From: an uncultured Candidatus Saccharibacteria bacterium
Lineage (GTDB): Bacteria > Patescibacteriota > Minisyncoccia > Phycocordibacterales > JACOZG01
DNA: 64,000 nt
NCBI GenBank assembly: GCA_964651115.1
Contig: CAZYXJ010000001.1
Span: 213,077 to 277,076 of the forward strand
Direction: 5' to 3'
Shown here: one piece after another, positions 1 to 64,000 of the stretch
Numbering within the stretch: the first letter of the stretch is position 1
How the letters are laid out: each line of letters begins with the position of its first letter
Notes under the pieces: generated by a model
Told to the model about the DNA's origin: nothing
Databases searched by the model: none
The model's input: only the letters and a program-made list of their open reading frames with translations
Program-made: the position numbers and the translations under genes

Positions 1-143
1 ACTCCATTACTGCCGCTATCAAACTTCAGCCAACCCATATTAGGTGTCCAAGCCCAACCCTTAACCTCTTGAGTGGTTTGCGCAAAACCAATTCCCCACC
101 AACCAAAAAACAAAAGCACGGCGATCAGCCAGAAAGTTTTCAT
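1..143 (-). CDS. Partial CDS (5' end only; continues off the window): secreted hypothetical protein with N-terminal signal peptide (MKTFWLIAVLLFFGWWGIGFAQT...)
   Basis: Reverse-complement ATG at 141-143 followed by a hydrophobic signal-like N-terminus; the ORF runs off the left edge. Confidence 0.4.
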   Translation of the reverse strand, partial: MKTFWLIAVLLFFGWWGIGFAQTTQEVKGWAWTPNMGWLKFDSGSNG

Positions 144-168
144 AGATGATTTAATTGTACACCCTTGC

Positions 169-1161
169 TTAGTCTTCTGCTTCGTCCTTATCCACAACCA
201 CCTGACGCGTACCCGCCGCGGTCTGCTTCAACGCTTCGATCAGTGGGTCTAACTCACCCGCTAAAACTTTTTCAATATTATGCCAAGACTCTTTTAAACG
301 ATGATCCGTAATCCGATCTTGAGCGAAATTATAGGTCCGGATCTTTTCGGAGCGATCGCCCGTACCAATCTGACTGCGACGCTCGCTCGAGAGCGCCGAG
401 GCGGCCGCTTCCGCCTCGGCGGCTTCGATCTTGCTTAACAAAATAGCCAAGGCCTTCTCTTTATTGCGCGCCTGACTCCGCTCACTTTGACAGCGCACCA
501 CTAAACCGGTGGGCTTATGCAAAATTCGAACCGCCGTTTCCACCTTGTTGACGTTTTGGCCGCCAGCGCCACCCGCTCGCGAAGTAATAATTTCCAACTG
601 GGATGGATCAATCGTCACCTTTTGCATCTCTCTAAAGGGCACGACGACCACCGACGCGGTGGAAGTGTGGATCCGACCCTGCTTTTCCGTCGCGGGTACG
701 CGCTGGACGCGATGGACGCCCGTCTCCCAACGCAATTCTTCATAGGCGCCTTCGCCAGAAATTTCGAACGAAGCTTCTTTGTAACCCCCGACTTCGTTTT
801 TCGATTCGTCAGACACGGTAAAGTCCCAGCCGCGACGCTCAGCGTAACGACGGTACATCTCGGCCAGTTCATAGGCAAACAAAGCCGACTCATCGCCACC
901 AGCACCGGCTCGCACCTCCAAAATTATTTTACGAGGTGAAGCCTGCTCGGCCGCGACCTCCTTGGTAACGATCTCCTCCATCTGTTGCCACAAGGTGGCG
1001 GCCAGGGCGTCGAGCGTCATTAACTCCTCGCGCGCCAAATCCGCCATCGAAGGATCGGCGGCGATTAAATTCTCGGTCTCCTGACGGCGAGCTAACACTC
1101 GATCATACTCGAGCGCCAAATACAGCGTCTTGGGATTAGTGCGAAATTGTTCGATAGACAT
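169..1161 (-). CDS. prfA: Peptide chain release factor 1
   Basis: 330 aa with GGQ motif (AGGQNVNK) and a PAT tripeptide (RF1-type rather than the SPF of RF2). Typical RF1 length. Confidence 0.9.
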
Positions 1162-1401
1162 CTACTCCGCGCGCTTCGCGGTGGTAGTGGAAGGAGACTT
1201 GGCTCGCGCGCGGCGGGCCTTAAACTTCTCTACCCGACCAGCGGCGTCCAAAACCTTTTCCATGCCGGTATAAAAAGGATGGCAGGCACTGCAAATTTCC
1301 ACTTCCAGTTTTTCCCGGGTGGATCCAACGGTAAAGGTCGCGCCACAAGCGCAAGTCACCTTAGCCGCTGGGTAATATTGGGGGTGAATCTCTTTCTGCA
1401 T
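1162..1401 (-). CDS. rpmE: 50S ribosomal protein L31
   Basis: 79 aa, [10 protein letters not shown]... with CxxC...CxxCHPFYTG zinc-ribbon signature of bL31. Confidence 0.9.
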
Positions 1402-1424
1402 AGTGTCGGGATTATAGCAGTGAT

Positions 1425-2759
1425 TTATAAATTTTGCAAAGGATTAATCATATTCTCCTGAATATCGGCCGCCTTGGTCATTACCTGATTGCCATAGAAG
1501 GTGTTGGCTGGAGCCCGGTCATCGCAAGGCCGGCCAGAATAATAGCGACAAGCCGCGTTACGCTCGGCCGTAAAACCGCCCGCTCCAGCACCCAAATCCG
1601 CCAAGTACAAAGAGGAGGCCATAAAAGCGTCGGCTGGCTCCCAGGGGTCGGCCGTCTTTTTACCTAAAGCGCTGGCGATCCTCGTTTTAAACAATTCCCA
1701 GGTCGAAGGGATAAATTGCGCTGGCCCCATGGCGCCACCCCAACCGCCGCCCCACGGACACGAGAGGGGCAGACCCTCCGGGCTAATTCCTAACTCACCG
1801 ACGATCCGCAAGAACGGCGCGTGGTCGCGAGTCGGCTTCATGATGGCTTGCCACTGCTTTTCCGGTGGATCGCCAGGACGATTACAGGTCCCGACGTTCT
1901 GGCCCAGGTTGGACTCTTGAGTCAGAATGGCCAGAACTAAAGCGGCCCGGACCCCCGTCTTTTCGGCGGCGGCCGTGGCATATTCCAAAGCCTTACCAAA
2001 CGGGATCGCCGCCGAGTCTCGCAGGGCAAAGAGCGCGGCCCTAATCTGAGCGGCGCGCTTTTGGCGTTCGGCTAAAATCGTCTTGTACGCCGCCTCTTGA
2101 GTCTTGTTAACGCTGAGCAAAACTTGCTTGTCTTTCTCTTTGGCTTGGATAGTTCGCTGTTCGGCCTCAATTAACTTCTGCGCGTCGAGCTCCTTATTTT
2201 TGCGTTCTTCGAGGGCCGCCTTCTCGCGCCGAGCATCCTCTTGGGCTCCGCGCATCTCGGTAAAAGCATCGTGAATTGAACGTTGCACGAAAGCAAAATC
2301 ATCTACGTCAGTAAAAAAATCAGACAACTGACTGTTGTCGAGCAAAATTTCGACAAAAGAAGCGTTGTCAAAGTCGCGGGTCTTACGCAATAACTCGCCG
2401 AGCGAACCCTGCTCCCGTTTAATTTTTTGGGCCAAAGTTTCGATCTTACCTTCGCGCGCGACAATATCGTCCGCCAAACGCGAGACCTGAACTTGCTTGG
2501 CCTTGATACTAGTCTGCGCTCGCTGGATCTGCGACTTAAGCAAATCAATTTCGCCTTGGACGGTAGCAGTATCGCGCTGTTTGGCTTGGAGCAACTTGGT
2601 CTGTTCGGCAATCGCCCGCTCCTCGGCCTCCAGCTCGGCCTGCAACCGCGCGCGACGCGCCTCAATCTCCTCCACACTCTGCGCGCCAACTGGCCGACTA
2701 ATCGCCACCGCGCCAGTTAGCGCCAACACCAACCCAAAAAAAATAATCCCCCGTCTCAT
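1425..2759 (-). CDS. Secreted coiled-coil protein with C-terminal lytic-transglycosylase (SLT/lysozyme-like) domain
   Basis: Signal peptide [19 protein letters not shown] at the internal Met (cat at 2757-2759). The upstream ORF extension is Arg-rich and implausible. There is a long heptad/coiled-coil middle region. The C-terminus carries ESNLGQ and [10 protein letters not shown] motifs typical of the SLT family. Confidence 0.6.
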
Positions 2760-2802
2760 GTGGGGATTATTATAACAAATTTCTCTCGGCTGGTAACGAG
2801 GA

Positions 2803-3438
2803 TTAGGCAGCCGTGGCGGCCTCCTCGCCCTCCTCCACCTTCTTACCCTTCTTCTCAACCTCGATGGCCGAGAGATCAACTGGCGCCGTCTCAATTGGCT
2901 CATCCTTCGCGACAGCAATCGAAGCCACCACCTCCTCCGGGGCACTGAGAACCGTCACATCTTTGGGTACGCTCAAGTCCGAAACCAAAATTTGGCTGTC
3001 CAAAGAAACTAATTTAGAAATATCAACCTCAATATCGTGAGGAATGTTCATTGGCAAAACTTCTACTTCCAATTCGTAAAGCACCTTAACCAAAGTACCA
3101 CCGAGATCCTTAACGGCGGAGGCCACGCCCTCGAAGCGGAGGGGCACATTAACCTTAACCGTCTTGGTCTTATCGACAGCGTAGAGATCGGCGTGCAGAG
3201 GCTCGCCGCTCACGGGATGAACCATCACGTCATGGATCAAAACGTCGGCCTTAACCTCGCCGGCATCAATCGTTACCATACTCGACTCACCAGCCGTGGC
3301 GAGCAATTTTTTGAACTCCTTAGTATTAAGAAGAAGAGAGGTGGTCTCCTGCTTAGGACCATACAAAACCGCAGGCATTTGACCAGCTAATCGGACACTC
3401 TTGAGCTTTTTGCCGAAGACAGAACGCTTTTCGGCCAT
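2803..3438 (-). CDS. rplY: 50S ribosomal protein L25 / general stress protein Ctc form
   Basis: MAEKRSVFGKKLKSVRLAGQMPAVLYG... matches the bL25 N-domain plus the Ctc C-terminal extension. Start taken at the internal Met 3436-3438. Confidence 0.8.
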   Translation of the reverse strand: MAEKRSVFGKKLKSVRLAGQMPAVLYGPKQETTSLLLNTKEFKKLLATAGESSMVTIDAGEVKADVLIHDVMVHPVSGEPLHADLYAVDKTKTVKVNVPLRFEGVASAVKDLGGTLVKVLYELEVEVLPMNIPHDIEVDISKLVSLDSQILVSDLSVPKDVTVLSAPEEVVASIAVAKDEPIETAPVDLSAIEVEKKGKKVEEGEEAATAA

Positions 3439-3497
3439 AATTTTTTGCATGACAGATAGTATAGCGAAAAGCGGCCAGATGTCAAAATCAGTGGACC

Positions 3498-4475
3498 TTA
3501 AGCGGCCGTCACCAAATTGGGCGGCGTCTGGCCCGCCAGCGCCGCCAAAATATTGTCGGCCGCCAAACGAGCCATGTCGTCTCGGGTCTCAAAAGTAGCG
3601 GAGGCAATGTGTGGCGTTAAAACGACGTTAGGTAAATCCTTCAACCCCGCCGCCAGAGTGGGCTCATTTTCATAAACATCCAAGCCCGCACCGGCGATCT
3701 GGCCAGAACGCAAGGCCTCCACCAGCGCGGCCTCGTCAATCACCGGACCACGAGCCGTATTTACGATTACCGCACTCGGCTTCATTAACGCCAGCCGCTC
3801 GCGATTAATCAAATGGCGCGTCTCGGGCGTCAGATTAACGTGGAGCGAAACGTAATCCGCCACCGTCAACACCTCCTCCACCGTAGACTTAAACTCAGCG
3901 CCAAATTCTTTCTCAAATTCTTCGTTCCGCTTAACGTCAAAGTAGACCACCTTCATGCCAAAACCGCGGGACGCAAAGTGAGCCAACTTAGAACCAATCC
4001 GACCGGCGCCGACAATGCCAAGCGTCCGGCCATAAAGATCTGGGGTCAAAAAAATCATTGGCGCCCAGCCGACATACTTGCCGTCGCGGACAAATTGATC
4101 CGCCTCGACGATCCGCCGCCCCACCGCCACCAGAAGAGCCAAGGCATGCTCAGCGACGCTCTGACTGGTCGAGGGCGCGGGCGTGTTGGTGATCATCACG
4201 CCACGCTTTTTGGCCTCAACCAGATCAACGTTATCAAAACCCACCGCGTAGTTAGCAAAAATCTTCGCTGTCGGGACGGCCTCAAAAACTTCGGCATCAA
4301 TCTTGTCGGTCAAGAGCGGTAAAACGGCGTCATACGGCTTAGCCCGAAGCGCGGTTAATAACTCCTCGCGCGAGAGAAGGCCATCCTTAGGGCTCACGTC
4401 CACCTCGTGCCCCTTCTCGCGCAACATCTGTTCTGCCAAATCCGGAATTTTCCGGGTAATGTAAATTTTTCCCAT
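3498..4475 (-). CDS. D-isomer-specific 2-hydroxyacid dehydrogenase (glyoxylate/hydroxypyruvate reductase or D-glycerate dehydrogenase-like)
   Basis: 325 aa with NAD-binding GxGxIG (GIVGAGRIGSKLA) and a catalytic R...E...H arrangement (TPHIASAT). Confidence 0.8.
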   Translation of the reverse strand: MGKIYITRKIPDLAEQMLREKGHEVDVSPKDGLLSREELLTALRAKPYDAVLPLLTDKIDAEVFEAVPTAKIFANYAVGFDNVDLVEAKKRGVMITNTPAPSTSQSVAEHALALLVAVGRRIVEADQFVRDGKYVGWAPMIFLTPDLYGRTLGIVGAGRIGSKLAHFASRGFGMKVVYFDVKRNEEFEKEFGAEFKSTVEEVLTVADYVSLHVNLTPETRHLINRERLALMKPSAVIVNTARGPVIDEAALVEALRSGQIAGAGLDVYENEPTLAAGLKDLPNVVLTPHIASATFETRDDMARLAADNILAALAGQTPPNLVTAA

Positions 4476-4487
4476 TTATTAATTGTA

Positions 4488-5504
4488 TCATAAGGATTCA
4501 ATTTTTCTTCTAAGTTTCCAACCATTGCCGTGATCCAATAAACCCAAATATGATTGAACTGTCTCCGACTTAACTCCTGCTTTATTTATCCGTTTAAACA
4601 TTCGTCGTCTTGTCATAGTCCGCAGAACACGATGTTTTGAAAATTGGACCCACCCTAGAAAATCAACACCAGAGGAAACTCGCTCGAGAAGAATTTTGTT
4701 GGGATGAAACTCTAACTTCAGTTTCTCTTTTAAGAATTCGGCAATTTCGGGTGCGAGCTTGACTAGACGATCTTTATCGCGACCAACAATGACAAAATCG
4801 TCCGCGTAGCGAAGATAATGCCTCGCTTTCAAGCTATGCTTCATAAACTGATCGAGCTCGTTTAGATAAACATTGGCAAAAAGTTGGGAAGTAAGATTAC
4901 CGAGAGGCAGGCCCTGGCCGGGTACGCCCGAATTAAAACTGTAAATTATTTTCTCGATCAGCCAGATAATACCCTGGTCAGGAATCTTTTTCCTCAATAA
5001 ATCGATCAGTATTGCTCGATCGATGCTAGCAAAAAATTTGCGAATGTCACACTTCAAAACCCAAACCATTTTGGTGTTGTTTCGAGAAAGCTTGGCCGTA
5101 ATTAGGGCAAATTTTTTAATTGCTTTGTGAGTACCTTTTCCGTTGCGACAAGAATAGGAGTCAGAAATAAATCTTGGATGGAAAAACCAGTAAAGCCGGC
5201 GATAAACGGCTCGATGTAAAACCCGATCACGCACGGATGCCTTATGGATCACTCGCCGCTTGGGGTCGTTAATGATGAAAACTTTGTAAGCCGAATGATG
5301 GTATGTCTTAGCCACTAAATCCTCGTGAAGTGAAATAATGTTGGCCATCAGGTTTCGTTCAAATTCCTGCACGTCTTTTCGATTCCGTTTCCCTCTCACG
5401 AATTCCTGCCAGGCCGCGAGCAGATTAGCGAGCGAGACGATATTGTCATATTTTATGGTAGGTGCTATCTTGGCCGAAAATGCTACCGGTAAGCCCCCCC
5501 CCAA
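4488..5504 (-). CDS. Diversity-generating retroelement reverse transcriptase
   Basis: 338 aa RT with catalytic YADD (RYADDFVIVG). The N-terminal YDNIVSLANLLAAWQEF...RGKRNRKDV region is typical of DGR RTs. Motif 4 reads LPLGNLTSQ, the [I/L]GxxxSQ variant that distinguishes DGR RTs from group II intron RTs (QGxxxSP). It lies next to a TR/VR pair. The only in-frame start before the conserved region is TTG at 5502-5504, inside a 9-nt G homopolymer. Confidence 0.85.
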   Translation of the reverse strand: MGGGLPVAFSAKIAPTIKYDNIVSLANLLAAWQEFVRGKRNRKDVQEFERNLMANIISLHEDLVAKTYHHSAYKVFIINDPKRRVIHKASVRDRVLHRAVYRRLYWFFHPRFISDSYSCRNGKGTHKAIKKFALITAKLSRNNTKMVWVLKCDIRKFFASIDRAILIDLLRKKIPDQGIIWLIEKIIYSFNSGVPGQGLPLGNLTSQLFANVYLNELDQFMKHSLKARHYLRYADDFVIVGRDKDRLVKLAPEIAEFLKEKLKLEFHPNKILLERVSSGVDFLGWVQFSKHRVLRTMTRRRMFKRINKAGVKSETVQSYLGLLDHGNGWKLRRKIESL

Positions 5505-5513
5505 CCGAAGTTA

Positions 5514-5906
5514 TTGCCTCTTTTGCAAAAGGTGAAGATTGCATACTTATTGTGGTATGAATATTACCAAATTTTGCCAAAAACACATCGACACTCACTC
5601 GGTAAGAAAATTGATACGTTGTGGATCGAGATTATCGAAGCCATTGCGATTGCAAGCTATTTAGGCAAAGGAGAGAAACAACCCTGGGTGAGATTGGCAA
5701 TAAGGAAAACTGATACACTCAAGATATTGCTCTTGGTACTTTGGGAAACTAAATCACTGGATAATAAAAAATATATCGCCCTGTCTTTACCCCTGGAGGA
5801 AATTGGCAAAATGCTTGGCGGTTGGAATGGGCAAATTTTGAGACAATTACAACAAGAACAATTAAAGAAAAACTCTCCCACCAAAGCAGGAGAGAAAATG
5901 AAGTGA
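5514..5906 (+). CDS. Candidate DGR accessory variability determinant (Avd-like four-helix-bundle protein, '23S rRNA intervening sequence protein' family), atypically on the opposite strand
   Basis: 130 aa, basic and helix-rich. The pattern ...LPKTHRHSLGKKIDTLWIEIIEAIAIASYL...LAIRKTDTLKILLLVLWETKSL...LEEIGKMLGGW resembles the fPK-e-yGL--Qi-RAavSIpsNIAEG ... iA-gS--El-tql-la--l-yi ... eigKML-gL pattern of Avd/four-helix-bundle proteins. It ends 2 nt before the TR. Caveats: TTG start, no clear RBS, and opposite orientation to the RT and target. Confidence 0.4.
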   Translation: MPLLQKVKIAYLLWYEYYQILPKTHRHSLGKKIDTLWIEIIEAIAIASYLGKGEKQPWVRLAIRKTDTLKILLLVLWETKSLDNKKYIALSLPLEEIGKMLGGWNGQILRQLQQEQLKKNSPTKAGEKMK

Positions 5907-5907
5907 G

Positions 5908-6029
5908 TTGCGACGAAACGCAAACCAGTCATTGGAGTTACCGTAGTTCTCGAGCCAGTTGAGGTTCGCCTTGCGCCTCGAGTCGTTCCACCAAACGTTG
6001 CACGCCTGGCGATCGCCATCGAAGAAATA
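5908..6029 (-). repeat. DGR template repeat (TR), coding strand = minus
   Basis: The 122-bp stretch at 5908-6029 aligns with 6408-6529 at an offset of exactly 500 bp. All 22 mismatches fall on plus-strand T in this copy (minus-strand A). The first 24 bp are identical (IMH-like invariant 3' end). Translated in the VR frame, the TR reads Asn (AAY) codons where the VR varies. Confidence 0.85.
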
Positions 6030-6388
6030 GTGTAAGGTGTCATCCGAGTCACCATCTCTTGTCGCCAACACAGGACGATTCGAGATCGAATATTATTCGG
6101 CATCTATAATGCCCTAGCACTCTACACCAAGTAGCTTCATTTTTTATTGAAGGATCTGCGTAAATCCTCCGTCGGAAATCGTAATCGCCGACGCTCTCAA
6201 TTTACAGACACTGGTTTCAGTAGCGAGCAACCCTGATCGCCCACATATTCACCTACTCCCGTCTTTAATTTTAGCAAAGAAAAATCCCACACGCGAAGTG
6301 TAGGATTCCATTGTTTACGTTTTGGATTACGTTTGGCAAAAATTGCCGAAGAGCAAAATCCAAAGGATCTGAAAAATCTCCAAGGACC

Positions 6389-7048
6389 TTAGGCCTGAGG
6401 ACGAAGCTTGCGACGAAACGCAAACCAGTCACCGGAGCGACCGCAGACCTCGAGCCAGCAGAGGCGCGCCCCGCGCCCCGAGTCGCCCCACCAAACGCGG
6501 CACGCCAGGCGAACGCCAACGAAGAAACACTCCTTGGTGGCCACCACATACATCGGGTCTAATCCCAGTTCCCGATGAAGAGTGGGATAATGTTCGCCAA
6601 TAGCGAACACTTCTCGTGGGTCAGTGCGCTCGAGTCCGAACTGCTCCGCCCAAGCGATAGCCTTGCTCCAGTTGCCACCCCGTGGGAAGTTGAGAAGGAT
6701 GATTTCCTCCTCTTCTTCCACACCTTCTCCCGGCGGATACTGGTCGCCCACCTTCCGGACGTTGTAGTCCAAAGGAGTGTTGGGACCGGCGGCATTCAGC
6801 GCTTCCGACCACTTGCGTCCTTTGTTGAAGCGAACGCGGATCGTGTGGATGCGAGCGCCCGGTGGCGGGATAAGCGGTAAGCCAATGGTGATCGGTAGCC
6901 CAGCCTCGATTCCATCGAGAACACGACCCAGAGTTCCATCGTCAAGTGCCGTTTGCAGGCGGGCTCGACTCATCTTTTTGTCCCGTACCATTTGAACAAA
7001 CTGTCTTCCCTGACCATCGGTCGCGGTTACAACCTTTTCAGTGGTCAT
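6389..7048 (-). CDS. DGR variable (target) protein, C-type-lectin/FGE-like fold with C-terminal VR; no signal peptide
   Basis: 219 aa. Reverse-complement ATG at 7046-7048 with an AAAGG RBS 7 nt upstream. The C-terminus ...CFFVGVRLACRVWWGDSGRGARLCWLEVCGRSGDWFAFRRKLRPQA contains the VR and ends 17 nt after it. The corresponding TR translation is ...ACNVWWNDSRRKANLNWLENYGNSNDWFAFRRN. Confidence 0.8.
   Translation of the reverse strand: MTTEKVVTATDGQGRQFVQMVRDKKMSRARLQTALDDGTLGRVLDGIEAGLPITIGLPLIPPPGARIHTIRVRFNKGRKWSEALNAAGPNTPLDYNVRKVGDQYPPGEGVEEEEEIILLNFPRGGNWSKAIAWAEQFGLERTDPREVFAIGEHYPTLHRELGLDPMYVVATKECFFVGVRLACRVWWGDSGRGARLCWLEVCGRSGDWFAFRRKLRPQA
6408..6529 (-). repeat. DGR variable repeat (VR) inside the 3' end of the target gene
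   Basis: Partner of the TR. 100/122 identities, with 22/22 differences at TR adenines (A->G, C or T on the coding strand). Confidence 0.85.
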
Positions 7049-7203
7049 AACTATACCTTTCTTAACATGCCCCCTTTAAGCCCCAGCCACAAGCTGAGAC
7101 CAGAAGCGGGCAAAATGCGTGTTTTACATCAAAGAACTACATTTATAATATACACTCATTTATGCCGAGTTGTCAAGCCGGCTGAATCTGCTAGAATATG
7201 GCT

Positions 7204-8067
7204 CTAAATGTGGCTAAAAAGTTTTAATTTTTGCTCAACGAGCTTGGTCATTGCCGCCAGGGCTGGCTTTAAGAATTTGCAAGGCGCAACCTCATCAGGA
7301 TTTTCTTGCAACGATAGTTTAAGGCCGTCGCGGTAAGCCACGCGCAGCTCGGTATTGATGTGGACAACGGCAACACCACCCTCGATCGCGCCACGAAAAT
7401 CGCTCTCGCTATTACCCGAGCCGCCATGCAGAACCAGAGGCACACCCGCCGCCGCCCGGATGGCGGCAATACGCGCCAGATCGAGCTTGGGATCAGGTCG
7501 GCCGCGCAACATCCCGTGGATGTTGCCGACGGCTGGCGCCAAAAGGTCAACGCCCGTGGCCACCACAAACTCGGCGGCCTGCTCGGGCTTAGTCAGATCG
7601 TCACCGAGCGCGGCGCCAGCCGGCACCTCGTCGAGCACCTTCGACGAGGTGCCAATATAACCCAGCTCGCCCTCCACCAGCACGTCCCGACCACTAGAAT
7701 GCGCGTACTCCACCACCTTACGAGCGGTCGCCACATTCTCCTCAAACGGTAATTGCGCGCCGTCAAAAATAACCGCGTCAAAACCAGCGTCAATGGCCTC
7801 GACTGCTCGCTCGTAAGAATAAGTATGGTCGGCATTAAGAAAAATCGGGTAGGCAAATTGTTCGCGCAGACTCTTAACCAACGTCGCGATCTGCCGAACG
7901 CCAATAAAGTCTCGCTCGCCCTCCGAAACGCCGATGATCACCGGCAGAGAGAGAGCGCGCGCGGCATTAAATACTGCCCAGACCGCATTAGAATCCGAAA
8001 TATTAAAATGCCCCACCGCCACCCGACGCTCCGCCGCCTCTAGAATGTATTCTCGTAACGTTTTCAT
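7204..8067 (-). CDS. fba: Fructose-bisphosphate aldolase, class II (FbaA / tagatose-bisphosphate aldolase family)
   Basis: MKTLREYILEAAERRVAVGHFN... with the VLHGGSG motif and class II metal-binding His positions. Internal Met start (cat 8065-8067) gives 288 aa; the upstream 43-aa extension is unlikely. Confidence 0.85.
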   Translation of the reverse strand: MKTLREYILEAAERRVAVGHFNISDSNAVWAVFNAARALSLPVIIGVSEGERDFIGVRQIATLVKSLREQFAYPIFLNADHTYSYERAVEAIDAGFDAVIFDGAQLPFEENVATARKVVEYAHSSGRDVLVEGELGYIGTSSKVLDEVPAGAALGDDLTKPEQAAEFVVATGVDLLAPAVGNIHGMLRGRPDPKLDLARIAAIRAAAGVPLVLHGGSGNSESDFRGAIEGGVAVVHINTELRVAYRDGLKLSLQENPDEVAPCKFLKPALAAMTKLVEQKLKLFSHI

Positions 8068-8109
8068 GCCAAAAGTATACCACAGCCACTGCATGATATA
8101 CTGGAGGAC

Positions 8110-9108
8110 ATGGACACGACAGAACAATTTGACTTTATCGCCATCGGCGACATTACCACCGACGCTTTTATCCGAATTAAAGAGGCCGATATCCATTGCC
8201 AGGTCAACAAAGCGGATTGCCAGATCTGCATGCGCTTCGGCGACAAGATCCCCTATGAGTCCGTCACCGTCGTCCCGGCAGTAGGCAACTCGCCCAACGC
8301 CGCCACCAGCGCTGCTCGGCTTGGACTCAAGACCGCCCTCGTCACCAATCTAGGCGCGGATCGCGACGGCGATGAGGCGCTCGCCGAGCTAACCAAAAAC
8401 GGCATCAACGCCACCTTCGTCGCTCGCCACGCCGACAAAAAAACTAATTACCACTACGTCCTGTGGTATCACGACGACCGCACCATCCTCATCAAACACG
8501 AAGAGTATCCTTACCGCTTACCCGAGATCGGCACGCCCCGCTGGATCTATCTCAGCTCGCTGGGTGAAAATTCTCTGCCCTTCCAACACGAGATCGCTGA
8601 TTATGTGAAAAAAAATCCCTTAATCAAACTCGCCTTCCAGCCGGGCACTTTCCAGATTAAAAATAGCCGTGAGCTGGCCGACGTCTATGCCGTGACGGAA
8701 ATCTTTTTCTGTAACGTTGAGGAGGCCAAACGCATTCTCGGCACCACGGCAGGCGAAATAAAAGAGCTTCTCACTGGTCTCGCCGCCCTCGGCCCCAAGA
8801 TCGTGATCATTACTGATGGCGCGCGCGGCGCTTATGCCTACTCGGCCGAAACGGGCGCCTGGTTTATGCCACCTTATCCTGATCCCAAACCACCCCTAGA
8901 GCGCACTGGCGCCGGGGACTCTTTTGCCTCAACCGTGACGGCCGCTCTCGCGCTTGGCAAAACTCTGCCCGAAGCCCTAGCGTGGGGACCAATCAACTCG
9001 ATGTCGGTTGTCCAACACGTCGGCGCGCAAGCCGGCCTCCTGCCTCGATCGGAATTGGAACGCTACTTAGGCCAAGCGCCGACAGATTACACCGCCCGAC
9101 CGCTGTAA
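8110..9108 (+). CDS. PfkB-family carbohydrate kinase (ribokinase / fructokinase-like)
   Basis: 332 aa with N-terminal GD(I/A)xxD and C-terminal TGAGDSF motifs of the ribokinase superfamily. GGAGG RBS before the ATG. Confidence 0.8.
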   Translation: MDTTEQFDFIAIGDITTDAFIRIKEADIHCQVNKADCQICMRFGDKIPYESVTVVPAVGNSPNAATSAARLGLKTALVTNLGADRDGDEALAELTKNGINATFVARHADKKTNYHYVLWYHDDRTILIKHEEYPYRLPEIGTPRWIYLSSLGENSLPFQHEIADYVKKNPLIKLAFQPGTFQIKNSRELADVYAVTEIFFCNVEEAKRILGTTAGEIKELLTGLAALGPKIVIITDGARGAYAYSAETGAWFMPPYPDPKPPLERTGAGDSFASTVTAALALGKTLPEALAWGPINSMSVVQHVGAQAGLLPRSELERYLGQAPTDYTARPL

Positions 9109-9127
9109 AAAATTTGGCATTAAAAAA

Positions 9128-9158
9128 CCCGTCGCTCCCAAGCGACGGGTTTTGGGTT
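9128..9158 (+). terminator. Rho-independent terminator downstream of the PfkB kinase gene
   Basis: cccgtcgc / gcgacggg 8-bp stem with a 6-nt loop, followed by ttttgggtt. Confidence 0.6.
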
Positions 9159-9569
9159 GGCGGAAGAGTGCTTCTTTCCCAACCGCCATTTCTTCTCCGG
9201 AAAGCACCTACAACGAGACGATCAGGACACCACTATGTCCATCAACCTGCAAGAGACGGATCACCTCCCCCAAATCCAAAACCTCCATGACCAGCAAACC
9301 GTCGGGTTTGAACCTGACGCGCAAACCCTGCCCCGACCGATCAGTCACCCGGAGAATGTCGCAGAACGTTACTCCCGCGAACACCTCCGGAAACTGAACT
9401 CGGCACTGATGGAAATCCTCCTCGGTCGCCAGCCGGCAACCGAAGGGCTGACACATGGATTGGCCCCATTCTCCCAGACAGTGGCCCACATCAACTTGCC
9501 CATACACGCACACTTGGTAGACGCAAGTCGGTGCCAGAACGCTCCCACTCATACAGGTCTCCGTTCCTG

Positions 9570-9624
9570 TTACCAAAGAACAATCGCCTTACCAAAGAAC
9601 AATCGCCAGTCGACCGCCGACTGG
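9570..9624. repeat. Two perfect 19-bp tandem repeats (ttaccaaagaacaatcgcc) followed by a 7-bp-stem inverted repeat (ccagtcg-accgc-cgactgg)
   Basis: Read directly from the sequence. It lies in the ~560-bp low-coding-quality gap between the PfkB kinase gene and the transketolase C-half, just 3' of the tkt stop on the minus strand. Confidence 0.5.
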
Positions 9625-9671
9625 CGCAAAAAGGAGAATAGCACACTCTCCCATCATTGACAAACTGTGGA

Positions 9672-10691
9672 TTACTGTCGCTTGCGAGCAATCGCCCGGC
9701 CGACCGCGGCCTTAATACTGCCCACGCCTAAACCATAATGATTAAGCAGTTCGTCGGGCGTACCAGACTGACCAAATTGATCATCAATCCCCACCCGGAC
9801 CAGCGGCACCGGGCATTGTTCGCCCAAAACCTCCGCCACCGCGCCACCCAAGCCGCCCGCGCGCTGATGCTCTTCCACCGTGATCACGGCGCCAGCGCCA
9901 GCTGCCCAGACCACCGCCTCCGTATCCAGGGGCTTAATCGTATGCATATTAATCACCGCTACTTCCGTCCCCGCCTCAGCCAGTTCCGCCGCGGCCGTCA
10001 AAGCAGAATAGACCATCTGACCACAGGCAATAATCGTTACTTGCGGCTTTTCTGGTTGGCGGAGCACATTGGCCCGACCAATTAAAAAGGGTGACTCCTC
10101 CGTTGTCACCACCGGCGACTTTTCGCGCGCGAGACGCAGATAAGCGGGGCCAACATAAGACGCCAGCGCCAGCGTCGCCTTGCGCGCCTCAATCGCGTCG
10201 GCCGGTACCACCACCGTCATCCGGGGTACGACACGCATGATCGCAATATCTTCGATCGCCTGATGCGTCCCACCATCTGGCCCCACGGAAACGCCAGCAT
10301 GCGAACCAACCACCTTAACGTTGCGATCGTTGTAACAAATCGTCGTCCGAATTTGTTCCCAATTACGACCAGGACTAAACATCGCGTACGAAGTTAAAAA
10401 AGGGATCTTGCCCATCGCCGCCATGCCGCTGGCGACGCTCGCCAAGTTCTGCTCCGCCACGCCAATCTCCACGTAACGCTCGGGAAATTTGTTTTTAAAT
10501 AAATGCATCTGCGTTGACTCTACTAAGTCGGCACACAAACCAACCACTTCGGCATTGGCCTCCGCGGCGGCGAGCAACCCTTCACCAAAGCCCTTGCGAA
10601 TCGGCACTCGCTCCACGTCGAGCTTAAAAAGTTTGGGATTTAATTTTTGACCTTCAACTAAATTATTCATGTTCGCCTTTGATCCGACCAC
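9672..10691 (-). CDS. Transketolase, C-terminal section (pyrimidine-binding and C-terminal domains)
   Basis: 339 aa aligning to the TktB-type half of split transketolases. It overlaps the N-terminal half gene by ~30 nt. Confidence 0.85.
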   Translation of the reverse strand: MVGSKANMNNLVEGQKLNPKLFKLDVERVPIRKGFGEGLLAAAEANAEVVGLCADLVESTQMHLFKNKFPERYVEIGVAEQNLASVASGMAAMGKIPFLTSYAMFSPGRNWEQIRTTICYNDRNVKVVGSHAGVSVGPDGGTHQAIEDIAIMRVVPRMTVVVPADAIEARKATLALASYVGPAYLRLAREKSPVVTTEESPFLIGRANVLRQPEKPQVTIIACGQMVYSALTAAAELAEAGTEVAVINMHTIKPLDTEAVVWAAGAGAVITVEEHQRAGGLGGAVAEVLGEQCPVPLVRVGIDDQFGQSGTPDELLNHYGLGVGSIKAAVGRAIARKRQ

Positions 10692-11529
10692 TTAGACTGC
10701 GTAATTCTTTTAACGCCACCACTCCTTCCTCAGCGTTGGGCGGCTTGCCGTGCCACTCAAACTGTCGCTCAAACTGCGGTACGCCCTTAGACGGAATCGT
10801 GTGCGCGATAATGCAACTCGGCCGATTGAAAACCGCCTTGGCATGACCCACCGCTTCGGCAATTGATTCGAAGTTATGACCGTCAATATCTTGAACGTGC
10901 CAACCAAAGCTCTCCCACTTCTCCTTAAGCGGCTCCAGCGGCATCACCGTCTCAGTAAAGCCGTCGATCTGGATATTGTTGCGGTCAACGATCACAATTA
11001 AATTATGCAAAGCCTCGCGGCCGGCGAGCATCGCCGCCTCCCAGATCTGGCCGCAATTAAGTTCACCGTCGCCCGTGAGACAGTAGAAAAAGCGGTCACT
11101 CCGCCGGCCGCGATCCAGCCGGTCAGCCAAGGCCATCCCCACGGCCTGCGAGAGGCCCGAGCCCAGCGGGCCGGAGCTCGTCTCGAGCGCCGGGAGAAAC
11201 TCCCGGTGGGGATGGCCTTGCAAACGCGAACCAAACTTACGCAAAGTGACCAATTCCGAAACCGGAAAGTAACCAGCGTGGGCCATCGTCGCGTAAAGCA
11301 CTGGCGCGATGTGACCATTAGACAAAATCAAGCGATCGCGATCCTCCCAACGCGGATCCTCGGGCCGATGCTTTAACAAATGAAAATAAAGAGCGGTAAA
11401 AATGTCGGTCATGCCCAGCGGTCCTGCCGTGTGGCCAGAACCAGCCGCCAAAAGCATCTCAATAATCGACTGGCGGATCTGCTGCGCCTGCCGTTCTAAA
11501 AATTTTACTTTTTCGTCGTAAAGGATCAC
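10663..11529 (-). CDS. Transketolase, N-terminal section (TPP-binding)
   Basis: 288 aa with TPP-binding GDG...N motif (CLTGDGELNCGQIWEAAMLAG) and HTAGPLG. Confidence 0.85.
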   Translation of the reverse strand: MILYDEKVKFLERQAQQIRQSIIEMLLAAGSGHTAGPLGMTDIFTALYFHLLKHRPEDPRWEDRDRLILSNGHIAPVLYATMAHAGYFPVSELVTLRKFGSRLQGHPHREFLPALETSSGPLGSGLSQAVGMALADRLDRGRRSDRFFYCLTGDGELNCGQIWEAAMLAGREALHNLIVIVDRNNIQIDGFTETVMPLEPLKEKWESFGWHVQDIDGHNFESIAEAVGHAKAVFNRPSCIIAHTIPSKGVPQFERQFEWHGKPPNAEEGVVALKELRSLSGRIKGEHE

Positions 11530-12155
11530 AAATTTTGAAATTGCTTAATCGTCGCCGCCACATCCTCGCTCTCCCACAAGGCCGAACCCACCACCAAGCG
11601 ATCAGCACCAGCCGCTAAGAGCGCCGGGGCATTAGCCAACGTCACGCCACCGTCAATAGAAATTGTAACATCCGGAAATTGCTGTCGCAAAGATTTAATT
11701 TTTTCTTCAATCCCCGCCACCAGCGGCTGACCATGCTGACCAATGGCGGCGATACTCATCAACTGCACCAATTTAAGATTTTCGCGATAGGCTTCTAAAA
11801 CACTAAGCGACGTTGGCCACAACAGAGCTAATCCCAGCTGATTGGGGCGACCGGCGACGGCACCAAAAATCTGTCGCAGTCGATCGCTCGCTTCGTAGTG
11901 GACGATCAAACGATCGGCCCCCGCCAACCAACCAGCCAACTCTGTCTCGGGCTCCTCAATCATCAGATGGACCTCGATCTTAACCTTGCCAGGCACCAGG
12001 GCCAGATCGTCGGCGGTGCCCCACGTCTCCGGACTGGCAAAATGTCCGTCCGTCACATCAATTTGCACCCAATCAACCAAACCTTCGACTTGCGCGATCT
12101 TAGAAGTGATCTCTCGAAAATTTTTACCAATGATTGCCGGAATGATTTGCGCCAT
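11526..12155 (-). CDS. rpe: Ribulose-phosphate 3-epimerase
   Basis: MAQIIPAIIGKNF...VDWVQIDVTDGHF... and a C-terminal DGG(V/I) motif. Start taken at the internal Met (cat 12153-12155), giving ~210 aa with a 4-nt gap to rpiB. Confidence 0.75.
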   Translation of the reverse strand: MAQIIPAIIGKNFREITSKIAQVEGLVDWVQIDVTDGHFASPETWGTADDLALVPGKVKIEVHLMIEEPETELAGWLAGADRLIVHYEASDRLRQIFGAVAGRPNQLGLALLWPTSLSVLEAYRENLKLVQLMSIAAIGQHGQPLVAGIEEKIKSLRQQFPDVTISIDGGVTLANAPALLAAGADRLVVGSALWESEDVAATIKQFQNL

Positions 12156-12159
12156 AATT

Positions 12160-12627
12160 TTAAAACTGATACTCGGTCTGCCCCTCTTGATCAATCTTAT
12201 TAATGCGGCGGACGTGACGATCATCGCCCGGGAAATCGGTCTTGAGCCAAAGCTCGACCATCGCTAGCGCCTGATCCTCTTTAACAAAGCGGGCGCCCAG
12301 GGAGAGCACGTTGGCGTTATTGTGCACGCGCGAGAGCGTGACGATGCCCTCGTCGCCGCCGTAGTAAACGGCGGCCCGGACACCCGGATAACGATTGGCC
12401 ACCATCGCCTCGCCCTGGCCCGAACCACCAAAAATTAGTCCCCGATCTTCGTCCGGATTAACCGCGACCTGTTTGCCGACTAGGTGGATAAAATCGGGAT
12501 AATCATCATTCTCCTCCAGCGCGAACGCCCCCTCGTCGTGAACCGTGTAGCCCAAAGACTTTAGTCGGACCTTAACCGCCTCCTTGAGTGCGTACCCTGC
12601 ATGATCCGCCGCCAAAAAAATTTTCAT
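12160..12627 (-). CDS. rpiB: Ribose-5-phosphate isomerase B (RpiB/LacAB family)
   Basis: 155 aa, MKIFLAADHAGYALKEAVKVRLKSLGYTVHDEG..., catalytic Cys region GSGQGEAM. Confidence 0.85.
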   Translation of the reverse strand: MKIFLAADHAGYALKEAVKVRLKSLGYTVHDEGAFALEENDDYPDFIHLVGKQVAVNPDEDRGLIFGGSGQGEAMVANRYPGVRAAVYYGGDEGIVTLSRVHNNANVLSLGARFVKEDQALAMVELWLKTDFPGDDRHVRRINKIDQEGQTEYQF

Positions 12628-12654
12628 AAACTACAAATAAAGAATAGCAATATA

Positions 12655-12695
12655 AGTTCATAATATCAAAATGCCCCCGCAGTGGTTGCGGGGGC
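12655..12695 (-). terminator. Rho-independent terminator (minus strand) after hypothetical gene 12707-13240
   Basis: gcccccgca / tgcgggggc 9-bp stem with loop gtggt, followed on the minus strand by attttgatattat. Confidence 0.55.
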
Positions 12696-12706
12696 TAAGT
12701 CTACTT

Positions 12707-13240
12707 TTAACCCCGCCAACTAAAATCGGGGTCAGAATCGCCGCGGGGATCAGGTGCTTCTGGCAAATCCTCTTCCGCTCCAACTCTCTGCCGAAACTGA
12801 TCATCCATAACACTAAAACAATCTTCTAGAAAGTGGCTACAAATTCCGATCGCCCACCACGTCTCTACTTCGTTTGAATCAGTCTCACCCTCCTCAAGAG
12901 TCCTCGTTTGGGGATTAAAAATTAACCAACGCAAACGATCCACGAAAGGTTCAGGGGCAGTTTTTCGAGAAGGCAGAAAATACTTGAAGTGGTGCACAAC
13001 CTGTCCCAAGCTTGTTTTTAGGGGCAGACCGGGCAACAAAACCAACCCAAGATCTTTAACTCTTTTCAAAACTGAGGTCTCGGGAAAAGACTCCTCCAGA
13101 TTAGCAAGATGCTCTGCGTTATAAAAAACGCCACAAAAAGCAAAGATCTGCCCCGGGGAAATGAATTTTTTTCCCAAGACCTCGCCTCGAGAGACAAAAC
13201 TCGCCTGGAAACAGTTAGGCGGAACGAGCTCAATCGTCAT
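12707..13240 (-). CDS. Hypothetical protein
   Basis: 177-aa ORF with coherent codon usage and no recognisable motif. Confidence 0.4.
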   Translation of the reverse strand: MTIELVPPNCFQASFVSRGEVLGKKFISPGQIFAFCGVFYNAEHLANLEESFPETSVLKRVKDLGLVLLPGLPLKTSLGQVVHHFKYFLPSRKTAPEPFVDRLRWLIFNPQTRTLEEGETDSNEVETWWAIGICSHFLEDCFSVMDDQFRQRVGAEEDLPEAPDPRGDSDPDFSWRG

Positions 13241-13284
13241 GATCTAGGCTCCTTAAAAAGAACTTTTTATCGTTATACCAGAAA

Positions 13285-13590
13285 CTAATCTTTCTCACCA
13301 GTAAGGATTAAACGCTTTTCAAAACCGCCGCGCTCCTCTTTTTTTCTCTGCCGCACCGCCTCCACCCCAGCATAATCTGGAAGCTTTTTAAGCGCCTCAA
13401 TGACCTCGAGCACATCTGCCAACTCCCCCACTTCTCCCGCGAGAGAAAATTCGGTCGCCTCTTCGACTAACTTCTTTATCAATTCTTCTCGATACTCCAA
13501 ATCTGTCGCAACCCGTTGCTCGTAAGCCACACCCTTAGCATCAAGGATCTCGGGAATCTTATCGCGAACTAATTTGTGATAATGGGTCAT
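13285..13590 (-). CDS. Small MazG-like nucleotide pyrophosphohydrolase domain protein
   Basis: 101 aa. KLVRDKIPEI...EExxE...ELADVLEVIEAL resembles the MazG/HisE-like all-alpha NTP pyrophosphatase fold. Confidence 0.45.
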   Translation of the reverse strand: MTHYHKLVRDKIPEILDAKGVAYEQRVATDLEYREELIKKLVEEATEFSLAGEVGELADVLEVIEALKKLPDYAGVEAVRQRKKEERGGFEKRLILTGEKD

Positions 13591-14619
13591 TTATTTAATC
13601 CCTGCGGTTTCGATGACGTGACGAACGAGCGTGTGGGTGTACCCCATCTCATTATCGTACCAAGACAAAACCTTGACGAGATTGCCATCCACCACCATGG
13701 TAAACTCCGCGTCCACGATGGCCGCGTAAGCCAGACCGACGATATCGCTCGAGACTAACGGCTCATTACTGACGAGCAAGAGATCGCGCCAGCGCGGCGT
13801 GGCCGCCGCATCAGTCAAAAGCTTATTGACCTCCTCGGCACTCGTGCGCCGCTTGCTGATAAAGGTCACGTCGGCGATCGAACCAGTAATCACCGGCACG
13901 CGCAAAGAGATGCCATCGAACTTACCCCTAAGACTCGGGATTACCTCCGTTACCGAGATCGCCGCGCCCGTCGTCGACGGGATCACGTTGTGGGCCGCAG
14001 CGCGGCCGCGGCGATAATCCTTGGCGTCCGGCGAGTCAACCAAGCGTTGAGTAGCTGTGTAAGCGTGCACCGTCGAGAGGATCGCCTTTTCCACACCCAG
14101 GGTCTCATTCATAATTTGGATCACTGGCGAAGCGGCATTAGTGGTGCACGAAGCGTTAGAGGTGATCTGGCAACGCGCCAACTCCGACTCATTAATACCC
14201 ATCAGCACCGTCGCCCCGCTAATCCCCGGCACTGGCGTACCCTTAACGGGCGCCGAGACCACCACCTTATGCGCGCCGGCATCAATGTGCGCCTTGGCCT
14301 TGTCGTAACTATCAAAAAAACCAGTGGACTCAACGACCACATCAATCCCTAATTGCCCCCAAGGCAACTGCGCGGGGTCCTTTTGCTGAAAAAATTTAAT
14401 AACCTGATTATTAATCACCAATTCTCCCGGACGCACCTCCACCTGCAAGCCCGAACGACCGTAAGCACTGTCGTAGCGTAATAAATAAGCCAAGTTATCT
14501 AAATCTCCCAGATCGTTGACGGCCACCACTTGCACTTCCGGCTTAGTGAGGGCGACTTTAAGAAAGGCGCGACCGATCCGCCCCAGACCATTGATCGCCA
14601 CTTTAGCTTTAGTAGACAT
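13591..14619 (-). CDS. gap: Glyceraldehyde-3-phosphate dehydrogenase, type I
   Basis: 342 aa with N-terminal NGLGRIGR Rossmann motif and the catalytic SNASCTTN signature. Confidence 0.9.
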   Translation of the reverse strand: MSTKAKVAINGLGRIGRAFLKVALTKPEVQVVAVNDLGDLDNLAYLLRYDSAYGRSGLQVEVRPGELVINNQVIKFFQQKDPAQLPWGQLGIDVVVESTGFFDSYDKAKAHIDAGAHKVVVSAPVKGTPVPGISGATVLMGINESELARCQITSNASCTTNAASPVIQIMNETLGVEKAILSTVHAYTATQRLVDSPDAKDYRRGRAAAHNVIPSTTGAAISVTEVIPSLRGKFDGISLRVPVITGSIADVTFISKRRTSAEEVNKLLTDAAATPRWRDLLLVSNEPLVSSDIVGLAYAAIVDAEFTMVVDGNLVKVLSWYDNEMGYTHTLVRHVIETAGIK

Positions 14620-14652
14620 GATGATATTATATCATCAAACATTTAACGCTCC

Positions 14653-15102
14653 ATGTTTAGATCACTTCTCCGACTGGATAGGCACGTCATCAGCTTTGCT
14701 AATCACCACGGCCTCCTCCTGGCTCGCCTGGCCTTGGCGCTCGTCTATGGTTGGTTTGGCATTTTAAAATTAGTCGGCGCCAGTCCCGCCAACCCCCTCG
14801 TCGACGCCCTGCTCGGAAAAACTTTGCCCTTTCTCACCTTTGGCCAATTTATTATTATTCTCGGCTGGTGGGAGGTGGCGATTGCTATCGCCTTTCTCAT
14901 CCCGCGACTGGAGCGCGTCGCCATCCTCTTGGTGGCGCCCCATCTCGTCGTCACAGCGATGCCCCTCTTTCTGCTCCCCTCCCTCACTTGGCAAAGTAAC
15001 TGGATCCCCACCCTCGAAGGTCAATACATCATCAAAAACGCCGTGCTCGCGGCACTGGCGCTTTCGGTTGCTGGTCACTTAGAACCGCTAAATCGTCGTT
15101 AG
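14653..15102 (+). CDS. Small integral membrane protein (DoxX-like?)
   Basis: 149 aa with four predicted TM helices. Weak resemblance to the DoxX family. Confidence 0.4.
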   Translation: MFRSLLRLDRHVISFANHHGLLLARLALALVYGWFGILKLVGASPANPLVDALLGKTLPFLTFGQFIIILGWWEVAIAIAFLIPRLERVAILLVAPHLVVTAMPLFLLPSLTWQSNWIPTLEGQYIIKNAVLAALALSVAGHLEPLNRR

Positions 15103-15605
15103 CCCTTGATCTCGGGAAGATTTTCGGTCGCCAAAAAGGTGACGCGCAAGGGATTGCCGTCCGGACCCTCAAGCAAAGCATCCTCCACCACACTAAAGCG
15201 ATCATCGCCGTTATCGGCATAAAGCTCAACGAAATAATTTTTACCCTCCTCCAACTTTTCGATCAGATCAATCGTCCCTGCTCGCGTGTTGGCGTCAAAA
15301 TAGCCCGCCCCAATCACCGAACCGACGACGCCACTATCGTTGCGGCGAACAACCACCCAACCGCCCTCAGGCAAATCAACTTGCGAAACGTAGACGCTCG
15401 CCGCTGGCAATTGCAAGCCCACCGTAATCGTCGCCGTCCGGCCAGCCCGGATCGCCGCCGCGCGGTCGAAAGCGCTACCTACCGCGGCGGAGTTATCGTT
15501 GGCGCCGTCGCGAGTCGAGAGCCAGACAATCGCCCCGATCGCAATAATAATCACCACCACAATACCAATCACCACCTTGCGTGCGCCCGTCTCATTGGGT
15601 TCCAT
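15099..15605 (-). CDS. Hypothetical membrane-anchored protein
   Basis: 168 aa, N-terminal TM anchor (VVIGIVVVIIIAIGAIVWL) then a soluble domain. Confidence 0.4.
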   Translation of the reverse strand: MEPNETGARKVVIGIVVVIIIAIGAIVWLSTRDGANDNSAAVGSAFDRAAAIRAGRTATITVGLQLPAASVYVSQVDLPEGGWVVVRRNDSGVVGSVIGAGYFDANTRAGTIDLIEKLEEGKNYFVELYADNGDDRFSVVEDALLEGPDGNPLRVTFLATENLPEIKG

Positions 15606-15668
15606 ATCAATAAATTAAGTTAATAATCATTAATTATATCAAAAATCATGAACCACCAGAATGGACGT

Positions 15669-16109
15669 TTAATGAAGTAGGGCCTTAAGCGCGGCTAGTG
15701 ACTTGGGCCACAGATCCTCAAACATGGGAGCATATTCGTCCGGGACGTCAATCAGCTCCACCACCAGCTCCGTACCGTCGCCGTGCTCGCGAAAAGTATA
15801 ATTTTCGTAAGCGACGTGGCCATCGGGCCAGGGCTTTTCCTCCCCCGCTATCACCTCGCCGTAATGCTCAATCGAGATATATTCGGGCGGCCGACTTTCT
15901 TTAATCCGCGAGAGCATCCCGCCCTCCACGCCCGTCTCAGGATGAGGGCCCAAAAACAACATTTTGCTACCCTCGCTCCAATCACCGCGGTAATACGACC
16001 CCTCGCAAAACACTTTGGTCCACTGACGATAGGTGGCATCCTCGAGCATTGTCTGCCAAACCTTTTCCCGTGGCGCCTCAATCTCAATCGAATATTTTAA
16101 ATTTTTCAT
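15669..16109 (-). CDS. SRPBCC-superfamily protein (AHSA1/activator-of-Hsp90-ATPase-like or polyketide-cyclase-like fold)
   Basis: 146 aa. MKNLKYSIEIEAPREKVWQTMLED...YRQW is characteristic of SRPBCC ligand-binding proteins. Confidence 0.55.
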   Translation of the reverse strand: MKNLKYSIEIEAPREKVWQTMLEDATYRQWTKVFCEGSYYRGDWSEGSKMLFLGPHPETGVEGGMLSRIKESRPPEYISIEHYGEVIAGEEKPWPDGHVAYENYTFREHGDGTELVVELIDVPDEYAPMFEDLWPKSLAALKALLH

Positions 16110-16130
16110 ATATTTAAGTTACGGATAATC

Positions 16131-16439
16131 TCACTTTTTCTCCCAGCGATCTTTATCTCGACTATTCAACTTAGCCATCACCCGATCAAAGCCGCGATCC
16201 ATATCGAGGCCCAGAGAATTAGATAAACAGGTTAAAGTGAAGATAACATCAGCAACCTCTTCCTCAATATCCTGGACATCCTCAGTATCTTTTTTCTTTT
16301 TAGGACCAAAACGGTGATTTATTTCCCGAGCCAACTCCCCAATCTCTTCCGTCAAACGGGCCATTATTTCTAGGGGTTTAAAATAACCGATCTTATATTG
16401 TTGCACCCACCCCTCCACCTCTTGTTGGATTCTTTTCAT
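16131..16439 (-). CDS. MazG-type nucleotide pyrophosphohydrolase
   Basis: 102 aa, ...LTEEIGELAREI...EEVADVIFTLTCLSNSLGLDMD... (EExxE/D motifs of the MazG domain). Confidence 0.6.
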   Translation of the reverse strand: MKRIQQEVEGWVQQYKIGYFKPLEIMARLTEEIGELAREINHRFGPKKKKDTEDVQDIEEEVADVIFTLTCLSNSLGLDMDRGFDRVMAKLNSRDKDRWEKK

Positions 16440-16446
16440 ACGGCCA

Positions 16447-16890
16447 TTATTCCATATATTCTATTTCCAACCCAAGCCGCAGGGCCTGATCATGCTCCCA
16501 GCGTGCACCGACCGAAGACTGCCAATCAGGGAGAAAATACAACTTATGAACCAATTTAGACTCAAATATTGGCAAGTAAAAATCGATTAACAATAAGTCA
16601 TCGTAATGCTCAAACTCGCGTCGACTCTTAATGCGTTGCATCGGTACTTCAAAAGGAACTTGATCAAAAATCTCGATCCCTCTTTGTTGCAAACTAGCGA
16701 TCGTCACTTCGAATCGCTTTAAATTTTTCTCCACCGAACCAGCGCCACCGGTCGAAATCGGACCGCACACCTGGCCAATGGGTGGGGGCATTTTCCGCAA
16801 CACTTGTTCAGCAACAATAAAAAGATCCCGATAAGTCTCCGCTCGGTCTAAGCTGTCATAATGTTCTTGATCCCAATACTTAAGTGACAT
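16447..16890 (-). CDS. DUF4406-like / nucleoside 2-deoxyribosyltransferase-like protein
   Basis: 147 aa. CGPISTGG...FEVTIASLQQRGIEIFDQVPF...LPDWQSSVGARWEHDQALRLGLEI matches the flavodoxin-like DUF4406/NDT fold pattern. Confidence 0.45.
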   Translation of the reverse strand: MSLKYWDQEHYDSLDRAETYRDLFIVAEQVLRKMPPPIGQVCGPISTGGAGSVEKNLKRFEVTIASLQQRGIEIFDQVPFEVPMQRIKSRREFEHYDDLLLIDFYLPIFESKLVHKLYFLPDWQSSVGARWEHDQALRLGLEIEYME

Positions 16891-16903
16891 AAAATTGTAA
16901 ATT

Positions 16904-17305
16904 TTACCTTATTTTCTTAACGACGGTGCCGTAAAAAATTGATGATCTGGTCCTGGAACCACCCGACTCAAAACCCACGAAAAGGCTGGGGTTTTTTATA
17001 ACCTTGTAATAATCTCCTCTGAAATAAAAAGTTTCTTTTAAATTGAATCTTTCAGCATTATAAATCTCTTCAAAAACATAAACTCCCCCTCCACGAGATA
17101 ATGGCTCACCCTCAAGCACCGCCACCTCATCACTCGATTGATACATTTTTTGAGAGTCAAAAAACTCTATATCGCCAAAAGGAATACGATTCTTTACTTC
17201 AGCTAAAAACGTTTTCTTTATATTAACGTCAAATGCCCAACCCAAAGCAAGAATACCAACCGCAATAAAAAACGAAAATTTATGCCTCAAGATAAAATTA
17301 ATCAC
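16904..17305 (-). CDS. Hypothetical protein with N-terminal TM anchor
   Basis: 133-aa ORF, lower GC than the backbone. Confidence 0.35.
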   Translation of the reverse strand: MINFILRHKFSFFIAVGILALGWAFDVNIKKTFLAEVKNRIPFGDIEFFDSQKMYQSSDEVAVLEGEPLSRGGGVYVFEEIYNAERFNLKETFYFRGDYYKVIKNPSLFVGFESGGSRTRSSIFYGTVVKKIR

Positions 17306-17697
17306 AAAAAAGATCGATAATCGGGATAATTGGCCTTAATAATGGATCTCCATGCAGCCGTTTCATTCGTGCTGCCCAAATCACCCTTGGTATAAACTAA
17401 CAGAACGTGTACAGTGGCATTGCTTTTTTTGATAGCAATAATACACCTGTTACCCGAAGCGTGGCGCGACTTACCAGGTCCAGCAATCCGAAATTCCGTT
17501 TTACAAATCTTGACGTCGCCAGCATCACAAATTATCTCCACACGACTATTAACACCGATCAGTGATTCTATACGTTTAAATTGCTCCGCAATAGCATTCC
17601 ATGTAACATCCCAAGCATTTTTATACTTCTTCTTAAATTTTGAGATGTAGTGTCGGTCGGCAAATTTTTCGACAATAACCGCATAACTAGTAGACAT
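17302..17697 (-). CDS. Putative type II toxin (RelE/ParE-superfamily, Gp49/HigB-like) paired with a Panacea-domain antitoxin
   Basis: 131 aa. Its 3' portion ...FRIAGPGKSRHASGNRCIIAIKKSNATVHVLLVYTKGD... resembles the conserved core of Gp49/RelE-fold toxins. It overlaps the upstream HTH-Panacea gene by 11 nt. Confidence 0.45.
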   Translation of the reverse strand: MSTSYAVIVEKFADRHYISKFKKKYKNAWDVTWNAIAEQFKRIESLIGVNSRVEIICDAGDVKICKTEFRIAGPGKSRHASGNRCIIAIKKSNATVHVLLVYTKGDLGSTNETAAWRSIIKANYPDYRSFL

Positions 17698-18370
17698 GGT
17701 CCGGATTTTCCTGTGTGATTAGTTCGTAAGGAATAGCCTCGTCCGGCGCACACAGCTTGTACGGAAGCTGTTCATGAGTAAAATCAACAATTTCCTTAGT
17801 TCTTTTATCTTTCCATTTTGTGGAAATCTTTTTCATAAGTTCAACCTCTTCGCCCTGCAGAAGATCAAGCTTTTGACGGAGGGCTCCTGCACCAATTGAC
17901 ACGAGCATTGCGTCACCCTTGCGGTCTATTGTGATCTTCCCCTCATCTTCAAGTTCGTCAATCGCACGGAAATACGGATCGGGTACCGGACCGTAGGCAC
18001 GACGTAAGTACTGCATTCCGCTCATGCTTTCTAATTTTTCGTAATACCAAGCAAAATCGGCAAGGTAGAGAAGCTTTGCGAGTTTTGTTTTTGGCACCCG
18101 CCCATCAGTTGATGCAGGAAATTTAAGATACGCAATAATCATCTGCTTGTATTTTTCATACTGTGGAGCTGTTACTTTTGAAAGTTCTTCGATTGAAATA
18201 CCATACAATTCGCATAGTTTTTCTGCTTCCCGTAACGTCATTTCGCGTATTCCACGCTCTACGGCCATATAGGATTGGCGCGAGAGTCCAAGTTTTTCGG
18301 CTACTACTAACTGCGAAATACCCCTCTTTGTTCTAAGGGCTTTTATAAATGATGCGTATTTGGTGCTCAT
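17687..18370 (-). CDS. Antitoxin: XRE-family HTH fused to a Panacea (DUF4065/SocA-like) domain
   Basis: N-terminal HTH_XRE (LRTKRGISQLVVAEKLGLSRQSYMAVERG). C-terminal ...KLAKLLYLADFAWYYEKLESMSGMQYLRRAYGPVPDPYFRAIDELEDEGKI... matches the Panacea domain. Start at the internal Met (cat 18368-18370). Confidence 0.7.
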   Translation of the reverse strand: MSTKYASFIKALRTKRGISQLVVAEKLGLSRQSYMAVERGIREMTLREAEKLCELYGISIEELSKVTAPQYEKYKQMIIAYLKFPASTDGRVPKTKLAKLLYLADFAWYYEKLESMSGMQYLRRAYGPVPDPYFRAIDELEDEGKITIDRKGDAMLVSIGAGALRQKLDLLQGEEVELMKKISTKWKDKRTKEIVDFTHEQLPYKLCAPDEAIPYELITQENPDHVY

Positions 18371-18730
18371 GTCTAAAGTGTACATAACCTGTGTATAAAA
18401 TACAAACACAGGGTGTTGATATTCTATACACGCTCGTGGTAAAATTGTTGCACTGGACTAGTCGAACCAGCAGAAAAATAAACTTAATACCTTAGTACTA
18501 TGGCAAAAACCTCAAAAAAGGCCGGTAGGGCTGCATCAAAAGTGTTGCGGAGCAAAAGTGCAGGAAAAAATCCAAAGATAGCTGCCGCTTCTGCATTGCG
18601 ACAGCGTCAAGACCGCCAATAGAGGCTAACTTGAGCAAAAGTTACTGGCTTATAGAGAGCTCGCGGAGAAAGAGAATTGATTGGGTTACAGCCATTCACT
18701 AACAGCCCTAGAAAAGTATGCCTCGCTCAC

Positions 18731-18758
18731 ACAAAACCGCACAATGTGCGGTTTTGTG
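18731..18758. terminator. Perfect palindrome (acaaaaccgcaca-a-tgtgcggttttgt) immediately 3' of the R-M gene; candidate bidirectional terminator
   Basis: 13-bp arms read from the sequence. The T-tract is modest. Confidence 0.4.
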
Positions 18759-21700
18759 TTATAAGGCCACCTCATCAATTTCTCTCATAATTTTGTCTGT
18801 TTCCACCAAAGCAACAATAATTTTTTGATAGTGTTCAATATCGCCATTTGAAAGCATGCGACCCTTGCGGTCTTTCAACCACTTCTGCGCGGGTTGGTAG
18901 CCGCCGATGTAGAACGACCATGCGATCTCGGGGACGTTGCCAAAATACTGCGTTGCGTTGATGTATACACTGTCGCCCTTGCGAGTGATTTTCTCTACCT
19001 TGTTCGTGCCGACCTCGGGGTAGGTAGTGATGGGGGTGCGTACCGCCGCTGATTCGAGCAGGTGAAGTTCCCGGAGTTGTTTACCGAGCGCCGCGAGTGC
19101 GGCGAACTGCGCCTTATCTTTCGGATATGGGACGCGGGGGAAATCTATTCTAAGAAACTCCTTGTACTTCTCACGGTAGTTTGGTGAGTGCAGAACGGCG
19201 TAGACATAATCAAAGATATCCTCGGGCGTTGGTTCTTTTCCGACCAAAGAGGCAATCTGCTTCACAATGTCGCGGTTGAGGTTCGGTACACGAGTGCCGT
19301 CCCCCGCGTGTAAATAAAGTGGGACGTTCATGGCGTTTGTGGCTGTCGTTCCAGACAAGAATATTGCTTCGGAAATGGTATTTGTAACAAAGACGTGGTT
19401 GTAGTCAGCATCGCGGACGCTTTTTGTGACCAAAAGTCCGAGATTAGATCCTTGTAGGTAATGCTTCATTATTTTGTCTACCGGACGCCAAACTAGCGAT
19501 GAGTGGTAAAAGATCAGACGATCATCAAAAGGACGATATGCGATCTCTTTTACAAAGTTCGATAATTCATTTTCTTTCCGCAAAGCATCTCGAGCTTTCA
19601 ACGCATCCCAACCTTTTTTATCGCTGATACCAACCTCGGCGCACAATGCCCTTTGTGTGTTTGTTGTTGAGTTACGGAAACGTTCCGCGTTGGAAGCAAG
19701 ATTCTGGGTGTCACTGCCAATAACAAAGGCGTCTCTGGCTGTAACCACCCCATTCCCGTTTTCAATAAAGAGGTCTTTGATAGAAATGTTTTTTATGTAT
19801 TGAGCTTTTGTTTTCTCATCTCGCACTGTCCATTCGTAGTTTTGCGACTTGGGAGCGAGCTCGTGCCAGTGCATGGAGCCAAGTTCCATTTCATTGAGAC
19901 ACTCGAACTTCGTTCGCTTCGTTCCGAAACAGTCGGCGCGATAGACGTTGGCGAGAGAGCCCGAGCGTTTTCCTTTGCGGCGTACGCCAATAAGAATCGA
20001 GACGCCCTGTTTGATAGCGAACACGTTTTCATCTTTGCCACCATCGGGGGCTTTTTCTTTCTTGTTGGAATTTCCGTGGAGGTCGAGAACGTAAATCTCG
20101 CTGAACGTCTCCATGAGGTGATAGCGCATACCCCGAAACGTTGGGTTGTCGATGTACCCGTGTGCAGTAATCATTCCGACAATACCCTCACCGGTTTGTT
20201 CGATAAGACTCTCGGCGAAGCGAATGAACTTCACGTAGTCATCGTTTATCCATTTGCTGTTGCGTTCTTTGAGCTTTTGCGAAGTACCCGGCTCAACCTT
20301 GTAGACATCGTGCCCTGTGTACTCCTTGTTACTTGACTCTCCTGCGTAGGGGGGATTTCCTATCACAATCATTATCGGTGTGTCGTTCTTGATGCGAGCA
20401 GCGGCACGACTCTCCTCACTAATACTCTGTGCGAGACCGAGCATGCCAAAGAGCGAATCGTCAGGGCGCTCCGCTTTCTCAAGAGAGTTCGTGAGATACA
20501 CGCCGATACGGTCTTTGAAATCTTTTGCACCGGACTCGCGGAGGGTGGCGGCAAGTTTGAGGTGAGCGATGGTATAGGGCGCCATCATAAGCTCGAAGCC
20601 GTGGAGACGAGGGAGGAGGTCTTCATTCACGTAGCCACTGAATCGTCCTTCCTGTCCGGCGAATGTGCGACGGATGAGACGTATCGTCTCGTTAAGGAAG
20701 GTGCCAGTGCCAGTTGCTGGATCGAGCACCTGCACTTTGTGAATGGTGTCCTTCACTTTCTTGCCCTGCACCATTCGCGTGATATCTATCTTCTTCGTGT
20801 CGGCGAGACCTTGGGGTAGGTCGAAGTCGCGTTTGAGAATGGCATCAACCGAGCGCACGATGAAGTGCACGACGGCGGGTGGTGTGTAATACGCACCAAG
20901 CTTCTTTCGCTCTACTGGGTCGTATGCTTTGAGAAAGTCCTCGTAAAAGTGGATGACAGGGTCGGGCGCCGCCTGTTCTGCGCCCCATAGGTCTTGCTTG
21001 TAAATCTGTTGCATGAGTGCGCGGACATTAGCGTTGCCGAACACTTTGCAGAGGTCGTCGACGATTGGCTTCAATCGGTCGTCAAAGTCAGCACCGGCGA
21101 TGTGGTCGAAGAAGCGACGCAGGAGAGGGTTTGAGTGCGGGATAAGCTCACGCGCTTCTGCTCGTGTGAAGTCTTTGGGGGATTCATCGTGATACCTCGC
21201 GACGAAAAGACCGTACACGAGCGTCTGCGCATACATGTCGGTGAAGTCGTCGAGCGAAAGATCGTGGATGAGTTGCGATTTGAACGCCTCGTAGATGTCG
21301 AGGAGAGGTTTATTCTTGGGACTATCCGTTTTAAGAAAGCGCAGCAGATTGGCGCGGAGGCGCTTGCCGTTCTCTCCCATGATTTCGGCGAGGCGGTTCG
21401 CACGGCGCACCGGCTCCGCCGCATCTTCGAGGAAGGCTCGAATTGTGGTTTCTAAAAGGGCATATGAGTTTCCGTCCGGTGAAAGTGTCTCAAGGTCACT
21501 TATTACGATGGGGTCGCAATACGCTCCGCCATGCTTGTAGAAGCGAAACTCGAGATAATTCGTAAGGATGAGGTTAGCATAGCCAAAGTAACGTTTGAGT
21601 TGTTCCCCCTTGACGATATCGTCGAGGTTCTCCCCGAGACGCTTGGTCTCGACATAGCCGACTGGAAATCCGCCCTTGATGAGGGCAAAGTCGGGGGCAC

Positions 21701-21863
21701 CAAACTCGATCTTTCCCGGCTCATTCACCGCGTCCACGTCGGGAAGCATTGCCTCAAGTAGCACCTTAAGTGCGGGGCGGTGCTGGTGTTCTAGATCTTT
21801 GGTACCCACGCTGGAAGTCGCACTACGAGTTCGTGCAATTGCAGAAAGGTATGTTTCTAGCAT
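18759..21863 (-). CDS. Type IIL/IIG restriction-modification enzyme, MmeI-like single polypeptide (PD-ExK nuclease + N6-adenine methyltransferase + specificity domain)
   Basis: About 1034 aa from the MLETYLSAI start (cat 21861-21863; the upstream 90-aa extension overlaps the neighbouring gene). N-terminal D-x13-ETK nuclease motif (APDFALIKGGFPVGYVETKRLG). Central SAM-MTase with the NPPY motif (VIGNPPYAG) and large C-terminal target-recognition region, as in MmeI-family enzymes. Confidence 0.75.
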   Translation of the reverse strand: MLETYLSAIARTRSATSSVGTKDLEHQHRPALKVLLEAMLPDVDAVNEPGKIEFGAPDFALIKGGFPVGYVETKRLGENLDDIVKGEQLKRYFGYANLILTNYLEFRFYKHGGAYCDPIVISDLETLSPDGNSYALLETTIRAFLEDAAEPVRRANRLAEIMGENGKRLRANLLRFLKTDSPKNKPLLDIYEAFKSQLIHDLSLDDFTDMYAQTLVYGLFVARYHDESPKDFTRAEARELIPHSNPLLRRFFDHIAGADFDDRLKPIVDDLCKVFGNANVRALMQQIYKQDLWGAEQAAPDPVIHFYEDFLKAYDPVERKKLGAYYTPPAVVHFIVRSVDAILKRDFDLPQGLADTKKIDITRMVQGKKVKDTIHKVQVLDPATGTGTFLNETIRLIRRTFAGQEGRFSGYVNEDLLPRLHGFELMMAPYTIAHLKLAATLRESGAKDFKDRIGVYLTNSLEKAERPDDSLFGMLGLAQSISEESRAAARIKNDTPIMIVIGNPPYAGESSNKEYTGHDVYKVEPGTSQKLKERNSKWINDDYVKFIRFAESLIEQTGEGIVGMITAHGYIDNPTFRGMRYHLMETFSEIYVLDLHGNSNKKEKAPDGGKDENVFAIKQGVSILIGVRRKGKRSGSLANVYRADCFGTKRTKFECLNEMELGSMHWHELAPKSQNYEWTVRDEKTKAQYIKNISIKDLFIENGNGVVTARDAFVIGSDTQNLASNAERFRNSTTNTQRALCAEVGISDKKGWDALKARDALRKENELSNFVKEIAYRPFDDRLIFYHSSLVWRPVDKIMKHYLQGSNLGLLVTKSVRDADYNHVFVTNTISEAIFLSGTTATNAMNVPLYLHAGDGTRVPNLNRDIVKQIASLVGKEPTPEDIFDYVYAVLHSPNYREKYKEFLRIDFPRVPYPKDKAQFAALAALGKQLRELHLLESAAVRTPITTYPEVGTNKVEKITRKGDSVYINATQYFGNVPEIAWSFYIGGYQPAQKWLKDRKGRMLSNGDIEHYQKIIVALVETDKIMREIDEVAL

Positions 21864-22008
21864 GTTTTGAATTCCTGTATAAATAGCCTTCGGCCATATT
21901 ACCACCAAGCACAGGAGTTCACCACTCCAACGGCCCGGCTCTCTAAGTAACAGAAAAGACCCTTGCTTAAAAGCAAGGGTCTTGATTAGCGATTCGGGGG
22001 GGTAAGAA

Positions 22009-22584
22009 CTACGTTTTACGCCGGCGGCGAGCGCACAGTGGCGCCGCCAACCCAAGGAGCACGAGGCTCGTCGGCTCCGGCAAGCCGGAGCCCCGAAGAA
22101 AGATGAGGTTGGTACGGAACTCGTCCGCACCAAACTCTAACCAATTCCCCACGGCGCTGGGGTCTGAACTCCAACTGAGCCGCTCCAACTGCAAGGCATA
22201 ATAGCCCGACAGTCGAGGCTCTAGCATCGCACCAACATGGAAGCGCCTCTTCTCCCCCTCCGCTATTAAGTAAAAGTCTTGCCCATCACTGGGGGAAGAA
22301 CTTGTACTCAAAAACGCCATCATCGGCGATCCTACCCCCGGGGTGGCGAAGTTGAAGAACGAATACTGGAGCAGCGGTGATGGCCTGGCGGACAGCCGTG
22401 GAACATAGACATCCCCGGAGATGGCGATGATATCGAACCACATCCGGAAGTAACCGATGCTCCCCTCCTCGAAGTCTTTCTGCCAGACTTCCGCCTGACT
22501 GGAAACCAACGTCGCCACCGGCGACGCTACCGCAACGGAACACGTCACCAACGCCGCCGCCACAAAGGAAAACAGACGGTTCAT
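22009..22584 (-). CDS. Secreted PEP-CTERM sorting-domain protein
   Basis: 191 aa with N-terminal signal peptide. The C-terminus ...SGLPEPTSLVLLGLAAPLCARRRRKT* is PEP + TM + Arg-cluster, the PEP-CTERM/exosortase signal. Confidence 0.65.
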   Translation of the reverse strand: MNRLFSFVAAALVTCSVAVASPVATLVSSQAEVWQKDFEEGSIGYFRMWFDIIAISGDVYVPRLSARPSPLLQYSFFNFATPGVGSPMMAFLSTSSSPSDGQDFYLIAEGEKRRFHVGAMLEPRLSGYYALQLERLSWSSDPSAVGNWLEFGADEFRTNLIFLRGSGLPEPTSLVLLGLAAPLCARRRRKT

Positions 22585-22691
22585 TTTTAGCCCCTTTTTC
22601 TTTTTAAGGTCCTAGGAAAGTTGGCCCAACGCCAACTGACTGCTCAACTATATACTATATTTTCTATATTGTCAATAGGTAGGGATTCGAG

Positions 22692-23507
22692 CTATCGTTG
22701 AGCGTGTTTTAGGATCCATTTGGTGTGTTCGTTTTTGGACTTCGACCAAGCGGCAATGAGCTTTTTAGCTTCTTTTGGGTTTACCTTGACCCAGTCTCGG
22801 ACATGATTGGCGACTGATTTTTTGACAAATTTTATCTCGTCTTCTTTGAGTAATTCGAGGATTTCAAAAATTGGCTTTGGGTTCTCGTTCCACACATCAA
22901 GCTTCGGTGCCCAGGGTAGTTTGGGGCGAAGTCCTTCGGTTGCAAGTCGGCGGAGGTGAAAATTTTTGCTTTTTGCCCATTTGTTACATATCGCAAGAGT
23001 TTTCTCAGGATACTTACGAGCATACGGACGAATAGCATATTCTCCCGTGTTTCTTTTGGTAATTTCTTCGATAGCTTTTATTGACAGCGCAAAGTGATCA
23101 AGCCCGTATTTCTCGACAAATTTTCCAACCGGCATGAGCCAATAAAAATTAGTAAACATACCAGTTTCTTCTTTGTTTTCTGGCCCGAGTATTTGCAAAA
23201 GGATATCAAGTGCTTCCGGATATTTTTCTGGTAGATACTGCTTGAGTAGATCCGCAATGATTCCGATCCGTTGCGTGTAGCTCTTACCAACAACTGCTCG
23301 TTTAGTATCGCGAACAAAACCTTTCGTATCAAAATTTTTATATACGGCCGATATTTTCTCCGCAAGCATTACTGCCAAATCTTCTCCGAACACCTCCGTG
23401 ATTGAGATTCTGTCAGTCATTGCGGTGGATTCTGAAATTAGTTCGAACGGAATTCGCTCCTCGCCGCGCACACTAACAATTTTAAGTTTTTCTTTAGCGG
23501 AATACAA
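22692..23507 (-). CDS. DNA alkylation repair protein (AlkD/AlkC-like HEAT-repeat glycosylase family)
   Basis: 271 aa all-alpha protein. ...FVKKSVANHVRDWVKVNPKEAKKLI... resembles the DNA_alkylation family C-terminal signature. Low GC. Confidence 0.5.
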   Translation of the reverse strand: MYSAKEKLKIVSVRGEERIPFELISESTAMTDRISITEVFGEDLAVMLAEKISAVYKNFDTKGFVRDTKRAVVGKSYTQRIGIIADLLKQYLPEKYPEALDILLQILGPENKEETGMFTNFYWLMPVGKFVEKYGLDHFALSIKAIEEITKRNTGEYAIRPYARKYPEKTLAICNKWAKSKNFHLRRLATEGLRPKLPWAPKLDVWNENPKPIFEILELLKEDEIKFVKKSVANHVRDWVKVNPKEAKKLIAAWSKSKNEHTKWILKHAQR

Positions 23508-23600
23508 ATTCGAGCGTGCGAAGCACGCACAATTGTTCTTTTAAAAGAAAAGTGCCCAGACCGAAGTCCAGGCACTTGCACCATCAGTTGCTGTGATGTT

Positions 23601-24446
23601 TCAACGGGAGGATGGAACGAGCCGAAGCAACCGCACCGAGACGATCTCGTAGTTGAGAACACCGAGGAGCGCTCCTGCGATTGCGCCGATGATGGCACTG
23701 CCAAATGTGTAGCCGATGGCGGCACCGATTGTGGCATCGACGAAGCAGATCGTCCGGCGTTGTGAGTGAACGTACACGAACACACCAGCGACGAACTGCG
23801 CGAGGGCGCTCGCCACGCGGCGCACACCATTGATTGTCGCGGGCACTGCACGCGCAATCGCTGACGGTGTACGAACGGCGACCCACTTCAGTCCGCGAAT
23901 GACCGCAAGGGTTGCGCCGATTGGATTGCAGTGGAGAATAAACATCCACCCTATCTCGGCGATATCGCGGAGTCCCTGTTCGCGGTCTGCCGCATCTTTC
24001 GCGCCACTCGAAATGCTAACTGTCATGAACCACCCCAGAAGTGCGCCCATGACCGAAAAGACGAGCATTGACCAGAGCGTACCGACGAGAACCGGCACGG
24101 GATTGTCGCTGAAGTAAGCGAACGCGACTCCTCCAACGCCGACGATTGACGAGTACATCATGACGACACCTCCCGACATCACCACGAGTGTTTTCCACCC
24201 GTGCAAATCGGGACGCCACGCGATCGTGCGGCGGTAGGAATGGACGACACCGGCGCAGAAGTGCCGAAAGTCGATCGCGACATAAGCGGTGATACCGCCG
24301 ACCAAAGCGCCGAAAGCGCACAGATACGAGCCGTACTCGAATCGTGTCGAGATCTCGAGTGCGGTCAGGGTGCCGACCAAAGCGCCGAAAGCGCACGCAA
24401 GGGCGATTGAAAGCCAGTCACGTGTCATGTTCATTTTTACCTCCAC
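23601..24446 (-). CDS. Polytopic membrane protein, function unknown
   Basis: 281 aa, 6 or more predicted TM helices. Confidence 0.45.
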   Translation of the reverse strand: MEVKMNMTRDWLSIALACAFGALVGTLTALEISTRFEYGSYLCAFGALVGGITAYVAIDFRHFCAGVVHSYRRTIAWRPDLHGWKTLVVMSGGVVMMYSSIVGVGGVAFAYFSDNPVPVLVGTLWSMLVFSVMGALLGWFMTVSISSGAKDAADREQGLRDIAEIGWMFILHCNPIGATLAVIRGLKWVAVRTPSAIARAVPATINGVRRVASALAQFVAGVFVYVHSQRRTICFVDATIGAAIGYTFGSAIIGAIAGALLGVLNYEIVSVRLLRLVPSSR

Positions 24447-24647
24447 TTTTCAAGGTTCAATTTATCTAAGCAACGTGCCTAGATTTCGGAGCAATCATAG
24501 CATTATTTACCTAATACGTCAAGAAGCAGCGTTTAGCTGCTTCTTGGAAAAATTCAGAATGAAAAAATTTCTTTTTCGCCAAAAATCCCATACAAATTAG
24601 CCGCCGAGCGCAGGGAGGCGGGCAACTCGCATTTACAATTTCCTTTC

Positions 24648-24737
<90 letters not shown>

Positions 24738-24749
24738 GTAAGTGCTATC

Positions 24750-25619
24750 TTACCACCGTCCGCTGGCGCCGCCACCACCACTAGATCCCCCGCCAAAGCC
24801 ACCAAAGCCGCCGCTCGAATGTCCCCCACCACCGCCTCCAAAGCCACCAATCGTCCAACCACCGCCGCCATTGATCTTACCCCCCTTTTCCACAAAGCGC
24901 GAAACAAAAAAGTCGAGTAGCAAGCCGCCCAGCGCCAGCCCGGCCACGCCGATCCACGGCAAGCTACCAAAGTAGGCCCACAGCGCTCCCACGACACCAC
25001 CCACCACGCCACCGTGCCACCAAGACTTAGAGCGACCAAAAATTTGTATCGCGATAATAAGAACAAAGTAAAACAAGGTCGGCCACAACTGACTCCAATC
25101 CGTCGGCGGTTGGGCCAAGTCAGGAGGCACCGCACCCGAAAGCGTCGTAACGAGGGCCCGCGCGCCTTCCACGGTGCCTAACGAGAGATTGTTGCCAGCA
25201 AAGAGTGGCAACATAATCTGATCAATAATCTTCCAAGCCGTCGCGTCGGGCAGGTCACCCTCGAGGCCATAGCCCACTTCGATCCGCACTTCTCGCTCAT
25301 TGGGCGCCACCAAGAGCAGGACGCCATTATCTTTCTCGCTGGTCCCAATGGCCCACTCTTCAAACAAGGCGACGGCATAAGTCTCGATTGTCTCGTCGCC
25401 GAGCGCGGGCACCGTCACCACGGCGATCTCGTTGGTCGTTTCCCGGCGATGAGCGGCCAACTCTGACTCCAGCAGGACCTCTTCGGCGTCATCAATCACG
25501 CCAGCAAAGTCATTAACCAAACCACGGGGATTGCCCGGGCTCGTGTAGGCCCACAGCAAAATCGGCATCACGAGGATGCCGAGTCCGCCGACCACTCGCG
25601 AGCGCCAGGTGGTGGTCAT
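24750..25619 (-). CDS. TPM-domain protein (YgcG-like) with Gly-rich C-terminal tail
   Basis: Signal/TM N-terminus, TPM phosphatase-like core (...NEIAVVTVPALGDETIETYAVALFEEWAIG...VLLLVAPNEREVRIEVGYGLEG), then a TM segment and GGGG-rich tail. Confidence 0.7.
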   Translation of the reverse strand: MTTTWRSRVVGGLGILVMPILLWAYTSPGNPRGLVNDFAGVIDDAEEVLLESELAAHRRETTNEIAVVTVPALGDETIETYAVALFEEWAIGTSEKDNGVLLLVAPNEREVRIEVGYGLEGDLPDATAWKIIDQIMLPLFAGNNLSLGTVEGARALVTTLSGAVPPDLAQPPTDWSQLWPTLFYFVLIIAIQIFGRSKSWWHGGVVGGVVGALWAYFGSLPWIGVAGLALGGLLLDFFVSRFVEKGGKINGGGGWTIGGFGGGGGGHSSGGFGGFGGGSSGGGGASGRW

Positions 25620-25625
25620 GATTTT

Positions 25626-26180
25626 TTAGAGATTAACGGCTGGGACAGCGTCCGTGCCCTCGGCCGCTTCAAAGTAAGCCCGTTCGTCAAAGCCAGCTAG
25701 CCGAGCCACCACACTGCCCGGAAAGCGCTTCGCGATCAAGTTGTAATCCCGAATCGTGTCGTTAAAGCGCTTACGCTCCACGCTCACTCGATTTTCCGTT
25801 CCTTCCAACTGGACCATCAAGCCCTGAACGGTTTCGACCGAACGGAGAGCCGGATAATTTTCCATCACCACCAAGAGACGGGCAAGACCAGTCTCCACCG
25901 CGCTGGCGGCTGAGGCCTTGTCGTTAACCGTCGCCGCGCCGGCATAGCGCGTGCGCGCCTCGGCCAAATTCTCAAAAATAGTTTTTTCTTGCGTCATAAA
26001 GCCGCGCACACTCGCCACGAGATTAGGGATCAGATCGAAGCGTCGCTGATATTGCACTTCCACTTGCGCCCACTGACTATCGGCCACCTCATTTTTCGTA
26101 ATCAACGAATTGTAGGTCAACCAAAAGTAACCACCCACCAACAGCACCAACACCACAATGATTAGCCAGGTTTTTTTCAT
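25626..26180 (-). CDS. LemA-family membrane protein
   Basis: 184 aa, N-terminal TM plus ...YNSLITKNEVADSQWAQVEVQYQRRFDLIPNLV... LemA signature. Commonly paired with TPM proteins. Confidence 0.75.
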   Translation of the reverse strand: MKKTWLIIVVLVLLVGGYFWLTYNSLITKNEVADSQWAQVEVQYQRRFDLIPNLVASVRGFMTQEKTIFENLAEARTRYAGAATVNDKASAASAVETGLARLLVVMENYPALRSVETVQGLMVQLEGTENRVSVERKRFNDTIRDYNLIAKRFPGSVVARLAGFDERAYFEAAEGTDAVPAVNL

Positions 26181-26204
26181 AGTCTTTATCTTAGCACGAC
26201 GGGC

Positions 26205-27863
26205 TTAGTAATCCATCCCACCCATACCCGGATGAGCATGACCGCCGGCCGCGGCCGACTTCTCCTCCGGCTCATCAGTCACCGCCACCTCGGTGGTTAA
26301 GAGGATGGCCGCCGCACTGGCCGCGCGCTCGATGCCCGTGCGCGTCACCTTCACCGGATCAACGATGCCCGCCGCAAACATATCCGGCACAATCTCGTCA
26401 GCGTTAGCATCATAACCCTCATTGCCCTTGGCTGATTTGATCTTCTCCACAATCACTTCCCCATTATCTTTGCCCGCGTTAATGGCAATTTGTCGGAGCG
26501 GCGCCTCTAGCGCCTTAAGAACGATCTTAACGCCCGTAGCAAACTCGTCAGCAATATCGGGCGAGGTGGGCTTAAGCGTCTTACTACCAACCTTGGCTCC
26601 GGCCCGTACCAGGGCCGTGCCACCACCAGAGACAATACCCTCTTCGATGGCCGCCTTCGTCGCCTCGACGGCATCTTCGACTTTTAATTTTAAATACTTC
26701 ATCTCCGCTTCGGTCGAGGCGCCCACGCGGATCACGGCAACGCCACCCGACAACTTACCCAAGCGCTCCCGCAGCTTTTCCTTATCATAAGACGATTCGG
26801 TCGTCTCCAGCTGAGTCTTGATCTGGGCCACCCGCTCCTGGATGTCGGCCTTCTTGCCGGCCCCGCCCACGATCGTGGTGCCATCCTTAGTCGCCACCAC
26901 CTTGCGCGCTCGACCCAACTGCTTAAGCTCGACCGTTTCTAACTTCAAGCCCAAACTCTCCGAGATCAATTGACCGCCCGTCAGCGCGGCAATGTCCTCG
27001 AGCATCTCTTTGCGACGATCGCCATAACCCGGCGCCTTAATCGCGAGAGTGTGGAAGATTCCCCGGATCTTATTTAGCACCAGGGTAGGCAGCGCTTCGC
27101 CATCAACATCTTCCGCGATAATCACCAACTCTTTCTTACCGGTCTGGGCCAACTTTTCCAGCAGAGGCAAGATGTCTTTAATTGACGAGATCTTACGGTC
27201 GGTGATCAAAATTGACGCGTCATTATAGACGGCCTCCATCCGCTCCGAGTCAGTGATCATGTAGGGCGAAACGTAACCCTTATCAAACTGCATACCTTCC
27301 ACCAACTCACTCTCGACGCCAAAAGATTGAGACTCCTCCACCGTCACCACGCCGTCCTTGCCGACTTGCTCAATCGCCTCGGCAATAATGGCGCCAAACT
27401 CTTCGCTCTCCGCCGAGATGGCCGCTACTTGCCGGATCTCTTCGCTCGACTTAATCGGCTTAGCCAGTGATTTGAGCGCTTCCACTACTTCGCGCGCGGC
27501 GGCCTCAATCCCCAAGCGGACGCCCATGGCATTAGCGCCAAGCGTCGTCTTTTTAAAACCTTCTTCGATAATCGCCTGAGCCAAAACGACGGCCGTTGTC
27601 GTCCCATCACCGGCCATGTCGTTGGTCTTGCCGGCGACGTCTTTAATAATCTCCGCGCCCAAATTTTCGACGCGATTCTTGAGAGTAATTTCTTTCGCGA
27701 TCGAAACGCCGTCGTTAGTAATCGTCGGCGCGCCAAAACCTTTATCCAAAATGACGTTGCGACCCTTGGGGCCGATGGTAATTTTTACCGCGCTTGCGAC
27801 CGCGTCCACGCCCCGCTTAATCGCCTGCCGCGCCTCATCTCCGTACAGAATTTGTTTTGCCAT
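26205..27863 (-). CDS. groL: Chaperonin GroEL (Cpn60)
   Basis: 552 aa with the [12 protein letters not shown] signature and a GGM-type C-terminal tail (MGGMDY). Confidence 0.95.
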
Positions 27864-27884
27864 AGTGTCTTTTTAGTTAGTGGA

Positions 27885-28190
27885 TTATTCGATGACGGCC
27901 AAAATATTGGCTTCGCTAATAATGAAGTATTCCTTGCCCTCGACCTTAATCTCGTCCGGTCCATATTTAGAGAAGATGATCCGATCACCCTTCTTGACGC
28001 TCGGCGCGATCCGCGAACCATCTTCGGTGAGCCGACCAGGACCAACGGCCACCACCGTCCCTTGCTCGCCCCGCTCCTTAGACACCGTCTCCGGGATGAT
28101 GATCCCGCTTTTGGTCTGCTGTAATTCGGCTGCCGAAAGAGGCAGAACCAACACCCGATCACCCAATGGCTTAATGTTGATCTTGCTCAT
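27885..28190 (-). CDS. groS: Co-chaperonin GroES (Cpn10)
   Basis: 101 aa, MSKINIKPLGDRVLV... plus the mobile-loop motif, directly upstream of groEL. Confidence 0.95.
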   Translation of the reverse strand: MSKINIKPLGDRVLVLPLSAAELQQTKSGIIIPETVSKERGEQGTVVAVGPGRLTEDGSRIAPSVKKGDRIIFSKYGPDEIKVEGKEYFIISEANILAVIE

Positions 28191-28296
28191 ATTATTTTTA
28201 GATTACCTAATAATGCGGCTTTCATTATAATGGCCCTGGGCGCTTCGTCAAATCGAGTTGCATTCTTTGTCGACCATGTTATACTCCCGGGCATAG

Positions 28297-28527
28297 ATGG
28301 AAACTCTCATCAACATCCTCCCGTGGATTCACGCGGCGGTAGCCATTCTGTTGGTAGTCGTTATTTTGATCCAACGCAGTAGCGAGGGTCTTGGTAGCGC
28401 CTTCGGCGGATCCAGCACCGGCGGCGTCTTTCACACCAAGCGCGGTCTCGAGAAACATCTATTTATCCTGACGGTAATCCTCGCCATCGGTTTTGGTCTC
28501 ACTAGTCTAGCCCAACTTCTGTTTTAA
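28297..28527 (+). CDS. secG: Preprotein translocase subunit SecG
   Basis: 76 aa with two TM segments and a central Gly-rich loop (GLGSAFGGSSTGG). Confidence 0.7.
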   Translation: METLINILPWIHAAVAILLVVVILIQRSSEGLGSAFGGSSTGGVFHTKRGLEKHLFILTVILAIGFGLTSLAQLLF

Positions 28528-28571
28528 ACGATTACCTTAAGATTTAGACTTAAAACTTTCGCCATCAATCA

Positions 28572-30302
28572 ATGGCCATCCCCTTCTTCTCTCATCTTTC
28601 AACCGAGCGGCAAAATGAGCTAGCCGCCGCCCTCCAAACTCTGCCTCCGGCGCGGCGGCGATTATTGGTTGGGCTCGGGGTGGTGCTCGTCGCCGCCGTC
28701 ATCGGACTTTTGTGGCAAATCAATAATCTGGTCTCGGTTGAGGTACCCAGCGCTGGCGGTTCGCTCCACGAAGGGATTGTGGGCACGCCGCGCTTCATTA
28801 ATCCTCTACTTGCCATCTCTGACGCCGACCGCGACCTAACCGCTCTAACTTATTCCGGACTAATGCGCGCCATGCCCGAGGGGGAACTAACTCCCGACCT
28901 CGCCGCTAGCCATCAGGTATCGGAAGATGGTTTAACTCATACTTTTATCTTGCGATCCGATCTCACCTGGCACGACGGCCAACCACTCACGGCCTCCGAC
29001 GTGGCCTTTACCATTGCCAAAGCCCAAGATCCGCTTCTGAAAAGTCCCCGCCGCCCCAACTGGGAAGGGGTGCGCGTAGAAGTCGTAAATGATCACGAAA
29101 TTAAGTTCCATCTTAAGGAGCGCTACCCCGCTTTCCTCGAAGTGGCGACAATGGGTATTCTGCCCCAACATCTCTGGTCTAACTTGGCCATCGATCAGTT
29201 TTCGTTTACCGACTTAAATAATTCCCCGGTCGGCTCTGGACCTTATCGCGTCACCAAAGTCACTCGCGACGACGACGGCATTCCGCGGGAGATGGAGCTT
29301 GCCGCCTTTAACAACTTTGCTCTGGGCCGACCTTATCTCCGACGGCTGATCATCACCTTTTATCCCACCGAAACCAGCTTGATTGAGGCCTATCAGCAAT
29401 CCGAGATCGAAAGTCTTAGCGCCATCTCGGCCTCGGCCGCCGCAGCCCTAGAAGAGGGTGGGGCGAATATTAAACATCTGCCCCTGCCGCGAGTTTTCGC
29501 CGTCTTCTTTAATCAAAACAAGTCTCAAGTCTTTACCCAAAAAGAGGTCCGCCTGGCGCTTTCGCAAGCCATTGATCGCCAAGCGTTAGTAGAAAAAATT
29601 CTACACGGTTACGGTCTACCGACGGCCGAACCTCTACCGACGGCTAACGCCAGCAGTACTCTCGTAGCTAGCAGTACCGACCCGCTAGCCCAAGCCCGCG
29701 CCACGCTCACCGCCGGCGGCTGGACTTGGAACGCCTCCTCAGAATCATGGAGCAAGAAAATCAAAAACGAGACGGTGCCACTGCGCTTTAATTTGGCGAC
29801 CGCCGAGACGCCTGAGTTGCGCGAGGCCGCCGAGTTCGTTAAGACCAGTTGGGAAAAGTTGGGCGTCACCGTCGACTTAAAAATTTACGAGCTCGGCGAT
29901 CTTAATCAAGACGTGATCCGACCACGCGAGTATGAAAGTTTGCTCTTTGGCCAAGTTTTGGGACGAGTGCCCGACCTAGCTTCGTTCTGGCATTCTTCCC
30001 AGCGACTTGATCCTGGACTAAACATCGCGCTGTACACCAACATCACCGTCGACAAATTGCTCGCCGAGATGCGCGCGACGCCGGACGAAGCGGAACGCGA
30101 AGAGCTTAATGCCCGCATCGCCAAAACGATTGCCGCGGACGTGCCGGCCGCCTTCTTGTACGCTCCGGACCTGGTGTATCTAGTGCCCGCGCGAATTAAA
30201 AATGTGTCTTTCCCCCAACCCAACACCGCGTCTGACCGCTTTGCCGCCATCCATACTTGGTATAGCGCTACCGATCGGATTTGGAAAATATTTAATCAGT
30301 AA
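28572..30302 (+). CDS. ABC transporter substrate-binding protein, family 5 (oligopeptide/dipeptide-binding, OppA/DppA-like), membrane-anchored
   Basis: 576 aa with N-terminal TM anchor and an SBP_bac_5-like architecture. No cognate permease genes are adjacent. Confidence 0.65.
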   Translation: MAIPFFSHLSTERQNELAAALQTLPPARRRLLVGLGVVLVAAVIGLLWQINNLVSVEVPSAGGSLHEGIVGTPRFINPLLAISDADRDLTALTYSGLMRAMPEGELTPDLAASHQVSEDGLTHTFILRSDLTWHDGQPLTASDVAFTIAKAQDPLLKSPRRPNWEGVRVEVVNDHEIKFHLKERYPAFLEVATMGILPQHLWSNLAIDQFSFTDLNNSPVGSGPYRVTKVTRDDDGIPREMELAAFNNFALGRPYLRRLIITFYPTETSLIEAYQQSEIESLSAISASAAAALEEGGANIKHLPLPRVFAVFFNQNKSQVFTQKEVRLALSQAIDRQALVEKILHGYGLPTAEPLPTANASSTLVASSTDPLAQARATLTAGGWTWNASSESWSKKIKNETVPLRFNLATAETPELREAAEFVKTSWEKLGVTVDLKIYELGDLNQDVIRPREYESLLFGQVLGRVPDLASFWHSSQRLDPGLNIALYTNITVDKLLAEMRATPDEAEREELNARIAKTIAADVPAAFLYAPDLVYLVPARIKNVSFPQPNTASDRFAAIHTWYSATDRIWKIFNQ

Positions 30303-30317
30303 ATTAATTTAATTCTT

Positions 30318-32096
30318 ATGTCTACTCGCAATCGTCCTCCCCGTTCTGGCCGCAATGGTCGCGGTCCCCGCGCCCCCGAGCGTTCGCGCGCTGGCACCGG
30401 CACGGTGCCAGCGCTCATCCCCGGCAACGTCCGCATCATCACCTTGGGCGGCGTTGAGGAGATTGGCAAAAACATGACGGCCATCGAATTCGGTAACGAC
30501 ATTGTCGTCATCGACGCCGGCCTCCAATTCCCTGACGAAAATCAGCCGGGCGTTGATTACATTATTCCCGACACCACCTATCTCGAAGAAAATAAGGGTC
30601 GCATCCGCGGCATGATCGTCACTCACGGTCACCTCGATCACATCGGCGGCATTCCTTTCATCATGCCCAAGCTTGGCAATCCGACGCTTTACACCCGCAA
30701 CCTAACGGCGATCATGATTAAAAAACGGCAAGAAGAATTTGCTCACTTGCCCAAGTTCCCGATCGAGATTATCGAAAACGATAGTCGCATCCGACTCGGC
30801 GATTTGTCGATCCGCTTCTTTGGCGTCACTCACACCATCCCCGACTCAATGGGTATTATCGTCGAGACGCCCTACGGCGGCATTGTTTGCCCTGGCGACT
30901 TTAAACTCGAACACGAAGGCGGCGTGCCCAGCGAGCGCGAACTTAATTCCTACAAAATCTTTGACGACTATCCCGTCCTGGCGCTGATGGCCGACTCAAC
31001 CAACGTCGAAAACCCCGGCTTTTCCGTTCCGGAAAAAGAAGTTCACAAGGGCTTGGAAGAAATTATCAAAAACGTTTCGGGCCGCCTGGTGATCGGACTC
31101 TTTGCTTCTCAACTCGAACGCATCATCAAGGTCATCGAGATTGCGGAAAAATATGGCCGCCACATCGTCGTTGAGGGCCGCAGCATGAAGACCAATATTG
31201 AAGTGGCTCAACTGGCCGGCATGCTTAAGCCCAAGAAAGACACGATTATTCCCGCTCAAGAATCTGGCTCTTACCCCGATAACAAAATTTTAGTCCTGGC
31301 GACCGGCGCCCAAGGCGAGGAGTTTGCGGCTTTAATGCGCATGGCCACGGGCACTCACAAGGCCTTTAAGTTTAAGGCGGGCGACACTGTCGTGCTCTCC
31401 TCCTCGATCATCCCAGGCAACGAACGCACGGTAGAAAAACTCAAAGACAATATCGCCCGCCAAGGCGCCCGAATCGTCCACTACCGCAGTTCGGAAGTCT
31501 ACATCCACTCATCCGGTCACGGCAATCGCGGCGAAATTGAGTGGCTCCACAAAAAACTCAAGCCTCGCTTCCTCATCCCCGTTCACGGCAATCATTACCG
31601 TCTCCGCCTGCACGGCGAACTAGGAGTAGAAAACGGCATTCCGGAAGAGAACGTGGTCATCCCTGACGACGGCATGGTGATCGACATCGTTGATGATGGT
31701 CAGAAGATCACGCCACTTAAGCAAACCGCCTCGAGCAAGCTCGTGATGGTGGACGGCCTCGGAACCAACAACATCCAAGAAGTCGTCATCCGCGACCGCC
31801 AGATGCTCGCCCAAGATGGGATGTTTGTGATCATCGCCATCATCGATGTCAAAACTGGCAAGGTTCGCAAATCGCCCGACATCATCTCCCGCGGCTTTAT
31901 CTATCTCAAAGAATCACAAGATCTGTTGCGCCACGTCCGCATGGTCACAAAAAAGAAAATCGAGGAGGCCACCGCCCAGATGCATCCGATCAACTTTGAT
32001 TACGTTAAGAACGTCGTCCGCGAAGAAGTGGGTCGCTTCCTCTTCCAAAAAACTCATAATCGTCCAGTTATCCTCCCCGTCCTGATTGAGGTGTAG
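30318..32096 (+). CDS. rnj: Ribonuclease J (metallo-beta-lactamase/beta-CASP RNase)
   Basis: 592 aa with THGHLDHIGG zinc motif, beta-CASP and C-terminal domain arrangement typical of RNase J. Confidence 0.85.
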   Translation: MSTRNRPPRSGRNGRGPRAPERSRAGTGTVPALIPGNVRIITLGGVEEIGKNMTAIEFGNDIVVIDAGLQFPDENQPGVDYIIPDTTYLEENKGRIRGMIVTHGHLDHIGGIPFIMPKLGNPTLYTRNLTAIMIKKRQEEFAHLPKFPIEIIENDSRIRLGDLSIRFFGVTHTIPDSMGIIVETPYGGIVCPGDFKLEHEGGVPSERELNSYKIFDDYPVLALMADSTNVENPGFSVPEKEVHKGLEEIIKNVSGRLVIGLFASQLERIIKVIEIAEKYGRHIVVEGRSMKTNIEVAQLAGMLKPKKDTIIPAQESGSYPDNKILVLATGAQGEEFAALMRMATGTHKAFKFKAGDTVVLSSSIIPGNERTVEKLKDNIARQGARIVHYRSSEVYIHSSGHGNRGEIEWLHKKLKPRFLIPVHGNHYRLRLHGELGVENGIPEENVVIPDDGMVIDIVDDGQKITPLKQTASSKLVMVDGLGTNNIQEVVIRDRQMLAQDGMFVIIAIIDVKTGKVRKSPDIISRGFIYLKESQDLLRHVRMVTKKKIEEATAQMHPINFDYVKNVVREEVGRFLFQKTHNRPVILPVLIEV

Positions 32097-32119
32097 AGTA
32101 AGTGTAATATAATGAAAGG

Positions 32120-33301
32120 GTGACCTTAACACCCGCCACTAAACGACGTTTACGCTACGCGATTTATTTAGGTGGATTTTTTCTCAATGCCAGCTCGGCT
32201 CTGACGGCCTACATCAACTCCTCGTTCTTAAATCAATTCGCTCCAGAAAAATTTGTGGGGATCTTTTATGTGGTCGCCTCGCTCGTCAGTTTAATTGGCG
32301 CCATCGCGCTTACCGAGCTAGCCCACCGCCACGGACCAAGAAAAATTCTAGCCGGGCTAAGTGCCGTGGTAGCGGGGCTACTCTTGACTCTCACTCTCAC
32401 CAGCTCCGCCCTCATCTCAATTTTGGCGCTCTTGGCGTATCTGGTGACCTCCTATCTCTTGGCTATTACCCTCGACATCCAACTTGAGCAACTCTCAACC
32501 CATGCCATTACTGGACGGATCAGAGGTCTCTTTCTAACTCTCGTTAATCTGGCCTGGCTACTCTCGCCACTCTTAGCCACCTACCTAGTCGGCAAAAACG
32601 GTTTTAGCAGTGTCTATCTAATCTCTTTTGCCGCCCTGCTCCCCTTGCTCATTTGGGCCACTACCGCGACCAAAACAAAAAATCCCCGTCACGAGCGCTT
32701 TACCTTACTTAAAACTCTGCGCCGGATCAGCTTTGGCAAAACCGCCAAAGCCAGCGCTCTGCGTCGCATCCTAGTAGTGGATCTGGCACTTAACTTTTTC
32801 TACGCCACAATGGTGATCTATACTCCAATCTTTCTCAACCGCGTCCTCGGCTTTGACTGGCTGACCATCGGCAAAATTTTCACCATCATGCTCCTCCCCT
32901 TTGTCCTGATCGATTTCGTCCTGGGCCAAATTGCCGATACTACACTCGGAGAAAAAGAATTGTTGCTTATTGGTCTAGGAGTCGCGGGCGTCAGCACTGG
33001 CAGTCTCGCCTTCTTAACCACCAATTCTGCGTTTGTGTGGGCCGTCATGCTCTTTGCCACTCGAGTCGGAGCAGCCACGATTGAAATGATGAAGGAATCT
33101 TATCTCTTTAAACAAATTGACGGCGGCGACATTAACACCATCTTTCTCTCACGCGCCACCTACCCGCTGGCTTACATTATTGCTCCGGTCCTCGCCACCG
33201 CCGCTCTCTTGGTGATGCCACTTCAAAATCTTTACTTTGGTCTGGGACTAGTCCTGCTCGCAATGATCCCCGTCGCCAGCAAACTTAAGGATACGCGCTA
33301 A
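32120..33301 (+). CDS. MFS transporter
   Basis: 393 aa with ~12 predicted TM helices. Confidence 0.6.
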   Translation: MTLTPATKRRLRYAIYLGGFFLNASSALTAYINSSFLNQFAPEKFVGIFYVVASLVSLIGAIALTELAHRHGPRKILAGLSAVVAGLLLTLTLTSSALISILALLAYLVTSYLLAITLDIQLEQLSTHAITGRIRGLFLTLVNLAWLLSPLLATYLVGKNGFSSVYLISFAALLPLLIWATTATKTKNPRHERFTLLKTLRRISFGKTAKASALRRILVVDLALNFFYATMVIYTPIFLNRVLGFDWLTIGKIFTIMLLPFVLIDFVLGQIADTTLGEKELLLIGLGVAGVSTGSLAFLTTNSAFVWAVMLFATRVGAATIEMMKESYLFKQIDGGDINTIFLSRATYPLAYIIAPVLATAALLVMPLQNLYFGLGLVLLAMIPVASKLKDTR

Positions 33302-33302
33302 T

Positions 33303-33342
33303 TTTTACAAAAAGAAAACCCCGCCGTTAGCTACGCGCGGGG
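33303..33342 (-). terminator. Rho-independent terminator oriented for minus-strand transcription
   Basis: Minus strand reads ccccgc-gcgtagctaacg-gcgggg followed by ttttctttttg. Confidence 0.5.
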
Positions 33343-33829
33343 ACCTCAATTGAGGATTTCTGCGGGCCTTAACATATAAATGAGCAACGATATCCAGACC
33401 CAACGTTCTCGTCGCCCAGAGAGATTCGATTCTCGATTTGACTCACTCCTCGACTGATTCTGGTTATAATCTCTCAAATTACCCAGATAAGCCGAAGAGT
33501 AAAGATTGATTGAAATGAACTAATCCTTTTTAATGAACTGGCGCGGACAATCAACCAAACTCCACGACAGGCATCGATTCAACGATCCTCGCGCTCCTCT
33601 CTCGCTAGCTACTAATCGATCACAATCTCACTAGCGAGACTACAGGAGAAGATAACTACCGACGCGATTTGTCAGACTTACTTGGGACTAAGCCCTTCCG
33701 ATACGATGCAAGCAGTTCCGCTGACCTGAGGAACCTGCACCCCATTTCAACCTGCCACCATCATAGCACATACAAAAATCCTGTCAAGTATTTTTAGTAC
33801 TTTAACAATAAAACGGCCAAGTTGAGCCA

Positions 33830-36793
33830 TTATTTCATCATTCGGCTGAGGCGGCAGCCCAAACAATCCTTTTCACCACAGCCCCGCTTAACAAATTCGC
33901 CCGACACGATCTCCCCCGTCACCCGATCAAGCAGGTCACGGACCGTCGCCTCATCGGCAGGCGGAATTTCGAAAGCTTCGCGCTTAAATTTTCCACTCTC
34001 ACTCGGCTCCACAAAATCCACCATCGCGCTAGCCACCTTAAAGCGTCCGCGCTCGCACTCTTCGATCAAAATTTTATAGAACACCAACTGACGATAAATA
34101 TCTCCCGTCGAATTTTTGGTCGTACCTAAAATTTCGTTACGACTCTTGGGCGACATTGTTTTATAGTCCACGATCTGTACCGTCTCGGGACTCAGAAATT
34201 CGATCTTATCGATCTTGCCCACCAATTTGAGATCGGGCGTGAGATGACAACCCGGAACTTTATACTCGTTAAGAATCGATCGCGGCCAGCCGCCGACTGG
34301 CGAAGTAGACCAAGTTTGAAACCAGCCAGCCAGCGCTTCTCTACCCCGCACCTGCGCCGCCGCCAAATCTCTTTCCGAAAAAGCTTCATGCTGAACCAGA
34401 CGCTCAAAACTGGCCAACAACGATTCGACGGTCACCTCACCGCCCTCACGATAACGATTAAAAAAAACTTCGAGCGTCCCGTGGATCGCCGTACCATACA
34501 TGGTATGACGATTGCGGATCTGGATCACCCGCAACAAATTAGTAAATAAATAATCAAGCGGGCAGCGCAAATAATTATTTAACCCCGTCGCCGAGAGACC
34601 CTGCTCGCGAAAGCGGCCCGCCAAATAAGCCGGATCAAAAATTGACGCCCCCTGATATTGCCGCGGTGTAAAAATCAAATTGCACTCGGGACGCACCTGG
34701 CTCTCCCACTCCGCCATCGGCTCAAACACCAAGCGCTCCGGATCCAACTCCTCAATAAACTGGCTCGGCAAAAGTGGCCGCCCATCCGATCCCTCAGATG
34801 AGTAACTGAGCGCGACAGCCAAACGCGCGCGAGTGAGCGCCACGTAAAAAAGGCGGCGCTCATCCTCCACCGGATCGGCGGCCGTTGGCACGCCCGCGCG
34901 CGTCGGGATCTTAAAGTATTGCGGCGAACGACGACTCCCCCAACCATTATCCGAAACCCCGATCACGTAGACGTAATCAAACTCCAAACCCTTGGACTTG
35001 TGCGCCGTCATCAACTCCACACCGCTTTGGCCTGCCTCCTGACGAGTCTTGATCCCGCGATGATGCGTCGCCAAACGATTAAGAAATTGAATAAAGTCCG
35101 CCAACCTAAAATTATGATTACTCCGCGAGAGCGCCACCCCCTCGTCGTAGAGCGCGTGTAATTTGCTCAACACCTCCTGGGCTTCGGGCAAACCCAAAAC
35201 ATGCTCCAAATAACCCGACTCCCGCACCACCACCGCGTACAAATCCAAAAAACTCTGATTGGCGGCCAAGCGGGCCCAGCGCTCCAACTTCTGCGACCAA
35301 GATTTTAATTTTTTCTTACGGCTGGTCCGCAAGCGCTGCCAGAGCGAACCGCCGGTCGCCTCCTCCCGCAGGGCATAAATTTCTAGAATATCCACTGCCA
35401 CAAAATCGAGATGCAAAAACTCCAGCAACAAGCGATCATCACCAAAACCATTAATCGCTCGCAAGAGAACAATTAATTTTTGCACCTCAATATCTTCTAA
35501 AATATTAGAGTCGGAACGGACCACGAAAGGGACTCCCGCCCGCTCAAAATAATCAATGATCGGTAGCGAGTCGCCATTAGTGCGATAAAGCACGGCCAAC
35601 TGCTCCGGCGGCACACCGGCGGCCAGCTTTGACTTAACCTCTTCTACTAGGTACAACAATTCGTGAGCGGGTTTAGTAAAGGATCTAACTTTAATCGGCA
35701 GGGACGCTCGCTCGGAGCGCGCCACCAGGGGCGACAAACTCTCAGCCGGCAAAGCCTGACTCTTGCTGATCACACTCTGGGCCGCATCCAAAATAAGCTG
35801 GGTCGAACGATAATTATCCGTTAACGTAATTAGCGTCGCTTGAGGAAAAAGTTTTTTAAAATAATTAAAATTATCCAGCGAGGCGCCTTGAAATTGGAAG
35901 ATGGCCTGCTTCTCATCGCCGACAATAAACAAGTTGGGCTGATCGTGGAAACTAGACAGCAGTTCCAACAAACGATTTTGTGACTGATTGGCATCCTGGT
36001 GCTCGTCAGCCAGCACATATTGATATTCTTCTTGAATCTGCAGACGGAAGTCGCTGTCTTCGCCAAGAGCGCGATTAACCTCTAGCAACATATCGCCAAA
36101 ATCGTAGAGACGACGGGTGGCCAACTTGGTTTCGTAAGCCGTGTAAAGTCGGACTAGCTCCTCAGCTTTGGTAATATTGGTCCGCAAAACTTGATACTTA
36201 CCCTTAATCTGGCCCGCGTAGGCCCCTTTCTCGTGACGCAAATCCGGCACGCTCTCGAGCGCCTTCTGCTCGAGCTCAACAATCGCGCGCAGGTCGTCGG
36301 GGCTGACATTTTCGCGCTTGAGTCGATCAATTTCTTGCTGGACCGGAAAGAGATAGTGGAATTGGTCGCCATAGGGTCGGAGGAGCGAGAGATCGCTCTC
36401 CAAAATTGCCTCCTCCAAAATCTGAATCTGATCAATCGGTAAAGCATTGATCGCTCCCACAATACGTGGGAATTTTTCGGGATAACGTCTAATCAACTCG
36501 TTAGCAAAACTATGGAAGGTGTGAATGGGGATCCGGTAGGCGCGACTGCCCACCAACGACACCAGTCGCCGGCGCATCGCGTGGGCGCCGGCATTAGTAA
36601 AAGTTAGCGCCAAGATCGCGTCGGCGGGCGTGTCGGTCTGACGCAAAATGTTGGCGATCCGCAGAGTTAACACTTGAGTCTTGCCCGTGCCAGGACCAGC
36701 CACCACCATCACCGGACCCTCAATCAGATCAACGGCCCGACGTTGAGCGGGATTAAGACGTTGATAGTGTTGCTCAAATTGATCCACCGACAT
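33830..36793 (-). CDS. UvrD/PcrA/AddA-type ATP-dependent DNA helicase fused to a C-terminal PD-(D/E)XK RecB-family nuclease with Cys cluster
   Basis: 987 aa. N-terminal Walker A (AGPGTGKT) and UvrD helicase motifs. C-terminal nuclease region with four Cys (RCPLDY ... CGEKDCLGC), a Cas4/AddB-like arrangement. Confidence 0.75.
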   Translation of the reverse strand: MSVDQFEQHYQRLNPAQRRAVDLIEGPVMVVAGPGTGKTQVLTLRIANILRQTDTPADAILALTFTNAGAHAMRRRLVSLVGSRAYRIPIHTFHSFANELIRRYPEKFPRIVGAINALPIDQIQILEEAILESDLSLLRPYGDQFHYLFPVQQEIDRLKRENVSPDDLRAIVELEQKALESVPDLRHEKGAYAGQIKGKYQVLRTNITKAEELVRLYTAYETKLATRRLYDFGDMLLEVNRALGEDSDFRLQIQEEYQYVLADEHQDANQSQNRLLELLSSFHDQPNLFIVGDEKQAIFQFQGASLDNFNYFKKLFPQATLITLTDNYRSTQLILDAAQSVISKSQALPAESLSPLVARSERASLPIKVRSFTKPAHELLYLVEEVKSKLAAGVPPEQLAVLYRTNGDSLPIIDYFERAGVPFVVRSDSNILEDIEVQKLIVLLRAINGFGDDRLLLEFLHLDFVAVDILEIYALREEATGGSLWQRLRTSRKKKLKSWSQKLERWARLAANQSFLDLYAVVVRESGYLEHVLGLPEAQEVLSKLHALYDEGVALSRSNHNFRLADFIQFLNRLATHHRGIKTRQEAGQSGVELMTAHKSKGLEFDYVYVIGVSDNGWGSRRSPQYFKIPTRAGVPTAADPVEDERRLFYVALTRARLAVALSYSSEGSDGRPLLPSQFIEELDPERLVFEPMAEWESQVRPECNLIFTPRQYQGASIFDPAYLAGRFREQGLSATGLNNYLRCPLDYLFTNLLRVIQIRNRHTMYGTAIHGTLEVFFNRYREGGEVTVESLLASFERLVQHEAFSERDLAAAQVRGREALAGWFQTWSTSPVGGWPRSILNEYKVPGCHLTPDLKLVGKIDKIEFLSPETVQIVDYKTMSPKSRNEILGTTKNSTGDIYRQLVFYKILIEECERGRFKVASAMVDFVEPSESGKFKREAFEIPPADEATVRDLLDRVTGEIVSGEFVKRGCGEKDCLGCRLSRMMK

Positions 36794-36827
36794 TGCCCGG
36801 ATTATACCATTTGCTATAGTCTAAGAT

Positions 36828-37280
36828 ATGACGCTACACGAAACGATTAAAAACGCCATTAAAGAGGCGATGAAGGAGAAGAACTCGGTTAAGCTCACGG
36901 TTATCCGTGGCTTGATCTCGGCCTTTATGAACGAGGCCGTCACCAAGGGTTACAAGCCCGACCAGATCCTCACTGACGAAGAGGCCATCGCCGTCATCAA
37001 GCGACTAGCCAAGCAACGCAAAGACGCCATCGCCCAATTTACCGCCGGTGGCCGAAGTGACTTAGCAGAGAGCGAACAGGCCGAACTCGCCTACGTCGAA
37101 ACCTACTTACCAGCCACCATGCCTCGCGAAGAAATTAAAAAAGTGGCCGAAGGCGTAATCGCCGCCACGGGCGCCACTAAAGCTGACCTAGGCAAGGTGA
37201 TTGGCGCCGTCGTCAAAGAGACCCGCGGCCAAGCCGACGGCGCGGACGTCAAAGCGGTGGTGGAGGAACTCTTAAAATAG
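36828..37280 (+). CDS. GatB/YqeY-domain protein
   Basis: 150 aa, typical YqeY pattern (LHETIKNAIKEAMKEKNSVKLTVIRGL...). Confidence 0.7.
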   Translation: MTLHETIKNAIKEAMKEKNSVKLTVIRGLISAFMNEAVTKGYKPDQILTDEEAIAVIKRLAKQRKDAIAQFTAGGRSDLAESEQAELAYVETYLPATMPREEIKKVAEGVIAATGATKADLGKVIGAVVKETRGQADGADVKAVVEELLK

Positions 37281-37320
37281 TTTTTAAAAAACCTTGGCCA
37301 ATTCGGCCAAGGTTTAAGGT
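37281..37320. terminator. Bidirectional rho-independent terminator between convergent genes
   Basis: aaaccttggcc-aattc-ggccaaggttt, an 11-bp stem flanked by T/A runs on both sides. Confidence 0.6.
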
Positions 37321-38004
37321 CTAAGCGGTGGGAACGGGAATCGCGGTAACGTCACGAAAGCGGAGGATGCTAGAACTATGATCCCAACCACACCCGACGT
37401 CTTCAAGGTCGATACTATCCCGGCCCAGCTCGCCCGCATCAAAATGGCGAGATAGCGATGGCACCAAATGGCCCTGAACAGGATGTTGATACAGACGCTC
37501 CTTCTTATCAAAAGAGGTCCAGAATAACATCCTAGGAAAATCCCTTCGACACTTCTGCCAGATAATGGCGATCCCCTGAATGCCAGTAAGAAGACCATTC
37601 TTACCAGAAGCCAGCTCCAGGCACTCCTCAAATCCCATCACCCGACGCGGCTTAATGTCAAAAACATCCACCTCGTAGGCGTGGCCGGGAATGAGACGAT
37701 GACTCGGCTCACGGTAATGTTCGTCACCAATTACCTCTTTTGAACACAGAAACAAACTATTGGGCAACTTCGACAGAGCCGTAGCGTGTTCGTAATCGAC
37801 ATCGACAACGAAAGAGAGGGTGAGGCGTAAATAAAAAGGCGGACCGTCAAAACGCCAATCACCAATGAATTTCGCCACCACATCACCGAGTCCGGGAGCA
37901 TTGTTGACACGCTCGGCCTCGTCTTTGGACAGACGGGCCTTGTTGTAAGCCTCTGCCACCAGCTTAAGGAACTGGCGGCCTTCGGGACCGTCGGCCTGAA
38001 CCAT
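37321..38004 (-). CDS. Hypothetical protein
   Basis: 227-aa ORF with good coding potential and no recognised motif. Confidence 0.4.
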   Translation of the reverse strand: MVQADGPEGRQFLKLVAEAYNKARLSKDEAERVNNAPGLGDVVAKFIGDWRFDGPPFYLRLTLSFVVDVDYEHATALSKLPNSLFLCSKEVIGDEHYREPSHRLIPGHAYEVDVFDIKPRRVMGFEECLELASGKNGLLTGIQGIAIIWQKCRRDFPRMLFWTSFDKKERLYQHPVQGHLVPSLSRHFDAGELGRDSIDLEDVGCGWDHSSSILRFRDVTAIPVPTA

Positions 38005-38217
38005 CGAAATTACCTCCTTTTATGAAGATCTGTTTTGGTTAATTTACCTGATTTGACCCGTTAAATTTATATTATATATAATCTTAACTGTCAACATAAG
38101 AGCGATAGCGAACGATATATCTCTTTACGTGCGGTCAAATTCGGCAAGCTTTTTTAAGCACTGAAGAACGGCTGACTCACGTTGATAAAAGATGATTTTT
38201 AAAGTAGAGTTAGCCAC

Positions 38218-38910
38218 ATGAAGGATCCGGGAACTCAGCGGCTTAATAAACGTCTGGCCGCTGATGGCTTGGCCAGCCGTCGCGAAGCTGATGAGCTAAT
38301 CACGAAGGGTTTGGTGTGGGTCAATGGCCAGAGGGCGGCGCTCGGCCAACAGGTCGCCGCCGGCGACCAAATAGAAGTGCGCCGCCCCGACCCCACTTAC
38401 CACTACGCGCTCTACCACAAGCCGCGCGGCGAAGAAATGAAGGAGGTCTACGCCTGGCAAGGCGCCCAGCTCCAAGCGCTTGGCCGACTCGACAAAGAGT
38501 CGCGCGGTCTGCTCCTGCTCTCCGACGATCGTCGCCTCTCCGCCCGTCTACTTGATCCAGAACATGGCCACCCCCGAGAATACGTTGTTGAAGTCGACAA
38601 ACATCTCTCACCCTCCTTCGCCCGCCTCCTCTCCGCCGGCATCGACATCGAAGGTTACCACACCCAACCAGCGGAGGTGACAATCCTCGACGACCGCACT
38701 TTTAAAATCATCATGCGCGAAGGAAAAAAACATCAGATCCGCCGAATGTGTTCTGCCCTCGGCTTCCAAGTCACTGACCTACTTCGCACCCGCATCTCCA
38801 ACCTGCGACTAGGCAACCAAAAACCGGGCTCTGCGCGAGAGCTCCGGCCAGTGGAAAAAACTAAACTGTTAGAGACGTTGGGTCTTACTCAATCTCGTAG
38901 CGAAGAGTAA
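38218..38910 (+). CDS. Pseudouridine synthase, RsuA/RluB family (S4 domain + catalytic domain)
   Basis: N-terminal S4 RNA-binding motif (RLNKRLAADGLASRREADELITKGLVWVNG), catalytic Asp in GRLDKESRGLLLLSDD, and a ...HQIRRMCSALG... motif. Confidence 0.8.
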   Translation: MKDPGTQRLNKRLAADGLASRREADELITKGLVWVNGQRAALGQQVAAGDQIEVRRPDPTYHYALYHKPRGEEMKEVYAWQGAQLQALGRLDKESRGLLLLSDDRRLSARLLDPEHGHPREYVVEVDKHLSPSFARLLSAGIDIEGYHTQPAEVTILDDRTFKIIMREGKKHQIRRMCSALGFQVTDLLRTRISNLRLGNQKPGSARELRPVEKTKLLETLGLTQSRSEE

Positions 38911-39682
38911 CCGTCACCATCACCTCCTGCGAACCTGGCTCAACCGCCACGCGAGGAGCGGCACTCTGAGCCACCGACATCTCCATCATCCCACCGTAAC
39001 CATCCTTGGCGTAAGGATAAGGATAACCGTAGCCACCCTCGTCGATGCCGAGCAAACGACCAACCTTAAAGCCACCGGCCTTGGCAATCTCTTTGGCCTT
39101 CTCTTTGGCTTGAGCAATCGCCTCAGCGCGAGCTTCGCTCTGAGCCGCCGTGGGATCATCTTGCGTAAACGCTAGCTGGGAAACGCTGTTGGCGCCGTTA
39201 GTGACTACACCAGAGAGCAAGCTGCCAACTTTAGCAAAGTCACGAACCTTAACGACGACACGCAAGCTAACCGTGTAGCCCACGATCGAAGCCGGTGGAC
39301 AGGTCGTCACGCCATTGGCGTAAACAACGCCGCCACAGTAAGAATTCTGATAGCGAGGTTCCACGTTGTAACCCTCGGTGCGGATATCAGCATCGGCCAC
39401 GCCCTGACCCTTAACGAAAGCGATGGCTCGCTCTGACTTGGCGGTATTTTCCGCCTGGAGCGCCGCTAAATCTTTGCCGCCCTCGGTGATCACACTAAAA
39501 CTAAACTCCGCCACGTCTGGTACGGCAACCGCCTTACCCTCTCCCATAACGGAAAAACTCCGATAAGTGGATGGCTCAACCGTCCGCGCGTAAGTACGGG
39601 CATAAGACCAAGCCGCCACCCCCACAAGCAATACTGCGATAATCACGGCAATGCCGAGATAATTTTTTATTTTTTCGGTCAT
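38885..39682 (-). CDS. SIMPL-domain protein (DUF541; periplasmic immunogenic-protein-like), membrane-anchored
   Basis: 265 aa with TM anchor and the SIMPL two-repeat pattern. Confidence 0.55.
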   Translation of the reverse strand: MTEKIKNYLGIAVIIAVLLVGVAAWSYARTYARTVEPSTYRSFSVMGEGKAVAVPDVAEFSFSVITEGGKDLAALQAENTAKSERAIAFVKGQGVADADIRTEGYNVEPRYQNSYCGGVVYANGVTTCPPASIVGYTVSLRVVVKVRDFAKVGSLLSGVVTNGANSVSQLAFTQDDPTAAQSEARAEAIAQAKEKAKEIAKAGGFKVGRLLGIDEGGYGYPYPYAKDGYGGMMEMSVAQSAAPRVAVEPGSQEVMVTVTLRYEIE

Positions 39683-39691
39683 GGTTGGATT

Positions 39692-40459
39692 TTACCCCAA
39701 GCGGGCCTCCAAATACAAGAACAGAGGAATTTCTTTACGGGCCAAATCCTCGGCCGCCTGCCGGGGGCCGCGCTGGCTCTCACGGTGTGACACCCACTCT
39801 TCTAAGCGCGAAATCACAAATCCTTGATTAGTCAATAGTTTGGCATACCACTGGAGCGGCCGATGGAACGAGAGAGTGGTCACGCCCGGCGCTGACCCAG
39901 GATGCATCTGGATCTCGGATCGCTGTTCCGATAAGTAGCGATCGACTCGTCGATACTGACGGCCCTCCGCCTCATCCCAGCCCCAAGCCGAAAATTTAGG
40001 GATGCGAAAAGCGGGATGATTAAGCACCAAAATCAAACGCCCGCCGGGAGCTAGCACGCGACGGACCTCGGCAAAAACCTCTTTAACTTCTGCGATGTTC
40101 TGGATCGCCAAAATGCTCATGACCACGTCTTGCGAAGCCGGCTCCACCATCCCCAATTTATGCGCCGGCGCTACAAAGTAAGAAATATTTTTTGTCTCGG
40201 CCTGCTTGGCCAGGGCAATCAGCTCGGCCGAAAGATCAACCGCGGTAATCGGGGCTAAGCCAGGGCAAGCGGCCAAAAGTTCGCGAGAGAAAAATCCCGA
40301 ACCACACGCCAAGTCGAGCACGCGCAAGCCTGCCTTGGGCGCCACTAGGCGCAAGAGATTAGGCAAAATCACCCGACGTTGAAAACTATCCTCATCCGTC
40401 GAGAGTAATTGATTGTACCAATCGGCGACCCCACCCCAAGAAGTCTCTGGCGTCTTCAT
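39692..40459 (-). CDS. Class I SAM-dependent methyltransferase
   Basis: VLDLACGSGFFSREL motif I, Methyltransf_11-like, ~255 aa. Confidence 0.7.
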   Translation of the reverse strand: MKTPETSWGGVADWYNQLLSTDEDSFQRRVILPNLLRLVAPKAGLRVLDLACGSGFFSRELLAACPGLAPITAVDLSAELIALAKQAETKNISYFVAPAHKLGMVEPASQDVVMSILAIQNIAEVKEVFAEVRRVLAPGGRLILVLNHPAFRIPKFSAWGWDEAEGRQYRRVDRYLSEQRSEIQMHPGSAPGVTTLSFHRPLQWYAKLLTNQGFVISRLEEWVSHRESQRGPRQAAEDLARKEIPLFLYLEARLG

Positions 40460-40461
40460 GA

Positions 40462-41193
40462 TTAGCGAACCACAAAACTGGCGCGCACCGTCACCATCAC
40501 TTCCTTAGCGATACTGCTCGTGTCGTACTCTCCGTAATCACTGACGTTGATCGAATTGGGCGACAAGACCTGCACCACCCCACTGGCGGCCGACTTAAGG
40601 GCGCCAACTCGCTGACCACTAGAAACCGCCAACTGTTCCGCCCGAGCTCGAGCATCCCTAATCGCGTCCGCCAAAAGCGAGACGCGCAACGACGCTAAAC
40701 CAGAATAATAATACTCGGGCTGACCGGGAGAGAAAAATACGCCACGATTAATCAACTCGCTAGAACGTTTAGCCAAATCCGCAATTTGATTAACGTCTTG
40801 GGAGTTAACCGTTAAATGTTGGACCAGGTCATACTCGCGAGGACCTTGATTGTTATAGTCATAACGTTCGTTAACAAAAACCGGAGAGATCACCAGTGCG
40901 CCATCAGTAACCCCGTTCTTCTTTAAAAAATCAACCACCACGGCAGAGTCCCGGGCCAATTCTAAATAGCCAGACTGAAGTTGTCCGGCCGGCACCGTCC
41001 GCGAAACGCTAGATTGCCACTTGGCCGAATCGGCCGTCACCGCCTGCTTAGCCGAGCCGACCACCGACAACGAGTTATCAAAAGAACGGACACGATAAAA
41101 GGTATAGGCTCCCACTACCGCCGAAATCATTAGCGAAACGCCCACAATCGTCGCCGGCACCGCGAAAGGAATAGACCAAAATTTATTATTCAT
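40462..41193 (-). CDS. SIMPL-domain protein (second paralog), membrane-anchored
   Basis: 243 aa with the same architecture as 38885-39682. Confidence 0.5.
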   Translation of the reverse strand: MNNKFWSIPFAVPATIVGVSLMISAVVGAYTFYRVRSFDNSLSVVGSAKQAVTADSAKWQSSVSRTVPAGQLQSGYLELARDSAVVVDFLKKNGVTDGALVISPVFVNERYDYNNQGPREYDLVQHLTVNSQDVNQIADLAKRSSELINRGVFFSPGQPEYYYSGLASLRVSLLADAIRDARARAEQLAVSSGQRVGALKSAASGVVQVLSPNSINVSDYGEYDTSSIAKEVMVTVRASFVVR

Positions 41194-41209
41194 AAACGTA
41201 GTATAGCAA

Positions 41210-41731
41210 TCATTTAATCGTTTTGAGAATCAGCTCAAAATCAGACTTAATTTGGTCGGCGGGCTCAAGCCAAGTTACCGAAGCCACCAACACCTCCGGC
41301 GACCCCGGCTTAAGCCAAGCCACGCTCTCCCCTTCGTACAGACCTGACCACCGCCAGCGATGGGCCAACTGACCCGCCACCGTCGTCGTCGCCAACTCGC
41401 CCGTTGGCGAAAGCTGGAAGTTGGCCTCGGGCGCAGCCAAAATCCAATCGCGCAGACTCAACTGCCCAGCGTTTTTAAACAAATCAATCGTGATAGCCGT
41501 TGGGCCCTCAAGCGCTGGCGTCGAGCCGACTACCTCGGGCACCAGCAACACCAGGCCAAAGAGACGACTCTCTCCCTCATTTCCCGCCAACTCCGTTACT
41601 TCGTAAGACGGTGGGTAGCCGAAGCGAATCCCTAAGCCCCCACTCACAAAGGGCGTTAACTGACGAGCAAACCACCAGCCGCCAAAGATAATCAACGCAA
41701 TTGCCAAAAAGGGTAAAATCTTTTTTATCAT
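41210..41731 (-). CDS. Hypothetical membrane-anchored protein
   Basis: 173 aa with N-terminal TM. Confidence 0.4.
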   Translation of the reverse strand: MIKKILPFLAIALIIFGGWWFARQLTPFVSGGLGIRFGYPPSYEVTELAGNEGESRLFGLVLLVPEVVGSTPALEGPTAITIDLFKNAGQLSLRDWILAAPEANFQLSPTGELATTTVAGQLAHRWRWSGLYEGESVAWLKPGSPEVLVASVTWLEPADQIKSDFELILKTIK

Positions 41732-41735
41732 TTTG

Positions 41736-42152
41736 CTATCGCCAAATGGTTAGAATTAAACCAAAAATAACGAAGACTACTAACTGGTAACCCACCTGGA
41801 TCAGGAAGCGAGCCCAGGCCACTTGCCGCGAATCATTATTCCACATCGCGGTCCCGGCAATTGTCGGGACAATAAAGCCCGCCCAGATCCACAGCGCGCT
41901 CTCCACGCCGCCAAGTCCGAGCCGGACGTAATGAGCCAAAACAAAAACCTGAAAACAGGTGAGTAAAAATTGAATGGCGTAGAGCGGCGCGGCGCGCTTC
42001 TGCATCTCGCGCCGCGCGGCCAAATCAGCGGCCGTCGCGCCGATCACCTTAAGCCAAGCTCGGCCAAAGAGTGGTCCGTACCACACTGCCCCGACCACCA
42101 TCGCCGCCACCGCACACCCGATCACCGCCCAATAATTAATGATTGAATTCAT
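41736..42152 (-). CDS. Small integral membrane protein
   Basis: 138 aa, 4 TM helices. Confidence 0.4.
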   Translation of the reverse strand: MNSIINYWAVIGCAVAAMVVGAVWYGPLFGRAWLKVIGATAADLAARREMQKRAAPLYAIQFLLTCFQVFVLAHYVRLGLGGVESALWIWAGFIVPTIAGTAMWNNDSRQVAWARFLIQVGYQLVVFVIFGLILTIWR

Positions 42153-42169
42153 TTATAGGTTCTAAATTT

Positions 42170-42715
42170 CTAATTTCCGCCGACCAAATGCCACACAATA
42201 ATCGCCAAACCGCCCCACCAGCCAAGATCGGAAACAATCAGGCCCAGCGCAATCTGCCGCTGCCAGTGCGCAGGCAAAAGTTCGCTGGCTCTCCCCGCTC
42301 GCTCGCGAGCCAAAAGGTAGGGACTAACGCGAAAAGACAAAAACAGACCATTGAGAATCAGAACACCGGCAATCAATCCCAGCACCAGCGGCACTGGTCC
42401 GCTTGCGCCGCGGAAAAAGATCGATCCGCCCACCACCGCCAAAAAAATTCCCAACCAAATCAGCGGCTTGGTAACTTTGTGCGTCCGCGTCGTCGCCTCC
42501 GTCCAGTAGGCCGAGCGGCGCCCCAAAAAACCATGCAGGTCGATCACCGTCACGGCCCCCAAACCGATTACAATCCCGCCCAGCAAACCGAACAAACCGA
42601 TAAAATCCAACCAGTTAATTGAGAGCATAAATGGCGTAATTAAGATACCCGGCAAAAGTAACCCAGGCCAGGTAAGGGGCCAAGAGCCAGGCCGCGAGGC
42701 GAGAGACGCGAGCAA
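42170..42715 (-). CDS. Integral membrane protein
   Basis: 181 aa, multi-TM. Confidence 0.4.
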   Translation of the reverse strand: MLASLASRPGSWPLTWPGLLLPGILITPFMLSINWLDFIGLFGLLGGIVIGLGAVTVIDLHGFLGRRSAYWTEATTRTHKVTKPLIWLGIFLAVVGGSIFFRGASGPVPLVLGLIAGVLILNGLFLSFRVSPYLLARERAGRASELLPAHWQRQIALGLIVSDLGWWGGLAIIVWHLVGGN

Positions 42716-43091
42716 AAGATAAAATCGTTAACCCAATCGCCAGCCACAAAAAGATAATTTCCACCAAGGCCCAGCCCGGTGATTGCCAACCAAAAAAGAT
42801 GATCGACCAGAACGTGTTTAAAATCAGCTGAGCGCCAAACGCCACCAAGGCCCGACGCACCAGCGCGCGATCAGTCCCCACTCGCCAAACGACGAAAGCC
42901 GCAATGCCCATCAAAATATATAAGATCGTCCAGACGGGGCCAAAGAGCCAGTTGGGTGGGGCAAAGCTTGGTCGAACCAGCTCTGCATACCAGGAGTCGA
43001 TTGCCGGCACAGTAAACACCGAGCCAATAATGCCCGCCAACTGCGAGAGCACAATAAACCCAATTAACACCGCCCAGCGTTTTGCCGTCAT
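42615..43091 (-). CDS. tspO: TspO/MBR family tryptophan-rich sensory protein
   Basis: 158 aa, five TM helices, W/P-rich motifs (PPNWLFGPVWTILYILMGIAAFVVW). Confidence 0.75.
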   Translation of the reverse strand: MTAKRWAVLIGFIVLSQLAGIIGSVFTVPAIDSWYAELVRPSFAPPNWLFGPVWTILYILMGIAAFVVWRVGTDRALVRRALVAFGAQLILNTFWSIIFFGWQSPGWALVEIIFLWLAIGLTILSFARVSRLAAWLLAPYLAWVTFAGYLNYAIYALN

Positions 43092-43117
43092 GAGATTATT
43101 ATCCTACATTTTTTAAT

Positions 43118-43498
43118 TTATTTCTCCTCCGGCGAGAGATCCAGGCAGACGGAATTAAGGCAGTAGCGCCGACCCGTAGCTGTGGGGCCGTCATCAAAAA
43201 CGTGCCCGAGATGAGAACCACACTGCGCGCAAACAACTTCGGTCCTTTCTAAACCATGAGAACGATCAGAAACTTCCTTGACTGAACCAGGCATCGCCTG
43301 ATCAAAAGACGGCCAGCCAGTACCAGAGTCGAATTTGGCCTCGGAGTTAAACAGTTGGTTGCCGCAAACTTTGCAATTGTAAGTGCCCGTCCGCTCCTCG
43401 TGGAGCAGCTGGCCAGAAAAAGGCGGCTCCGTCCCCTTCTCCCTCAACACGCGATACTCCTCGGGAGTTAAACGTTTTTTGATTTCTTGTTCGTCCAT
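43118..43498 (-). CDS. msrB: Peptide-methionine (R)-S-oxide reductase MsrB
   Basis: 126 aa with CxxC...CxxC zinc site (CKVCGNQL ... CAQCGSHLGHVF) and the SelR catalytic region. Confidence 0.9.
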   Translation of the reverse strand: MDEQEIKKRLTPEEYRVLREKGTEPPFSGQLLHEERTGTYNCKVCGNQLFNSEAKFDSGTGWPSFDQAMPGSVKEVSDRSHGLERTEVVCAQCGSHLGHVFDDGPTATGRRYCLNSVCLDLSPEEK

Positions 43499-43560
43499 AA
43501 ATTTTCCATTGATTAATTATAGCACTGCCTACCCCTGCCGCCGCTCAGAGAAGCTGCAAA
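43499..43560 (-). promoter_or_regulatory. msrB promoter: extended -10 (TGcTATAAT) plus a GC-rich upstream element shared with msrA. Includes an 11-nt stub of the msrA start (ATGGAAAATTT).
   Basis: The 39 bp at 43514-43552 are 37/39 identical to 62048-62086. The minus strand reads TTCTCTGAGCGGCGGCAGGGGTAGGCAGTGCTATAATTA. Confidence 0.6.
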
Positions 43561-43566
43561 TTAGTG

Positions 43567-44301
43567 CTAAACTTTGCCTAAGAAAACTTTTTCCAAAACA
43601 CCACTGGCAATGAGCGTAGTCGGCTGCCCCTCGGCGACCAGTAAGCCCTTATCAAGCACGTAGGCTCGGTCAGTAATTTCTAAAAGTGATTTAAGATTGT
43701 GCTCAACTACCACCACGGCGATCTGGCGTTTCTGATTAATCTCTTTAATCGTGGCAAAAATTTCCTTCACGATCTTGGGAGCAAGTCCTAGTGATGGCTC
43801 ATCGAGAAGCAGAACCTTAGGGTCGGTGACCAAGCCGCGAGCGATCGCGAGCATTTGCTGCTGGCCCCCAGAGAGCGTCCCCGATTTGGCTTTGAGTTTG
43901 GTTTTAAGCGCCGGTAAAAGGTCGAGAACTTCCGCAATCTTCTCTCTAACTAGTTTTTTGTTCTTAATCACGATCCCGCCTAATTCCAAATTTTCCTGCA
44001 CCGTCAGATGACGGAAAACCCGGCGGCCCTGCGGTACAAAAGTGATCCCCCGCAACACCATCTCGTGCGAGACTGGGGTAACCGACTCTTCGTGCCAGTA
44101 GACTTTGCCCCGCTCGATAGGCGCCAGGCCAAAGAGGGCCTTTAGAACCGTCGACTTCCCCGCCCCGTTGGGCCCCATCAAGGCCACCACCTCACCCTCA
44201 TCAATTGCTAGCGAAACACCGTCAAGCGCCTTCACGCCACCATAGTGGACATGGAGATCCTCTAGTTTTAGCAATTTTTCTGTAGCAACAGCCGTGGGCA
44301 T
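43567..44301 (-). CDS. livF: Branched-chain amino acid ABC transporter ATP-binding protein (LivF-like)
   Basis: Walker A GPNGAGKST, ABC signature LSGGQQQ, 244 aa. Confidence 0.8.
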   Translation of the reverse strand: MPTAVATEKLLKLEDLHVHYGGVKALDGVSLAIDEGEVVALMGPNGAGKSTVLKALFGLAPIERGKVYWHEESVTPVSHEMVLRGITFVPQGRRVFRHLTVQENLELGGIVIKNKKLVREKIAEVLDLLPALKTKLKAKSGTLSGGQQQMLAIARGLVTDPKVLLLDEPSLGLAPKIVKEIFATIKEINQKRQIAVVVVEHNLKSLLEITDRAYVLDKGLLVAEGQPTTLIASGVLEKVFLGKV

Positions 44302-44307
44302 GGTTTA

Positions 44308-45327
44308 TTAATTACCAGTTAAGATCGTTGGCTGGCCACCTTTAATTTGCTTCATGATAATCGGGCGGGTGTAGATGCCGCTAGCGTTAAACTTGGCGCC
44401 TGAGAGAAGATTACTTTTGACACAGCTGTAATCACCCTTACACTCCGTAACAGCTTGGACCAAAACCTCGGTTGCTTGTTTGGAGAGTCCAAAAACCGCC
44501 CCCTCGCTACCCTCCAAATCGCCAGGGAACGAATAAATCACATCGGGTACTAACTCACGCACGGCCGGTAATTCCGCTACGTAAGTTGTATAGACCGGCA
44601 CCATCACTTTAAGTTGGCGGAGCTTGGGTACGCCGCTGCCAAAGAAGAAGGAGATATCAGGTGAGTAGATAGCGTCAACGCCAGCTTTGCTAATCTTTAA
44701 TACCTCCGGCGAGAGATCAACAGTCTCGTCGGTTAAAACAACGTCTTGAGCGATTGTGCCCTTAAAGTTTTTACGGAAGCTGTCGGCGTGAGTCTGAGAG
44801 AAGGCGTTTTTAAAGCTCACCAGCGCCACCTTGCGATGACCACGAGCAAACATTTGCTCAGCCACAAACTTCGACTCCTCTTGGAGAGAATACTGGATAT
44901 TGAAGAAGTTGTTGCCGCTAGCCGCATACAAATCTGAGGAAGCGGCGGCTGGTACAATGGACAGAACCTCCTTACCCTTTAAAAGCGGCACAACCGCCTC
45001 TTGAGGCGAGCCGCAGGCGGGACCAATGATGTATTTAGCTTTATCAAACTCCGCTAATTTTTGATAAGCAGTTACCGCCACCTTTGGGTCACATTGATCA
45101 TCCTCAAAAATCAAACTAACAGCCGTCGTACTCCCAACACCAGCCTGCACACCTCGGCGGACCTCCTCACCATAATCAGCCAGTGGACCAGTAAGCGGCG
45201 CGATTACTCCTATTTTGACAGGTTCGCTTGTGCCCACAGGGCCATCTTTTTTAACCGCCACGCCAATACCCCACACCACCAGAATAATGACAATGATCGC
45301 GATTATAATTTTTGCTGTGTTGGACAT
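44308..45327 (-). CDS. PBP1/LivK-type substrate-binding protein, membrane-anchored (paralog 1)
   Basis: N-terminal TM anchor MSNTAKIIIAIIVIILVVWGIGVA, Peripla_BP_6-like domain. Confidence 0.7.
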   Translation of the reverse strand: MSNTAKIIIAIIVIILVVWGIGVAVKKDGPVGTSEPVKIGVIAPLTGPLADYGEEVRRGVQAGVGSTTAVSLIFEDDQCDPKVAVTAYQKLAEFDKAKYIIGPACGSPQEAVVPLLKGKEVLSIVPAAASSDLYAASGNNFFNIQYSLQEESKFVAEQMFARGHRKVALVSFKNAFSQTHADSFRKNFKGTIAQDVVLTDETVDLSPEVLKISKAGVDAIYSPDISFFFGSGVPKLRQLKVMVPVYTTYVAELPAVRELVPDVIYSFPGDLEGSEGAVFGLSKQATEVLVQAVTECKGDYSCVKSNLLSGAKFNASGIYTRPIIMKQIKGGQPTILTGN

Positions 45328-45337
45328 GGTGTTTTTG

Positions 45338-46081
45338 CTATTCTCCTAAATATGCCTCAATTACTTCTGGCTTTTTTAAAACTTCTTCTGGTAAACCTTG
45401 GGCCAAGAGCTGGCCGGCGTCCATCACGATTAAGTGATCACACAACTCGCGGATTAAATCCATGTTGTGCTCGACTAAAATAATAGTTTTACCTGCCGCC
45501 CGGAGCTCTTTAATTACGCTCACCACTGTTTTAATCATCTCAGGAAAGAGTCCGGCAAATGGTTCATCAAGAAAAATGATGGAGGCCGCGTTGTCACTAG
45601 CCGAGACCATCGCGAGCACGCGCGCGATCTCCAAGAGCTTGCGCTGACCATAAGAGAGATTAGCGGCTAACTCCCCGCGCTTCTCCCACAGACCAACTTT
45701 TTTAAGGGCCGCCTCAGCCTGAGCCACATGAAAATCTTTGTGCTTCTCAAACAGTGAGGCAAAAGTGTTCCGCTCTGTTAGGACCACCAAGATGTTATCG
45801 AGCACCGGCATTTGCTCAAAGAGTCGTACGTCTTGGAAGGTGCGGGTTACGCCGTACTCGGCTGACTCATAAGCGCGCAAGCGCGAGAGCTCAACGCCAG
45901 AAATTACGATCGCCCCCGCCTCAAACGGGAACATGCCAGTGAGAGTATTGATAAGAGTCGATTTGCCCGAGCCGTTGGGACCGATCACGCCAGTGATCTT
46001 GCCGGCAGCAAATTCAACCGAGAGCCGGTCTACCGCCTTAACCCCGTCAAATTGTTTGGAGAGACCGTGGGTTTTAAGCAT
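45338..46081 (-). CDS. livG: Branched-chain amino acid ABC transporter ATP-binding protein (LivG-like)
   Basis: Walker A GPNGSGKST, LivG-typical RTFQ motif, LSYGQRKLLEIAR signature. Confidence 0.8.
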   Translation of the reverse strand: MLKTHGLSKQFDGVKAVDRLSVEFAAGKITGVIGPNGSGKSTLINTLTGMFPFEAGAIVISGVELSRLRAYESAEYGVTRTFQDVRLFEQMPVLDNILVVLTERNTFASLFEKHKDFHVAQAEAALKKVGLWEKRGELAANLSYGQRKLLEIARVLAMVSASDNAASIIFLDEPFAGLFPEMIKTVVSVIKELRAAGKTIILVEHNMDLIRELCDHLIVMDAGQLLAQGLPEEVLKKPEVIEAYLGE

Positions 46082-46120
46082 CGTAGCCTAATTAAATAGG
46101 ATGTTGCCCCGACCGTCAAA

Positions 46121-46846
46121 TTACCGTTTTGGTCTAATTGAATAGCAAACCCAGGTGTAACCCAGGGCATTATTGTAGCGCCTGCCGACAACCTCACAAC
46201 CACAATCGCTAACTAAGTTCTCCAGCACCACAAAATCAGCATTGGGATCTTTAGTATTTGCGCTTTGCAGGTTAGAGTGAGTTAAGAGTATGTAGCCGCC
46301 TGGATTAATATGGTCTCTGGCCTCCTCAAATAGTCTTCGGTGCAGGACCATCCCCGGATCATAGAGCGCTGCGGTGATGCTTGTTTTTTCTGTGGGGACA
46401 GCGTTCGTAATGGGCAGATTAGCAATTATCCGATCATATTTTTTATTCCCCATTGCTGAGAAGAGATCACTTACGAATACCGATATTGTGTCTTCTAGAC
46501 CATTTAGTTGAACATTATGTTTGCTGCAAGCTACCGCCTCCGGAATAAGATCCACAGCATCAACGTGTTTGGCCCCTTTAATAACTGCCGCAATTGATTC
46601 GACACCAGTACCGCAACCGATGTCAGCAACATCCAAACCGCTCAAATCACCAAGAGCTTCATATAATGTGCGAGAGGACACGGAGTGATCAGCGGCCGGC
46701 GGAAAAATGCCAGGGAAGACATCGATTAAGATAATTTTGCCATCGATTTCGACATTCACCCGATAAGTTCCTTGGGCTTTCTTGCGCTCCAGTTCTTTGA
46801 CCATTCCCTGGGTCTGCGGGGAATCAGCTTGTGGTTTGATTTCCAT
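46121..46846 (-). CDS. SAM-dependent methyltransferase, MTS-domain type (RsmC/PrmA-like) with a degenerate motif IV
   Basis: DIGCGTG motif I. IANLPI is found where NPPF/NPPY is expected. Start overlaps the stop of the upstream SBP gene by 1 nt. Confidence 0.6.
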   Translation of the reverse strand: MEIKPQADSPQTQGMVKELERKKAQGTYRVNVEIDGKIILIDVFPGIFPPAADHSVSSRTLYEALGDLSGLDVADIGCGTGVESIAAVIKGAKHVDAVDLIPEAVACSKHNVQLNGLEDTISVFVSDLFSAMGNKKYDRIIANLPITNAVPTEKTSITAALYDPGMVLHRRLFEEARDHINPGGYILLTHSNLQSANTKDPNADFVVLENLVSDCGCEVVGRRYNNALGYTWVCYSIRPKR

Positions 46847-48006
46847 TACTCAGCCTTCACGAATTTACCCTCACGAACAGTCTTCATTTCAAAGGCTTCG
46901 ACTGGAGTCTCAACAAAACCCTTGTCATCAAACTCAATGAGAGGAATAGATACACTGCCCTCAAACCTCACCTTCTCTAAACCTGATCGAACATTCTCTC
47001 GATTAATTTCTTGGCCAGACTCAACAAGGCCCTTCATCACCTCCGCCAGAACCAAAACTGCGTTGTAAGAGGTAACAGCCGATGGCGACAATGGCTTTAG
47101 ATTAAATCTAGCTTCGTACGCCTTCTCAAACTGATCATAACCATGAGACTGGCTTGGCGTTGCAAAATATAGACGGTTTTGCATCAGCTCTGGGCATTCG
47201 CTCAAAGCTTTTGGCGTTCCGGCAGACTCGGTGGAGAGAAGAGGTAAAGGCGCTCCAAGTTCCTTAGACTGAGCCAAAAAGACACATTCCAACTCGGCAA
47301 AAGCGCCAAAGAAGGCGTCTGGGGATTTGGCCTTAGCCTTGCTAATCAAAGTTCGATAATCAGTAACGGCATAGTCCGTACCCATTTCTTTAGCCACCAC
47401 AGTAATACCAAATTCTGGCGCATTTTTTTCAACCAAGTTAGCAGTAAAAAGCCAGAAGCTAAAGTTTGCTGGCTGGACAATGGCAATCTTTTTCCAGCCC
47501 TTATTTTGAGCAAACTTGAGTAATTCTCTAATCCCCACTTCGTTCTTGGGCCAAGTAACAAAGAAATAAGGTGAGTTAACTTTAGACTCAATGTAGGTTG
47601 AGACATTGGGGCTCACCACTGGAGTTTTGTCAGCTGAAGAGATGGCAGCCACTACCTCGCCGTTACCGTCCCACTGAGGACCAACAATAGCGACTACATT
47701 ATCAACTGCAATTAACTTCTTGGCCGCTGCCGCTCCGCGTTTAAGATCAAGACCAGGAGCGTCTTCTGAAACCATTTCTATTTTCTTGCCACCCACCCCA
47801 CCTTGAGCATTTACTTCTTCCACCGCTAGCAGAGCCCCGTTCTTTTCCTCTGCACCAATTTCAGCGCCTAAGCCAGATTGCCCAGACATCTGCCCGATCT
47901 TGATAACCTCCGCCGAGACTGAATTAGGATTTTTGCTCTTGCTCGCCCAAACTCCCAGCCCCACCACCACCAGAATTATGACGATCCAAATTATTGTTTT
48001 TTTCAT
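46846..48006 (-). CDS. PBP1/LivK-type substrate-binding protein, membrane-anchored (paralog 2)
   Basis: MKKTIIWIVIILVVVGLGVWASK anchor, Leu/Ile/Val-binding-protein fold signatures. Confidence 0.7.
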   Translation of the reverse strand: MKKTIIWIVIILVVVGLGVWASKSKNPNSVSAEVIKIGQMSGQSGLGAEIGAEEKNGALLAVEEVNAQGGVGGKKIEMVSEDAPGLDLKRGAAAAKKLIAVDNVVAIVGPQWDGNGEVVAAISSADKTPVVSPNVSTYIESKVNSPYFFVTWPKNEVGIRELLKFAQNKGWKKIAIVQPANFSFWLFTANLVEKNAPEFGITVVAKEMGTDYAVTDYRTLISKAKAKSPDAFFGAFAELECVFLAQSKELGAPLPLLSTESAGTPKALSECPELMQNRLYFATPSQSHGYDQFEKAYEARFNLKPLSPSAVTSYNAVLVLAEVMKGLVESGQEINRENVRSGLEKVRFEGSVSIPLIEFDDKGFVETPVEAFEMKTVREGKFVKAE

Positions 48007-48009
48007 AGT

Positions 48010-48732
48010 TTATTTAATTCCCACAACAACAGCTTCCATCATTTTGCGATAAACCGTTTCCACACCCTTAAAACCAATCGAAGTCATAAACGTTTTTGCC
48101 TCCCCTTCAAAAAACACCAGATCTTCTTGTTCGTCACGTTCCATGTGTGCAAGCCACTCTTTTTTGTAATCCGACCGACCAATGGTGTCGTAAATGTCAT
48201 ATTTGGCAATTTGTTCTCTATAAATCTCTTGTCGCTTTTCTGGATCATCATGGGCATACTTATCACCATTAACAAAAATGCCACCCGGCTTTAAGACCCT
48301 GAAGATTTCTGAAATTATCTGTCGACGAAAGTTTTGTTCAAAATTATGGATCACGAAACCAGAAGCTACGGCATCAAATGATGAGTCTGGTATATTCTTC
48401 AAATATTCTCCGACCTCACTTTCAATTACCGTCACCCGATTGGAAGCTTGCCAACGATTAAGATTATCCTGGATTTGATCAATCATTTTTTTCTCATTAT
48501 CAACAGCCACAACGCGTACACGAGAATCTGAGTCAAGTAGAAACTTGGTAGTAATCCCGGTCCCACATCCGACCTCCATAGTTACAATACTCCCCACCTG
48601 AGAATCCTTGAAGTGCTCGCGGATAGCTTGCCCAACCGCCTGCTGAAGTTCATCATAGTGCGGGTAAGCCAACTTCAAAAGCTCATACTCTTCGCCCAGG
48701 ATATTATTAAATCTTTGATCGTTAGAAGTCAT
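48010..48732 (-). CDS. Class I SAM-dependent methyltransferase (Methyltransf_25/12-like)
   Basis: VGCGTGITTKFLL motif I; 240 aa. Confidence 0.65.
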   Translation of the reverse strand: MTSNDQRFNNILGEEYELLKLAYPHYDELQQAVGQAIREHFKDSQVGSIVTMEVGCGTGITTKFLLDSDSRVRVVAVDNEKKMIDQIQDNLNRWQASNRVTVIESEVGEYLKNIPDSSFDAVASGFVIHNFEQNFRRQIISEIFRVLKPGGIFVNGDKYAHDDPEKRQEIYREQIAKYDIYDTIGRSDYKKEWLAHMERDEQEDLVFFEGEAKTFMTSIGFKGVETVYRKMMEAVVVGIK

Positions 48733-48737
48733 TTTAT

Positions 48738-49847
48738 TTATTTCAGAGGAATAATTCTATTTTTCTCAACTTTAAAGAACAGCACTGGTTTATGAGCATT
48801 GCCGTCATCATCAAAAGTCATCGTGCCAGATGCGCCAACAAACTCTTTAATATTACTGAGAGATTTAGCAACTAGCTCTGGATCAGTCGACCCGACATCG
48901 CTGATCGCCTTGATGTATAGGTTAAATGCATCATAAGCCTGATTAGCCGGAAAACCAACCTCTCGCTGATATTTAGATTGGAATTTTTTATTAAACGCAC
49001 TATCAACTGTATCAGTAGAAACAAAGATCGTTCCTTCCAAAGAACCTTGGGCTTGATCGATCGTAGGCTGAAACAACAATACAGAGAAAAATGGGATCGT
49101 CATCCCTAAATCTCGCAGCCGCTGGGCAGAAACGGCCGTTTGTCCATAATTAGTAAAAACAACGGCCTCTGGATTAGACGTTTTTATCTTCGTTGCTTCG
49201 GTTCGCAAATCTTTGTTGTCGACGGTAGGCAGTTGAATTGAGACTACGGCTCCACCAAGCTCTTCAAATTTTTTCTTTACAAAATTAGCCTGGTCCATCT
49301 CCCACTCTTGCTGAGAGCCAAATATAGCAATCTTTCGAAATCCTCTTTGCTTATAGAGATACTCGGCCAAGGTAAAACTATCAAATTTGTTAGGCGGAAA
49401 AACATCAAAAGTTCTTGGACTCATTTCAGCAAATTTTTCTGACCCGACTGACGGAGAAATAATTACTACGTTTGCCTTTTCTGCTACAGGAGCCAACACC
49501 GTCGCTGTGGGAGTGAAATCCGGACCAATTATCAAACGCACATCACGATTTATTAGGTTATAAAGCGCCGATAATCCACCTTTGGGATTATCGCCAAGAT
49601 TATCCTCATAAACCATTTCAACCGGTCGGCCCAATACGCCTCCAGCTTGATTAACTTCTCCAACAGCCAGATCAATACCTCGTTTGGCATTCTCACCGGT
49701 ATCAGCAAAGTTACCGGTTAAATTGAGGATTGCGCCAATCTTAATTGGGCCATCAGTATTATTTGACATCTGCCCATCACGATAAAACCACGCCCCCAAC
49801 CCAACCAGCACTAGAATTATGACAACCCAAATAACGATTTTTTTCAT
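48738..49847 (-). CDS. PBP1/LivK-type substrate-binding protein, membrane-anchored (paralog 3)
   Basis: MKKIVIWVVIILVLVGLGAWF anchor; ...IKIGAILNLTGNFADTGENAKRGIDLAVGEVNQAGGVLGRPVEMVYEDN... is the classic LivJ/K N-lobe. Confidence 0.75.
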   Translation of the reverse strand: MKKIVIWVVIILVLVGLGAWFYRDGQMSNNTDGPIKIGAILNLTGNFADTGENAKRGIDLAVGEVNQAGGVLGRPVEMVYEDNLGDNPKGGLSALYNLINRDVRLIIGPDFTPTATVLAPVAEKANVVIISPSVGSEKFAEMSPRTFDVFPPNKFDSFTLAEYLYKQRGFRKIAIFGSQQEWEMDQANFVKKKFEELGGAVVSIQLPTVDNKDLRTEATKIKTSNPEAVVFTNYGQTAVSAQRLRDLGMTIPFFSVLLFQPTIDQAQGSLEGTIFVSTDTVDSAFNKKFQSKYQREVGFPANQAYDAFNLYIKAISDVGSTDPELVAKSLSNIKEFVGASGTMTFDDDGNAHKPVLFFKVEKNRIIPLK

Positions 49848-49850
49848 ATT

Positions 49851-50930
49851 TTATTCTAGATCTGTTAGCTGACCACCTTTTACCGCCATAATTTTAGTTT
49901 CTGGCTTGCGATTACCGGTGCCGTCAAACTCGATCTTGCCGCCCACACCCGCAAAGTTTGCAGCCTTAAGATTTTTGACCCAAGTGGCCTGATTAGCGTC
50001 ATAGGTTGCGACCAGCAAATTAAACGCATCGTAGCCGATATCAGACAAAAAGCCAGGATCAGCATTAAAGCGAGCTTTGTACTTAGCTTTAAACTCATCG
50101 GCCACGTCCGACTTTACCGTTCCGACAATCGTGCCATCAAGAACCTTCATATCACCCAAGATACGCTGGTAATCAGAGAAGCCAGATTGGAAGTTGGTGT
50201 CAAAAAAGAATTGCGGATTATTTTTCTTAATCTTCAAAAATTCTTGCATAAAGCGAGCGCCCTGCTGCGGCACAATAAAGAGACCGATCGTACTGGAGTT
50301 GCTAGCGGCCACCTTTAAAGCGTGGGGTCGGAGATCCTTTTCGTCAGCCTGGATAACAAAATCAGTAGTTGTACCCTGGAAGCCTTGTTTAAAACTTTCT
50401 ACAAAGCGGACCATGGCATCAATATTGCTGTAGACAATCGCCATCTCTTTAACACCCTTCTCTCTCATATACACTCCGTACTCATACTCAGAAGCGATAC
50501 TGTTGGGCAAAATACCAAGCACGTTATCATCAGCCGGCTCTCGTCCCTGCTCGCCCATTTGGATAACCGGTAGATCGGTTGTCGTTACCGCACCATAAAT
50601 CGCATCGATCGTCGGCGTAGAAACATTGATCAGCGCCTGGATCTGATTGCTCGTAATCAATTTTTGATAAGCACTGAGTCCCTTGCCACCATTAAAGCCA
50701 TCATCCTCCATAAAAACATTTATCTTAGCATCAGGATGCGCTTGATTATATTCCTCACTAGCCAAAACAACGCCGTTGCGGATGTTCTCGCCGACGGCCG
50801 CGTAATCTCCGCTAAGAATGGCGATGAGTCCTAGATTAAAACTTTTAGCTTGCTGATTGTTGCCAGACCAAACAACCGCCCCGATCACAATAATGGCAAT
50901 GATAACTACCCAAATAATTATTTTTTTCAT
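49851..50930 (-). CDS. PBP1/LivK-type substrate-binding protein, membrane-anchored (paralog 4)
   Basis: MKKIIIWVVIIAIIVIGAVVW anchor; PBP1 fold. Confidence 0.7.
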   Translation of the reverse strand: MKKIIIWVVIIAIIVIGAVVWSGNNQQAKSFNLGLIAILSGDYAAVGENIRNGVVLASEEYNQAHPDAKINVFMEDDGFNGGKGLSAYQKLITSNQIQALINVSTPTIDAIYGAVTTTDLPVIQMGEQGREPADDNVLGILPNSIASEYEYGVYMREKGVKEMAIVYSNIDAMVRFVESFKQGFQGTTTDFVIQADEKDLRPHALKVAASNSSTIGLFIVPQQGARFMQEFLKIKKNNPQFFFDTNFQSGFSDYQRILGDMKVLDGTIVGTVKSDVADEFKAKYKARFNADPGFLSDIGYDAFNLLVATYDANQATWVKNLKAANFAGVGGKIEFDGTGNRKPETKIMAVKGGQLTDLE

Positions 50931-50935
50931 ATTGG

Positions 50936-52057
50936 TTACTTTAAAGTTACAAAATCTTGACCATTAAATGTTTGTAAAATGGGCAATTTATTAACTGGAT
51001 AATTTAGCTCGGGATAGTCTATCCTACCCGATGCCCCAACAAAATCAATTTGCCGGAGCCCAGTGAGAATAGATTCGGAATCAGTTTTACCGACCTCCTC
51101 GATAGCATATTTGACTGCATACACGGCATCATAGGCCGAATCAGCCTCTGCCAATGGGGATTTGTCAAATTTCTGTTGATATTTTTCTACAAAATCTGTC
51201 TTGGGCAAAGCCGGACGAAAAATAGAAATATCTTTTAACGAACCTGCAGAAATTTTTTTGTCGTAATAAGCGTTAGCAAAATTGGCATGCGCCAACACTG
51301 GCGCAGCAATACCAAGCTCCGTTCGTCTCTTAGAAAATGTTACAACATCATTATAGTTTAGAGCACCAAGAACAACATCGGCACCAGACGCCTTAATGAG
51401 AGACAACTCTCGCTGCATGTCATTATTATCAAATTTTGGCAGCACGACCTCCTTTACCAATACTCCGCCGGAATTTTCCAGCGCCTTCTTAAACATCTCG
51501 CCGTGAGCTTTTCCCCAATAATTGTTGGCATAAATAATAACTGCCTTGGGTTGTCGAAATTTTGATAAATATTTTTCGACAACTCCCCGATTACTAGAAA
51601 TTGCCATGTAAGTCGTAAAGTGATACGAGCTGGTTGACTCGATCATATCTTGGGACGCAGACGGCGTAATCAAAATCCGTTTTTGTGAATCAATCACGGG
51701 CATAACTGCGCCGGCCAAAAAGTCCCAGGTAGCGCCGATAATTACTGGGGCGTTATCGACAGAGATTAATTTGTTAACCACCGAAACAGCCTGTTTAGCT
51801 TCGGTGCCGTCATCCTCATAGATCACTTCGAGCGGTCGCCCCAAAACTCCTCCATCATTATTTATTTCTTCCACGGCAAGCGAGATCGCATTTTTCTGAT
51901 GCTCGCCGTAAATAGCTGCGATGCCCGTCATCGGTAAATCGGCTCCAATCTTAATCGGCTCACTGCTGGTTGGAGCGCTATCTCTTCGGCCAATTAGAAC
52001 TAAAATGAGGACTAAAACTACTACAATTACCACCCAAATTATGGCTTTTTTAGACAT
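50936..52057 (-). CDS. PBP1/LivK-type substrate-binding protein, membrane-anchored (paralog 5)
   Basis: MSKKAIIWVVIVVVLVLILVLIG anchor; PBP1 fold. Confidence 0.7.
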   Translation of the reverse strand: MSKKAIIWVVIVVVLVLILVLIGRRDSAPTSSEPIKIGADLPMTGIAAIYGEHQKNAISLAVEEINNDGGVLGRPLEVIYEDDGTEAKQAVSVVNKLISVDNAPVIIGATWDFLAGAVMPVIDSQKRILITPSASQDMIESTSSYHFTTYMAISSNRGVVEKYLSKFRQPKAVIIYANNYWGKAHGEMFKKALENSGGVLVKEVVLPKFDNNDMQRELSLIKASGADVVLGALNYNDVVTFSKRRTELGIAAPVLAHANFANAYYDKKISAGSLKDISIFRPALPKTDFVEKYQQKFDKSPLAEADSAYDAVYAVKYAIEEVGKTDSESILTGLRQIDFVGASGRIDYPELNYPVNKLPILQTFNGQDFVTLK

Positions 52058-52123
52058 GACTCTAGTCTAGCAAGCTCGGGTGAACTGTAAAGCAAAAGTT
52101 GACTATACTGGTTTTATTGCCCG

Positions 52124-53239
52124 TTATGGCAAACGGTCAATCGTCTGCAACTTACCCTCAACCACTTTTTTGATTACCAGAGGCGGGATCCGGATACCAT
52201 TCTCATCAAACTGGACCTTGCCGCTCGCGCCCATCGTATTGGTCTTTTTAAGATTGGCAACCCACTTTGAGCTATCACTATCATAGGCATTGAGATAGGT
52301 CATAAAGGTGTCGTAGCCGTAATCAGCCAAAAAACCAGGCTCTTCGTTAGGATACATTTTCTTGAAGGCGTTGTAGAACTCCTTGTACTCTTGCGAATTT
52401 AAGTCACCCTCCATCCCCAAAGCAATGGCCCCATTAATTTTAGTTAGATTTTCTCCGAGTTGATCCTGATAATAGGAAGTCCCTGTCGTAAGTTGGATAT
52501 CGTAAACAAGCTGTGTTCCAGAGTTAAGAAGCGGCAACAATTCTTTTGTCAGAATCGCCCCGTTCTCCGGCGTCATAATAAAGACAACCGTTGTTGGTTT
52601 GGCTGCGGCGATCTTAGCGGCATCACTTCTTAGCGAATTTTTGTCTGACGAGGCAACAAAGGTAGTAACTGGCTTGCCGTACTCTTTTACAAAAGCTTTA
52701 GCAAAAGAGTCCTGAGCGGCATCAATAGAATGAACAACAACTACTTTAGATTCGTTAAAGCCCGCGCCCTTAATGTAGGTGCTAAAACGATCCCAGACAT
52801 TATCATTCCCTTGGGTCATCTGGAAAACGTAGTCATCGGCAACATTGTTGGCCTGGAAGGCAACCATCATGACGGGAAATCCCGCGGCCTTACCCGGCTC
52901 GTAAATAGAGTCCATCGTTGTGGTAAAGAAGTTGATTAACCCCCCAACATTGTCCTGGGTGGTAAGTTTGCGATAAGCGCTTAAGCCTTTGGCGCCATCA
53001 CCGCCATCGTCCTCCACAACAATCTCAATATTATTTCCCGTGTCTTCTTGATAAACCTGCTGCGCCACTTTTAGACCCTTTAAAGTATTTTCTCCCACTG
53101 CGCCAAAATCACCAGTTAGCGACATGACGGCACCAATCTTCAGCCCAGAGGTCTCGGGGTTCTTCGAACCTACAGTAATGATCGCCCCGACAATAATTGT
53201 CATGACAACAATCGCCAAAATTATTTTTGATTTTTTCAT
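52124..53239 (-). CDS. PBP1/LivK-type substrate-binding protein, membrane-anchored (paralog 6)
   Basis: MKKSKIILAIVVMTIIVGAIITVG anchor; PBP1 fold. Confidence 0.7.
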   Translation of the reverse strand: MKKSKIILAIVVMTIIVGAIITVGSKNPETSGLKIGAVMSLTGDFGAVGENTLKGLKVAQQVYQEDTGNNIEIVVEDDGGDGAKGLSAYRKLTTQDNVGGLINFFTTTMDSIYEPGKAAGFPVMMVAFQANNVADDYVFQMTQGNDNVWDRFSTYIKGAGFNESKVVVVHSIDAAQDSFAKAFVKEYGKPVTTFVASSDKNSLRSDAAKIAAAKPTTVVFIMTPENGAILTKELLPLLNSGTQLVYDIQLTTGTSYYQDQLGENLTKINGAIALGMEGDLNSQEYKEFYNAFKKMYPNEEPGFLADYGYDTFMTYLNAYDSDSSKWVANLKKTNTMGASGKVQFDENGIRIPPLVIKKVVEGKLQTIDRLP

Positions 53240-53378
53240 AATAGCATTATACAGATGAGCTATTTTATTGTATATAGATGAGGCTCGGTTGGACCGTTTC
53301 TCAAAAATATGCTTATTTATAGCGCTGGAACGGTTTTTATAATTTGACTAAAAATTAGTCACAAGCTATACTCAGCTG

Positions 53379-54203
53379 ATGGGTAACAGCAACGCCATCT
53401 ATAACCTAATGGGCCTCACCGAGACCGAAAAGCGGATTCTGCGGGCACTCCAGTCAGCAAAAAACGTGCAAAACATTGCCCGCCAGACGGGTATCTCTCG
53501 AACGGGAATAAATTATTGTCTCAGTTCCCTACTTAAACGTAGTCTCGTGCGCATTATCCGTCAGGGCCGCAAAAGATTATTCATTGGCCTGACTAAGCTA
53601 GAACTTGTTAATTTGCTGCAAGAGGCCATCGACGGATCAAAAATCGAAGGGGCGGAAAAGAGGGGCGCGAGAGTCCGGTCCACCAAAGAGGACGAATTTG
53701 TTATCCATGTGGGAGCCAAAGAGATTATCCCCGCCTACACCCGCATCGCCTCCGCGAACAAAGATGAGCGCATTAAAGCCATCCAACACCATCGCTCTTA
53801 CAATGAACTATTAGAAAAAATCACCGCTACCCAGTTGGTTGCCTTCAATAAAACCATCATTAAAAATCGCCTCATTATCGAGGGGATGCTGAACGAAGGA
53901 GCTTATCAAGCCTACAAAGAAGAAGTTGGAACAAACCCGAACAAGTATAAGGACTCTATCGAAAGCCTAGAAGGACGGATGGCGGATTACACCTGCTTTC
54001 CCGACAATAAGTTTAACCATGATGCCGAGCTGTGGCTATTTAAAAATACTTCGCTTTTGATTAATTGGCACGATGAGGTGGCGATAGAAATTACTAACAA
54101 AAGTATGACCGCCTTTCTGAAAGATATGTTTGACTTCGTTAAAAAAGACGGCCACAAGATCGACCATAACCGAGCCGTGAGAAATGTTTTAACAAAAAAT
54201 TGA
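53379..54203 (+). CDS. Winged-helix transcriptional regulator, TrmB-like
   Basis: The N-terminal ~70 aa form a wHTH (LTETEKRILRALQSAKNVQNIARQTGISRTGINYCLSSLLKRSLV). The C-terminal tail (...MFDFV...) is similar to that of the second regulator at 60422. Divergent from the SBP operon. Confidence 0.55.
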   Translation: MGNSNAIYNLMGLTETEKRILRALQSAKNVQNIARQTGISRTGINYCLSSLLKRSLVRIIRQGRKRLFIGLTKLELVNLLQEAIDGSKIEGAEKRGARVRSTKEDEFVIHVGAKEIIPAYTRIASANKDERIKAIQHHRSYNELLEKITATQLVAFNKTIIKNRLIIEGMLNEGAYQAYKEEVGTNPNKYKDSIESLEGRMADYTCFPDNKFNHDAELWLFKNTSLLINWHDEVAIEITNKSMTAFLKDMFDFVKKDGHKIDHNRAVRNVLTKN

Positions 54204-54212
54204 TCTGGGGAT

Positions 54213-55091
54213 TTAAATCTTATACTCCCCGATCAGGCCTTGAGGGCGGTAGAGCATAAGGACGATTAGCAAGAGGCCATAGACGGCTTGGCGCATTTGC
54301 GCCGCAATATCGGTGGGAAAGCCCACAAAACGCAAGGCCTCAGGCAACAGGATCAAACAAACCGCCCCCAAAACTGAGCCGCGGAGATTGGCCAGTCCGC
54401 CGAGAATAATAATCGCCAGCAAAAAGATCGACTCATTAAGCGAGAAAGTGGAAGGATCAATAAAGGTGATATAAGAAGCAAAAAGTGAGCCTGCTAGTGC
54501 CGCCAATCCAGCACTAATTACAAAGATCAGAAGTTTGTAATTAAAGGTGTGATAACCAAACACCCGGATCGCCTCCTCGTCCTCACGAATCGCCTTTAAA
54601 ACTCGGCCAAACGAGGATTTAACAATCAAACGTGATACAAGGTAAACCAAAGCAAGCGCTACGGCGGTTAAAACCAGAAACTCAAGGTTTGAGTTAAGGT
54701 CCAATTTCCAATTACCAATTCCTAAGGAGGGGCGAGTAATCCCGGGGACACCCAAGGGGCCGCGAGTTACTGATTGCCAGTTGAGAAAGATACTATAAAT
54801 GATGATGTTGAAGCCAAAGGAGCCGAGAGCGTAAAAGTCTTCGCGGAAGCGCGAGAGCACCACGCCCACTACCACCGAGACCAACATCGCGATAATCATC
54901 CCGATCAAAGTTGCCAAGAAAAAGTTCAACCCCATTCCTGTTAGCAGCAGCGCTGTGGCGTAAGCGCCAATGCCATAAAAGGCGGCTTGAGTGATGGAAA
55001 GGAGACCAGTGTAGCCAACGATCAGATTTAAGCTGATCCCCAAGATCCCGTAGATACCGATCAGAATGGCTAAGTGGATTAAATATTCCAT
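54213..55091 (-). CDS. livM: Branched-chain amino acid ABC transporter permease (LivM-like)
   Basis: 292 aa, ~8 TM helices, BPD_transp_2 family pattern. Confidence 0.75.
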   Translation of the reverse strand: MEYLIHLAILIGIYGILGISLNLIVGYTGLLSITQAAFYGIGAYATALLLTGMGLNFFLATLIGMIIAMLVSVVVGVVLSRFREDFYALGSFGFNIIIYSIFLNWQSVTRGPLGVPGITRPSLGIGNWKLDLNSNLEFLVLTAVALALVYLVSRLIVKSSFGRVLKAIREDEEAIRVFGYHTFNYKLLIFVISAGLAALAGSLFASYITFIDPSTFSLNESIFLLAIIILGGLANLRGSVLGAVCLILLPEALRFVGFPTDIAAQMRQAVYGLLLIVLMLYRPQGLIGEYKI

Positions 55092-55093
55092 GG

Positions 55094-55972
55094 CTACTTT
55101 TTAAATAGACCCTGCGGGCGAAATAAAAGAAACAGAAGCAGGAGCACGAAGGCGATCGCATCCTTCCACTCCCCGGCCAACTTCCAAATCCCAAAATTTT
55201 CTACAAAGCCCAAAATAAAAGCCCCGATGATCCCACCCCAAATATTACCGGCGCCACCAATAATCGCCGCGATCACTCCTTTTAGGAGGAGTGATAACCC
55301 CATCGTTGGCTCGATACCGGTATCAAAGCCGATCATGATCCCCGCCAACCCAGCAATGGCCGAGCCGAGAAAGAAAACGGTGGCAATCACATTGCTGGTA
55401 TTGATCCCCACGATTTTAGAAACCTCTTCATCATCGCCCACGGCCCGGATGGCTTTACCGATCGCCGTGTATTTAAGAAAGAGTCCCAGCAGCACGCCGA
55501 TCACCAGGACCAGGGCCACAATAATAAGCTGGACCTGAGTGATTACGCCGCCGGCAATCTCGTAGACCTGACCGCTGCCGGCGGCGCGACTTAGGGTCTG
55601 GAACTGACTAGTAAAGAGCATGGCGATAATCGCCTGGAGCATGGTAAAGGCACCCAGGGAGGCAACTAGCAAAACCATGTTGGAAGCTTTGCGCTTCCGA
55701 AGCGGTCGATAAACTAGATAGTTAATCAAAAGCCCGATCAAACCAGCCACCAAGACGCCCAAAACCACCGCCCACCATAAGTCGCCACCAAGTTTTTTAT
55801 AAAAAAAGAAAACGGTATAACCACCCACTGCCGTGAGAGCACCATAACCAAGATCAAAAAACTTGACCGTACCAAAGATTAAATTAAAACCGAGCGCCAA
55901 GAGAGCATAGATGGCGCCAGCAATAATGCTATTAGCAACAAGTTGTGGCAAGATATCCATATATATTTTCAA
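55094..55972 (-). CDS. livH: Branched-chain amino acid ABC transporter permease (LivH-like)
   Basis: 292 aa, multi-TM, BPD_transp_2 family pattern. Confidence 0.75.
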   Translation of the reverse strand: MKIYMDILPQLVANSIIAGAIYALLALGFNLIFGTVKFFDLGYGALTAVGGYTVFFFYKKLGGDLWWAVVLGVLVAGLIGLLINYLVYRPLRKRKASNMVLLVASLGAFTMLQAIIAMLFTSQFQTLSRAAGSGQVYEIAGGVITQVQLIIVALVLVIGVLLGLFLKYTAIGKAIRAVGDDEEVSKIVGINTSNVIATVFFLGSAIAGLAGIMIGFDTGIEPTMGLSLLLKGVIAAIIGGAGNIWGGIIGAFILGFVENFGIWKLAGEWKDAIAFVLLLLFLLFRPQGLFKK

Positions 55973-56028
55973 CCAAACTATAACAGCAACCTGAGCTGAC
56001 TACAAATCAGGTCCGGAATAAAACAAGC

Positions 56029-57135
56029 CTACTCTGCCATTCTCACAAACTTACCATCCTGGATAGATTTAAAGTAAAACTCTCTTTGAATGGTGTTCTG
56101 GTCAAAAGACATGACCCCACTTACTCCTTGGTAATTATTTAGTTGTAAAATGTAATCTCTGACACAAGACGAATTATTTTTGCCACAACTCTCAAGGGCA
56201 TCAATCAATATTTTGTATATATCGTAAGCATTGTAAGCCGCCACTTGAGGCCGTCCGCTGGTTACCTTTTGAAATTCGCTGATAAACTTTTGCTGAGCAC
56301 TAGTAAGAGAGCTCTCGTTAATTGGGAAAGTGTAAACCAATCCCTCCAAGCTACTACCTCCAGCCGCCACCAAATCAGACGCCTCTGTCGCGTATTGACC
56401 AAACAGAGGTACATCTATTCCTAATTCTCTGGCCTGTTTAGCAATTTGCCCGACTCCAGCCCCATTGTAGACAATATATAGAGCATCCGGGGCGGCCTTT
56501 TTGAGTTTAAGCAGGCTGGTTCGAAAATCCTGCGACCCAACAAGGAAAGGCTCGGCCCCAACCAAAACTCCACCACGTTTTTCTGTTTCCTCTTTGAACG
56601 ATCGGTAATGAAGGAGACCAAAATCATTGTTCATATAGATAATGGCCGGTTTTTGTTTTTTAAGTTTGGTGACAATTAATTCCGCCAACACTCGTGCCTC
56701 ACTGTCTGCTTCATGGGAGCCCTTGATCACATATCCCTCGATCTTATTGGCCGCACCCCAGGGTGTGAAGGCGACGATTTGGTTTTGGCTGGCTAGAGGT
56801 TTTACCGCTTCTATTCCGGAACTATTTAGCGGACCCACAATGGCGTCGACACCATCTACCGTCACTAATTTATTGAAGGCTGATACCGCTTTTTCTGAAG
56901 TAAATCCATCATCTTCGTAGACAAGTTCAACCTTTTCGCCATAATCTTTATTGGCGATCTCCAAGGCTGCCCTGATATCCTCTCCTACCTTAGCCTGAGC
57001 CCCCGTTAAAGGAATAACCACACCAATCTTAATCGGCTCGCCCCTCACCGGGCTCGCCTCGTCTCTCCTGCTCGCCCACACTCCTAACCCCATCACTACC
57101 AGAATTATGACGATCCAAATTATTACCTTTTTCAT
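56029..57135 (-). CDS. PBP1/LivK-type substrate-binding protein, membrane-anchored (paralog 7)
   Basis: MKKVIIWIVIILVVMGLGVWASRRDE anchor; PBP1 fold. Confidence 0.7.
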   Translation of the reverse strand: MKKVIIWIVIILVVMGLGVWASRRDEASPVRGEPIKIGVVIPLTGAQAKVGEDIRAALEIANKDYGEKVELVYEDDGFTSEKAVSAFNKLVTVDGVDAIVGPLNSSGIEAVKPLASQNQIVAFTPWGAANKIEGYVIKGSHEADSEARVLAELIVTKLKKQKPAIIYMNNDFGLLHYRSFKEETEKRGGVLVGAEPFLVGSQDFRTSLLKLKKAAPDALYIVYNGAGVGQIAKQARELGIDVPLFGQYATEASDLVAAGGSSLEGLVYTFPINESSLTSAQQKFISEFQKVTSGRPQVAAYNAYDIYKILIDALESCGKNNSSCVRDYILQLNNYQGVSGVMSFDQNTIQREFYFKSIQDGKFVRMAE

Positions 57136-57137
57136 AT

Positions 57138-57893
57138 CTAATTATTTAATATAAGCTCGTGCATGTAAATCATCCCTCTTTGGAGGTTGTTGATTGAATT
57201 GTGTAACCAGGTCGTTTGTACCTCATAACCAAGCTTTTCCCCAACAATTCTGGGATCAGTTAAGTCACCACCCAAACTGTAGGAAGGAATCGCAATCACA
57301 CCCTGAGGGTTAAGGTGCTCTTTCGCTTCAACCAGAAATCTCTCAAACAGCTCGGGCAGCATGAGCATGCTGGCAGAAATGGTATCACCTTCTGGAGACT
57401 TACCAGCAAAAAACGGGATCATCCAAGTTATTAGATCCGCTTTTTCGTCGATCTTTTCAAATAAGTCACCCTGGACGACAGAAGCAATCGCCTCAACATT
57501 AAATCTTTTTATATTCTCCTGCGTATTTTCCACAGCCGGAAGGGAAACATCAGACATAACGACTTTCTTGGCTCCATACTTGGCCATTATTACTCCCATT
57601 AGCCCAGTACCTGATCCTATTTCAATTGCAGTTTTATTAAAAAAGAGAGCATTGTGATAAAAAAGATAACGAGCGTGATAACGACCCGAAGCAATTAGAG
57701 GATTCCACACCCCCTTTTTGATCAGAAAGTTTTTCAGAGTGTCGTCCTCCCCGCTTACGTCGTAGTTTACTTCAAAATCTTCGTGTTGGTGTTTTTCCCA
57801 TTGGGTCAAAACCAGATTTCTCTGGTCTTGATTTAGCATCTTTAAGTTATCCTCTTGGAGAGTCGCTTCCCGCTTATCCATATGCCTTTTCAA
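57138..57893 (-). CDS. SAM-dependent methyltransferase (MTS/PrmA-like small-domain type)
   Basis: IEIGSGTGLMGVIMAKYG motif I; 251 aa; 3-nt gap to the downstream SBP gene. Confidence 0.6.
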   Translation of the reverse strand: MKRHMDKREATLQEDNLKMLNQDQRNLVLTQWEKHQHEDFEVNYDVSGEDDTLKNFLIKKGVWNPLIASGRYHARYLFYHNALFFNKTAIEIGSGTGLMGVIMAKYGAKKVVMSDVSLPAVENTQENIKRFNVEAIASVVQGDLFEKIDEKADLITWMIPFFAGKSPEGDTISASMLMLPELFERFLVEAKEHLNPQGVIAIPSYSLGGDLTDPRIVGEKLGYEVQTTWLHNSINNLQRGMIYMHELILNN

Positions 57894-57932
57894 CCAAACT
57901 ATACCTTATTCCTTGTATTGTTTCCAACGGTA

Positions 57933-59054
57933 TTAACGTAGTGATTTATAGCCGCCAGGTATACCATCTTTAGACAACACGATCTGCCACAGTTGGATAC
58001 TGCGAGCCCGAAAAGCTCCCGCACAGGCTAGCAAATAATAACGCCACATCCGTCGGAAGCGCTCAGAGTAATTTTGCTTGATCTGATCCCAACTGCGCTC
58101 AAAGTTTTGCTGCCAGGCCATTAGAGTCTTATCGTAATCAGAACCAAAATTGTGCCAATCTTCCATCACAAACAGGCCCTCAATCCCTCGGGCCATTTGG
58201 GCGACACTTGGCAAAACACCGTTAGGAAAAATGTACTTATCGATCCAAGGATCCGTTACCCTTGAGCCCACACTTTTACCGATCGTGTGGAGCAAAAAGA
58301 GTCCGCCATCTTTTAAGCAACGGCGGGCCACCTCAAAATAGCTGCGATAATTTTTATCACCCACATGCTCAAACATCCCCAACGACACAATCGCATCAAA
58401 CTGGCCGGTTAGATCACGATAGTCTTGCAATAAAATCTCGACCGGCAAACCCTGACACAACTCCATCCCAAGAGCCACCTGCTCCTTAGAAACAGTGACA
58501 CCAGTAACCCGCACCCCGTAACGCTCGGCCGCAAACTTGGCAAAGCTGCCCCAACCACAACCAATATCCAAAACGTGCATCCCGGGTTTAAGATTAAGCT
58601 TTTGGCAAACCAAATCTAATTTGGCCTCCTGCGCCTCATCGAGTGAGTTCGCCTGGCGCCAATAAGCACAAGTGTAGACCAAGCGTCGATCCAACATTTG
58701 GCGGTAAAGATCGTTGCCGGCATCGTAATGCTCCTCGCCCACCATAAAAGCCCGAGACTTTGATTGGCGGTTAAAAAGAGTGTTTATTAGATAAGAAAGG
58801 GCGAGTTGCCAACCCCCTCGAACTTGCTGGTGGAGTTTGGCGCGAAATATTTTATCGAAAAATTGATCCAGCTCCTGGGCGTCCCACCAACCATCCATAT
58901 AACTCTCTCCTAAAGCCAAGGAACCGCCGGCCAAAACCCGAGCGTAAAAACGTTCATCGTGGATCTGGATATCCCCCGGCGCGGCACCATTAATGGTAAC
59001 GCCAGCCTTGGCAAGCAGGTCAGTAATCAGCCGTTTAGCGGTTATAGTTGACAT
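57933..59054 (-). CDS. Cyclopropane-fatty-acyl-phospholipid synthase family methyltransferase (CFA synthase / mycolic-acid MTase-like)
   Basis: 373 aa; VLDIGCGWGSFAKFAAERYG motif I; C-terminal CMAS-family region. Confidence 0.75.
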   Translation of the reverse strand: MSTITAKRLITDLLAKAGVTINGAAPGDIQIHDERFYARVLAGGSLALGESYMDGWWDAQELDQFFDKIFRAKLHQQVRGGWQLALSYLINTLFNRQSKSRAFMVGEEHYDAGNDLYRQMLDRRLVYTCAYWRQANSLDEAQEAKLDLVCQKLNLKPGMHVLDIGCGWGSFAKFAAERYGVRVTGVTVSKEQVALGMELCQGLPVEILLQDYRDLTGQFDAIVSLGMFEHVGDKNYRSYFEVARRCLKDGGLFLLHTIGKSVGSRVTDPWIDKYIFPNGVLPSVAQMARGIEGLFVMEDWHNFGSDYDKTLMAWQQNFERSWDQIKQNYSERFRRMWRYYLLACAGAFRARSIQLWQIVLSKDGIPGGYKSLR

Positions 59055-59133
59055 CGTTTTAAACTATCATGAAGTTTTTCCAAACGCCAACCACCCGCCT
59101 CTCGGCGGGTGGTTGGGAATAAACCTTAATTTT

Positions 59134-60252
59134 TTACTGACTGATCGTCACCGGCTTGCCGTCTTTAATCATGCGCACTACGGCCTTAGAATTTACAACG
59201 CCATTATCATCTATTGTTAGGTCCTTACCAAGAGCACCATCAAACTTAGGAATATCGGCGATTGCATCACGGATCTCACTTCTGCTGGGCTTAACTTCTC
59301 CGTTGCCCGCAGACTCTGTGGCCATAACAATCAGGTTAAGAACATCGTAGGCGTTAGCAGCGCCAAACTTTGGTCCTTGGTCATAGCGTTTAGTATATAA
59401 GTCAACAAACCATTGAGTTGGATCAGCGCCATTGACGTACCACATCCCCTCAAACAGTGACAACTGATCAGAAAACTCAAAAGCTTCCATCGTTGTTACC
59501 GGTGTCGTGATTCCGGCCTCACGCATTTGTTTGGCAAGAATTTCCAATTCGGGCGTGGTTGCCTCAAGAACATAGATGTCGGCACCCGAGATTTTAAAAC
59601 CCTTATCGATAAGGGTTTTAAAATCTCGGGTGCCAGTGTTAAACTTCTGAGTCGAAAGCACTTGGATATTAGTATTTTTTATATCCTTCTCGAAGCTGTT
59701 AATGATTGCTGCTACCCCTTGGTTATCTTGCTGCGCAAAAAAGACAAGCTTTTTTATGCCTCTTTTTTGTAACTCTTGAATAAAGAGCCGCGAATCCTCA
59801 TACGGTGGTGTGTAGTGAACAAAGTTATACTCACCGTCAGCCACCTGAGAAGCCGAAGCAAAGTCATTAATATGAGGCACTCCATTTTTCTCGGCAATCG
59901 GACTAATCACACTGCCCACCGGCGACCCAAAAGATACCAAAACGTCTGCCTTATCAATGGCGATAAGCTTGTTCGCCACGGTCGCACCCAGAGCTGGCTT
60001 AAACTGATCGTCTTCAAAGATAAGTTTGTAGTTATATTTGAGATTTTTTGGCAATCCCTCCTGTGCCAAGGTAATTGCGTTTTTGGCACTTTGGCCAAGC
60101 ATGGCTACGTCTCCGGTCAACGGCAAACTAACGCCAACGATAACTGTTGGTCTCATCGCCTCTGGGACTTGAGAATCTTGCCTGGTCAAAACCAGGCCTA
60201 TCAGGACGATGATGACAAGACCAATAATGGTCCAAATTATTTTTTTATTCAT
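59134..60252 (-). CDS. PBP1/LivK-type substrate-binding protein, membrane-anchored (paralog 8)
   Basis: MNKKIIWTIIGLVIIVLIGLVLTRQDS anchor; PBP1 fold. Confidence 0.7.
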   Translation of the reverse strand: MNKKIIWTIIGLVIIVLIGLVLTRQDSQVPEAMRPTVIVGVSLPLTGDVAMLGQSAKNAITLAQEGLPKNLKYNYKLIFEDDQFKPALGATVANKLIAIDKADVLVSFGSPVGSVISPIAEKNGVPHINDFASASQVADGEYNFVHYTPPYEDSRLFIQELQKRGIKKLVFFAQQDNQGVAAIINSFEKDIKNTNIQVLSTQKFNTGTRDFKTLIDKGFKISGADIYVLEATTPELEILAKQMREAGITTPVTTMEAFEFSDQLSLFEGMWYVNGADPTQWFVDLYTKRYDQGPKFGAANAYDVLNLIVMATESAGNGEVKPSRSEIRDAIADIPKFDGALGKDLTIDDNGVVNSKAVVRMIKDGKPVTISQ

Positions 60253-60421
60253 ATATGATTATAAATATATCTTATATCCACTCAAGCATAAACTAGATTT
60301 TTCTCTTGTCATTAATAATTATCTAATTGCCACAGGAAATATGGCCTTAACTAAAGGTTTTTTAACTTATTAATTTTTTTGTTCGTTAAAAGTGACAAAT
60401 GTTTAAATACGTGTTAGAGTT

Positions 60422-61222
60422 ATGGTTATGATAAATAGCCAAGTAACTAACCAGTTAAAGGACACTGGTCTAAGCGAGAAAGCAGCCTTAGTTTATACCA
60501 CCTTACTTAAACTTGGTGGGGCCTACCCTTCTAGCCTCGCAGCCGCCACCAAGCTTAACCGTAGTACCGTTTATAAACTTCTCCTAGATCTATCAATAAA
60601 AGGATTGGTCACCGAGGTTGAACGAGGCAAAAAACTTTACTACCAAGCTGAAAAACCTGAAAAATTACTTAGGTTTGCAAAAAATCAAGCCGATTTAGCC
60701 AAAGGGGCTTACGACCAGATTCGACAACTAATACCAGAGCTCGAAACGATTTTTGCTTCCAATCCCAACAAACCGGTAATCCGCTACTTCCAAGACAAGG
60801 CCGGCATTGCTTCTATCTACGAAGAAATGGTATCTGAAAAAAAATATGAAATGGTCTCTTTTTCCCACGGAGAAGCTTTTAAGAATTACCTGCCCACTGC
60901 GGCACTAAGGAAATTTGTGCGCGCAAAAGAGCGCAATGGCATCACCACCCGAGCGATTGCTCCAGACACGGAGGAAAACCGAAAATATACCACTGCCGTT
61001 TTTGAGGGTATCAAGAAAGACTTCTGGCTAGAGATCCGTTATGTTCCTAACGAATTTTTTCCTTTCGAGGCGGAAATTACGCTTTATGGAAACTCGAAGC
61101 TGGCGCTAACAAAACTGCGCGGCGACAAGTTAATCGGTGTTGTTATCGACGAAAAATTGATTCATGACATGTTCAAAATGATTTTTGAACTAGTCTGGCG
61201 CTCAGATCAAGTTAAGAAATAA
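60422..61222 (+). CDS. TrmB-family winged-helix transcriptional regulator
   Basis: N-terminal TrmB-like HTH (GLSEKAALVYTTLLKLGGAYPSSLAAATKLNRSTVYKLLLDLSIKGLV); it is a paralog of the 53379 regulator. Divergent from the SBP array. Confidence 0.6.
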   Translation: MVMINSQVTNQLKDTGLSEKAALVYTTLLKLGGAYPSSLAAATKLNRSTVYKLLLDLSIKGLVTEVERGKKLYYQAEKPEKLLRFAKNQADLAKGAYDQIRQLIPELETIFASNPNKPVIRYFQDKAGIASIYEEMVSEKKYEMVSFSHGEAFKNYLPTAALRKFVRAKERNGITTRAIAPDTEENRKYTTAVFEGIKKDFWLEIRYVPNEFFPFEAEITLYGNSKLALTKLRGDKLIGVVIDEKLIHDMFKMIFELVWRSDQVKK

Positions 61223-61434
61223 CCGCCCATGCGGAGACTTCAGAAACAAAGTTCTGGGAATCACCAGAGATGCCAAGATTCGGCCAGACAAACTCGACGC
61301 TAGAGGTTATATGAAATACTTTCTTGAGAAAGGAGCAACTCGAGGGAAACAAAAACTGATACAGTAGTTTATAAGTCGATTATTACTTATCAATAAAAGA
61401 GTCACAGTCGCCGGTAATGCTCTGGAGAGTTTTC

Positions 61435-61496
61435 GCTCCCTCAACACGCGATACTCCTCGGGAGTTAAACGTTTTTTGATTTCTTGTTCGTCCATA
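61435..61496 (-). pseudogene. Duplicated 5' fragment of msrB (first 20 codons + 1 nt), 10 nt downstream of msrA
   Basis: The 62 bp at 61435-61496 are identical to 43438-43499. The ORF-track peptide MDEQEIKKRLTPEEYRVLRE is identical to the MsrB N-terminus and then diverges into nonsense. Confidence 0.8.
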
Positions 61497-61505
61497 GTGA
61501 ATAAA

Positions 61506-62045
61506 TTATTTTAGCAAAGCGGCAAAACGCGCCTGCAACTTTTCTAACTTAGGCGCGATCACGAGCCGACAATAATCCTGGTCGGAATGACGCTCGTAAT
61601 ACTCCCGATGATAATCCTCCGCTTCGTAGAATTGCTGAAGCGGAACGACCTCGGTGACGACCGGGTCAGGAAAAGCATTGGCCCGGTTAAGCTCCTGGAC
61701 TAACGTCGCCGCCTCGGACTGCTCCGTCGCGTTGCCGTAAAAAATGGCAGAGCGGTACTGCGAACCCACATCATTGCCCTGGCGATTAAGCGTTGTGGGA
61801 TCGTGAGTGTTAAAAAAGACAGCTAACAGGTCGGCGTAAGAGATCACCGCGGGATCATAACTAATCTTGATCGCCTCAGCGTGGCCAGTCTCGCCCGTGC
61901 TTACCTCGTCGTAGGTTGGATTTTCAGTCGTACCGCCAGCATAGCCCGGCACCACCGACCGCACACCATTGAGCCGCCGAAAAACCGCTTCTGTGCACCA
62001 AAAACAGCCATTAGCAAAAACCGCCGTTGCCAAATTTTCCATCAA
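61506..62045 (-). CDS. msrA: Peptide-methionine (S)-S-oxide reductase MsrA
   Basis: 179 aa with the catalytic GCFWC motif (FANGCFWCTEAVF). Confidence 0.9.
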   Translation of the reverse strand: MMENLATAVFANGCFWCTEAVFRRLNGVRSVVPGYAGGTTENPTYDEVSTGETGHAEAIKISYDPAVISYADLLAVFFNTHDPTTLNRQGNDVGSQYRSAIFYGNATEQSEAATLVQELNRANAFPDPVVTEVVPLQQFYEAEDYHREYYERHSDQDYCRLVIAPKLEKLQARFAALLK

Positions 62046-62100
62046 ATTAATTATAACACTGGCTACCCCTGCCGCCGCTCAGAGAATTTGAGGAACAGGT
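62046..62100 (-). promoter_or_regulatory. msrA promoter: extended -10 (TGtTATAAT) plus the GC-rich upstream element shared with msrB
   Basis: The 39 bp at 62048-62086 are 37/39 identical to the msrB upstream region. The minus strand reads TTCTCTGAGCGGCGGCAGGGGTAGCCAGTGTTATAATTAATTTG-ATG. Confidence 0.6.
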
Positions 62101-62545
62101 TGTTTAATTTTTTCTCGATAAGTCCTATCAAAAACATAACCGCATAGATCGATAAAATAAGAAACAACAAAACGGGCAACACCATAGTGCCAACAAACCC
62201 CAACATAAATAAAATCCCATATGAGATGGGGATTAATGGTTCAAATGGCCCAGAAAGCACAACAAAAACCGGGACATAAGAAAGGATGGATAAGCAAATT
62301 ATCGTCCTCACAACATCGGCAAAATATGGCCTCATCTTGTCTTTCAAGAATTCAATGAGGAGATAGTTCATCACCAGAAAAGCAACGACCATCCCCCAAG
62401 ACATTATTTTGTAATCAACTTGAACCTGCTCGAAAGCAGTAAAAACCGCCTGAAGAGTAACGGGGAAGAATAGGGTAATGGCCGCCAAAAATTGAAATTT
62501 ATAGCGAATAGACTCTACTGCCTTAGGGGAAGCTACTGTGATCAT
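62063..62545 (-). CDS. Small integral membrane protein (hypothetical)
   Basis: 160-aa ORF with several TM helices. Its 3' end overlaps the msrA promoter region, so the start and true extent are uncertain. Confidence 0.35.
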   Translation of the reverse strand: MITVASPKAVESIRYKFQFLAAITLFFPVTLQAVFTAFEQVQVDYKIMSWGMVVAFLVMNYLLIEFLKDKMRPYFADVVRTIICLSILSYVPVFVVLSGPFEPLIPISYGILFMLGFVGTMVLPVLLFLILSIYAVMFLIGLIEKKLNNLFLKFSERRQG

Positions 62546-62924
62546 GGCCCAACTATACTCTAATCCCGAAATACTACAAACGGAACTATGCGAAGTATCT
62601 ACTGACCGAAGGATCGATGTTTGAAAAGGGAGATCTGCTTAGTAATCTCAGAAGTAAAATTCGTGTTCGTAATAAGCTAGTCGAATCAAGTTCTGGCTGA
62701 AAACCTGTTACACTTTAATTCTCTGGAAAACAACCGCAAGTGTCTGTTAAGAGCATGGCTAGACTCTGCGAAAAAACCTCGTCAGAGCAGCATAAATACT
62801 GACCGAAGTTAAATAATTGAACCAAAGACTCATTTTCATTCTCGATAGGACCATCCTTTCGTTTTCCTTCGGTATAAAATATTCCCTTTTTTGGAGATAT
62901 GGACATGAATAGCCATATATCTTT

Positions 62925-63503
62925 TTGTCCAATTTCCCACCACGGCACGAAACGCAACAAATCTTGTCTCTCAAAATCCAAAAGTACAATTGGATTATCC
63001 GAGATCGCGAACTGGTCACTACTATCCTGCGGAATTTCAAGAACATGCAAATTTCCTCTGCGATATATCCGCTCTGCAAGATCACCTGCGGACTGTGCGG
63101 TTCGGGAGTGACAGCGGATGAAAAATTCAAAAAGCTCAAGGACGGAACGACAAACAGATACGTCTACTACGGATGCACAAAATTCAAGGACAAGAATTGC
63201 CAATGCGGATACCTACGAGAAGAAGACTTGATCGAACAATTGGCAAACGTACTCGACACCATCTCTCTCGACGAAATCGGAATGAAAGATAGGATCAAGA
63301 CAGAGATCGAATCGCACAACGAATTCCAAGAGTCTGTGCTTGGACGAGAGATAAAAGAAAAAGTGAAGATCAAAGAAGTGGATATTAGGAACTATGCGAA
63401 ACACATTTTGAGGAAGAGACCGATGTATGAAAAGCGGGAGTTGCTGAGTCACCTAAGAAGCAAGCTGATACTGAAAGAGAAGAAAGTTACTCTGCGGGGA
63501 TAA
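62925..63503 (+). pseudogene. Truncated large serine recombinase (C-terminal zinc-ribbon + coiled-coil portion only)
   Basis: ...CKITCGLCGSGVTADEKFKKLKDGTTNRYVYYGCTKFKDKNCQCGYLREEDLIEQLANVL... matches the recombinase zinc-beta-ribbon (C..CG...YY.C......C) and the following coiled-coil region. No intact resolvase catalytic domain lies upstream. Low-GC DNA. Confidence 0.5.
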
Positions 63504-63879
63504 TTTCTGGAGTAACAACTTCAGTATCCGTCGCCGACACAATTGCCTCCTGTGCAATTCTTGCCGCTTCTACCAAGTGACCATCTAGTACCTTGAACAC
63601 AGCAGGTAAATCTTCCTTATAGGTAGCTGTATAATTACCAACATGTAGAGTCTTCTCCTTCTCATGAAGGTTCAGTGCCTTTATAGTAACAGAATTTGTT
63701 TGCCAATAAGCAGCAAGCTTAACCTTATCCAAGACCTTAGTGAACTCATTAATATGTGGAATATAGTTGCGACCATCTTCTCTAGCTGACGCAAAAACAC
63801 TCGCAAAATTTCTCAGAAGATAGTTAGCAAAATGCTCAGCATTTTCTGGTATAGATAGGTCAAAGCAAACTCCAAACAA
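63487..63879 (-). CDS. Hypothetical protein in low-GC region
   Basis: 130-aa ORF with no motif recognised. Confidence 0.3.
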   Translation of the reverse strand: MFGVCFDLSIPENAEHFANYLLRNFASVFASAREDGRNYIPHINEFTKVLDKVKLAAYWQTNSVTIKALNLHEKEKTLHVGNYTATYKEDLPAVFKVLDGHLVEAARIAQEAIVSATDTEVVTPEIIPAE

Positions 63880-64000
63880 ATAATCGTTAATTGCTTCTGC
63901 TATGAGATGTTTATCCTCTTTACCTGATGGGTCATAATATCCACAACCAACCCCACTACTGATAAATGAATTCCCTAATTGATAGACGGTAAATCCTGTT

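Follow-up and report, generated by a model that had tools for sequence, protein, structure and literature searches.

What kind of restriction–modification (RM) enzyme is encoded by the large minus-strand gene at 18759-21863 of the 64-kb window (the whole stretch of DNA analyzed here), and does that enzyme act alone? The original prediction assigned the gene product to the MmeI-like Type IIL enzymes. The class named there holds, in that the protein belongs to the stand-alone enzymes that carry nuclease, methyltransferase, and specificity functions on a single chain (Type IIG/IIL), whereas the family does not, the MmeI-specific Pfam domains being absent. We consider it very likely that the gene encodes an intact, self-sufficient RM enzyme resembling DrdV, of Type IIG and probably Type IIL. 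This reading is based on the order of the domains, conservation of the catalytic motifs, homology of all three functional parts to DrdV, and the lack of a motor domain or partner gene. The features on which the argument draws are as follows, all on the minus strand:

18759-21863 (stop codon included): predicted single-chain Type IIG/IIL RM gene, 1034 aa, complete (ORF and translation; PADLOC; homologues align end to end)
21489-21863: N-terminal PD-(D/E)xK endonuclease domain, residues 1-125
21690-21692, 21648-21650, and 21642-21644: catalytic candidates D58, E72, and K74
20964-21488: helical connector, residues 126-300 (all-helical in the AF2 model; no Walker A motif)
19974-20963: gamma-class N6-adenine methyltransferase domain, residues 301-630 (Pfam N6_Mtase, Eco57I, MmeI_Mtase)
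20697-20723: motif I, DPATGTGTF, residues 381-389
20346-20357: motif IV, NPPY, residues 503-506
19254-19973: variable target-recognition segment, residues 631-870 (drop in column identity; within or beside Type_ISP_C)
18762-19253: C-terminal conserved part of Type_ISP_C, residues 871-1034 (Pfam, E=3e-83)
21956-21983: terminator of the upstream PEP-CTERM gene (terminator scan; 12-pair stem and T tract)
18729-18759: perfect 15-nt inverted repeat I6, directly 3' of the stop codon (100% complementary)

The single polypeptide of ~1030 aa that had been proposed is borne out by a reading frame that is unbroken from start to stop, and the identical 1034-aa protein is present in NCBI (P0001). The maximal ORF reaches a TTG at 22133; this start was rejected, as the extension runs into the PEP-CTERM gene (22009-22584) and the terminator at 21956-21983. 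The N termini of homologues lie at, or a few residues from, the ATG at 21863, and the 1034-aa reading is therefore the right one. The same terminator marks the 5' boundary of the unit, with ~90 nt between it and the ATG, a stretch in which a sigma-70 promoter scan yielded no convincing promoter. At the other end, the outermost base of the inverted repeat is the last base of the stop codon, and this repeat is likely the transcription terminator of the RM gene; it was not flagged by the terminator scan. Terminator-like hairpins flank the gene on both sides.

The nuclease motif anticipated as D-x13-ETK is present and reads G-A-P-D58-F-(x12)-E72-T-K74, that is, D-x13-ExK, with a QxxxY motif (Q88/Y92) C-terminal to it. 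No substitution occurs at D58, E72, K74, Q88, or Y92, nor in motif I or NPPY, in 39 aligned homologues (52-82% identity to the query). The NPPY methyltransferase motif, likewise anticipated, is the sole (D/N/S)PP(Y/F/W/H) motif among ORFs of >=150 aa in the whole 64-kb window, and neither a separate methyltransferase nor an S subunit was found beside the RM gene, in agreement with the original prediction. Pfam Type_ISP_C (PF18135) spans residues 697-1027 and covers profile positions 1-341 of 342; this region contains C-terminal motifs common to DrdV, LlaGI, and LlaBIII, such as YVYAVLHSPxYRxKY...FPRVP. The protein also matches the PADLOC model REase_MTase_IIG (PDLC03610) with E=3.6e-274.

DrdV is the best match to the query by sequence, by whole-protein fold, and by the isolated nuclease domain. 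The two proteins are nearly equal in length (1029 aa in DrdV and 1034 aa here), share the order of nuclease, helical connector, gamma N6-adenine methyltransferase, and recognition domain, and are both without an ATPase. The methyltransferase and recognition domain match 7LO5 with a profile E-value of 2.8e-79 (profile positions 230-994). Identity to DrdV is only ~22%, however, and the nuclease domains cannot be aligned by plain sequence search, the phmmer alignment beginning within the connector at query residue 220 (DrdV residue 188). The best matches to the isolated nuclease domain are DrdV and BpuSI; over the whole protein, BpuSI (Type IIG; PDB 3S1S) is a weak match (Foldseek E=1e-11, 10% identity). 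Sequence and modeled fold together group the protein with DrdV and with the methyltransferase-specificity lineage of the Type ISP enzymes. The gene is one member of a very large family that is already known; its more distant relatives are spread over many phyla, and the public names given to the family disagree with one another ("type ISP enzyme," "predicted helicase," "N-6 DNA methylase," and "type I methylase subunit").

If the enzyme works as described for DrdV, whose methyltransferase and recognition domains are similar to those of Type ISP enzymes (bioRxiv 10.1101/2021.01.06.425610), its recognition domain would bind a short asymmetric sequence, and its methyltransferase would flip out one adenine and methylate it on one strand only with S-adenosylmethionine, thereby protecting the host. 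The cut would fall on one side of the site, at a short and constant distance from it, and would occur only once several site-bound molecules have assembled, lending their nuclease domains to each other's DNA. Because several assembled site-bound molecules would be needed, invading DNA with many unmodified sites would be cut, and isolated unmodified sites left after host replication would be methylated. The oligomerization contacts, the cut distance, and the one-strand methylation are extrapolations from DrdV, since identity is ~22% and the nucleases align by structure rather than by plain sequence search.

Might the protein be a methyltransferase only, with the nuclease domain an inactive remnant and the whole an orphan m6A methylase with a role in, for instance, epigenetic regulation? 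Inactivation is frequent among single-chain RM genes, and in RM genes it often comes about silently, through point mutations that are invisible to sequence inspection. Many relatives are publicly annotated as "N-6 DNA methylase," and in one relative of 79% identity (P0011) the gene is split near the C terminus. In the query, however, the frame is intact end to end, the D58/E72/K74 and QxxxY residues show the invariance described above, and the nuclease fold, which is confidently modeled, can be superposed on that of the active nuclease of DrdV. We therefore regard loss of nuclease function as improbable, although it is the strongest of the alternatives to a DrdV-like RM enzyme.

Membership in the MmeI family proper would imply the MmeI recognition architecture, a 20/18 cut, and a specificity readable from the MmeI contact-residue code. 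The resemblance is real as far as architecture goes: MmeI (Type IIL; PDB 5HR4) is also one chain with an N-terminal PD-ExK nuclease, a gamma m6A methyltransferase, and a C-terminal recognition domain in identical order, and its family likewise has no second methyltransferase and no fixed neighbors (PMC2731913). There is, moreover, a weak match to Pfam MmeI_Mtase (30.4 bits against a cut-off of 27), and 5HR4 is detectable as a fold relative (Foldseek E=2e-11). The family was defined by similarity to MmeI over the entire length at BLAST E<1e-20, and its members cleave ~20/18 nt from the site and methylate one strand (Morgan et al. 2009, PMC2731913). Between MmeI and the query, in contrast, no full-length sequence similarity is detectable, and the recognition domain comes from a different family, the query C terminus being Type_ISP_C. 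A search for MmeI_N, MmeI_hel, MmeI_TRD, and MmeI_C yields no match, either in the protein (E<=0.1) or in any of 39 family members, the query and 38 homologues (E<=0.01). A PDB sequence search does not recover 5HR4 either, whether run with the protein itself (E<=0.01) or with a 39-sequence profile (E<=1), and in the structural comparison 5HR4 has 11% identity and ranks below DrdV, LlaBIII, LlaGI, BrxX/PglX, and CamA. The nuclease spacing differs as well, with D70-x9-E80-x-K82 in MmeI (PMC2731913) and D58-x13-E72-x-K74 here; no alignment of these residues to the MmeI nuclease was obtained, there being no sequence hit and that domain being reported as not visible in the crystal structure of MmeI (bioRxiv 10.1101/2021.01.06.425610). 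Judged by sequence, MmeI membership is essentially refuted, and we hold it to be very unlikely.

This distinction bears on two expectations. The specificity had been thought predictable and engineerable through the MmeI contact-residue code; because the protein lies outside the MmeI family, that code should not transfer to what is a DrdV/Type ISP lineage. By analogy with DrdV, a cut at 10/8 is more likely than MmeI's 20/18. The label "MmeI-like" would thus have misled both the prediction of specificity and the expected cut distance. The family label is hereby corrected, although the meaning of this correction beyond annotation is small.

The kinship with Type ISP enzymes raises the converse possibility that the protein is an ATP-driven translocating enzyme like LlaGI and LlaBIII, or a truncated remnant of one. 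The Type_ISP_C domain is present, only DrdV is a better PDB match than LlaBIII and LlaGI, the methyltransferase and C-terminal specificity domains of LlaBIII and LlaGI are homologous to those of the query (profile E ~1e-64 to 1e-67), and database names include "type ISP restriction/modification enzyme" and "predicted helicase." In Type ISP enzymes, however, the nuclease and the methyltransferase are separated by a RecA-like ATPase/translocase and a coupler, and cleavage follows the collision of translocating enzymes; the query has no such motor domain. The alignments begin past the ATPase regions, at residue ~800 of LlaBIII and residue ~636-667 of LlaGI; the solved LlaGI and LlaBIII chains have 1406-1578 residues, so that the query is ~370-540 shorter. 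No Walker A motif occurs anywhere in the 1034-aa protein, no helicase gene was found as a conserved neighbor in 80 homologous loci, and the nuclease domain is matched best by DrdV and BpuSI. A truncation is further opposed by the uniform length of the family: of 120 homologues listed out of at least 8000 matches, nearly all have ~1010-1070 aa, which points to a stable architecture. That the protein is a Type ISP enzyme or a remnant of one is, in our estimate, very unlikely.

The chance that the protein serves a BREX system as its PglX/BrxX methyltransferase, an identity that had been discounted from the outset, is close to nil: its fold is distantly similar to that of BrxX/PglX (Foldseek E=2e-14) and there are very weak PglX model matches, but the scores with the NCBIfam models are 10.5 bits for BREX_1_MTaseX (cut-off 500) and 12.7 bits for BREX_6_MTaseX (cut-off 900), PADLOC PglX gives E=4.9e-5 against the value above for the Type IIG model, the N terminus carries the conserved nuclease motif, and no neighbor is conserved in the 80 loci. 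The absence of brx genes, also part of the original prediction, is upheld in that the 64-kb window holds no brx-sized genes and the flanks are unrelated to brxA, brxB, brxC, pglZ, and brxL; BrxC, PglZ, and BrxL can be dismissed because the only ORF >600 aa besides the RM gene is a UvrD/PD-(D/E)XK helicase-nuclease.

The recognition segment of the protein is hypervariable. Column identity falls to 0.21-0.49 in residues 631-870, compared with 0.6-0.83 across the methyltransferase. Over residues 701-800, identity is only 25-33% to relatives whose overall identity is 73-82% and which are 93-99% identical over residues 101-600. This pattern suggests that the recognition module was recently swapped, or diverged very rapidly, within a near-identical scaffold. 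Because the segment has diverged or been swapped, the enzyme probably recognizes a sequence different from that of its closest relatives. The segment is also unrelated in detail to that of DrdV, and the target should thus differ from DrdV's CATGNAC. Prediction of the recognition sequence from relatives was abandoned, as not even the closest homologues have a related segment. Whether the sequence recognized is new among characterized enzymes we judge to be an even call. In practical terms, the enzyme might supply a new asymmetric recognition specificity, and it is a likely barrier to transforming the host. We know of no specificity code as yet for the DrdV/Type ISP recognition-domain family; near-identical scaffolds with differing recognition modules could yield one.

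The surroundings of the gene are consistent with an enzyme that acts alone. The flanking genes encode MazG, DUF4406, HTH-Panacea, PEP-CTERM, DNA_alkylation, LemA, TPM, GroEL, RNase J, and GAPDH, and two close relatives are located in unrelated housekeeping contexts. Across the 80 homologous loci, the commonest neighbor cluster occurs in only 5. The downstream HTH protein gives weak matches to PADLOC Control_protein (E=4.8e-8) and was considered as an RM controller (C) protein; it was rejected in this role, as its gene lies beyond a terminator, has a SocA_Panacea antitoxin domain, and is unconserved in the 80 loci. Cooperation of the RM gene with the neighboring low-GC HTH-Panacea/MazG block is speculative, and no evidence of it was found. 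A search for a mobile-element frame (direct repeats, integrase, and tRNA) returned only a tRNA-Ser 2.8 kb upstream and short repeats at chance level, and there is no evidence of a defined island boundary around the RM gene.

The placement in a low-GC island does not survive inspection of the base composition. The GC content of the gene is 0.51 (GC3 0.586), much as in window positions 1-44000 (0.52), and only the variable specificity segment is lower, at 0.464 the lowest within the gene. The low-GC DNA (0.36-0.44) is instead the adjacent five-gene block at 16131-18409 and a single gene at 22692-23507. The RM gene is distinct from its surroundings in GC skew, which is positive at 19-22 kb and negative almost everywhere else.

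The restriction-modification (RM) gene encodes a single chain in which a nuclease, a connector, a gamma N6A methyltransferase and a Type ISP/DrdV-type recognition domain follow one another, with catalytic motifs intact and both a motor domain and a partner gene absent. The original prediction of a stand-alone, single-chain Type IIG/IIL enzyme, as opposed to a BREX protein, holds for the class, but its assignment to the MmeI family does not. Rather, the RM protein is of the DrdV kind, and in its methyltransferase and recognition domains it has common ancestry with Type ISP enzymes. The gene and the terminator that precedes it are:

18759-21863, minus strand: RM gene, a single ORF with a 1034-aa product
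21956-21983, minus strand: PEP-CTERM terminator, 12-bp stem

The longest ORF obtained mechanically begins at a TTG at 22133, a start rejected because the added stretch would cut into the PEP-CTERM gene (22009-22584) at its 3' end and take in that gene's terminator. Homologues start at ATG 21863 of the RM gene or a few residues off, and these starts, together with the upstream overlap, indicate a 1034-aa product, in line with the ~1030 aa originally given. A perfect 15-nt inverted repeat (18729-18759) lies directly 3' of the stop codon, so that terminator-like hairpins flank the gene on both sides.

DrdV (PDB 7LO5, 1029 aa) is the top PDB sequence match of the RM protein (E=3.8e-48; 2.8e-79 with the family profile), followed by the Type ISP enzymes LlaBIII and LlaGI. 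An AlphaFold2 model built on a 39-sequence alignment (mean pLDDT 84, pTM 0.68) was searched against the PDB with Foldseek. DrdV again came first (E=8e-46, full length, 22% identity), ahead of LlaBIII (4e-39), LlaGI (8e-38), BrxX/PglX (2e-14), CamA (~3e-12), BpuSI (1e-11) and MmeI (2e-11, 11% identity); lower ranks are mostly a long run of PD-(D/E)xK nucleases. These matches agree with the reported close resemblance of DrdV to Type ISP enzymes in the methyltransferase and recognition domains (bioRxiv 10.1101/2021.01.06.425610). Alignments to LlaBIII and LlaGI start only past the ATPase regions of those enzymes, and a Walker A motif was not found in the RM protein. Pfam places Type_ISP_C at residues 697-1027 (E=3e-83), with further matches to N6_Mtase, Eco57I and, marginally, MmeI_Mtase.

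The motifs first read from the sequence, D-x13-ETK and NPPY, were found as described. The nuclease motif is G-A-P-D58-F...Y-V-E72-T-K74 (D-x13-ExK), motif I (DPAxGTGTF) occupies residues 381-389, and NPPY occurs once, at residues 503-506. The pattern is not due to chance: across 39 aligned homologues, which share 52-82% identity with the query, D58, E72, K74, motif I and NPPY do not vary. Q88-x3-Y92, downstream of E72/K74 and likewise invariant, resembles the QxxxY motif of RecB/HsdR-type nucleases. Weak Pfam HSDR_N matches in 19 of the 39 family members fit this reading. The AlphaFold2 model places D58 just ahead of the second strand, E72 close to where the third strand ends and K74 just past it, as has been described for these nucleases (PMC2731913).

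The MmeI family is defined by similarity to MmeI along the whole length and by catalytic residues that align with D70-x9-E80-x-K82 (PMC2731913); the RM protein has D58-x13-E72-x-K74. MmeI was not among its PDB sequence matches even at E<=1, and no MmeI domain other than MmeI_Mtase was matched by Pfam. On the published definition and the MmeI-specific domains, membership in that family is rejected, and the MmeI contact-residue code should therefore not be used on this protein. A BREX methyltransferase is still less tenable: PADLOC gives E=3.6e-274 for its Type IIG model PDLC03610 and only 4.9e-5 for PglX, the NCBIfam BREX models reach 10-13 bits where the cut-offs are 500-900, and the sole other ORF above 600 aa, 12 kb away, is a UvrD + PD-(D/E)XK helicase-nuclease, leaving no BrxC, PglZ or BrxL in the window. 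The (D/N/S)PP(Y/F/W/H) motif occurs in no other window ORF of at least 150 aa.

By analogy with DrdV, which cuts at 10/8 (bioRxiv 10.1101/2021.01.06.425610), the RM protein would bind an asymmetric site, modify one adenine on one strand and cut at a fixed short distance. Cleavage would occur only upon assembly of several site-bound molecules, with nuclease domains donated in trans. Under such a requirement, isolated sites that replication leaves unmodified would be methylated and many-site phage DNA would be cut.

The enzyme belongs to a known, DrdV-like kind, and its one mildly interesting feature is that divergence within a near-identical scaffold is sharply confined to the recognition segment. 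Conservation is high, at 0.6-0.83, in the methyltransferase and reaches its minimum of 0.21-0.49 over residues 631-870. Among the relatives aligned, the nearest five are 73-82% identical overall; the nearest four (77-82%) reach 85-99% across residues 101-600, and all five fall to 25-33% across residues 701-800. Such a drop is what a recognition module that has been swapped or evolves fast would leave behind. The recognition sequence cannot be deduced from relatives.

The family is very large, with at least 8000 proteins matching at E<=1e-10 (~1010-1070 aa long in almost every case among the 120 listed) and at least 596 loci in species-representative genomes, from Patescibacteria, Bacteroidota, Proteobacteria, Cyanobacteria, Spirochaetes and even one archaeon. 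P0001, an NCBI homologue, is identical to the RM protein. When all ORFs within 5 kb were clustered at 80 homologous loci, no conserved neighbour emerged, the commonest neighbour family occurring in only 5 of the 80. Two close relatives (76-79% identical) lie amid unrelated housekeeping genes. The family is genuinely stand-alone and horizontally mobile. Its source names ('predicted helicase', 'type I restriction-modification system DNA methylase subunit', 'N-6 DNA methylase', 'type ISP restriction/modification enzyme') do not fit the domain content found; for a DrdV-like protein several, such as 'type ISP enzyme' and 'predicted helicase', are misleading. The homologue P0011 (79% identical) is split into two overlapping ORFs, of 964 and 74 aa, each with Type_ISP_C (L081 8001-11091; L082 164-3254). 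The split points to a frameshift close to the C-terminus and to a probably inactivated copy in that metagenomic genome.

The "low-GC island" ascribed to the gene is inaccurate: its GC is 0.51 (GC3 0.586) versus 0.52 for window 1-44000, with housekeeping neighbours at 0.54-0.60. The low-GC DNA (0.36-0.44) is instead the gene 22692-23507 and a five-gene block directly 3' of the RM gene:

17687-18409, minus strand: HTH_3 + SocA_Panacea protein, PanA-type antitoxin architecture
17302-17697, minus strand: small ORF, no family match
16904-17305, minus strand: small ORF, no family match
16447-16890, minus strand: DUF4406 protein
16131-16439, minus strand: small MazG pyrophosphohydrolase

The RM gene is nonetheless odd in composition. 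Within it, GC is lowest (0.464) in the variable recognition segment, and plus-strand GC skew is +0.055 to +0.093 at 19001-22000 versus about -0.1 to -0.24 in almost all the remaining window, same-strand neighbours included. The positive skew is consistent with foreign origin despite native-looking GC content.

None of the genes next to the RM gene is related to restriction. In the block 16131-18409, where each of the first three ORFs runs into the next, the gene content suggests a toxin-antitoxin or defence-type cassette gained by horizontal transfer; PADLOC assigned it to no system. Upstream lie the PEP-CTERM gene, the DNA_alkylation-like gene and tRNA-Ser, and farther out LemA, TPM, GroEL, an SBP_bac_5 solute-binding protein, RNase J, an MFS transporter, GAPDH and ribulose-phosphate epimerase. 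The 191-aa secreted product of 22009-22584 (minus strand), a gene followed by a strong terminator, carries a PEP-CTERM sorting signal, which implies an exosortase system in the host. The isolated gene 22692-23507 (minus strand, GC 0.42) has the PEP-CTERM gene on one side and an unknown gene of high GC on the other; its own product ends in a DNA_alkylation repair-like domain (Pfam E=1.1e-7). The variable DNA at ~16.1-24.6 kb could have its integration hotspot in the tRNA-Ser (GGA; 24648-24737, minus strand), which lies 2.8 kb upstream of the RM gene; no integrase and no tRNA-derived direct repeat turned up. The helicase-nuclease (33830-36793, minus strand, 987 aa) has a UvrD-family helicase and a C-terminal PD-(D/E)XK nuclease in an AddA/PcrA-like architecture; its strong PADLOC GajB match (E=1.4e-84) reflects generic UvrD similarity. 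The 20-kb stretch at 44000-64000, of lower GC (~0.45) with dense 240-390-aa ORFs mostly on the minus strand, may be an accessory gene cluster, for surface polysaccharide or otherwise.

Follow-up and report, generated by a model that had tools for sequence, protein, structure and literature searches.

Under the duplication-degeneration-complementation model, both copies of a duplicated unit degenerate in complementary ways. Campbell (single-crossover) integration extends to integrative elements that rebuild their target gene through the attachment region. Operons can also die by insertion: among 66 dead operon pairs of E. coli, 11 were probably destroyed in this manner (Price, Arkin & Alm 2006, PMC1480536). 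In the msrAB operon of Bacillus subtilis (PMC2518928), msrA and msrB are co-transcribed, with msrA first.

Here, we analyzed an msr locus of an uncultured Patescibacteria genome within a 64-kb window, that is, the whole stretch of DNA under study. A 17,883-bp liv/SBP/methyltransferase cluster, an ordinary amino-acid transporter locus, lies between msrA and msrB and is flanked by duplicated pieces of the operon, including two promoter copies (P and P'). We consider it reasonably probable that a conserved two-gene msrA-msrB operon, now split, had its promoter duplicated through a duplication of at least 651 bp and a 536-bp deletion around an incoming liv cluster. The locus is an ordinary, if tidy, scar of genome rearrangement, in which the duplicated operon pieces give msrA and msrB one promoter copy each. 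Two direct copies holding complementary subsets (P with msrA versus P' with msrB) recall duplication-degeneration-complementation; however, the unit here is an operon rather than a gene with subfunctions, and the copies are 17.9 kb apart rather than in tandem. As in operon death by insertion (PMC1480536), the operon is conserved in relatives and split here, with both msr genes retained, not far from one another, and separated by unrelated, inserted genes. Unlike in that process, the insert is flanked by a duplicated operon piece, so that msrB would inherit an original promoter copy and recruit no new one, and traces of the event can still be read in a 60-nt gene fragment and an 11-nt stub. The same two enzymes, in the same order, occur in msrA-msrB operons and MsrAB fusions elsewhere among bacteria, for instance in B. 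subtilis msrAB (PMC2518928); by comparison, the operon of the Patescibacteria loci appears to be leaderless, its -10 box standing 6-7 nt ahead of the ATG, and it is split here.

Organization of the split msr locus

The msr genes, orf160 and both promoter copies are all on the minus strand. Read in that direction, the upstream half of the locus consists of orf160, P, msrA, 10 nt, nucleotides 1-60 of msrB (msrB') and the 17.9-kb liv cluster, after which the downstream half continues with the last 24 nt of orf160, P', 11 nt of msrA, the full msrB and TspO (Table 1). Pfam searches identified both an intact PMSR-domain gene and an intact SelR-domain gene in the locus. The full msrB lies 18.0 kb downstream of msrA, and its operon position is occupied by the 60-nt fragment only.

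Table 1. Features of the msr locus, in minus-strand order (positions are those of the window)
Feature	Position	Strand	Content or support
orf160, small membrane protein upstream of msrA	62063-62545	-	
P, right copy of the predicted promoter	62046-62086	-	orf160 last 8 codons and stop, CCAGTGT, TATAAT
msrA, intact, 178 aa from ATG	61506-62042	-	PMSR, 6.9e-65
msrA-msrB' spacer, 10 nt	61496-61505	-	TTTATTCACT
msrB' (codons 1-20), right copy of the 61-nt repeat	61436-61496	-	exact repeat
Joint between msrB' and the convergent TrmB gene, non-coding, 213 nt	61223-61435	-	
Intervening cluster, 17,883 bp	43553-61435	-	Pfam
Two TrmB-like regulators, divergently transcribed	53379-54203, 60422-61222	+	
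livH	55094-55972	-	
livM	54213-55091	-	
livG	45338-46081	-	
livF	43567-44301	-	
P', left copy of the predicted promoter	43512-43552	-	starts 14 nt past the livF stop codon
msrA start stub, 11 nt	43499-43509	-	ATGGAAAATTT, 6 nt after the -10 box
msrB, intact	43118-43498	-	SelR, 9e-50
TspO	42615-43091		after msrB

Two direct repeats link the halves. One is identical over 61 of 61 nt (43439-43499 = 61436-61496) and comprises msrB codons 1-20 (the first 60 nt) together with the base preceding the ATG, so that its left copy is the start of the intact msrB with the preceding T. The earlier note had extended this repeat to 62 nt, from 43438/61435; the repeat itself is real, but that length is one base too many (43438 is T, 61435 is G). 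Beyond it, the copy on the msrA-spacer side reads CGAAAAC and the copy on the stub side reads AAGGGGAC. The other repeat covers the promoter region (43512-43552 versus 62046-62086) with 39 of 41 positions identical, in agreement with the 37/39 previously given for 39 nt, and resumes after a small TG/CAA indel with ATGGAAAATTT (43499-43509 = 62032-62042). No match to either repeat is expected by chance, as estimated from shuffles, and each occurs exactly twice in the window; the promoter repeat was not found in the 85 related loci searched. Alignment of the repeats thus confirmed that two partial operon copies bracket the array in direct orientation.

The segment first described as a promoter contains a predicted one, but the final 8 codons of orf160 and its stop (62063-62086) fall within it as well. 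The non-conserved C-terminal tail of orf160 overlaps P; the protein has 90 representative homologues (best 54%), the matches stop near residue 140, and there is no Pfam match. In P, the -10 box TATAAT (62050-62055) is preceded by TGT, forming an extended -10, and is followed 7 nt on by the msrA ATG (62040-62042). This geometry, TGTTATAAT plus 7 nt plus ATG (62040-62058), is that of a leaderless gene with a -10 box 6-7 nt before its start, and a promoter is predicted here. P' reads GCAGTGC and then TATAAT (43516-43521) with TGC before it, and its part identical to the orf160 3' end (43529-43552) is a non-coding relic. Promoter activity of either copy is predicted from sequence and comparison. 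Over ~54 nt, P and P' differ by 2 substitutions and the small complex indel (5 differences), whereas the 61-nt repeat has none. Such divergence beside an exact repeat is odd for a one-event origin, although with so few differences the point is not decisive.

The left junction in a second assembly

A Logan contig from another sequencing run (L086, run SRR14271375) is 100% identical across livF, P', the stub and msrB nucleotides 1-60, and its final base is also the final base of the 61-nt repeat. A second assembler, working on another run, thus saw the left junction as well as a graph branch where the repeat ends. These data bear on the possibility that the contig is a chimera, in which strains or loci were joined at short repeats to give a layout present in no single genome. 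The source is a metagenome-assembled genome, with 100% protein matches coming from a 444,558-bp NCBI contig; mis-joins classically occur at exact repeats, and the organism's Logan contigs, which are short, are interrupted at the repeat. However, each junction k-mer has to occur in reads, the livF-P'-stub-msrB joint is the same base for base in the other run and assembler, single reads of ordinary length span 61 nt, and the 5 differences between P and P' show that these are not collapsed copies. A chimera is therefore highly improbable.

The contiguous operon in related genomes

Among 45 Patescibacteria loci, msrB starts 0-909 nt after msrA in 42 and never further, with a distance of ≤60 nt in 29 and ≤120 nt in 33. 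The three closest relatives (L001, L081 and L082; msrB 93-95% identical) all carry msrA, a 5-nt spacer and msrB, with TspO next in L001 and L081. The locus of the closest one, L001, reads tRNA-Gln, TATAAT, 7 nt, msrA, 5 nt, msrB, TspO, and the liv array is absent from it; this is the only one of the three loci with long flanks. No relative was found in which msrA and msrB are natively 18 kb apart. Comparison with these relatives bears out the earlier proposal that the contiguous promoter-msrA-msrB operon is ancestral, which makes the split in the uncultured Patescibacteria genome derived. An msrA more than 74% identical to that of the window occurs in no other genome of the searched collections, so that the comparison includes no empty site or intermediate stage of the same lineage. 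Support for a leaderless promoter comes from about 20 of 43 related loci, in which a -10-like hexamer precedes the msrA ATG by 6-7 nt. The ancestral operon, of Paceibacteria-type Patescibacteria, would have had an extended -10 promoter 6-7 nt before the msrA ATG, with msrB a few bases on.

L001 is collinear with the window from 43518 down to 37021 at 82-88% nucleotide identity, bar ~4 kb present in L001 only. The identity to L001 is 93% for msrB and 91% for TspO but 71% for msrA. Because msrA is so divergent next to neighbours at 80-93%, and because synteny breaks exactly at the msrB ATG, the upstream half (msrA side) could be non-native. The orf160-P-msrA-msrB' segment would then have come with a mobile element that left serine-recombinase remains just upstream, the native L001-type msrA would have been lost, and the repeats would stem from subsequent recombination of the foreign with the native msr sequences. 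Zn_ribbon_recom debris (62925-63503, plus another fragment at 62582-62657, both truncated and outside the repeats), a GC content of 0.40-0.42 at 62000-64000, and the lack of a close msrA homologue in the searched collections (best non-self match, 74%) are consistent with this scenario. By contrast, the GC3 of msrA (0.59) is that of the host's native flank, and the compositional outlier is the L001 msrA (0.41, in a neighbourhood of 0.6-0.68), for which reason P-msrA is probably native. In addition, msrB' is 100% identical to the start of the resident msrB, and P', beside the resident msrB, is of the P type rather than the L001 type, so that extra events would be needed. Overall, a foreign origin of the right copy appears quite improbable.

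The liv cluster and its possible mobility

The cluster encodes one liv-type ABC importer, eight Peripla_BP_6 binding proteins, two TrmB-like regulators and four SAM methyltransferases, one of which is CFA-synthase-like. Each of the 18 ORFs located between the repeats encodes an ABC-transporter component, a binding protein, a methyltransferase or a TrmB-like regulator, unannotated gaps are ≤213 nt, and Pfam searches detected no recombinase, transposase, integrase, replication, partition or transfer gene among the 18. The GC content of the cluster, 0.40-0.52, compares with 0.52-0.55 for the native flank; GC3 of the core liv genes is near-native (0.57-0.58). The core order SBP-livH-livM-TrmB (opposite)-SBP-livG-SBP-livF recurs in a chromosomal locus (L084) beside YchF, with no msr genes nearby, and, judging from sequence comparison, the array is an ordinary Patescibacteria liv locus. 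We found no second occurrence of the insert and no such element in other genomes or at other sites (the nearest livM is 79% identical). The earlier note had suggested that the array arrived, or was amplified, through a duplication of the msr locus. The eight SBP paralogues are mutually only 24-33% identical and the two TrmB genes give no match to each other, which argues against recent amplification.

No signature of an IS or composite transposon was observed: there is no transposase domain, the duplicated target is 651 bp rather than 2-14 bp long, and no inverted repeats pair the two cluster boundaries. The resemblance to Campbell integration is closer. Target-derived direct repeats (61 nt, msrB 5' end) flank the insert, the upstream copy being 3'-truncated and the downstream copy 5'-truncated, the target gene is intact and supplied with a promoter, and precise reversal is possible. 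A 17,997-bp circular DNA consisting of the array, P', the stub and msrB nucleotides 1-60 could have entered an intact P-msrA-msrB operon by one homologous crossover within the opening 60 nt of msrB. With the promoter copy that the circle brings, msrB would stay expressed after its separation from P, and the same repeats would allow precise excision. In a variant of this scenario, the contig is the integrated path, and the cell really holds an intact operon plus a circle. The layout is exactly that of a single crossover, with a 5'-complete upstream copy and a downstream copy that continues as the full gene; within the crossover segment identity is 100%, while P' has diverged, the GC of the array is below that of the flank, and the end of L086 at the repeat fits a graph branch at which integrated and excised paths are indistinguishable. 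However, unlike Campbell elements, the insert has no integrase, recombinase, replication, partition or transfer gene of its own within the repeats, and its cargo is a housekeeping-type transporter locus. The sole recombinase trace is truncated and lies outside the repeats. Furthermore, the array appears to be the only liv importer in the window and its core order is chromosomal in L084; the circle must first have picked up a part of this operon already lacking msrA, so that the problem only shifts to an earlier step; and a 61-nt repeat is shorter than normal reads, so that mis-resolution within a 444-kb contig is unlikely. We thus consider integration of a circle unlikely.

Joints and proposed history

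In the 213-nt joint that follows msrB' (61223-61435), no similarity to the remainder of msrB, the rest of the window or any of the related loci compared was detected, indicating a clean truncation. The msrB' fragment opens a chimeric 62-aa ORF (61307-61495) without a Pfam match. The arrangement had been described as reciprocal gene loss. For the left copy this stands: as the stub and promoter remain, 536 bp of msrA must have been lost. For the right copy a loss is not required, and the 60-nt fragment may be the end of the duplicated segment, a breakpoint rather than a lost gene body, given that no decayed msrB remainder is present.

In the history that we favour, at least 651 bp (from 62086, 24 nt ahead of the orf160 stop, to 61436, msrB nucleotide 60) would have been duplicated on both sides of the liv cluster at the time of its arrival. 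Either a tandem duplication came first, opening its interior to harmless disruption, or duplication and insertion were a single event. Subsequently, 536 bp (msrA nucleotide 12 through the spacer) would have been deleted from the downstream copy, removing the redundant gene and most of the repeat homology able to loop the array out. The deletion joint between stub and msrB has 1 nt of microhomology only, which counts against this duplication-deletion history. As to the order of steps, an insertion exactly at the joint of a pre-existing tandem duplication needs extra trimming or a concerted mechanism.

Alternatively, one complex replication error with template switching (MMBIR/FoSTeS-like) could have produced all three joints at once: exit at msrB nucleotide 60, copying of a liv locus from elsewhere in the genome, return 651 bp upstream with re-entry at orf160 position -24, and progress from P to msrA nucleotide 11 before a jump to the msrB ATG. 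This path makes separate duplication, insertion and deletion steps unnecessary. It would account for the presence, in one small locus, of three joints that are blunt or nearly so (0-1 nt microhomology) and for a promoter-sized survivor in the left copy (about -38 to +11), and the near-native GC3 of the core liv genes is compatible with an origin in the same genome. Yet the window contains no second liv copy, the P/P' differences beside the exact 61-nt repeat speak against a single recent origin, and the 2-5 nt of microhomology that such joints usually carry is absent. We regard this path as rather improbable.

Predicted expression and stability

Under the favoured duplication-deletion history, P would still drive msrA, the transcript ending in the convergent joint with the TrmB gene, where a weak terminator-like hairpin is located (61253-61268). 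The msrA frame also has an in-frame TTG at 62045, and the 10-nt spacer downstream of msrA, present as the earlier note had claimed, has no Shine-Dalgarno sequence. On the other side, msrB would now be transcribed from P'. Since no terminator-like site was detected between livF and msrB, read-through from livF, which lies 68 nt upstream, probably contributes to msrB transcription as well. Relative to msrB, the 11-nt stub is out of frame, and it opens a 13-codon ORF, MENLWTNKKSKNV*, overlapping the msrB start; it would set a 5'-terminal, out-of-frame AUG before msrB, so that efficient translation from P' is not assured. In relatives with a small gene between msrA and msrB, a separate -10-like box usually precedes the msrB ATG by 6-9 nt. 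On paper, recombination between the 61-nt repeats could excise 17,997 bp and precisely re-form the ancestral operon.

The split msr locus and its flanking repeats

In the window, msrA and a complete msrB stand on either side of an 18-gene liv cluster (the array), and both edges of this cluster carry parts of the same operon (see table). A repeat search returned two pairs flanking the array: a 61-nt repeat, consisting of msrB codons 1-20 and one preceding base and identical at 61/61 positions, and a promoter repeat (P on the right, P' on the left), identical at 39/41. Pattern searches found exactly two copies of each in the 64 kb, compared to 0 expected from shuffled sequences. The msr duplication described in the earlier note is thus confirmed beyond chance, and the coordinates given there for the repeats were off by no more than one base. 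The 651-bp segment from 62086 to 61436 has counterparts on either side of the array, the left copy being without 536 bp that extend from msrA nt 12 through the spacer. Beyond the 61-nt repeat, the left copy runs into AAGGGGAC and the right copy into CGAAAAC. No tRNA or Rfam feature was found at the junctions. Among 90 representative homologues of orf160, the gene upstream of msrA, the matches stop near residue 140. The truncated right-hand msrB (msrB') opens a 62-aa chimeric ORF (61307-61495) that joins 20 aa of MsrB to 42 aa encoded by the joint; no Pfam domain matches it, and it would share a transcript with msrA.

Features of the split msr locus, listed from right to left (positions in the window)
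Feature	Position	Strand	Description
orf160	62063-62545	minus	small membrane protein
24-nt block		minus	TTCTCTGAGCGGCGGCAGGGGTAG; last 8 codons and stop of orf160
P (right)	62046-62086	minus	24-nt block, CCAGTGT, TATAAT (62050-62055), 7 nt, msrA ATG
msrA	ATG at 62042, stop at 61506	minus	PMSR, 6.9e-65
msrA-msrB' spacer		minus	10 nt
61-nt repeat, right copy	61436-61496	minus
msrB'	61436-61495	minus	first 60 nt of msrB
Joint after msrB'			213 nt, unique, non-coding, up to the convergent TrmB-like gene at the start of the array
Array	43553-61435		17,883 bp
P' (left)	43512-43552	minus	14 nt past the livF stop (43567); same 24-nt block, GCAGTGC, TATAAT (43516-43521), 6 nt
Stub		minus	ATGGAAAATTT; first 11 nt of msrA, between P' and msrB, out of frame with the sequence after it
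61-nt repeat, left copy	43439-43499	minus
msrB, complete	43118-43498	minus	SelR, 9e-50; TspO next

A Logan contig (L086) from another run (SRR14271375) is identical to the window from livF through P' and the stub to nt 60 of msrB, and hence the left joint exists in reads processed by a different assembler. This contig stops exactly where the 61-nt repeat does. The organism also occurs in run SRR14271372. The assembly graph branches at the repeat end, and the branch fits an integrated array and an intact operon accompanied by a 17,997-bp circle alike. That a wrong path or a chimeric assembly explains the layout is unlikely, since 61 nt is shorter than a normal read and the left joint is reproduced by an independent contig.

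The intervening liv cluster

The array comprises livH, livM, livG and livF, 8 Peripla_BP_6 binding-protein genes, 4 SAM methyltransferase genes (1 CFA-synthase-like) and 2 divergently oriented TrmB-like regulator genes. Recombinase, transposase and replication genes are absent from the array, no gap in it exceeds 213 nt, and it qualifies neither as an integrative element nor as a transposon. The binding-protein paralogues are only 24-33% identical, so nothing in the array was amplified recently, and the two TrmB-like regulators have no mutual match. Hundreds of Patescibacteria homologues of livM were found at 70-79% identity. The core order is preserved in a related liv cluster elsewhere (L084: TrmB, SBP371, livG, livF, livH, livM, 70-82% identical), which adjoins YchF, not msr; a 23S_rRNA_IVP-family gene (PF05635) lies there between livH and livM (L084 2977-3375). 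Neither a second liv locus nor the flanking genes of L084 (YchF, others), sought as a trace of a former site, were found in the window. The GC content of the array is 0.40-0.52, compared to 0.52-0.55 for the native flank. By GC3, its core liv genes come close to native values (0.57-0.58), with lower values in the additional genes for binding proteins and methyltransferases. The array is a liv locus of an ordinary kind, somewhat enlarged, that now occupies the interior of the msr operon.

The coding sequence of the binding protein SBP372 includes a perfect 54-nt palindrome (59581-59634; 27-nt arms, no spacer). The L084 homologue aligns across it with a 1-aa gap only (GTRDFKTLIDKGFKISGA versus GETDFRSLISK-VKNTVA). 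The first arm is conserved and the second less so, as though the first had been copied over it by template switching.

The ancestral msrA-msrB operon

We compared the locus with 45 loci of Paceibacteria/Parcubacteria-type Patescibacteria. On the same strand, msrB follows msrA at <=60 nt in 29/45 loci, at 61-120 nt in 4/45 and at 329-909 nt in 9/45, and never farther than 909 nt; 2 loci are without msrB and 1 contig ends too soon. In the same scan, msrA loci outside Patescibacteria almost never had msrB adjoining. The closest relative (L001) is collinear with the window from 43518 down to 37021 at 82-88% nucleotide identity, except for ~4 kb present only in L001; its msrB is 93%, TspO 91% and further genes 80-90% identical. 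There, the order is tRNA-Gln, TATAAT, 7 nt, msrA, 5 nt, msrB, TspO, without liv genes, and the same msrA-msrB joint occurs in two short contigs with msrB 94-95% identical. Thus, the contiguous operon is ancestral, and only in this genome are the two genes 18 kb apart; no relative was seen in which they are natively separated by that distance. A search for an empty site in the same lineage returned, as the best msrA homologue, one 74% identical (5.8 billion proteins; a genome scan also gave 74%). The L001-only stretch (L001 7540-11492; ORFs of 561, 285 and 191 aa) lies between homologues of a 181-aa and a 138-aa ORF that are adjacent in the window (42170-42715 and 41736-42152).

The nine loci with a 329-909 nt gap are L002, L004, L005, L013, L016, L020, L023, L037 and L045. 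The gap is occupied by a PadR-like regulator gene on the opposite strand in L004, L005 and L045, by a GIY-YIG nuclease gene in L023 and by a cupin gene in L020. Where a single small gene lies between msrA and msrB (n=9), a separate -10-like box usually precedes the msrB ATG by 6-9 nt. These gap genes and boxes indicate that the msrA/msrB joint has been broken repeatedly, with msrB regaining a promoter each time. In this genome, msrB has done so by way of a duplicate of the operon promoter.

Which side of the locus is native

The window msrA is 71% identical to that of L001, no better than to any other Paceibacteria, and synteny is lost at the msrB ATG; upstream of orf160 lie remnants of a serine recombinase in low-GC sequence. 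Together, these features suggest a replacement on one side. The GC3 of the L001 msrA is 0.41 versus 0.6-0.68 in its neighbours, whereas that of the window msrA (0.59) fits its own genome. We therefore take P-msrA-msrB, with moderate confidence, as native to the window lineage; in the sister lineage represented by L001, msrA is probably a xenologous replacement. A foreign origin of the right copy is very doubtful, judging from its composition and the identical msrB fragment. In L001, msrA begins ~20 nt after the tRNA-Gln gene (L001 5615-6246), among flanking genes 80-93% identical to those of the window.

Remains of a large serine recombinase occupy 62582-63503 on the plus strand (GC 0.40-0.42). 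The ORF at 62925-63503 has a Zn_ribbon_recom domain only (2.4e-7) and no catalytic N-terminal domain, and a second fragment (62582-62657) is 71% identical to its C-terminal end, which suggests past mobile-element activity just upstream of orf160. A second low-GC stretch lies at 16001-20000 (0.437 versus ~0.52-0.55 around it) and includes part of a 1124-aa ORF (18759-22133). The stub region (43499-43518) is 16/20 identical to L001 6233-6251, which covers the msrA 3' end and spacer (AATTAATTAAGTAAAAATT), and the L001 state is shared at 3/5 of the differences between P and P'. This likeness is probably an AT-rich coincidence, although it could hint at a homeologous crossover.

Promoters and predicted expression

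A scan with the consensus sigma-70 promoter did not call P, which has no -35 match. Our assignment of P as a promoter rests on the extended -10 box (TGnTATAAT, present in both P and P') and its conserved position in relatives. In ~20/43 related loci a -10-like hexamer lies 6-7 nt before the msrA ATG, indicating that a leaderless msrA-msrB transcript is the clade norm. We also considered P as a dispersed repeat or mobile promoter and rejected this, since it occurs just twice in the window and in none of 85 related loci. SBP372 has a TATAAT 5 nt before its ATG (60253-60270); leaderless starts seem to be widespread in this genome rather than peculiar to msrA.

Judging from this layout, msrA should still be driven by P, with a transcript ending in the convergent joint, where a weak hairpin is located (61253-61268). 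As no terminator-like site was found between livF and msrB, msrB transcription should start at P' and also result from livF read-through. If leaderless, a transcript made from P' would start at the AUG of the stub and open a 13-codon out-of-frame ORF over the msrB start, so that msrB may be translated from it inefficiently.

Origin of the arrangement

The earlier note explained the locus by duplication of a P-msrA-msrB operon with reciprocal gene loss, through which the array arrived or was amplified. This account is partly supported. The contiguous ancestral operon is upheld by the relatives; recent amplification of the array is contradicted by the divergence of its paralogues. Loss of an msrB body from the right copy is less likely, as blastn and tblastx detected no decayed msrB continuation after the fragment. 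The fragment probably marks the endpoint of the duplication. As the most likely history, we infer that part of the operon was duplicated when the liv cluster arrived, or before, in which case the duplication provided an interior where an insertion did no harm. Deletion of the redundant msrA would have followed, which would also have shortened the repeat homology through which the array could otherwise be looped out.

The layout is just what integration of a circular 18-kb DNA by a single crossover would produce, the exact 61-nt repeat agrees with such an event, and the locus works like a Campbell integration scar. Nevertheless, this origin is improbable: the insert carries no mobility or replication genes, and the circle would have had to carry beforehand a copy of this operon from which msrA was already gone. 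A template-switching error producing all three joints in one step is distinctly improbable, as the joints are without microhomology and P' has diverged. The P/P' divergence is ~0.02-0.1, depending on how a TTG/CA change is counted, with too few sites to order events relative to the 61-nt repeat. Extremely improbable, finally, is that the array is an integrase-free, homology-addressed plug-in cassette, which carries a copy of the target promoter and the first 60 nt of msrB and enters or leaves msrA-msrB operons of related Patescibacteria by one RecA-type crossover (e.g. after DNA uptake), both msr genes staying expressed; if true, it would be a reversible, homology-addressed nutritional island.

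The locus falls within known kinds; it opens no new mechanism and settles no outstanding question. It corresponds to operon death by insertion, a category of Price et al. 2006 (PMC1480536), with the difference that here an added flanking partial duplication supplies the original promoter in a second copy to the downstream gene. That the two copies retain complementary parts resembles the duplication-degeneration-complementation idea. The locus appears to be a clean, still-readable case in which a large insertion breaks a tight operon of a reduced genome with neither gene losing expression, the downstream msrB apparently keeping a duplicate of the operon's own leaderless promoter. Of wider relevance, the leaderless msrA-msrB unit is probably the norm in Paceibacteria-type Patescibacteria, and small genes (PadR-like regulators, GIY-YIG nuclease, cupin) have repeatedly invaded its joint. 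The locus can serve as a worked case of operon evolution and possibly as a marker for structural variation between strains, in the form of presence or absence of the array. If the 61-nt repeats recombined with each other, 17,997 bp would be lost and the operon would be rebuilt exactly; a crossover in the 24-nt exact block of P would remove 18,534 bp, msrA included.

Follow-up and report, generated by a model that had tools for sequence, protein, structure and literature searches.

The genes at positions 43567-60252 of the window (the whole 64-kb stretch of DNA analysed here) are best read, with a probability of roughly 0.6, as a lineage-typical importer of the HAAT/Liv type with multiple binding proteins (SBPs), belonging to a CPR (Paceibacteria-like) bacterium, into which methyltransferases lying outside the transport mechanism were inserted in this lineage. 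One translocator, consisting of the permeases LivH and LivM and the ATPases LivG and LivF, would be fed by eight PBP1-type SBPs. The idea that a single ABC translocator can be served by several SBPs is well established (Thomas 2010, "Homes for the orphans", as referred to in PMC3223731). The initial annotation had held that repeated SBP-methyltransferase coupling is not a described transporter architecture. One such pair, SBP3-MT2, is a modest lead; the rest of the array is of a known architecture.

Gene content and layout of the array

The array lies on the minus strand and comprises one livF, livG, livM and livH each, eight Peripla_BP_6 SBPs and four SAM methyltransferases, accompanied by two divergent TrmB-like regulators. 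All 18 genes of the initial annotation were found at the coordinates it gives, and Pfam domain content bears out their identities, although the array spans 16.7 kb rather than 18 kb. The translocator, of which there is one within the 64-kb window, has two BPD_transp_2 permeases and two ABC ATPases: the livF-type ATPase (43567-44301; PF00005 ABC_tran, E 4e-35), whose orthologs are the last gene of liv clusters in relatives, the livG-type ATPase (45338-46081; ABC_tran), which alone carries the LivG C-terminal motif (BCA_ABC_TP_C), livM (54213-55091; PF02653, E 4e-47) and livH (55094-55972; PF02653, E 2e-46). The true ATG of livH is probably at 55960, and LivH of relatives begins MDIL or MDII.

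These genes would form two units, with a divergent TrmB-like regulator at the head of each that may control it. The upper unit would run TrmB2<>SBP8-CFA-MT3-SBP7-livH-livM, with TTGAGT-16-TATAAT at 60285-60258 upstream of SBP8, and the lower one TrmB1<>SBP6-SBP5-SBP4-SBP3-MT2-SBP2-MT1-livG-SBP1-livF, with a TATAAT-type box (53274-53246) directly upstream of SBP6. The methyltransferases probably share transcripts with the transporter genes. A fifth methyltransferase is found at 39692-40459, between two paralogous exported-protein (SIMPL) genes.

The closest textbook system is E. coli LivJ/LivK-LivHMGF (TC 3.A.1.4), which shares the two BPD_transp_2 permeases, the two ATPases with one LivG C-terminal motif, the PBP1/Peripla_BP_6 SBPs and the presence of more than one SBP per translocator. 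It differs in having two SBPs instead of eight, and here the permease and ATPase genes sit in two separate TrmB-headed units. SBPs of one family also widen the substrate range in HisJ/ArgT-HisQMP, Borrelia OppA1-5 and the expanded COG0683 sets of Rhodopseudomonas palustris; in contrast to these, the array has its SBPs clustered in cis (eight in the array, up to 13 within 20 kb in relatives), in a minimal-genome CPR lineage and with TrmB<>SBP cassettes.

The binding proteins are old paralogs

All eight SBPs match Peripla_BP_6 (PF13458, E 5e-24 to 2e-57): SBP1, short at 339 aa and placed between livG and livF (44308-45327; E 4e-30), SBP2 (46846-48006; E 6e-44), SBP3 (48738-49847; E 2e-57), SBP4 (49851-50930; E 9e-27), SBP5 (50936-52057; E 2e-51), SBP6, the first gene of the lower operon (52124-53239; E 5e-24), SBP7 (56029-57135; E 1e-52) and SBP8, the first gene of the upper operon (59134-60252; E 2e-37). 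They are anciently diverged paralogs, with pairwise identities of 20-33% and matches to LivJ at E ~1e-18; the divergent binder SBP4 and its paralog SBP6 are 33% identical. The closest PDB relatives of the SBPs are transport SBPs, 4ey3 being the only one for SBP4.

Six of the eight have clear one-to-one orthologs in relatives, namely SBP1 (locus L097 at 493 bits, where the order livG>SBP1>livF is repeated, L042 and L069), SBP2 (L025 at 522 bits, L027 at 289 and L022 at 270), SBP3 (see below), SBP4 (L036, L044 and L047, ~470 bits), SBP5 (L078, 355 bits) and SBP8 (nine, for example L036 at 559 bits). No clear ortholog of SBP7 was found in relatives. The age of the paralogs, their orthologs and the multi-SBP norm of the lineage support the multi-ligand scavenging battery that the initial annotation had offered as one possibility.

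The same annotation described the SBPs as membrane-anchored through a near-identical N-terminal segment. Near-identity holds only for SBP2 and SBP7, whose anchor regions share 88% of DNA positions over 66 nt; a 79-nt repeat, D2, covers the two 5' ends (57065-57143 and 47936-48014, 85%), and that of SBP7 appears homogenised with SBP2. The anchor of SBP3 is ~70% identical, the remaining SBPs share just a generic segment rich in Lys and Ile/Val, and anchors differ in the SBP orthologs of relatives. All eight nevertheless have a hydrophobic N-terminal stretch of ~16-20 residues, with no lipobox Cys within the first 50 residues, and are probably tethered to the membrane via an N-terminal helix, as opposed to the free periplasmic SBPs of E. 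coli; in SBP2 and SBP7, cleavage after ...VWA may be an alternative.

Liv loci of relatives and the TrmB-like regulators

Our sample of relatives consists of 80 metagenome loci (719 kb) with livM homologs 65-77% identical to that of the array. In the 26 livM-anchored loci that are 12 kb or longer, liv clusters contain 0-13 SBP genes (median 3), and four have at least eight. A multi-SBP array with interspersed TrmB genes is the norm of the lineage, common rather than special; the initial annotation had raised such a common expansion as something that would count against its proposal. Locus L036 has the skeleton of the window without CFA-MT3-SBP7, and the skeleton TrmB<SBP8>...livH>livM>TrmB<SBP4...livG>SBP1>livF occurs on independent contigs too. 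This last point bears on the idea that a chimeric contig or faulty binning produced the mixed array, for which one might cite the repeats within it and the fall in GC from ~0.52-0.58 upstream to 0.41-0.49 inside. With the shared skeleton, intact and tightly spaced ORFs and array proteins recorded on one 444,558-bp contig, such an artefact is hardly credible.

Arrays of relatives are interrupted by a mixture of accessory genes (AbiEii, HepT, AAA_14/DUF4143, NYN, MacB/HlyD, Vut_1, SDR and others) and therefore accept insertions readily. MT2, MT3 and the CFA synthase were found in none of the 80 liv loci (719 kb), and MT1 in one, as a shortened remnant. Four methyltransferases in one 17-kb array are a striking concentration when 719 kb of arrays from relatives hold none.

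Both regulators are divergently transcribed, as had been claimed. TrmB1 (53379-54203, plus strand) has a wHTH domain (PF01978, 27.1 bits, cutoff 25.6), diverges from SBP6 across 139 nt and converges with livM; its position, after livM and divergent from an SBP4/6-type gene, is repeated in L036 and L047. TrmB2 (60422-61222, plus strand; PF01978, 44.8 bits) diverges from SBP8 across 169 nt as a conserved cassette; the orthologs of both genes stand in the same divergent arrangement in L036 (TrmB2 ortholog 413 bits), L047 (430 bits), L091 and L096. The TrmB<>SBP cassette is a recurring building block of the lineage, 22 of the 25 TrmB genes in relatives' arrays being divergently paired with an SBP. 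The founding member of the family, TrmB of Thermococcus and Pyrococcus, belongs to a trehalose/maltose ABC transporter operon, and the array regulators resemble it as TrmB-family wHTH proteins beside, and presumably controlling, genes of an SBP-dependent ABC transporter. Unlike it, they come from a bacterium in which each SBP cassette has a regulator of its own, lack a match to the sugar-binding C-terminal domain and score ~25 bits with the NCBIfam TrmB/TrmBL1 equivalogs, whose cutoffs are 600-650.

A regulator for each SBP cassette could also mean that the extra SBPs are sensors signalling to the TrmB-like proteins or other partners, instead of transport components. AmiC is a PBP1-type protein with a sensor role, and SBP3 is weakly similar to it (1pea, E 1e-15). 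However, the SBPs carry N-terminal hydrophobic export or anchor segments and TrmB is cytoplasmic, their genes share operons with permease and ATPase genes, and their best structural relatives serve in transport, so that we consider a sensory function very unlikely.

MT1, MT3 and the CFA synthase in other contexts

The initial annotation had suggested a methylation-linked pathway coupled to the SBPs, and the small gaps it pointed to are as described (-1 to 5 nt): the start of MT1 overlaps the stop of SBP2 by 1 nt, and 2 nt separate SBP7 from MT3, 3 nt SBP2 from MT2 and 5 nt MT2 from SBP3. Once the methyltransferases are taken out, however, 11 of the 13 gene junctions of the array touch an SBP, so that adjacency is expected by chance; since short spacing is moreover the general rule there (median gap 5.5 nt), tight methyltransferase-SBP spacing is little informative. 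No signal or transmembrane segments were found in the array's methyltransferases, which would be cytoplasmic enzymes inserted into a recombination-prone array.

MT1 (46121-46846, minus strand; PF05175, E 4e-17) is a class I SAM methyltransferase of the MTS/PrmA type, and MT3 (57138-57893, minus strand; PF05175, E 8e-13; true ATG probably 57881, giving 247 aa) is its distant MTS-type paralog. Both share the Rossmann fold of the N5-glutamine methyltransferases HemK/PrmC and archaeal/eukaryotic HemK2/MTQ2, to which they show their best NCBIfam and PDB similarities, yet they score below every family cutoff, and motif IV, NPPY in that group, reads NLPI in MT1 (IIANLPI across its family) and MIPF in MT3. 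Usual neighbours differ as well. Homologs of the HemK2/MTQ2-like MT1 adjoin a Vut_1 transporter gene in four of five contexts and a release-factor gene, 10 nt downstream, in the fifth; in L027 a remnant covering only residues 34-100 occupies the same slot beside an intact transporter, and the SBP2 orthologs of L025 and L022 stand without MT1. MT3 belongs to a family whose members in CPR and DPANN share 55-85% identity, and its fold is closest to N-methyltransferases (TM 0.6-0.67); none of 15 loci has SBP or liv genes adjoining the MT3 homolog, whereas a divergent TrmB gene does so in ~9 of the 15.

In the array, MT3 and SBP7 are flanked on both sides by copies of a 29-nt direct repeat, D7. One copy (55954-55982, minus strand) is the native -10 box, leader and start of livH; the other (57875-57903, minus strand; 26/29 identical) is a duplicated livH promoter/start that now heads MT3. 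Because this duplicated element brackets the block, D7 points to an insertion of MT3 and SBP7 and, with the homogenised 5' ends of SBP2 and SBP7, is a scar of rearrangement.

The fourth enzyme (57933-59054, minus strand), of the CMAS/CFA type, has a full-length match to the equivalog of E. coli Cfa (NCBIfam NF008686, 627 bits, cutoff 400; PF02353, E 2e-93) and is a bona fide, ordinary cyclopropane-fatty-acyl-phospholipid synthase, differing notably only by its location inside a transporter array. Enzymes of this family act on membrane phospholipids. A homolog in L016 is not part of any liv cluster.

A dedicated pathway of all four enzymes, each for instance modifying its neighbour's cargo, could draw on four methyltransferases among 18 genes, all so close to SBP genes and so unusual for the lineage, and on the entry of MT3 and SBP7 as a single block. 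It is largely refuted by the synteny surveys of the methyltransferase homologs, it would have to join three unrelated subfamilies, one of them acting on lipids, and it is highly improbable.

The SBP3-MT2 pair

MT2 (48010-48732, minus strand) is of the Methyltransf_11/25 type and falls in the MM_2633/CysG/BelI/CmoA structural group. Its AF2 model (pLDDT 94.4) has as best Foldseek matches 3dtn, CysG/BelI and CmoA (TM about 0.75-0.8), with E ~1e-16, TM about 0.75-0.84 and ~22% identity to CysG/BelI, which together with MM_2633 are its closest relatives. CysG and BelI are Ca2+-dependent carboxyl O-methyltransferases of 3-isopropylmalate and 3-sec-butylmalate (PMC11408123). H129-N130 and D200 of MT2 align with the His-His-Asp metal site of CysG, His129 being invariant and Asp200 near-invariant in the MT2 family; in contrast to CysG, MT2 has Asn in place of the second His and Lys or Leu opposite Arg22, and the gene has an SBP as its partner with no beta-lactone biosynthetic genes nearby.

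Among the SBP-methyltransferase pairs, only this one recurs in relatives, where it is conserved in a sister clade in a different context, a modest lead from gene order. In L101 and L102, MT2 orthologs (64-65%) are preceded, at a distance of 2 nt, by SBP3 orthologs, which share 66% identity and score 502 bits with SBP3 but no more than 125 bits with the other SBPs of the window. The pair is flanked there by an integrase gene and a further methyltransferase/Exo_endo_phos, with no liv array. None of the other SBP-like ORFs of relatives, 165 in all, is a clear ortholog of SBP3, so every SBP3 ortholog seen adjoins MT2. In L105 an MT2 homolog lies 25 nt upstream of an SBP_bac_3/permease/ATPase operon.

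It is therefore conceivable, if on balance unlikely, that these two genes form a module in which the solute of SBP3 enters via LivHMGF and is O-methylated by a metal-dependent, cytoplasmic MT2. The solute could be a dicarboxylate or an amino-acid-like acid, in keeping with the resemblance of MT2 to CysG/BelI and with COG0683 SBPs, which often bind dicarboxylates and range far beyond branched-chain amino acids (PMC3223731). Against this, L101 and L102 share 80-86% identity, leaving two independent lineages only; an equally close MT2 homolog in L104 (64%) has no SBP, and for two more distant homologs a divergent TrmB is the sole context match. Short-range synteny by descent could account for the pair, and two CysG residues are replaced.

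Discussion

Several observations weaken our preferred reading of the methyltransferases as insertions outside the transport mechanism. The conservation of SBP3-MT2 at ~65% in a second clade, with other flanks, is one; the MT2 homolog before the SBP_bac_3 transporter is another, and Vut_1, the usual partner of the MT1 family, is also a transporter. Further points are the concentration of the enzymes in this one array, the apparent insertion or duplication of MT3 and SBP7 as one block, and the fifth methyltransferase, likewise placed between paralogous genes for exported proteins.

If SBP3 and MT2 do work together, methylation would serve the trapping, detoxification or use of the imported solute. 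For the array as a whole, we favour a lineage-typical importer whose SBPs probably bind different ligands, which would give an auxotrophic cell a wider scavenging range.

Layout of the importer locus

The locus comprises 18 genes, 16 on the minus strand at 43567-60252 and two on the plus strand that encode TrmB-like wHTH regulators, TrmB1 (53379..54203) inside that span and TrmB2 (60422-61222) just outside it. Pfam and NCBIfam searches bore out the gene content of the initial annotation, namely eight binding proteins (SBP1-SBP8), livF, livG, livM and livH once each, four SAM methyltransferases (MTases; MT1, MT2, MT3 and CFA) and the two TrmB genes, and re-measurement returned the same values for its gene gaps. 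Eight proteins exceed the PF13458 cutoff (PBP1, Peripla_BP_6 / COG0683), the two permeases LivH and LivM belong to BPD_transp_2 (PF02653, E 4e-47 and 2e-46), and both ABC ATPases carry PF00005, with the BCA_ABC_TP_C motif (PF12399) in LivG (45338-46081). Within the 64-kb window, eight SBPs thus stand against one each of livH, livM, livG and livF. Followed along the direction of transcription, the genes fall into two units, TrmB2<>SBP8-CFA-MT3-SBP7-livH-livM and TrmB1<>SBP6-SBP5-SBP4-SBP3-MT2-SBP2-MT1-livG-SBP1-livF, where <> marks a divergent pair. GC content is 0.41-0.49 in the array versus 0.52-0.58 in the upstream genes.

The best -10-like boxes lie directly upstream of SBP8, SBP6, TrmB1, TrmB2, SBP7 and MT3; only their positions were used from the promoter scan, whose promoter and terminator totals were not above shuffled controls (36 vs 26.6±5.1; 21 vs 20.8). 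Control of the array by a riboswitch or another RNA element (e.g., a SAM riboswitch) was rejected, as Rfam found a single tRNA-Ser in the window. Many starts have a TATAAT or TATAGT box some 6-22 nt upstream (e.g., 53246-53274, 60258-60285 and upstream of 61506-62045) and Shine-Dalgarno sequences are mostly absent from the window, a combination which points to mRNAs with no leader or only a very short one.

Genes linked to oxidative stress and membranes flank the array, with DUF1761, TspO and MsrB (41736-43498) on one side and MsrA (61506-62045) on the other; elsewhere the window is unremarkable housekeeping DNA. A region of low GC (16000-22200, 0.42-0.46) holds a 1124-aa ORF (18759-22133) and is a candidate defence or mobile island; among the window ORFs, matches were also detected to a Type ISP restriction-modification specificity domain and to a reverse-transcriptase domain, possibly within this same region. 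At 38885-41193, a fifth class I MTase (Methyltransf_11, 39692-40459) is separated by 9 and 2 nt from the paralogous SIMPL/DUF541 genes on either side of it, and repeats the pattern seen for MT2, that of an MTase between paralogous genes for exported proteins.

Multi-SBP arrays are typical of the lineage

A livM-anchored scan of metagenome contigs yielded 80 loci (LivM identity 65-77%), which we annotated with the window's proteins. Across 26 livM loci of at least 12 kb, the number of SBP genes ranges from 0 to 13 (median 3) and reaches at least eight in four loci. The expansion of binding proteins singled out at first is therefore real but not special, given that multi-SBP arrays are found in the livM loci of relatives. 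In the most extreme array seen (L069, Ga0172379_10000046, 20.9 kb), roughly 13 SBP genes surround livH and livM within 20 kb, some of them even between these two genes.

The regulators follow the same plan. Among the TrmB-like genes in relatives' arrays, 22 of 25 are divergently paired with an SBP gene at a spacing of 96-263 nt, and a cassette orthologous to TrmB2<>SBP8 is present in four loci (L036, L047, L091 and L096). The gene order in L036, TrmB2< SBP8> livH> livM> TrmB< SBP4>, is the skeleton of the window without CFA-MT3-SBP7. An assembly chimera was judged unlikely, because the array skeleton recurs on independent contigs. TrmB1 and TrmB2 match the wHTH model PF01978 at 27.1 and 44.8 bits (cutoff 25.6) and fail the TrmB/TrmBL1 equivalogs (about 25 bits vs cutoffs of 600-650), with only residues 3-155 aligning; these equivalogs include a sugar-binding C-terminal domain.

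The arrays of relatives are interrupted by a mixed accessory set of genes, including toxin-antitoxin modules, AAA_14/DUF4143, NYN, MacB/HlyD, Vut_1 and a dehydrogenase. In the papers searched, nothing specific was found on multi-SBP liv arrays of CPR bacteria. That several SBPs can serve one ABC translocator is established (Thomas 2010, cited in PMC3223731). Overall, this is the multi-SBP Liv-type importer typical of the lineage, assembled from TrmB<>SBP cassettes, and as such a known kind of system.

Binding proteins: divergence and predicted differences in ligand

The eight SBPs share only 20-33% pairwise identity. All of them had been credited with near-identical N-terminal anchors, a description which applies to SBP2 and SBP7 alone: their first 66 nt are 88% identical at the DNA level, within a shared repeat of 79 nt at 85% identity (47936-48014 and 57065-57143), while the two proteins overall are 27% identical. 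The anchor of SBP3 reaches about 70%, and the remaining ones are alike in composition only. Because the orthologs of the window SBPs in relatives bear different anchors, the similarity of the SBP2 and SBP7 5' ends is most readily read as local homogenisation within this genome, and in the signal/anchor-coding region it looks like local gene conversion. None of the SBPs has a Cys, and hence a lipobox, within its first 50 residues, which, together with the long hydrophobic stretch, would fit an N-terminal anchor.

For six of the eight proteins (SBP1, 2, 3, 4, 5 and 8), relatives hold a clear one-to-one ortholog, which points to separately maintained lineages and thereby argues for different ligands. 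The identity of these ligands is harder to approach: the SBPs reach only 56-96 bits with the NCBIfam LivJ-type model (cutoff 477), and a PDB sequence search returned only distant HAAT-family matches, too remote for ligand assignment (for SBP4, the sole match was 4ey3). For COG0683 proteins annotated as binding branched-chain amino acids, the actual ligands are commonly other amino acids, aromatic acids, fatty acids or dicarboxylates (PMC3223731). From divergence and orthogroups, we predict that the window SBPs share LivHMGF and have distinct specificities.

Most methyltransferases look like insertions

The repeated coupling of SBPs with MTases had been singled out as an undescribed transporter architecture, pointing to either a battery of scavenging proteins or a pathway linked to methylation. 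Our analysis indicates that the coupling arose mostly as a side effect of genes inserting where SBPs are dense, and that a new transporter architecture should not be read into it. Once the MTases are removed, 11 of 13 junctions touch an SBP and the median gap in the array is 5.5 nt, so that both SBP adjacency and tight spacing are expected by chance. The MTases carry no export signals; any link between them and the SBPs would therefore operate at the pathway level only. The named hosts of MTase homologs are Paceibacterota, other CPR phyla and DPANN archaea, which places the source organism among the CPR bacteria. MT2, MT3 and CFA are absent from all 80 livM loci of relatives (719 kb). The presence of four MTases in one array, against none in the arrays of relatives, has to be weighed against this strong negative evidence from synteny. 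Among the SBP-MTase pairs, SBP3-MT2 recurs elsewhere (L101/L102). The other three MTases show no conserved SBP link and have the look of genes inserted into a plastic array rich in SBPs.

CFA is a standard lipid-modifying enzyme, a cyclopropane-fatty-acyl-phospholipid synthase that matches NF008686 at 627 bits (cutoff 400) over residues 5-372 of 373.

MT1 and MT3 are MTS/PrmA-type enzymes that are distantly paralogous (25% identity, E 1e-11) and represent uncharacterised families common to CPR and DPANN. Their relatives in PDB and fold searches are generic (Asc-Orf2, TrmM, HemK2/KMT9 and PrmA, TM 0.6-0.67). We considered whether either could be the organism's PrmC/MTQ2, and one context does have a release-factor gene 10 nt downstream of an MT1 homolog (L003/L004, 1 of 5 contexts). 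As a family assignment, this was nevertheless rejected: both proteins fall under every HemK/PrmC/MTQ2/PrmA cutoff (TIGR00537, 55 bits for MT1 and 50 for MT3, cutoff 87; TIGR03534, 55 and 37, cutoff 199), and the NPPY motif IV is replaced by a near-invariant IIANLPI in the MT1 family and by W-M-I-P-F in the MT3 family. No release-factor linkage was found for MT3 homologs, and the window's own release-factor gene (169-1161) lies 45 kb from MT1.

The MT3 family is unusually conserved, at 55-85% identity across Uhrbacteria, Kerfeldbacteria, Moranbacteria and Saccharibacteria among CPR bacteria and Pacearchaeota, Nanoarchaeota and Aenigmarchaeota among DPANN archaea (L006-L020), and it has no characterised relative. 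Such conservation across domains points to gene transfer between bacteria and archaea and to a substrate under strong constraint. In 15 species-representative genomes, no SBP or liv gene was found near the MT3 homolog and a divergent TrmB stands beside it in about nine; apart from TrmB, none of the ten neighbours scanned recurs. A 29-nt direct repeat (26/29 identical), containing a TATAGT box, a 16-nt leader and ATGGATA (the first two codons), occurs at the starts of livH (55954-55982) and MT3 (57875-57903), and its copies bracket exactly MT3+SBP7, a block of 1.9 kb. Since livH in relatives starts with MDIL or MDII behind a TATAGT box, the element belongs originally to livH, and the copy in front of MT3 is a duplicate; MT3 homologs elsewhere have unrelated 5' regions. 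The bracketing repeat thus probably records an insertion or duplication specific to this lineage. From the repeat, the probable true starts are ATG 55960 (livH) and ATG 57881 (MT3) and not the listed TTG codons. Four further repeats (D4, D5, D6 and D8) were judged conserved coding motifs or chance.

For MT1, the recurrent partner is a different one: in four of five independent contexts, from CPR and Woesearchaeota (L001/L002, L005, L107/L108 and L109), the homolog is accompanied by an abutting gene for a Vut_1/YhhQ-type transporter, with a GTP-cyclohydrolase-I-like ORF between the two in L109. Vut_1 is an uptake transporter for queuosine precursors or vitamins, and the linkage is a hint that the MT1 family may take part in salvaging 7-deazapurines or vitamins; no Vut_1 gene was found in the window. 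An Exo_endo_phos gene follows the MT1 homolog in L001, and DUF1761 lies near that of the Woesearchaeota locus, L005. As to the slot that MT1 occupies here, one relative (L027) has an SBP2 ortholog followed by a 103-aa ORF that matches only residues 34-100 of MT1 and then by an ATPase gene. This ORF is a degraded MT1 in the position that MT1 has in the window, while the transporter there is intact. Two other SBP2 orthologs (L025 and L022) are without MT1.

The SBP3-MT2 pair

The pair of SBP3 and MT2, a Methyltransf_11/25 enzyme, is a modest lead. The closest MT2 homologs on long contigs, in L101 (GCA_964628065.1) and L102 (JGI metagenome), are 64-65% identical, and in each case a clear SBP3 ortholog (66%, 502 bits vs at most 125 bits to other window SBPs) is encoded 2 nt upstream. 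Being 80-86% identical to each other, the two loci count as one additional clade. There, the pair is located outside any liv array, flanked by an integrase gene on one side and by another MTase/Exo_endo_phos on the other. A search of 165 SBP-like ORFs turned up no further clear ortholog of SBP3, and other MT2 homologs have no SBP in context (L104, 64%), lie upstream of an SBP_bac_3 ABC operon (L105, 54%) or have a divergent TrmB only (L103 and L106, 48-49%). The integrase and Exo_endo_phos genes that enclose the SBP3-MT2-MT(220 aa) block (L101 5961-11173, L102 5933-10699) are directly adjacent in L103 (1-3459), which suggests that the block was inserted as a unit.

The MT2 model (pLDDT 94) has MM_2633, CysG/BelI and CmoA as its nearest folds, with a Foldseek E of about 3e-16 and TMt of 0.82-0.85 for CysG/BelI. 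CysG and BelI act as Ca2+-dependent carboxyl O-methyltransferases on acids of the 3-isopropylmalate type and have a His-His-Asp metal site (PMC11408123). At the positions aligned with these residues, the MT2 family carries an invariant H129-N130 and a near-invariant D200, and the CysG variant H123N stays active (PMC11408123); the substrate Arg22 of CysG aligns with Lys or Leu. On these grounds, an import-then-methylate module is plausible though unproven, with a probability of roughly one in five. In such a module, SBP3 (PBP1-type) would capture a small carboxylate or amino-acid-like solute, and the co-translated MT2, as a metal-dependent O-methyltransferase of the MM_2633/CysG type, would methylate it in the cytoplasm. 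A wider proposal is more doubtful still: the pair could be a portable two-gene CPR module for binding, import and methylation, and small CPR/DPANN MTases more broadly may each be dedicated to an uptake system of these symbiotic scavengers, MT1 to Vut_1 and MT2 to SBPs.

Implications for CPR bacteria

The locus illustrates how minimal-genome, host-dependent CPR bacteria widen their nutrient scavenging, with many regulator-plus-SBP cassettes stacked on a single ABC translocator in an array that gains and loses genes freely. For the annotation of CPR genomes, labels such as "branched-chain amino acid transporter" almost certainly understate the range of substrates. Finally, the SBP3-MT2 and MT1-Vut_1 leads bear on the role of the small MTases that are widespread in CPR bacteria and DPANN archaea.
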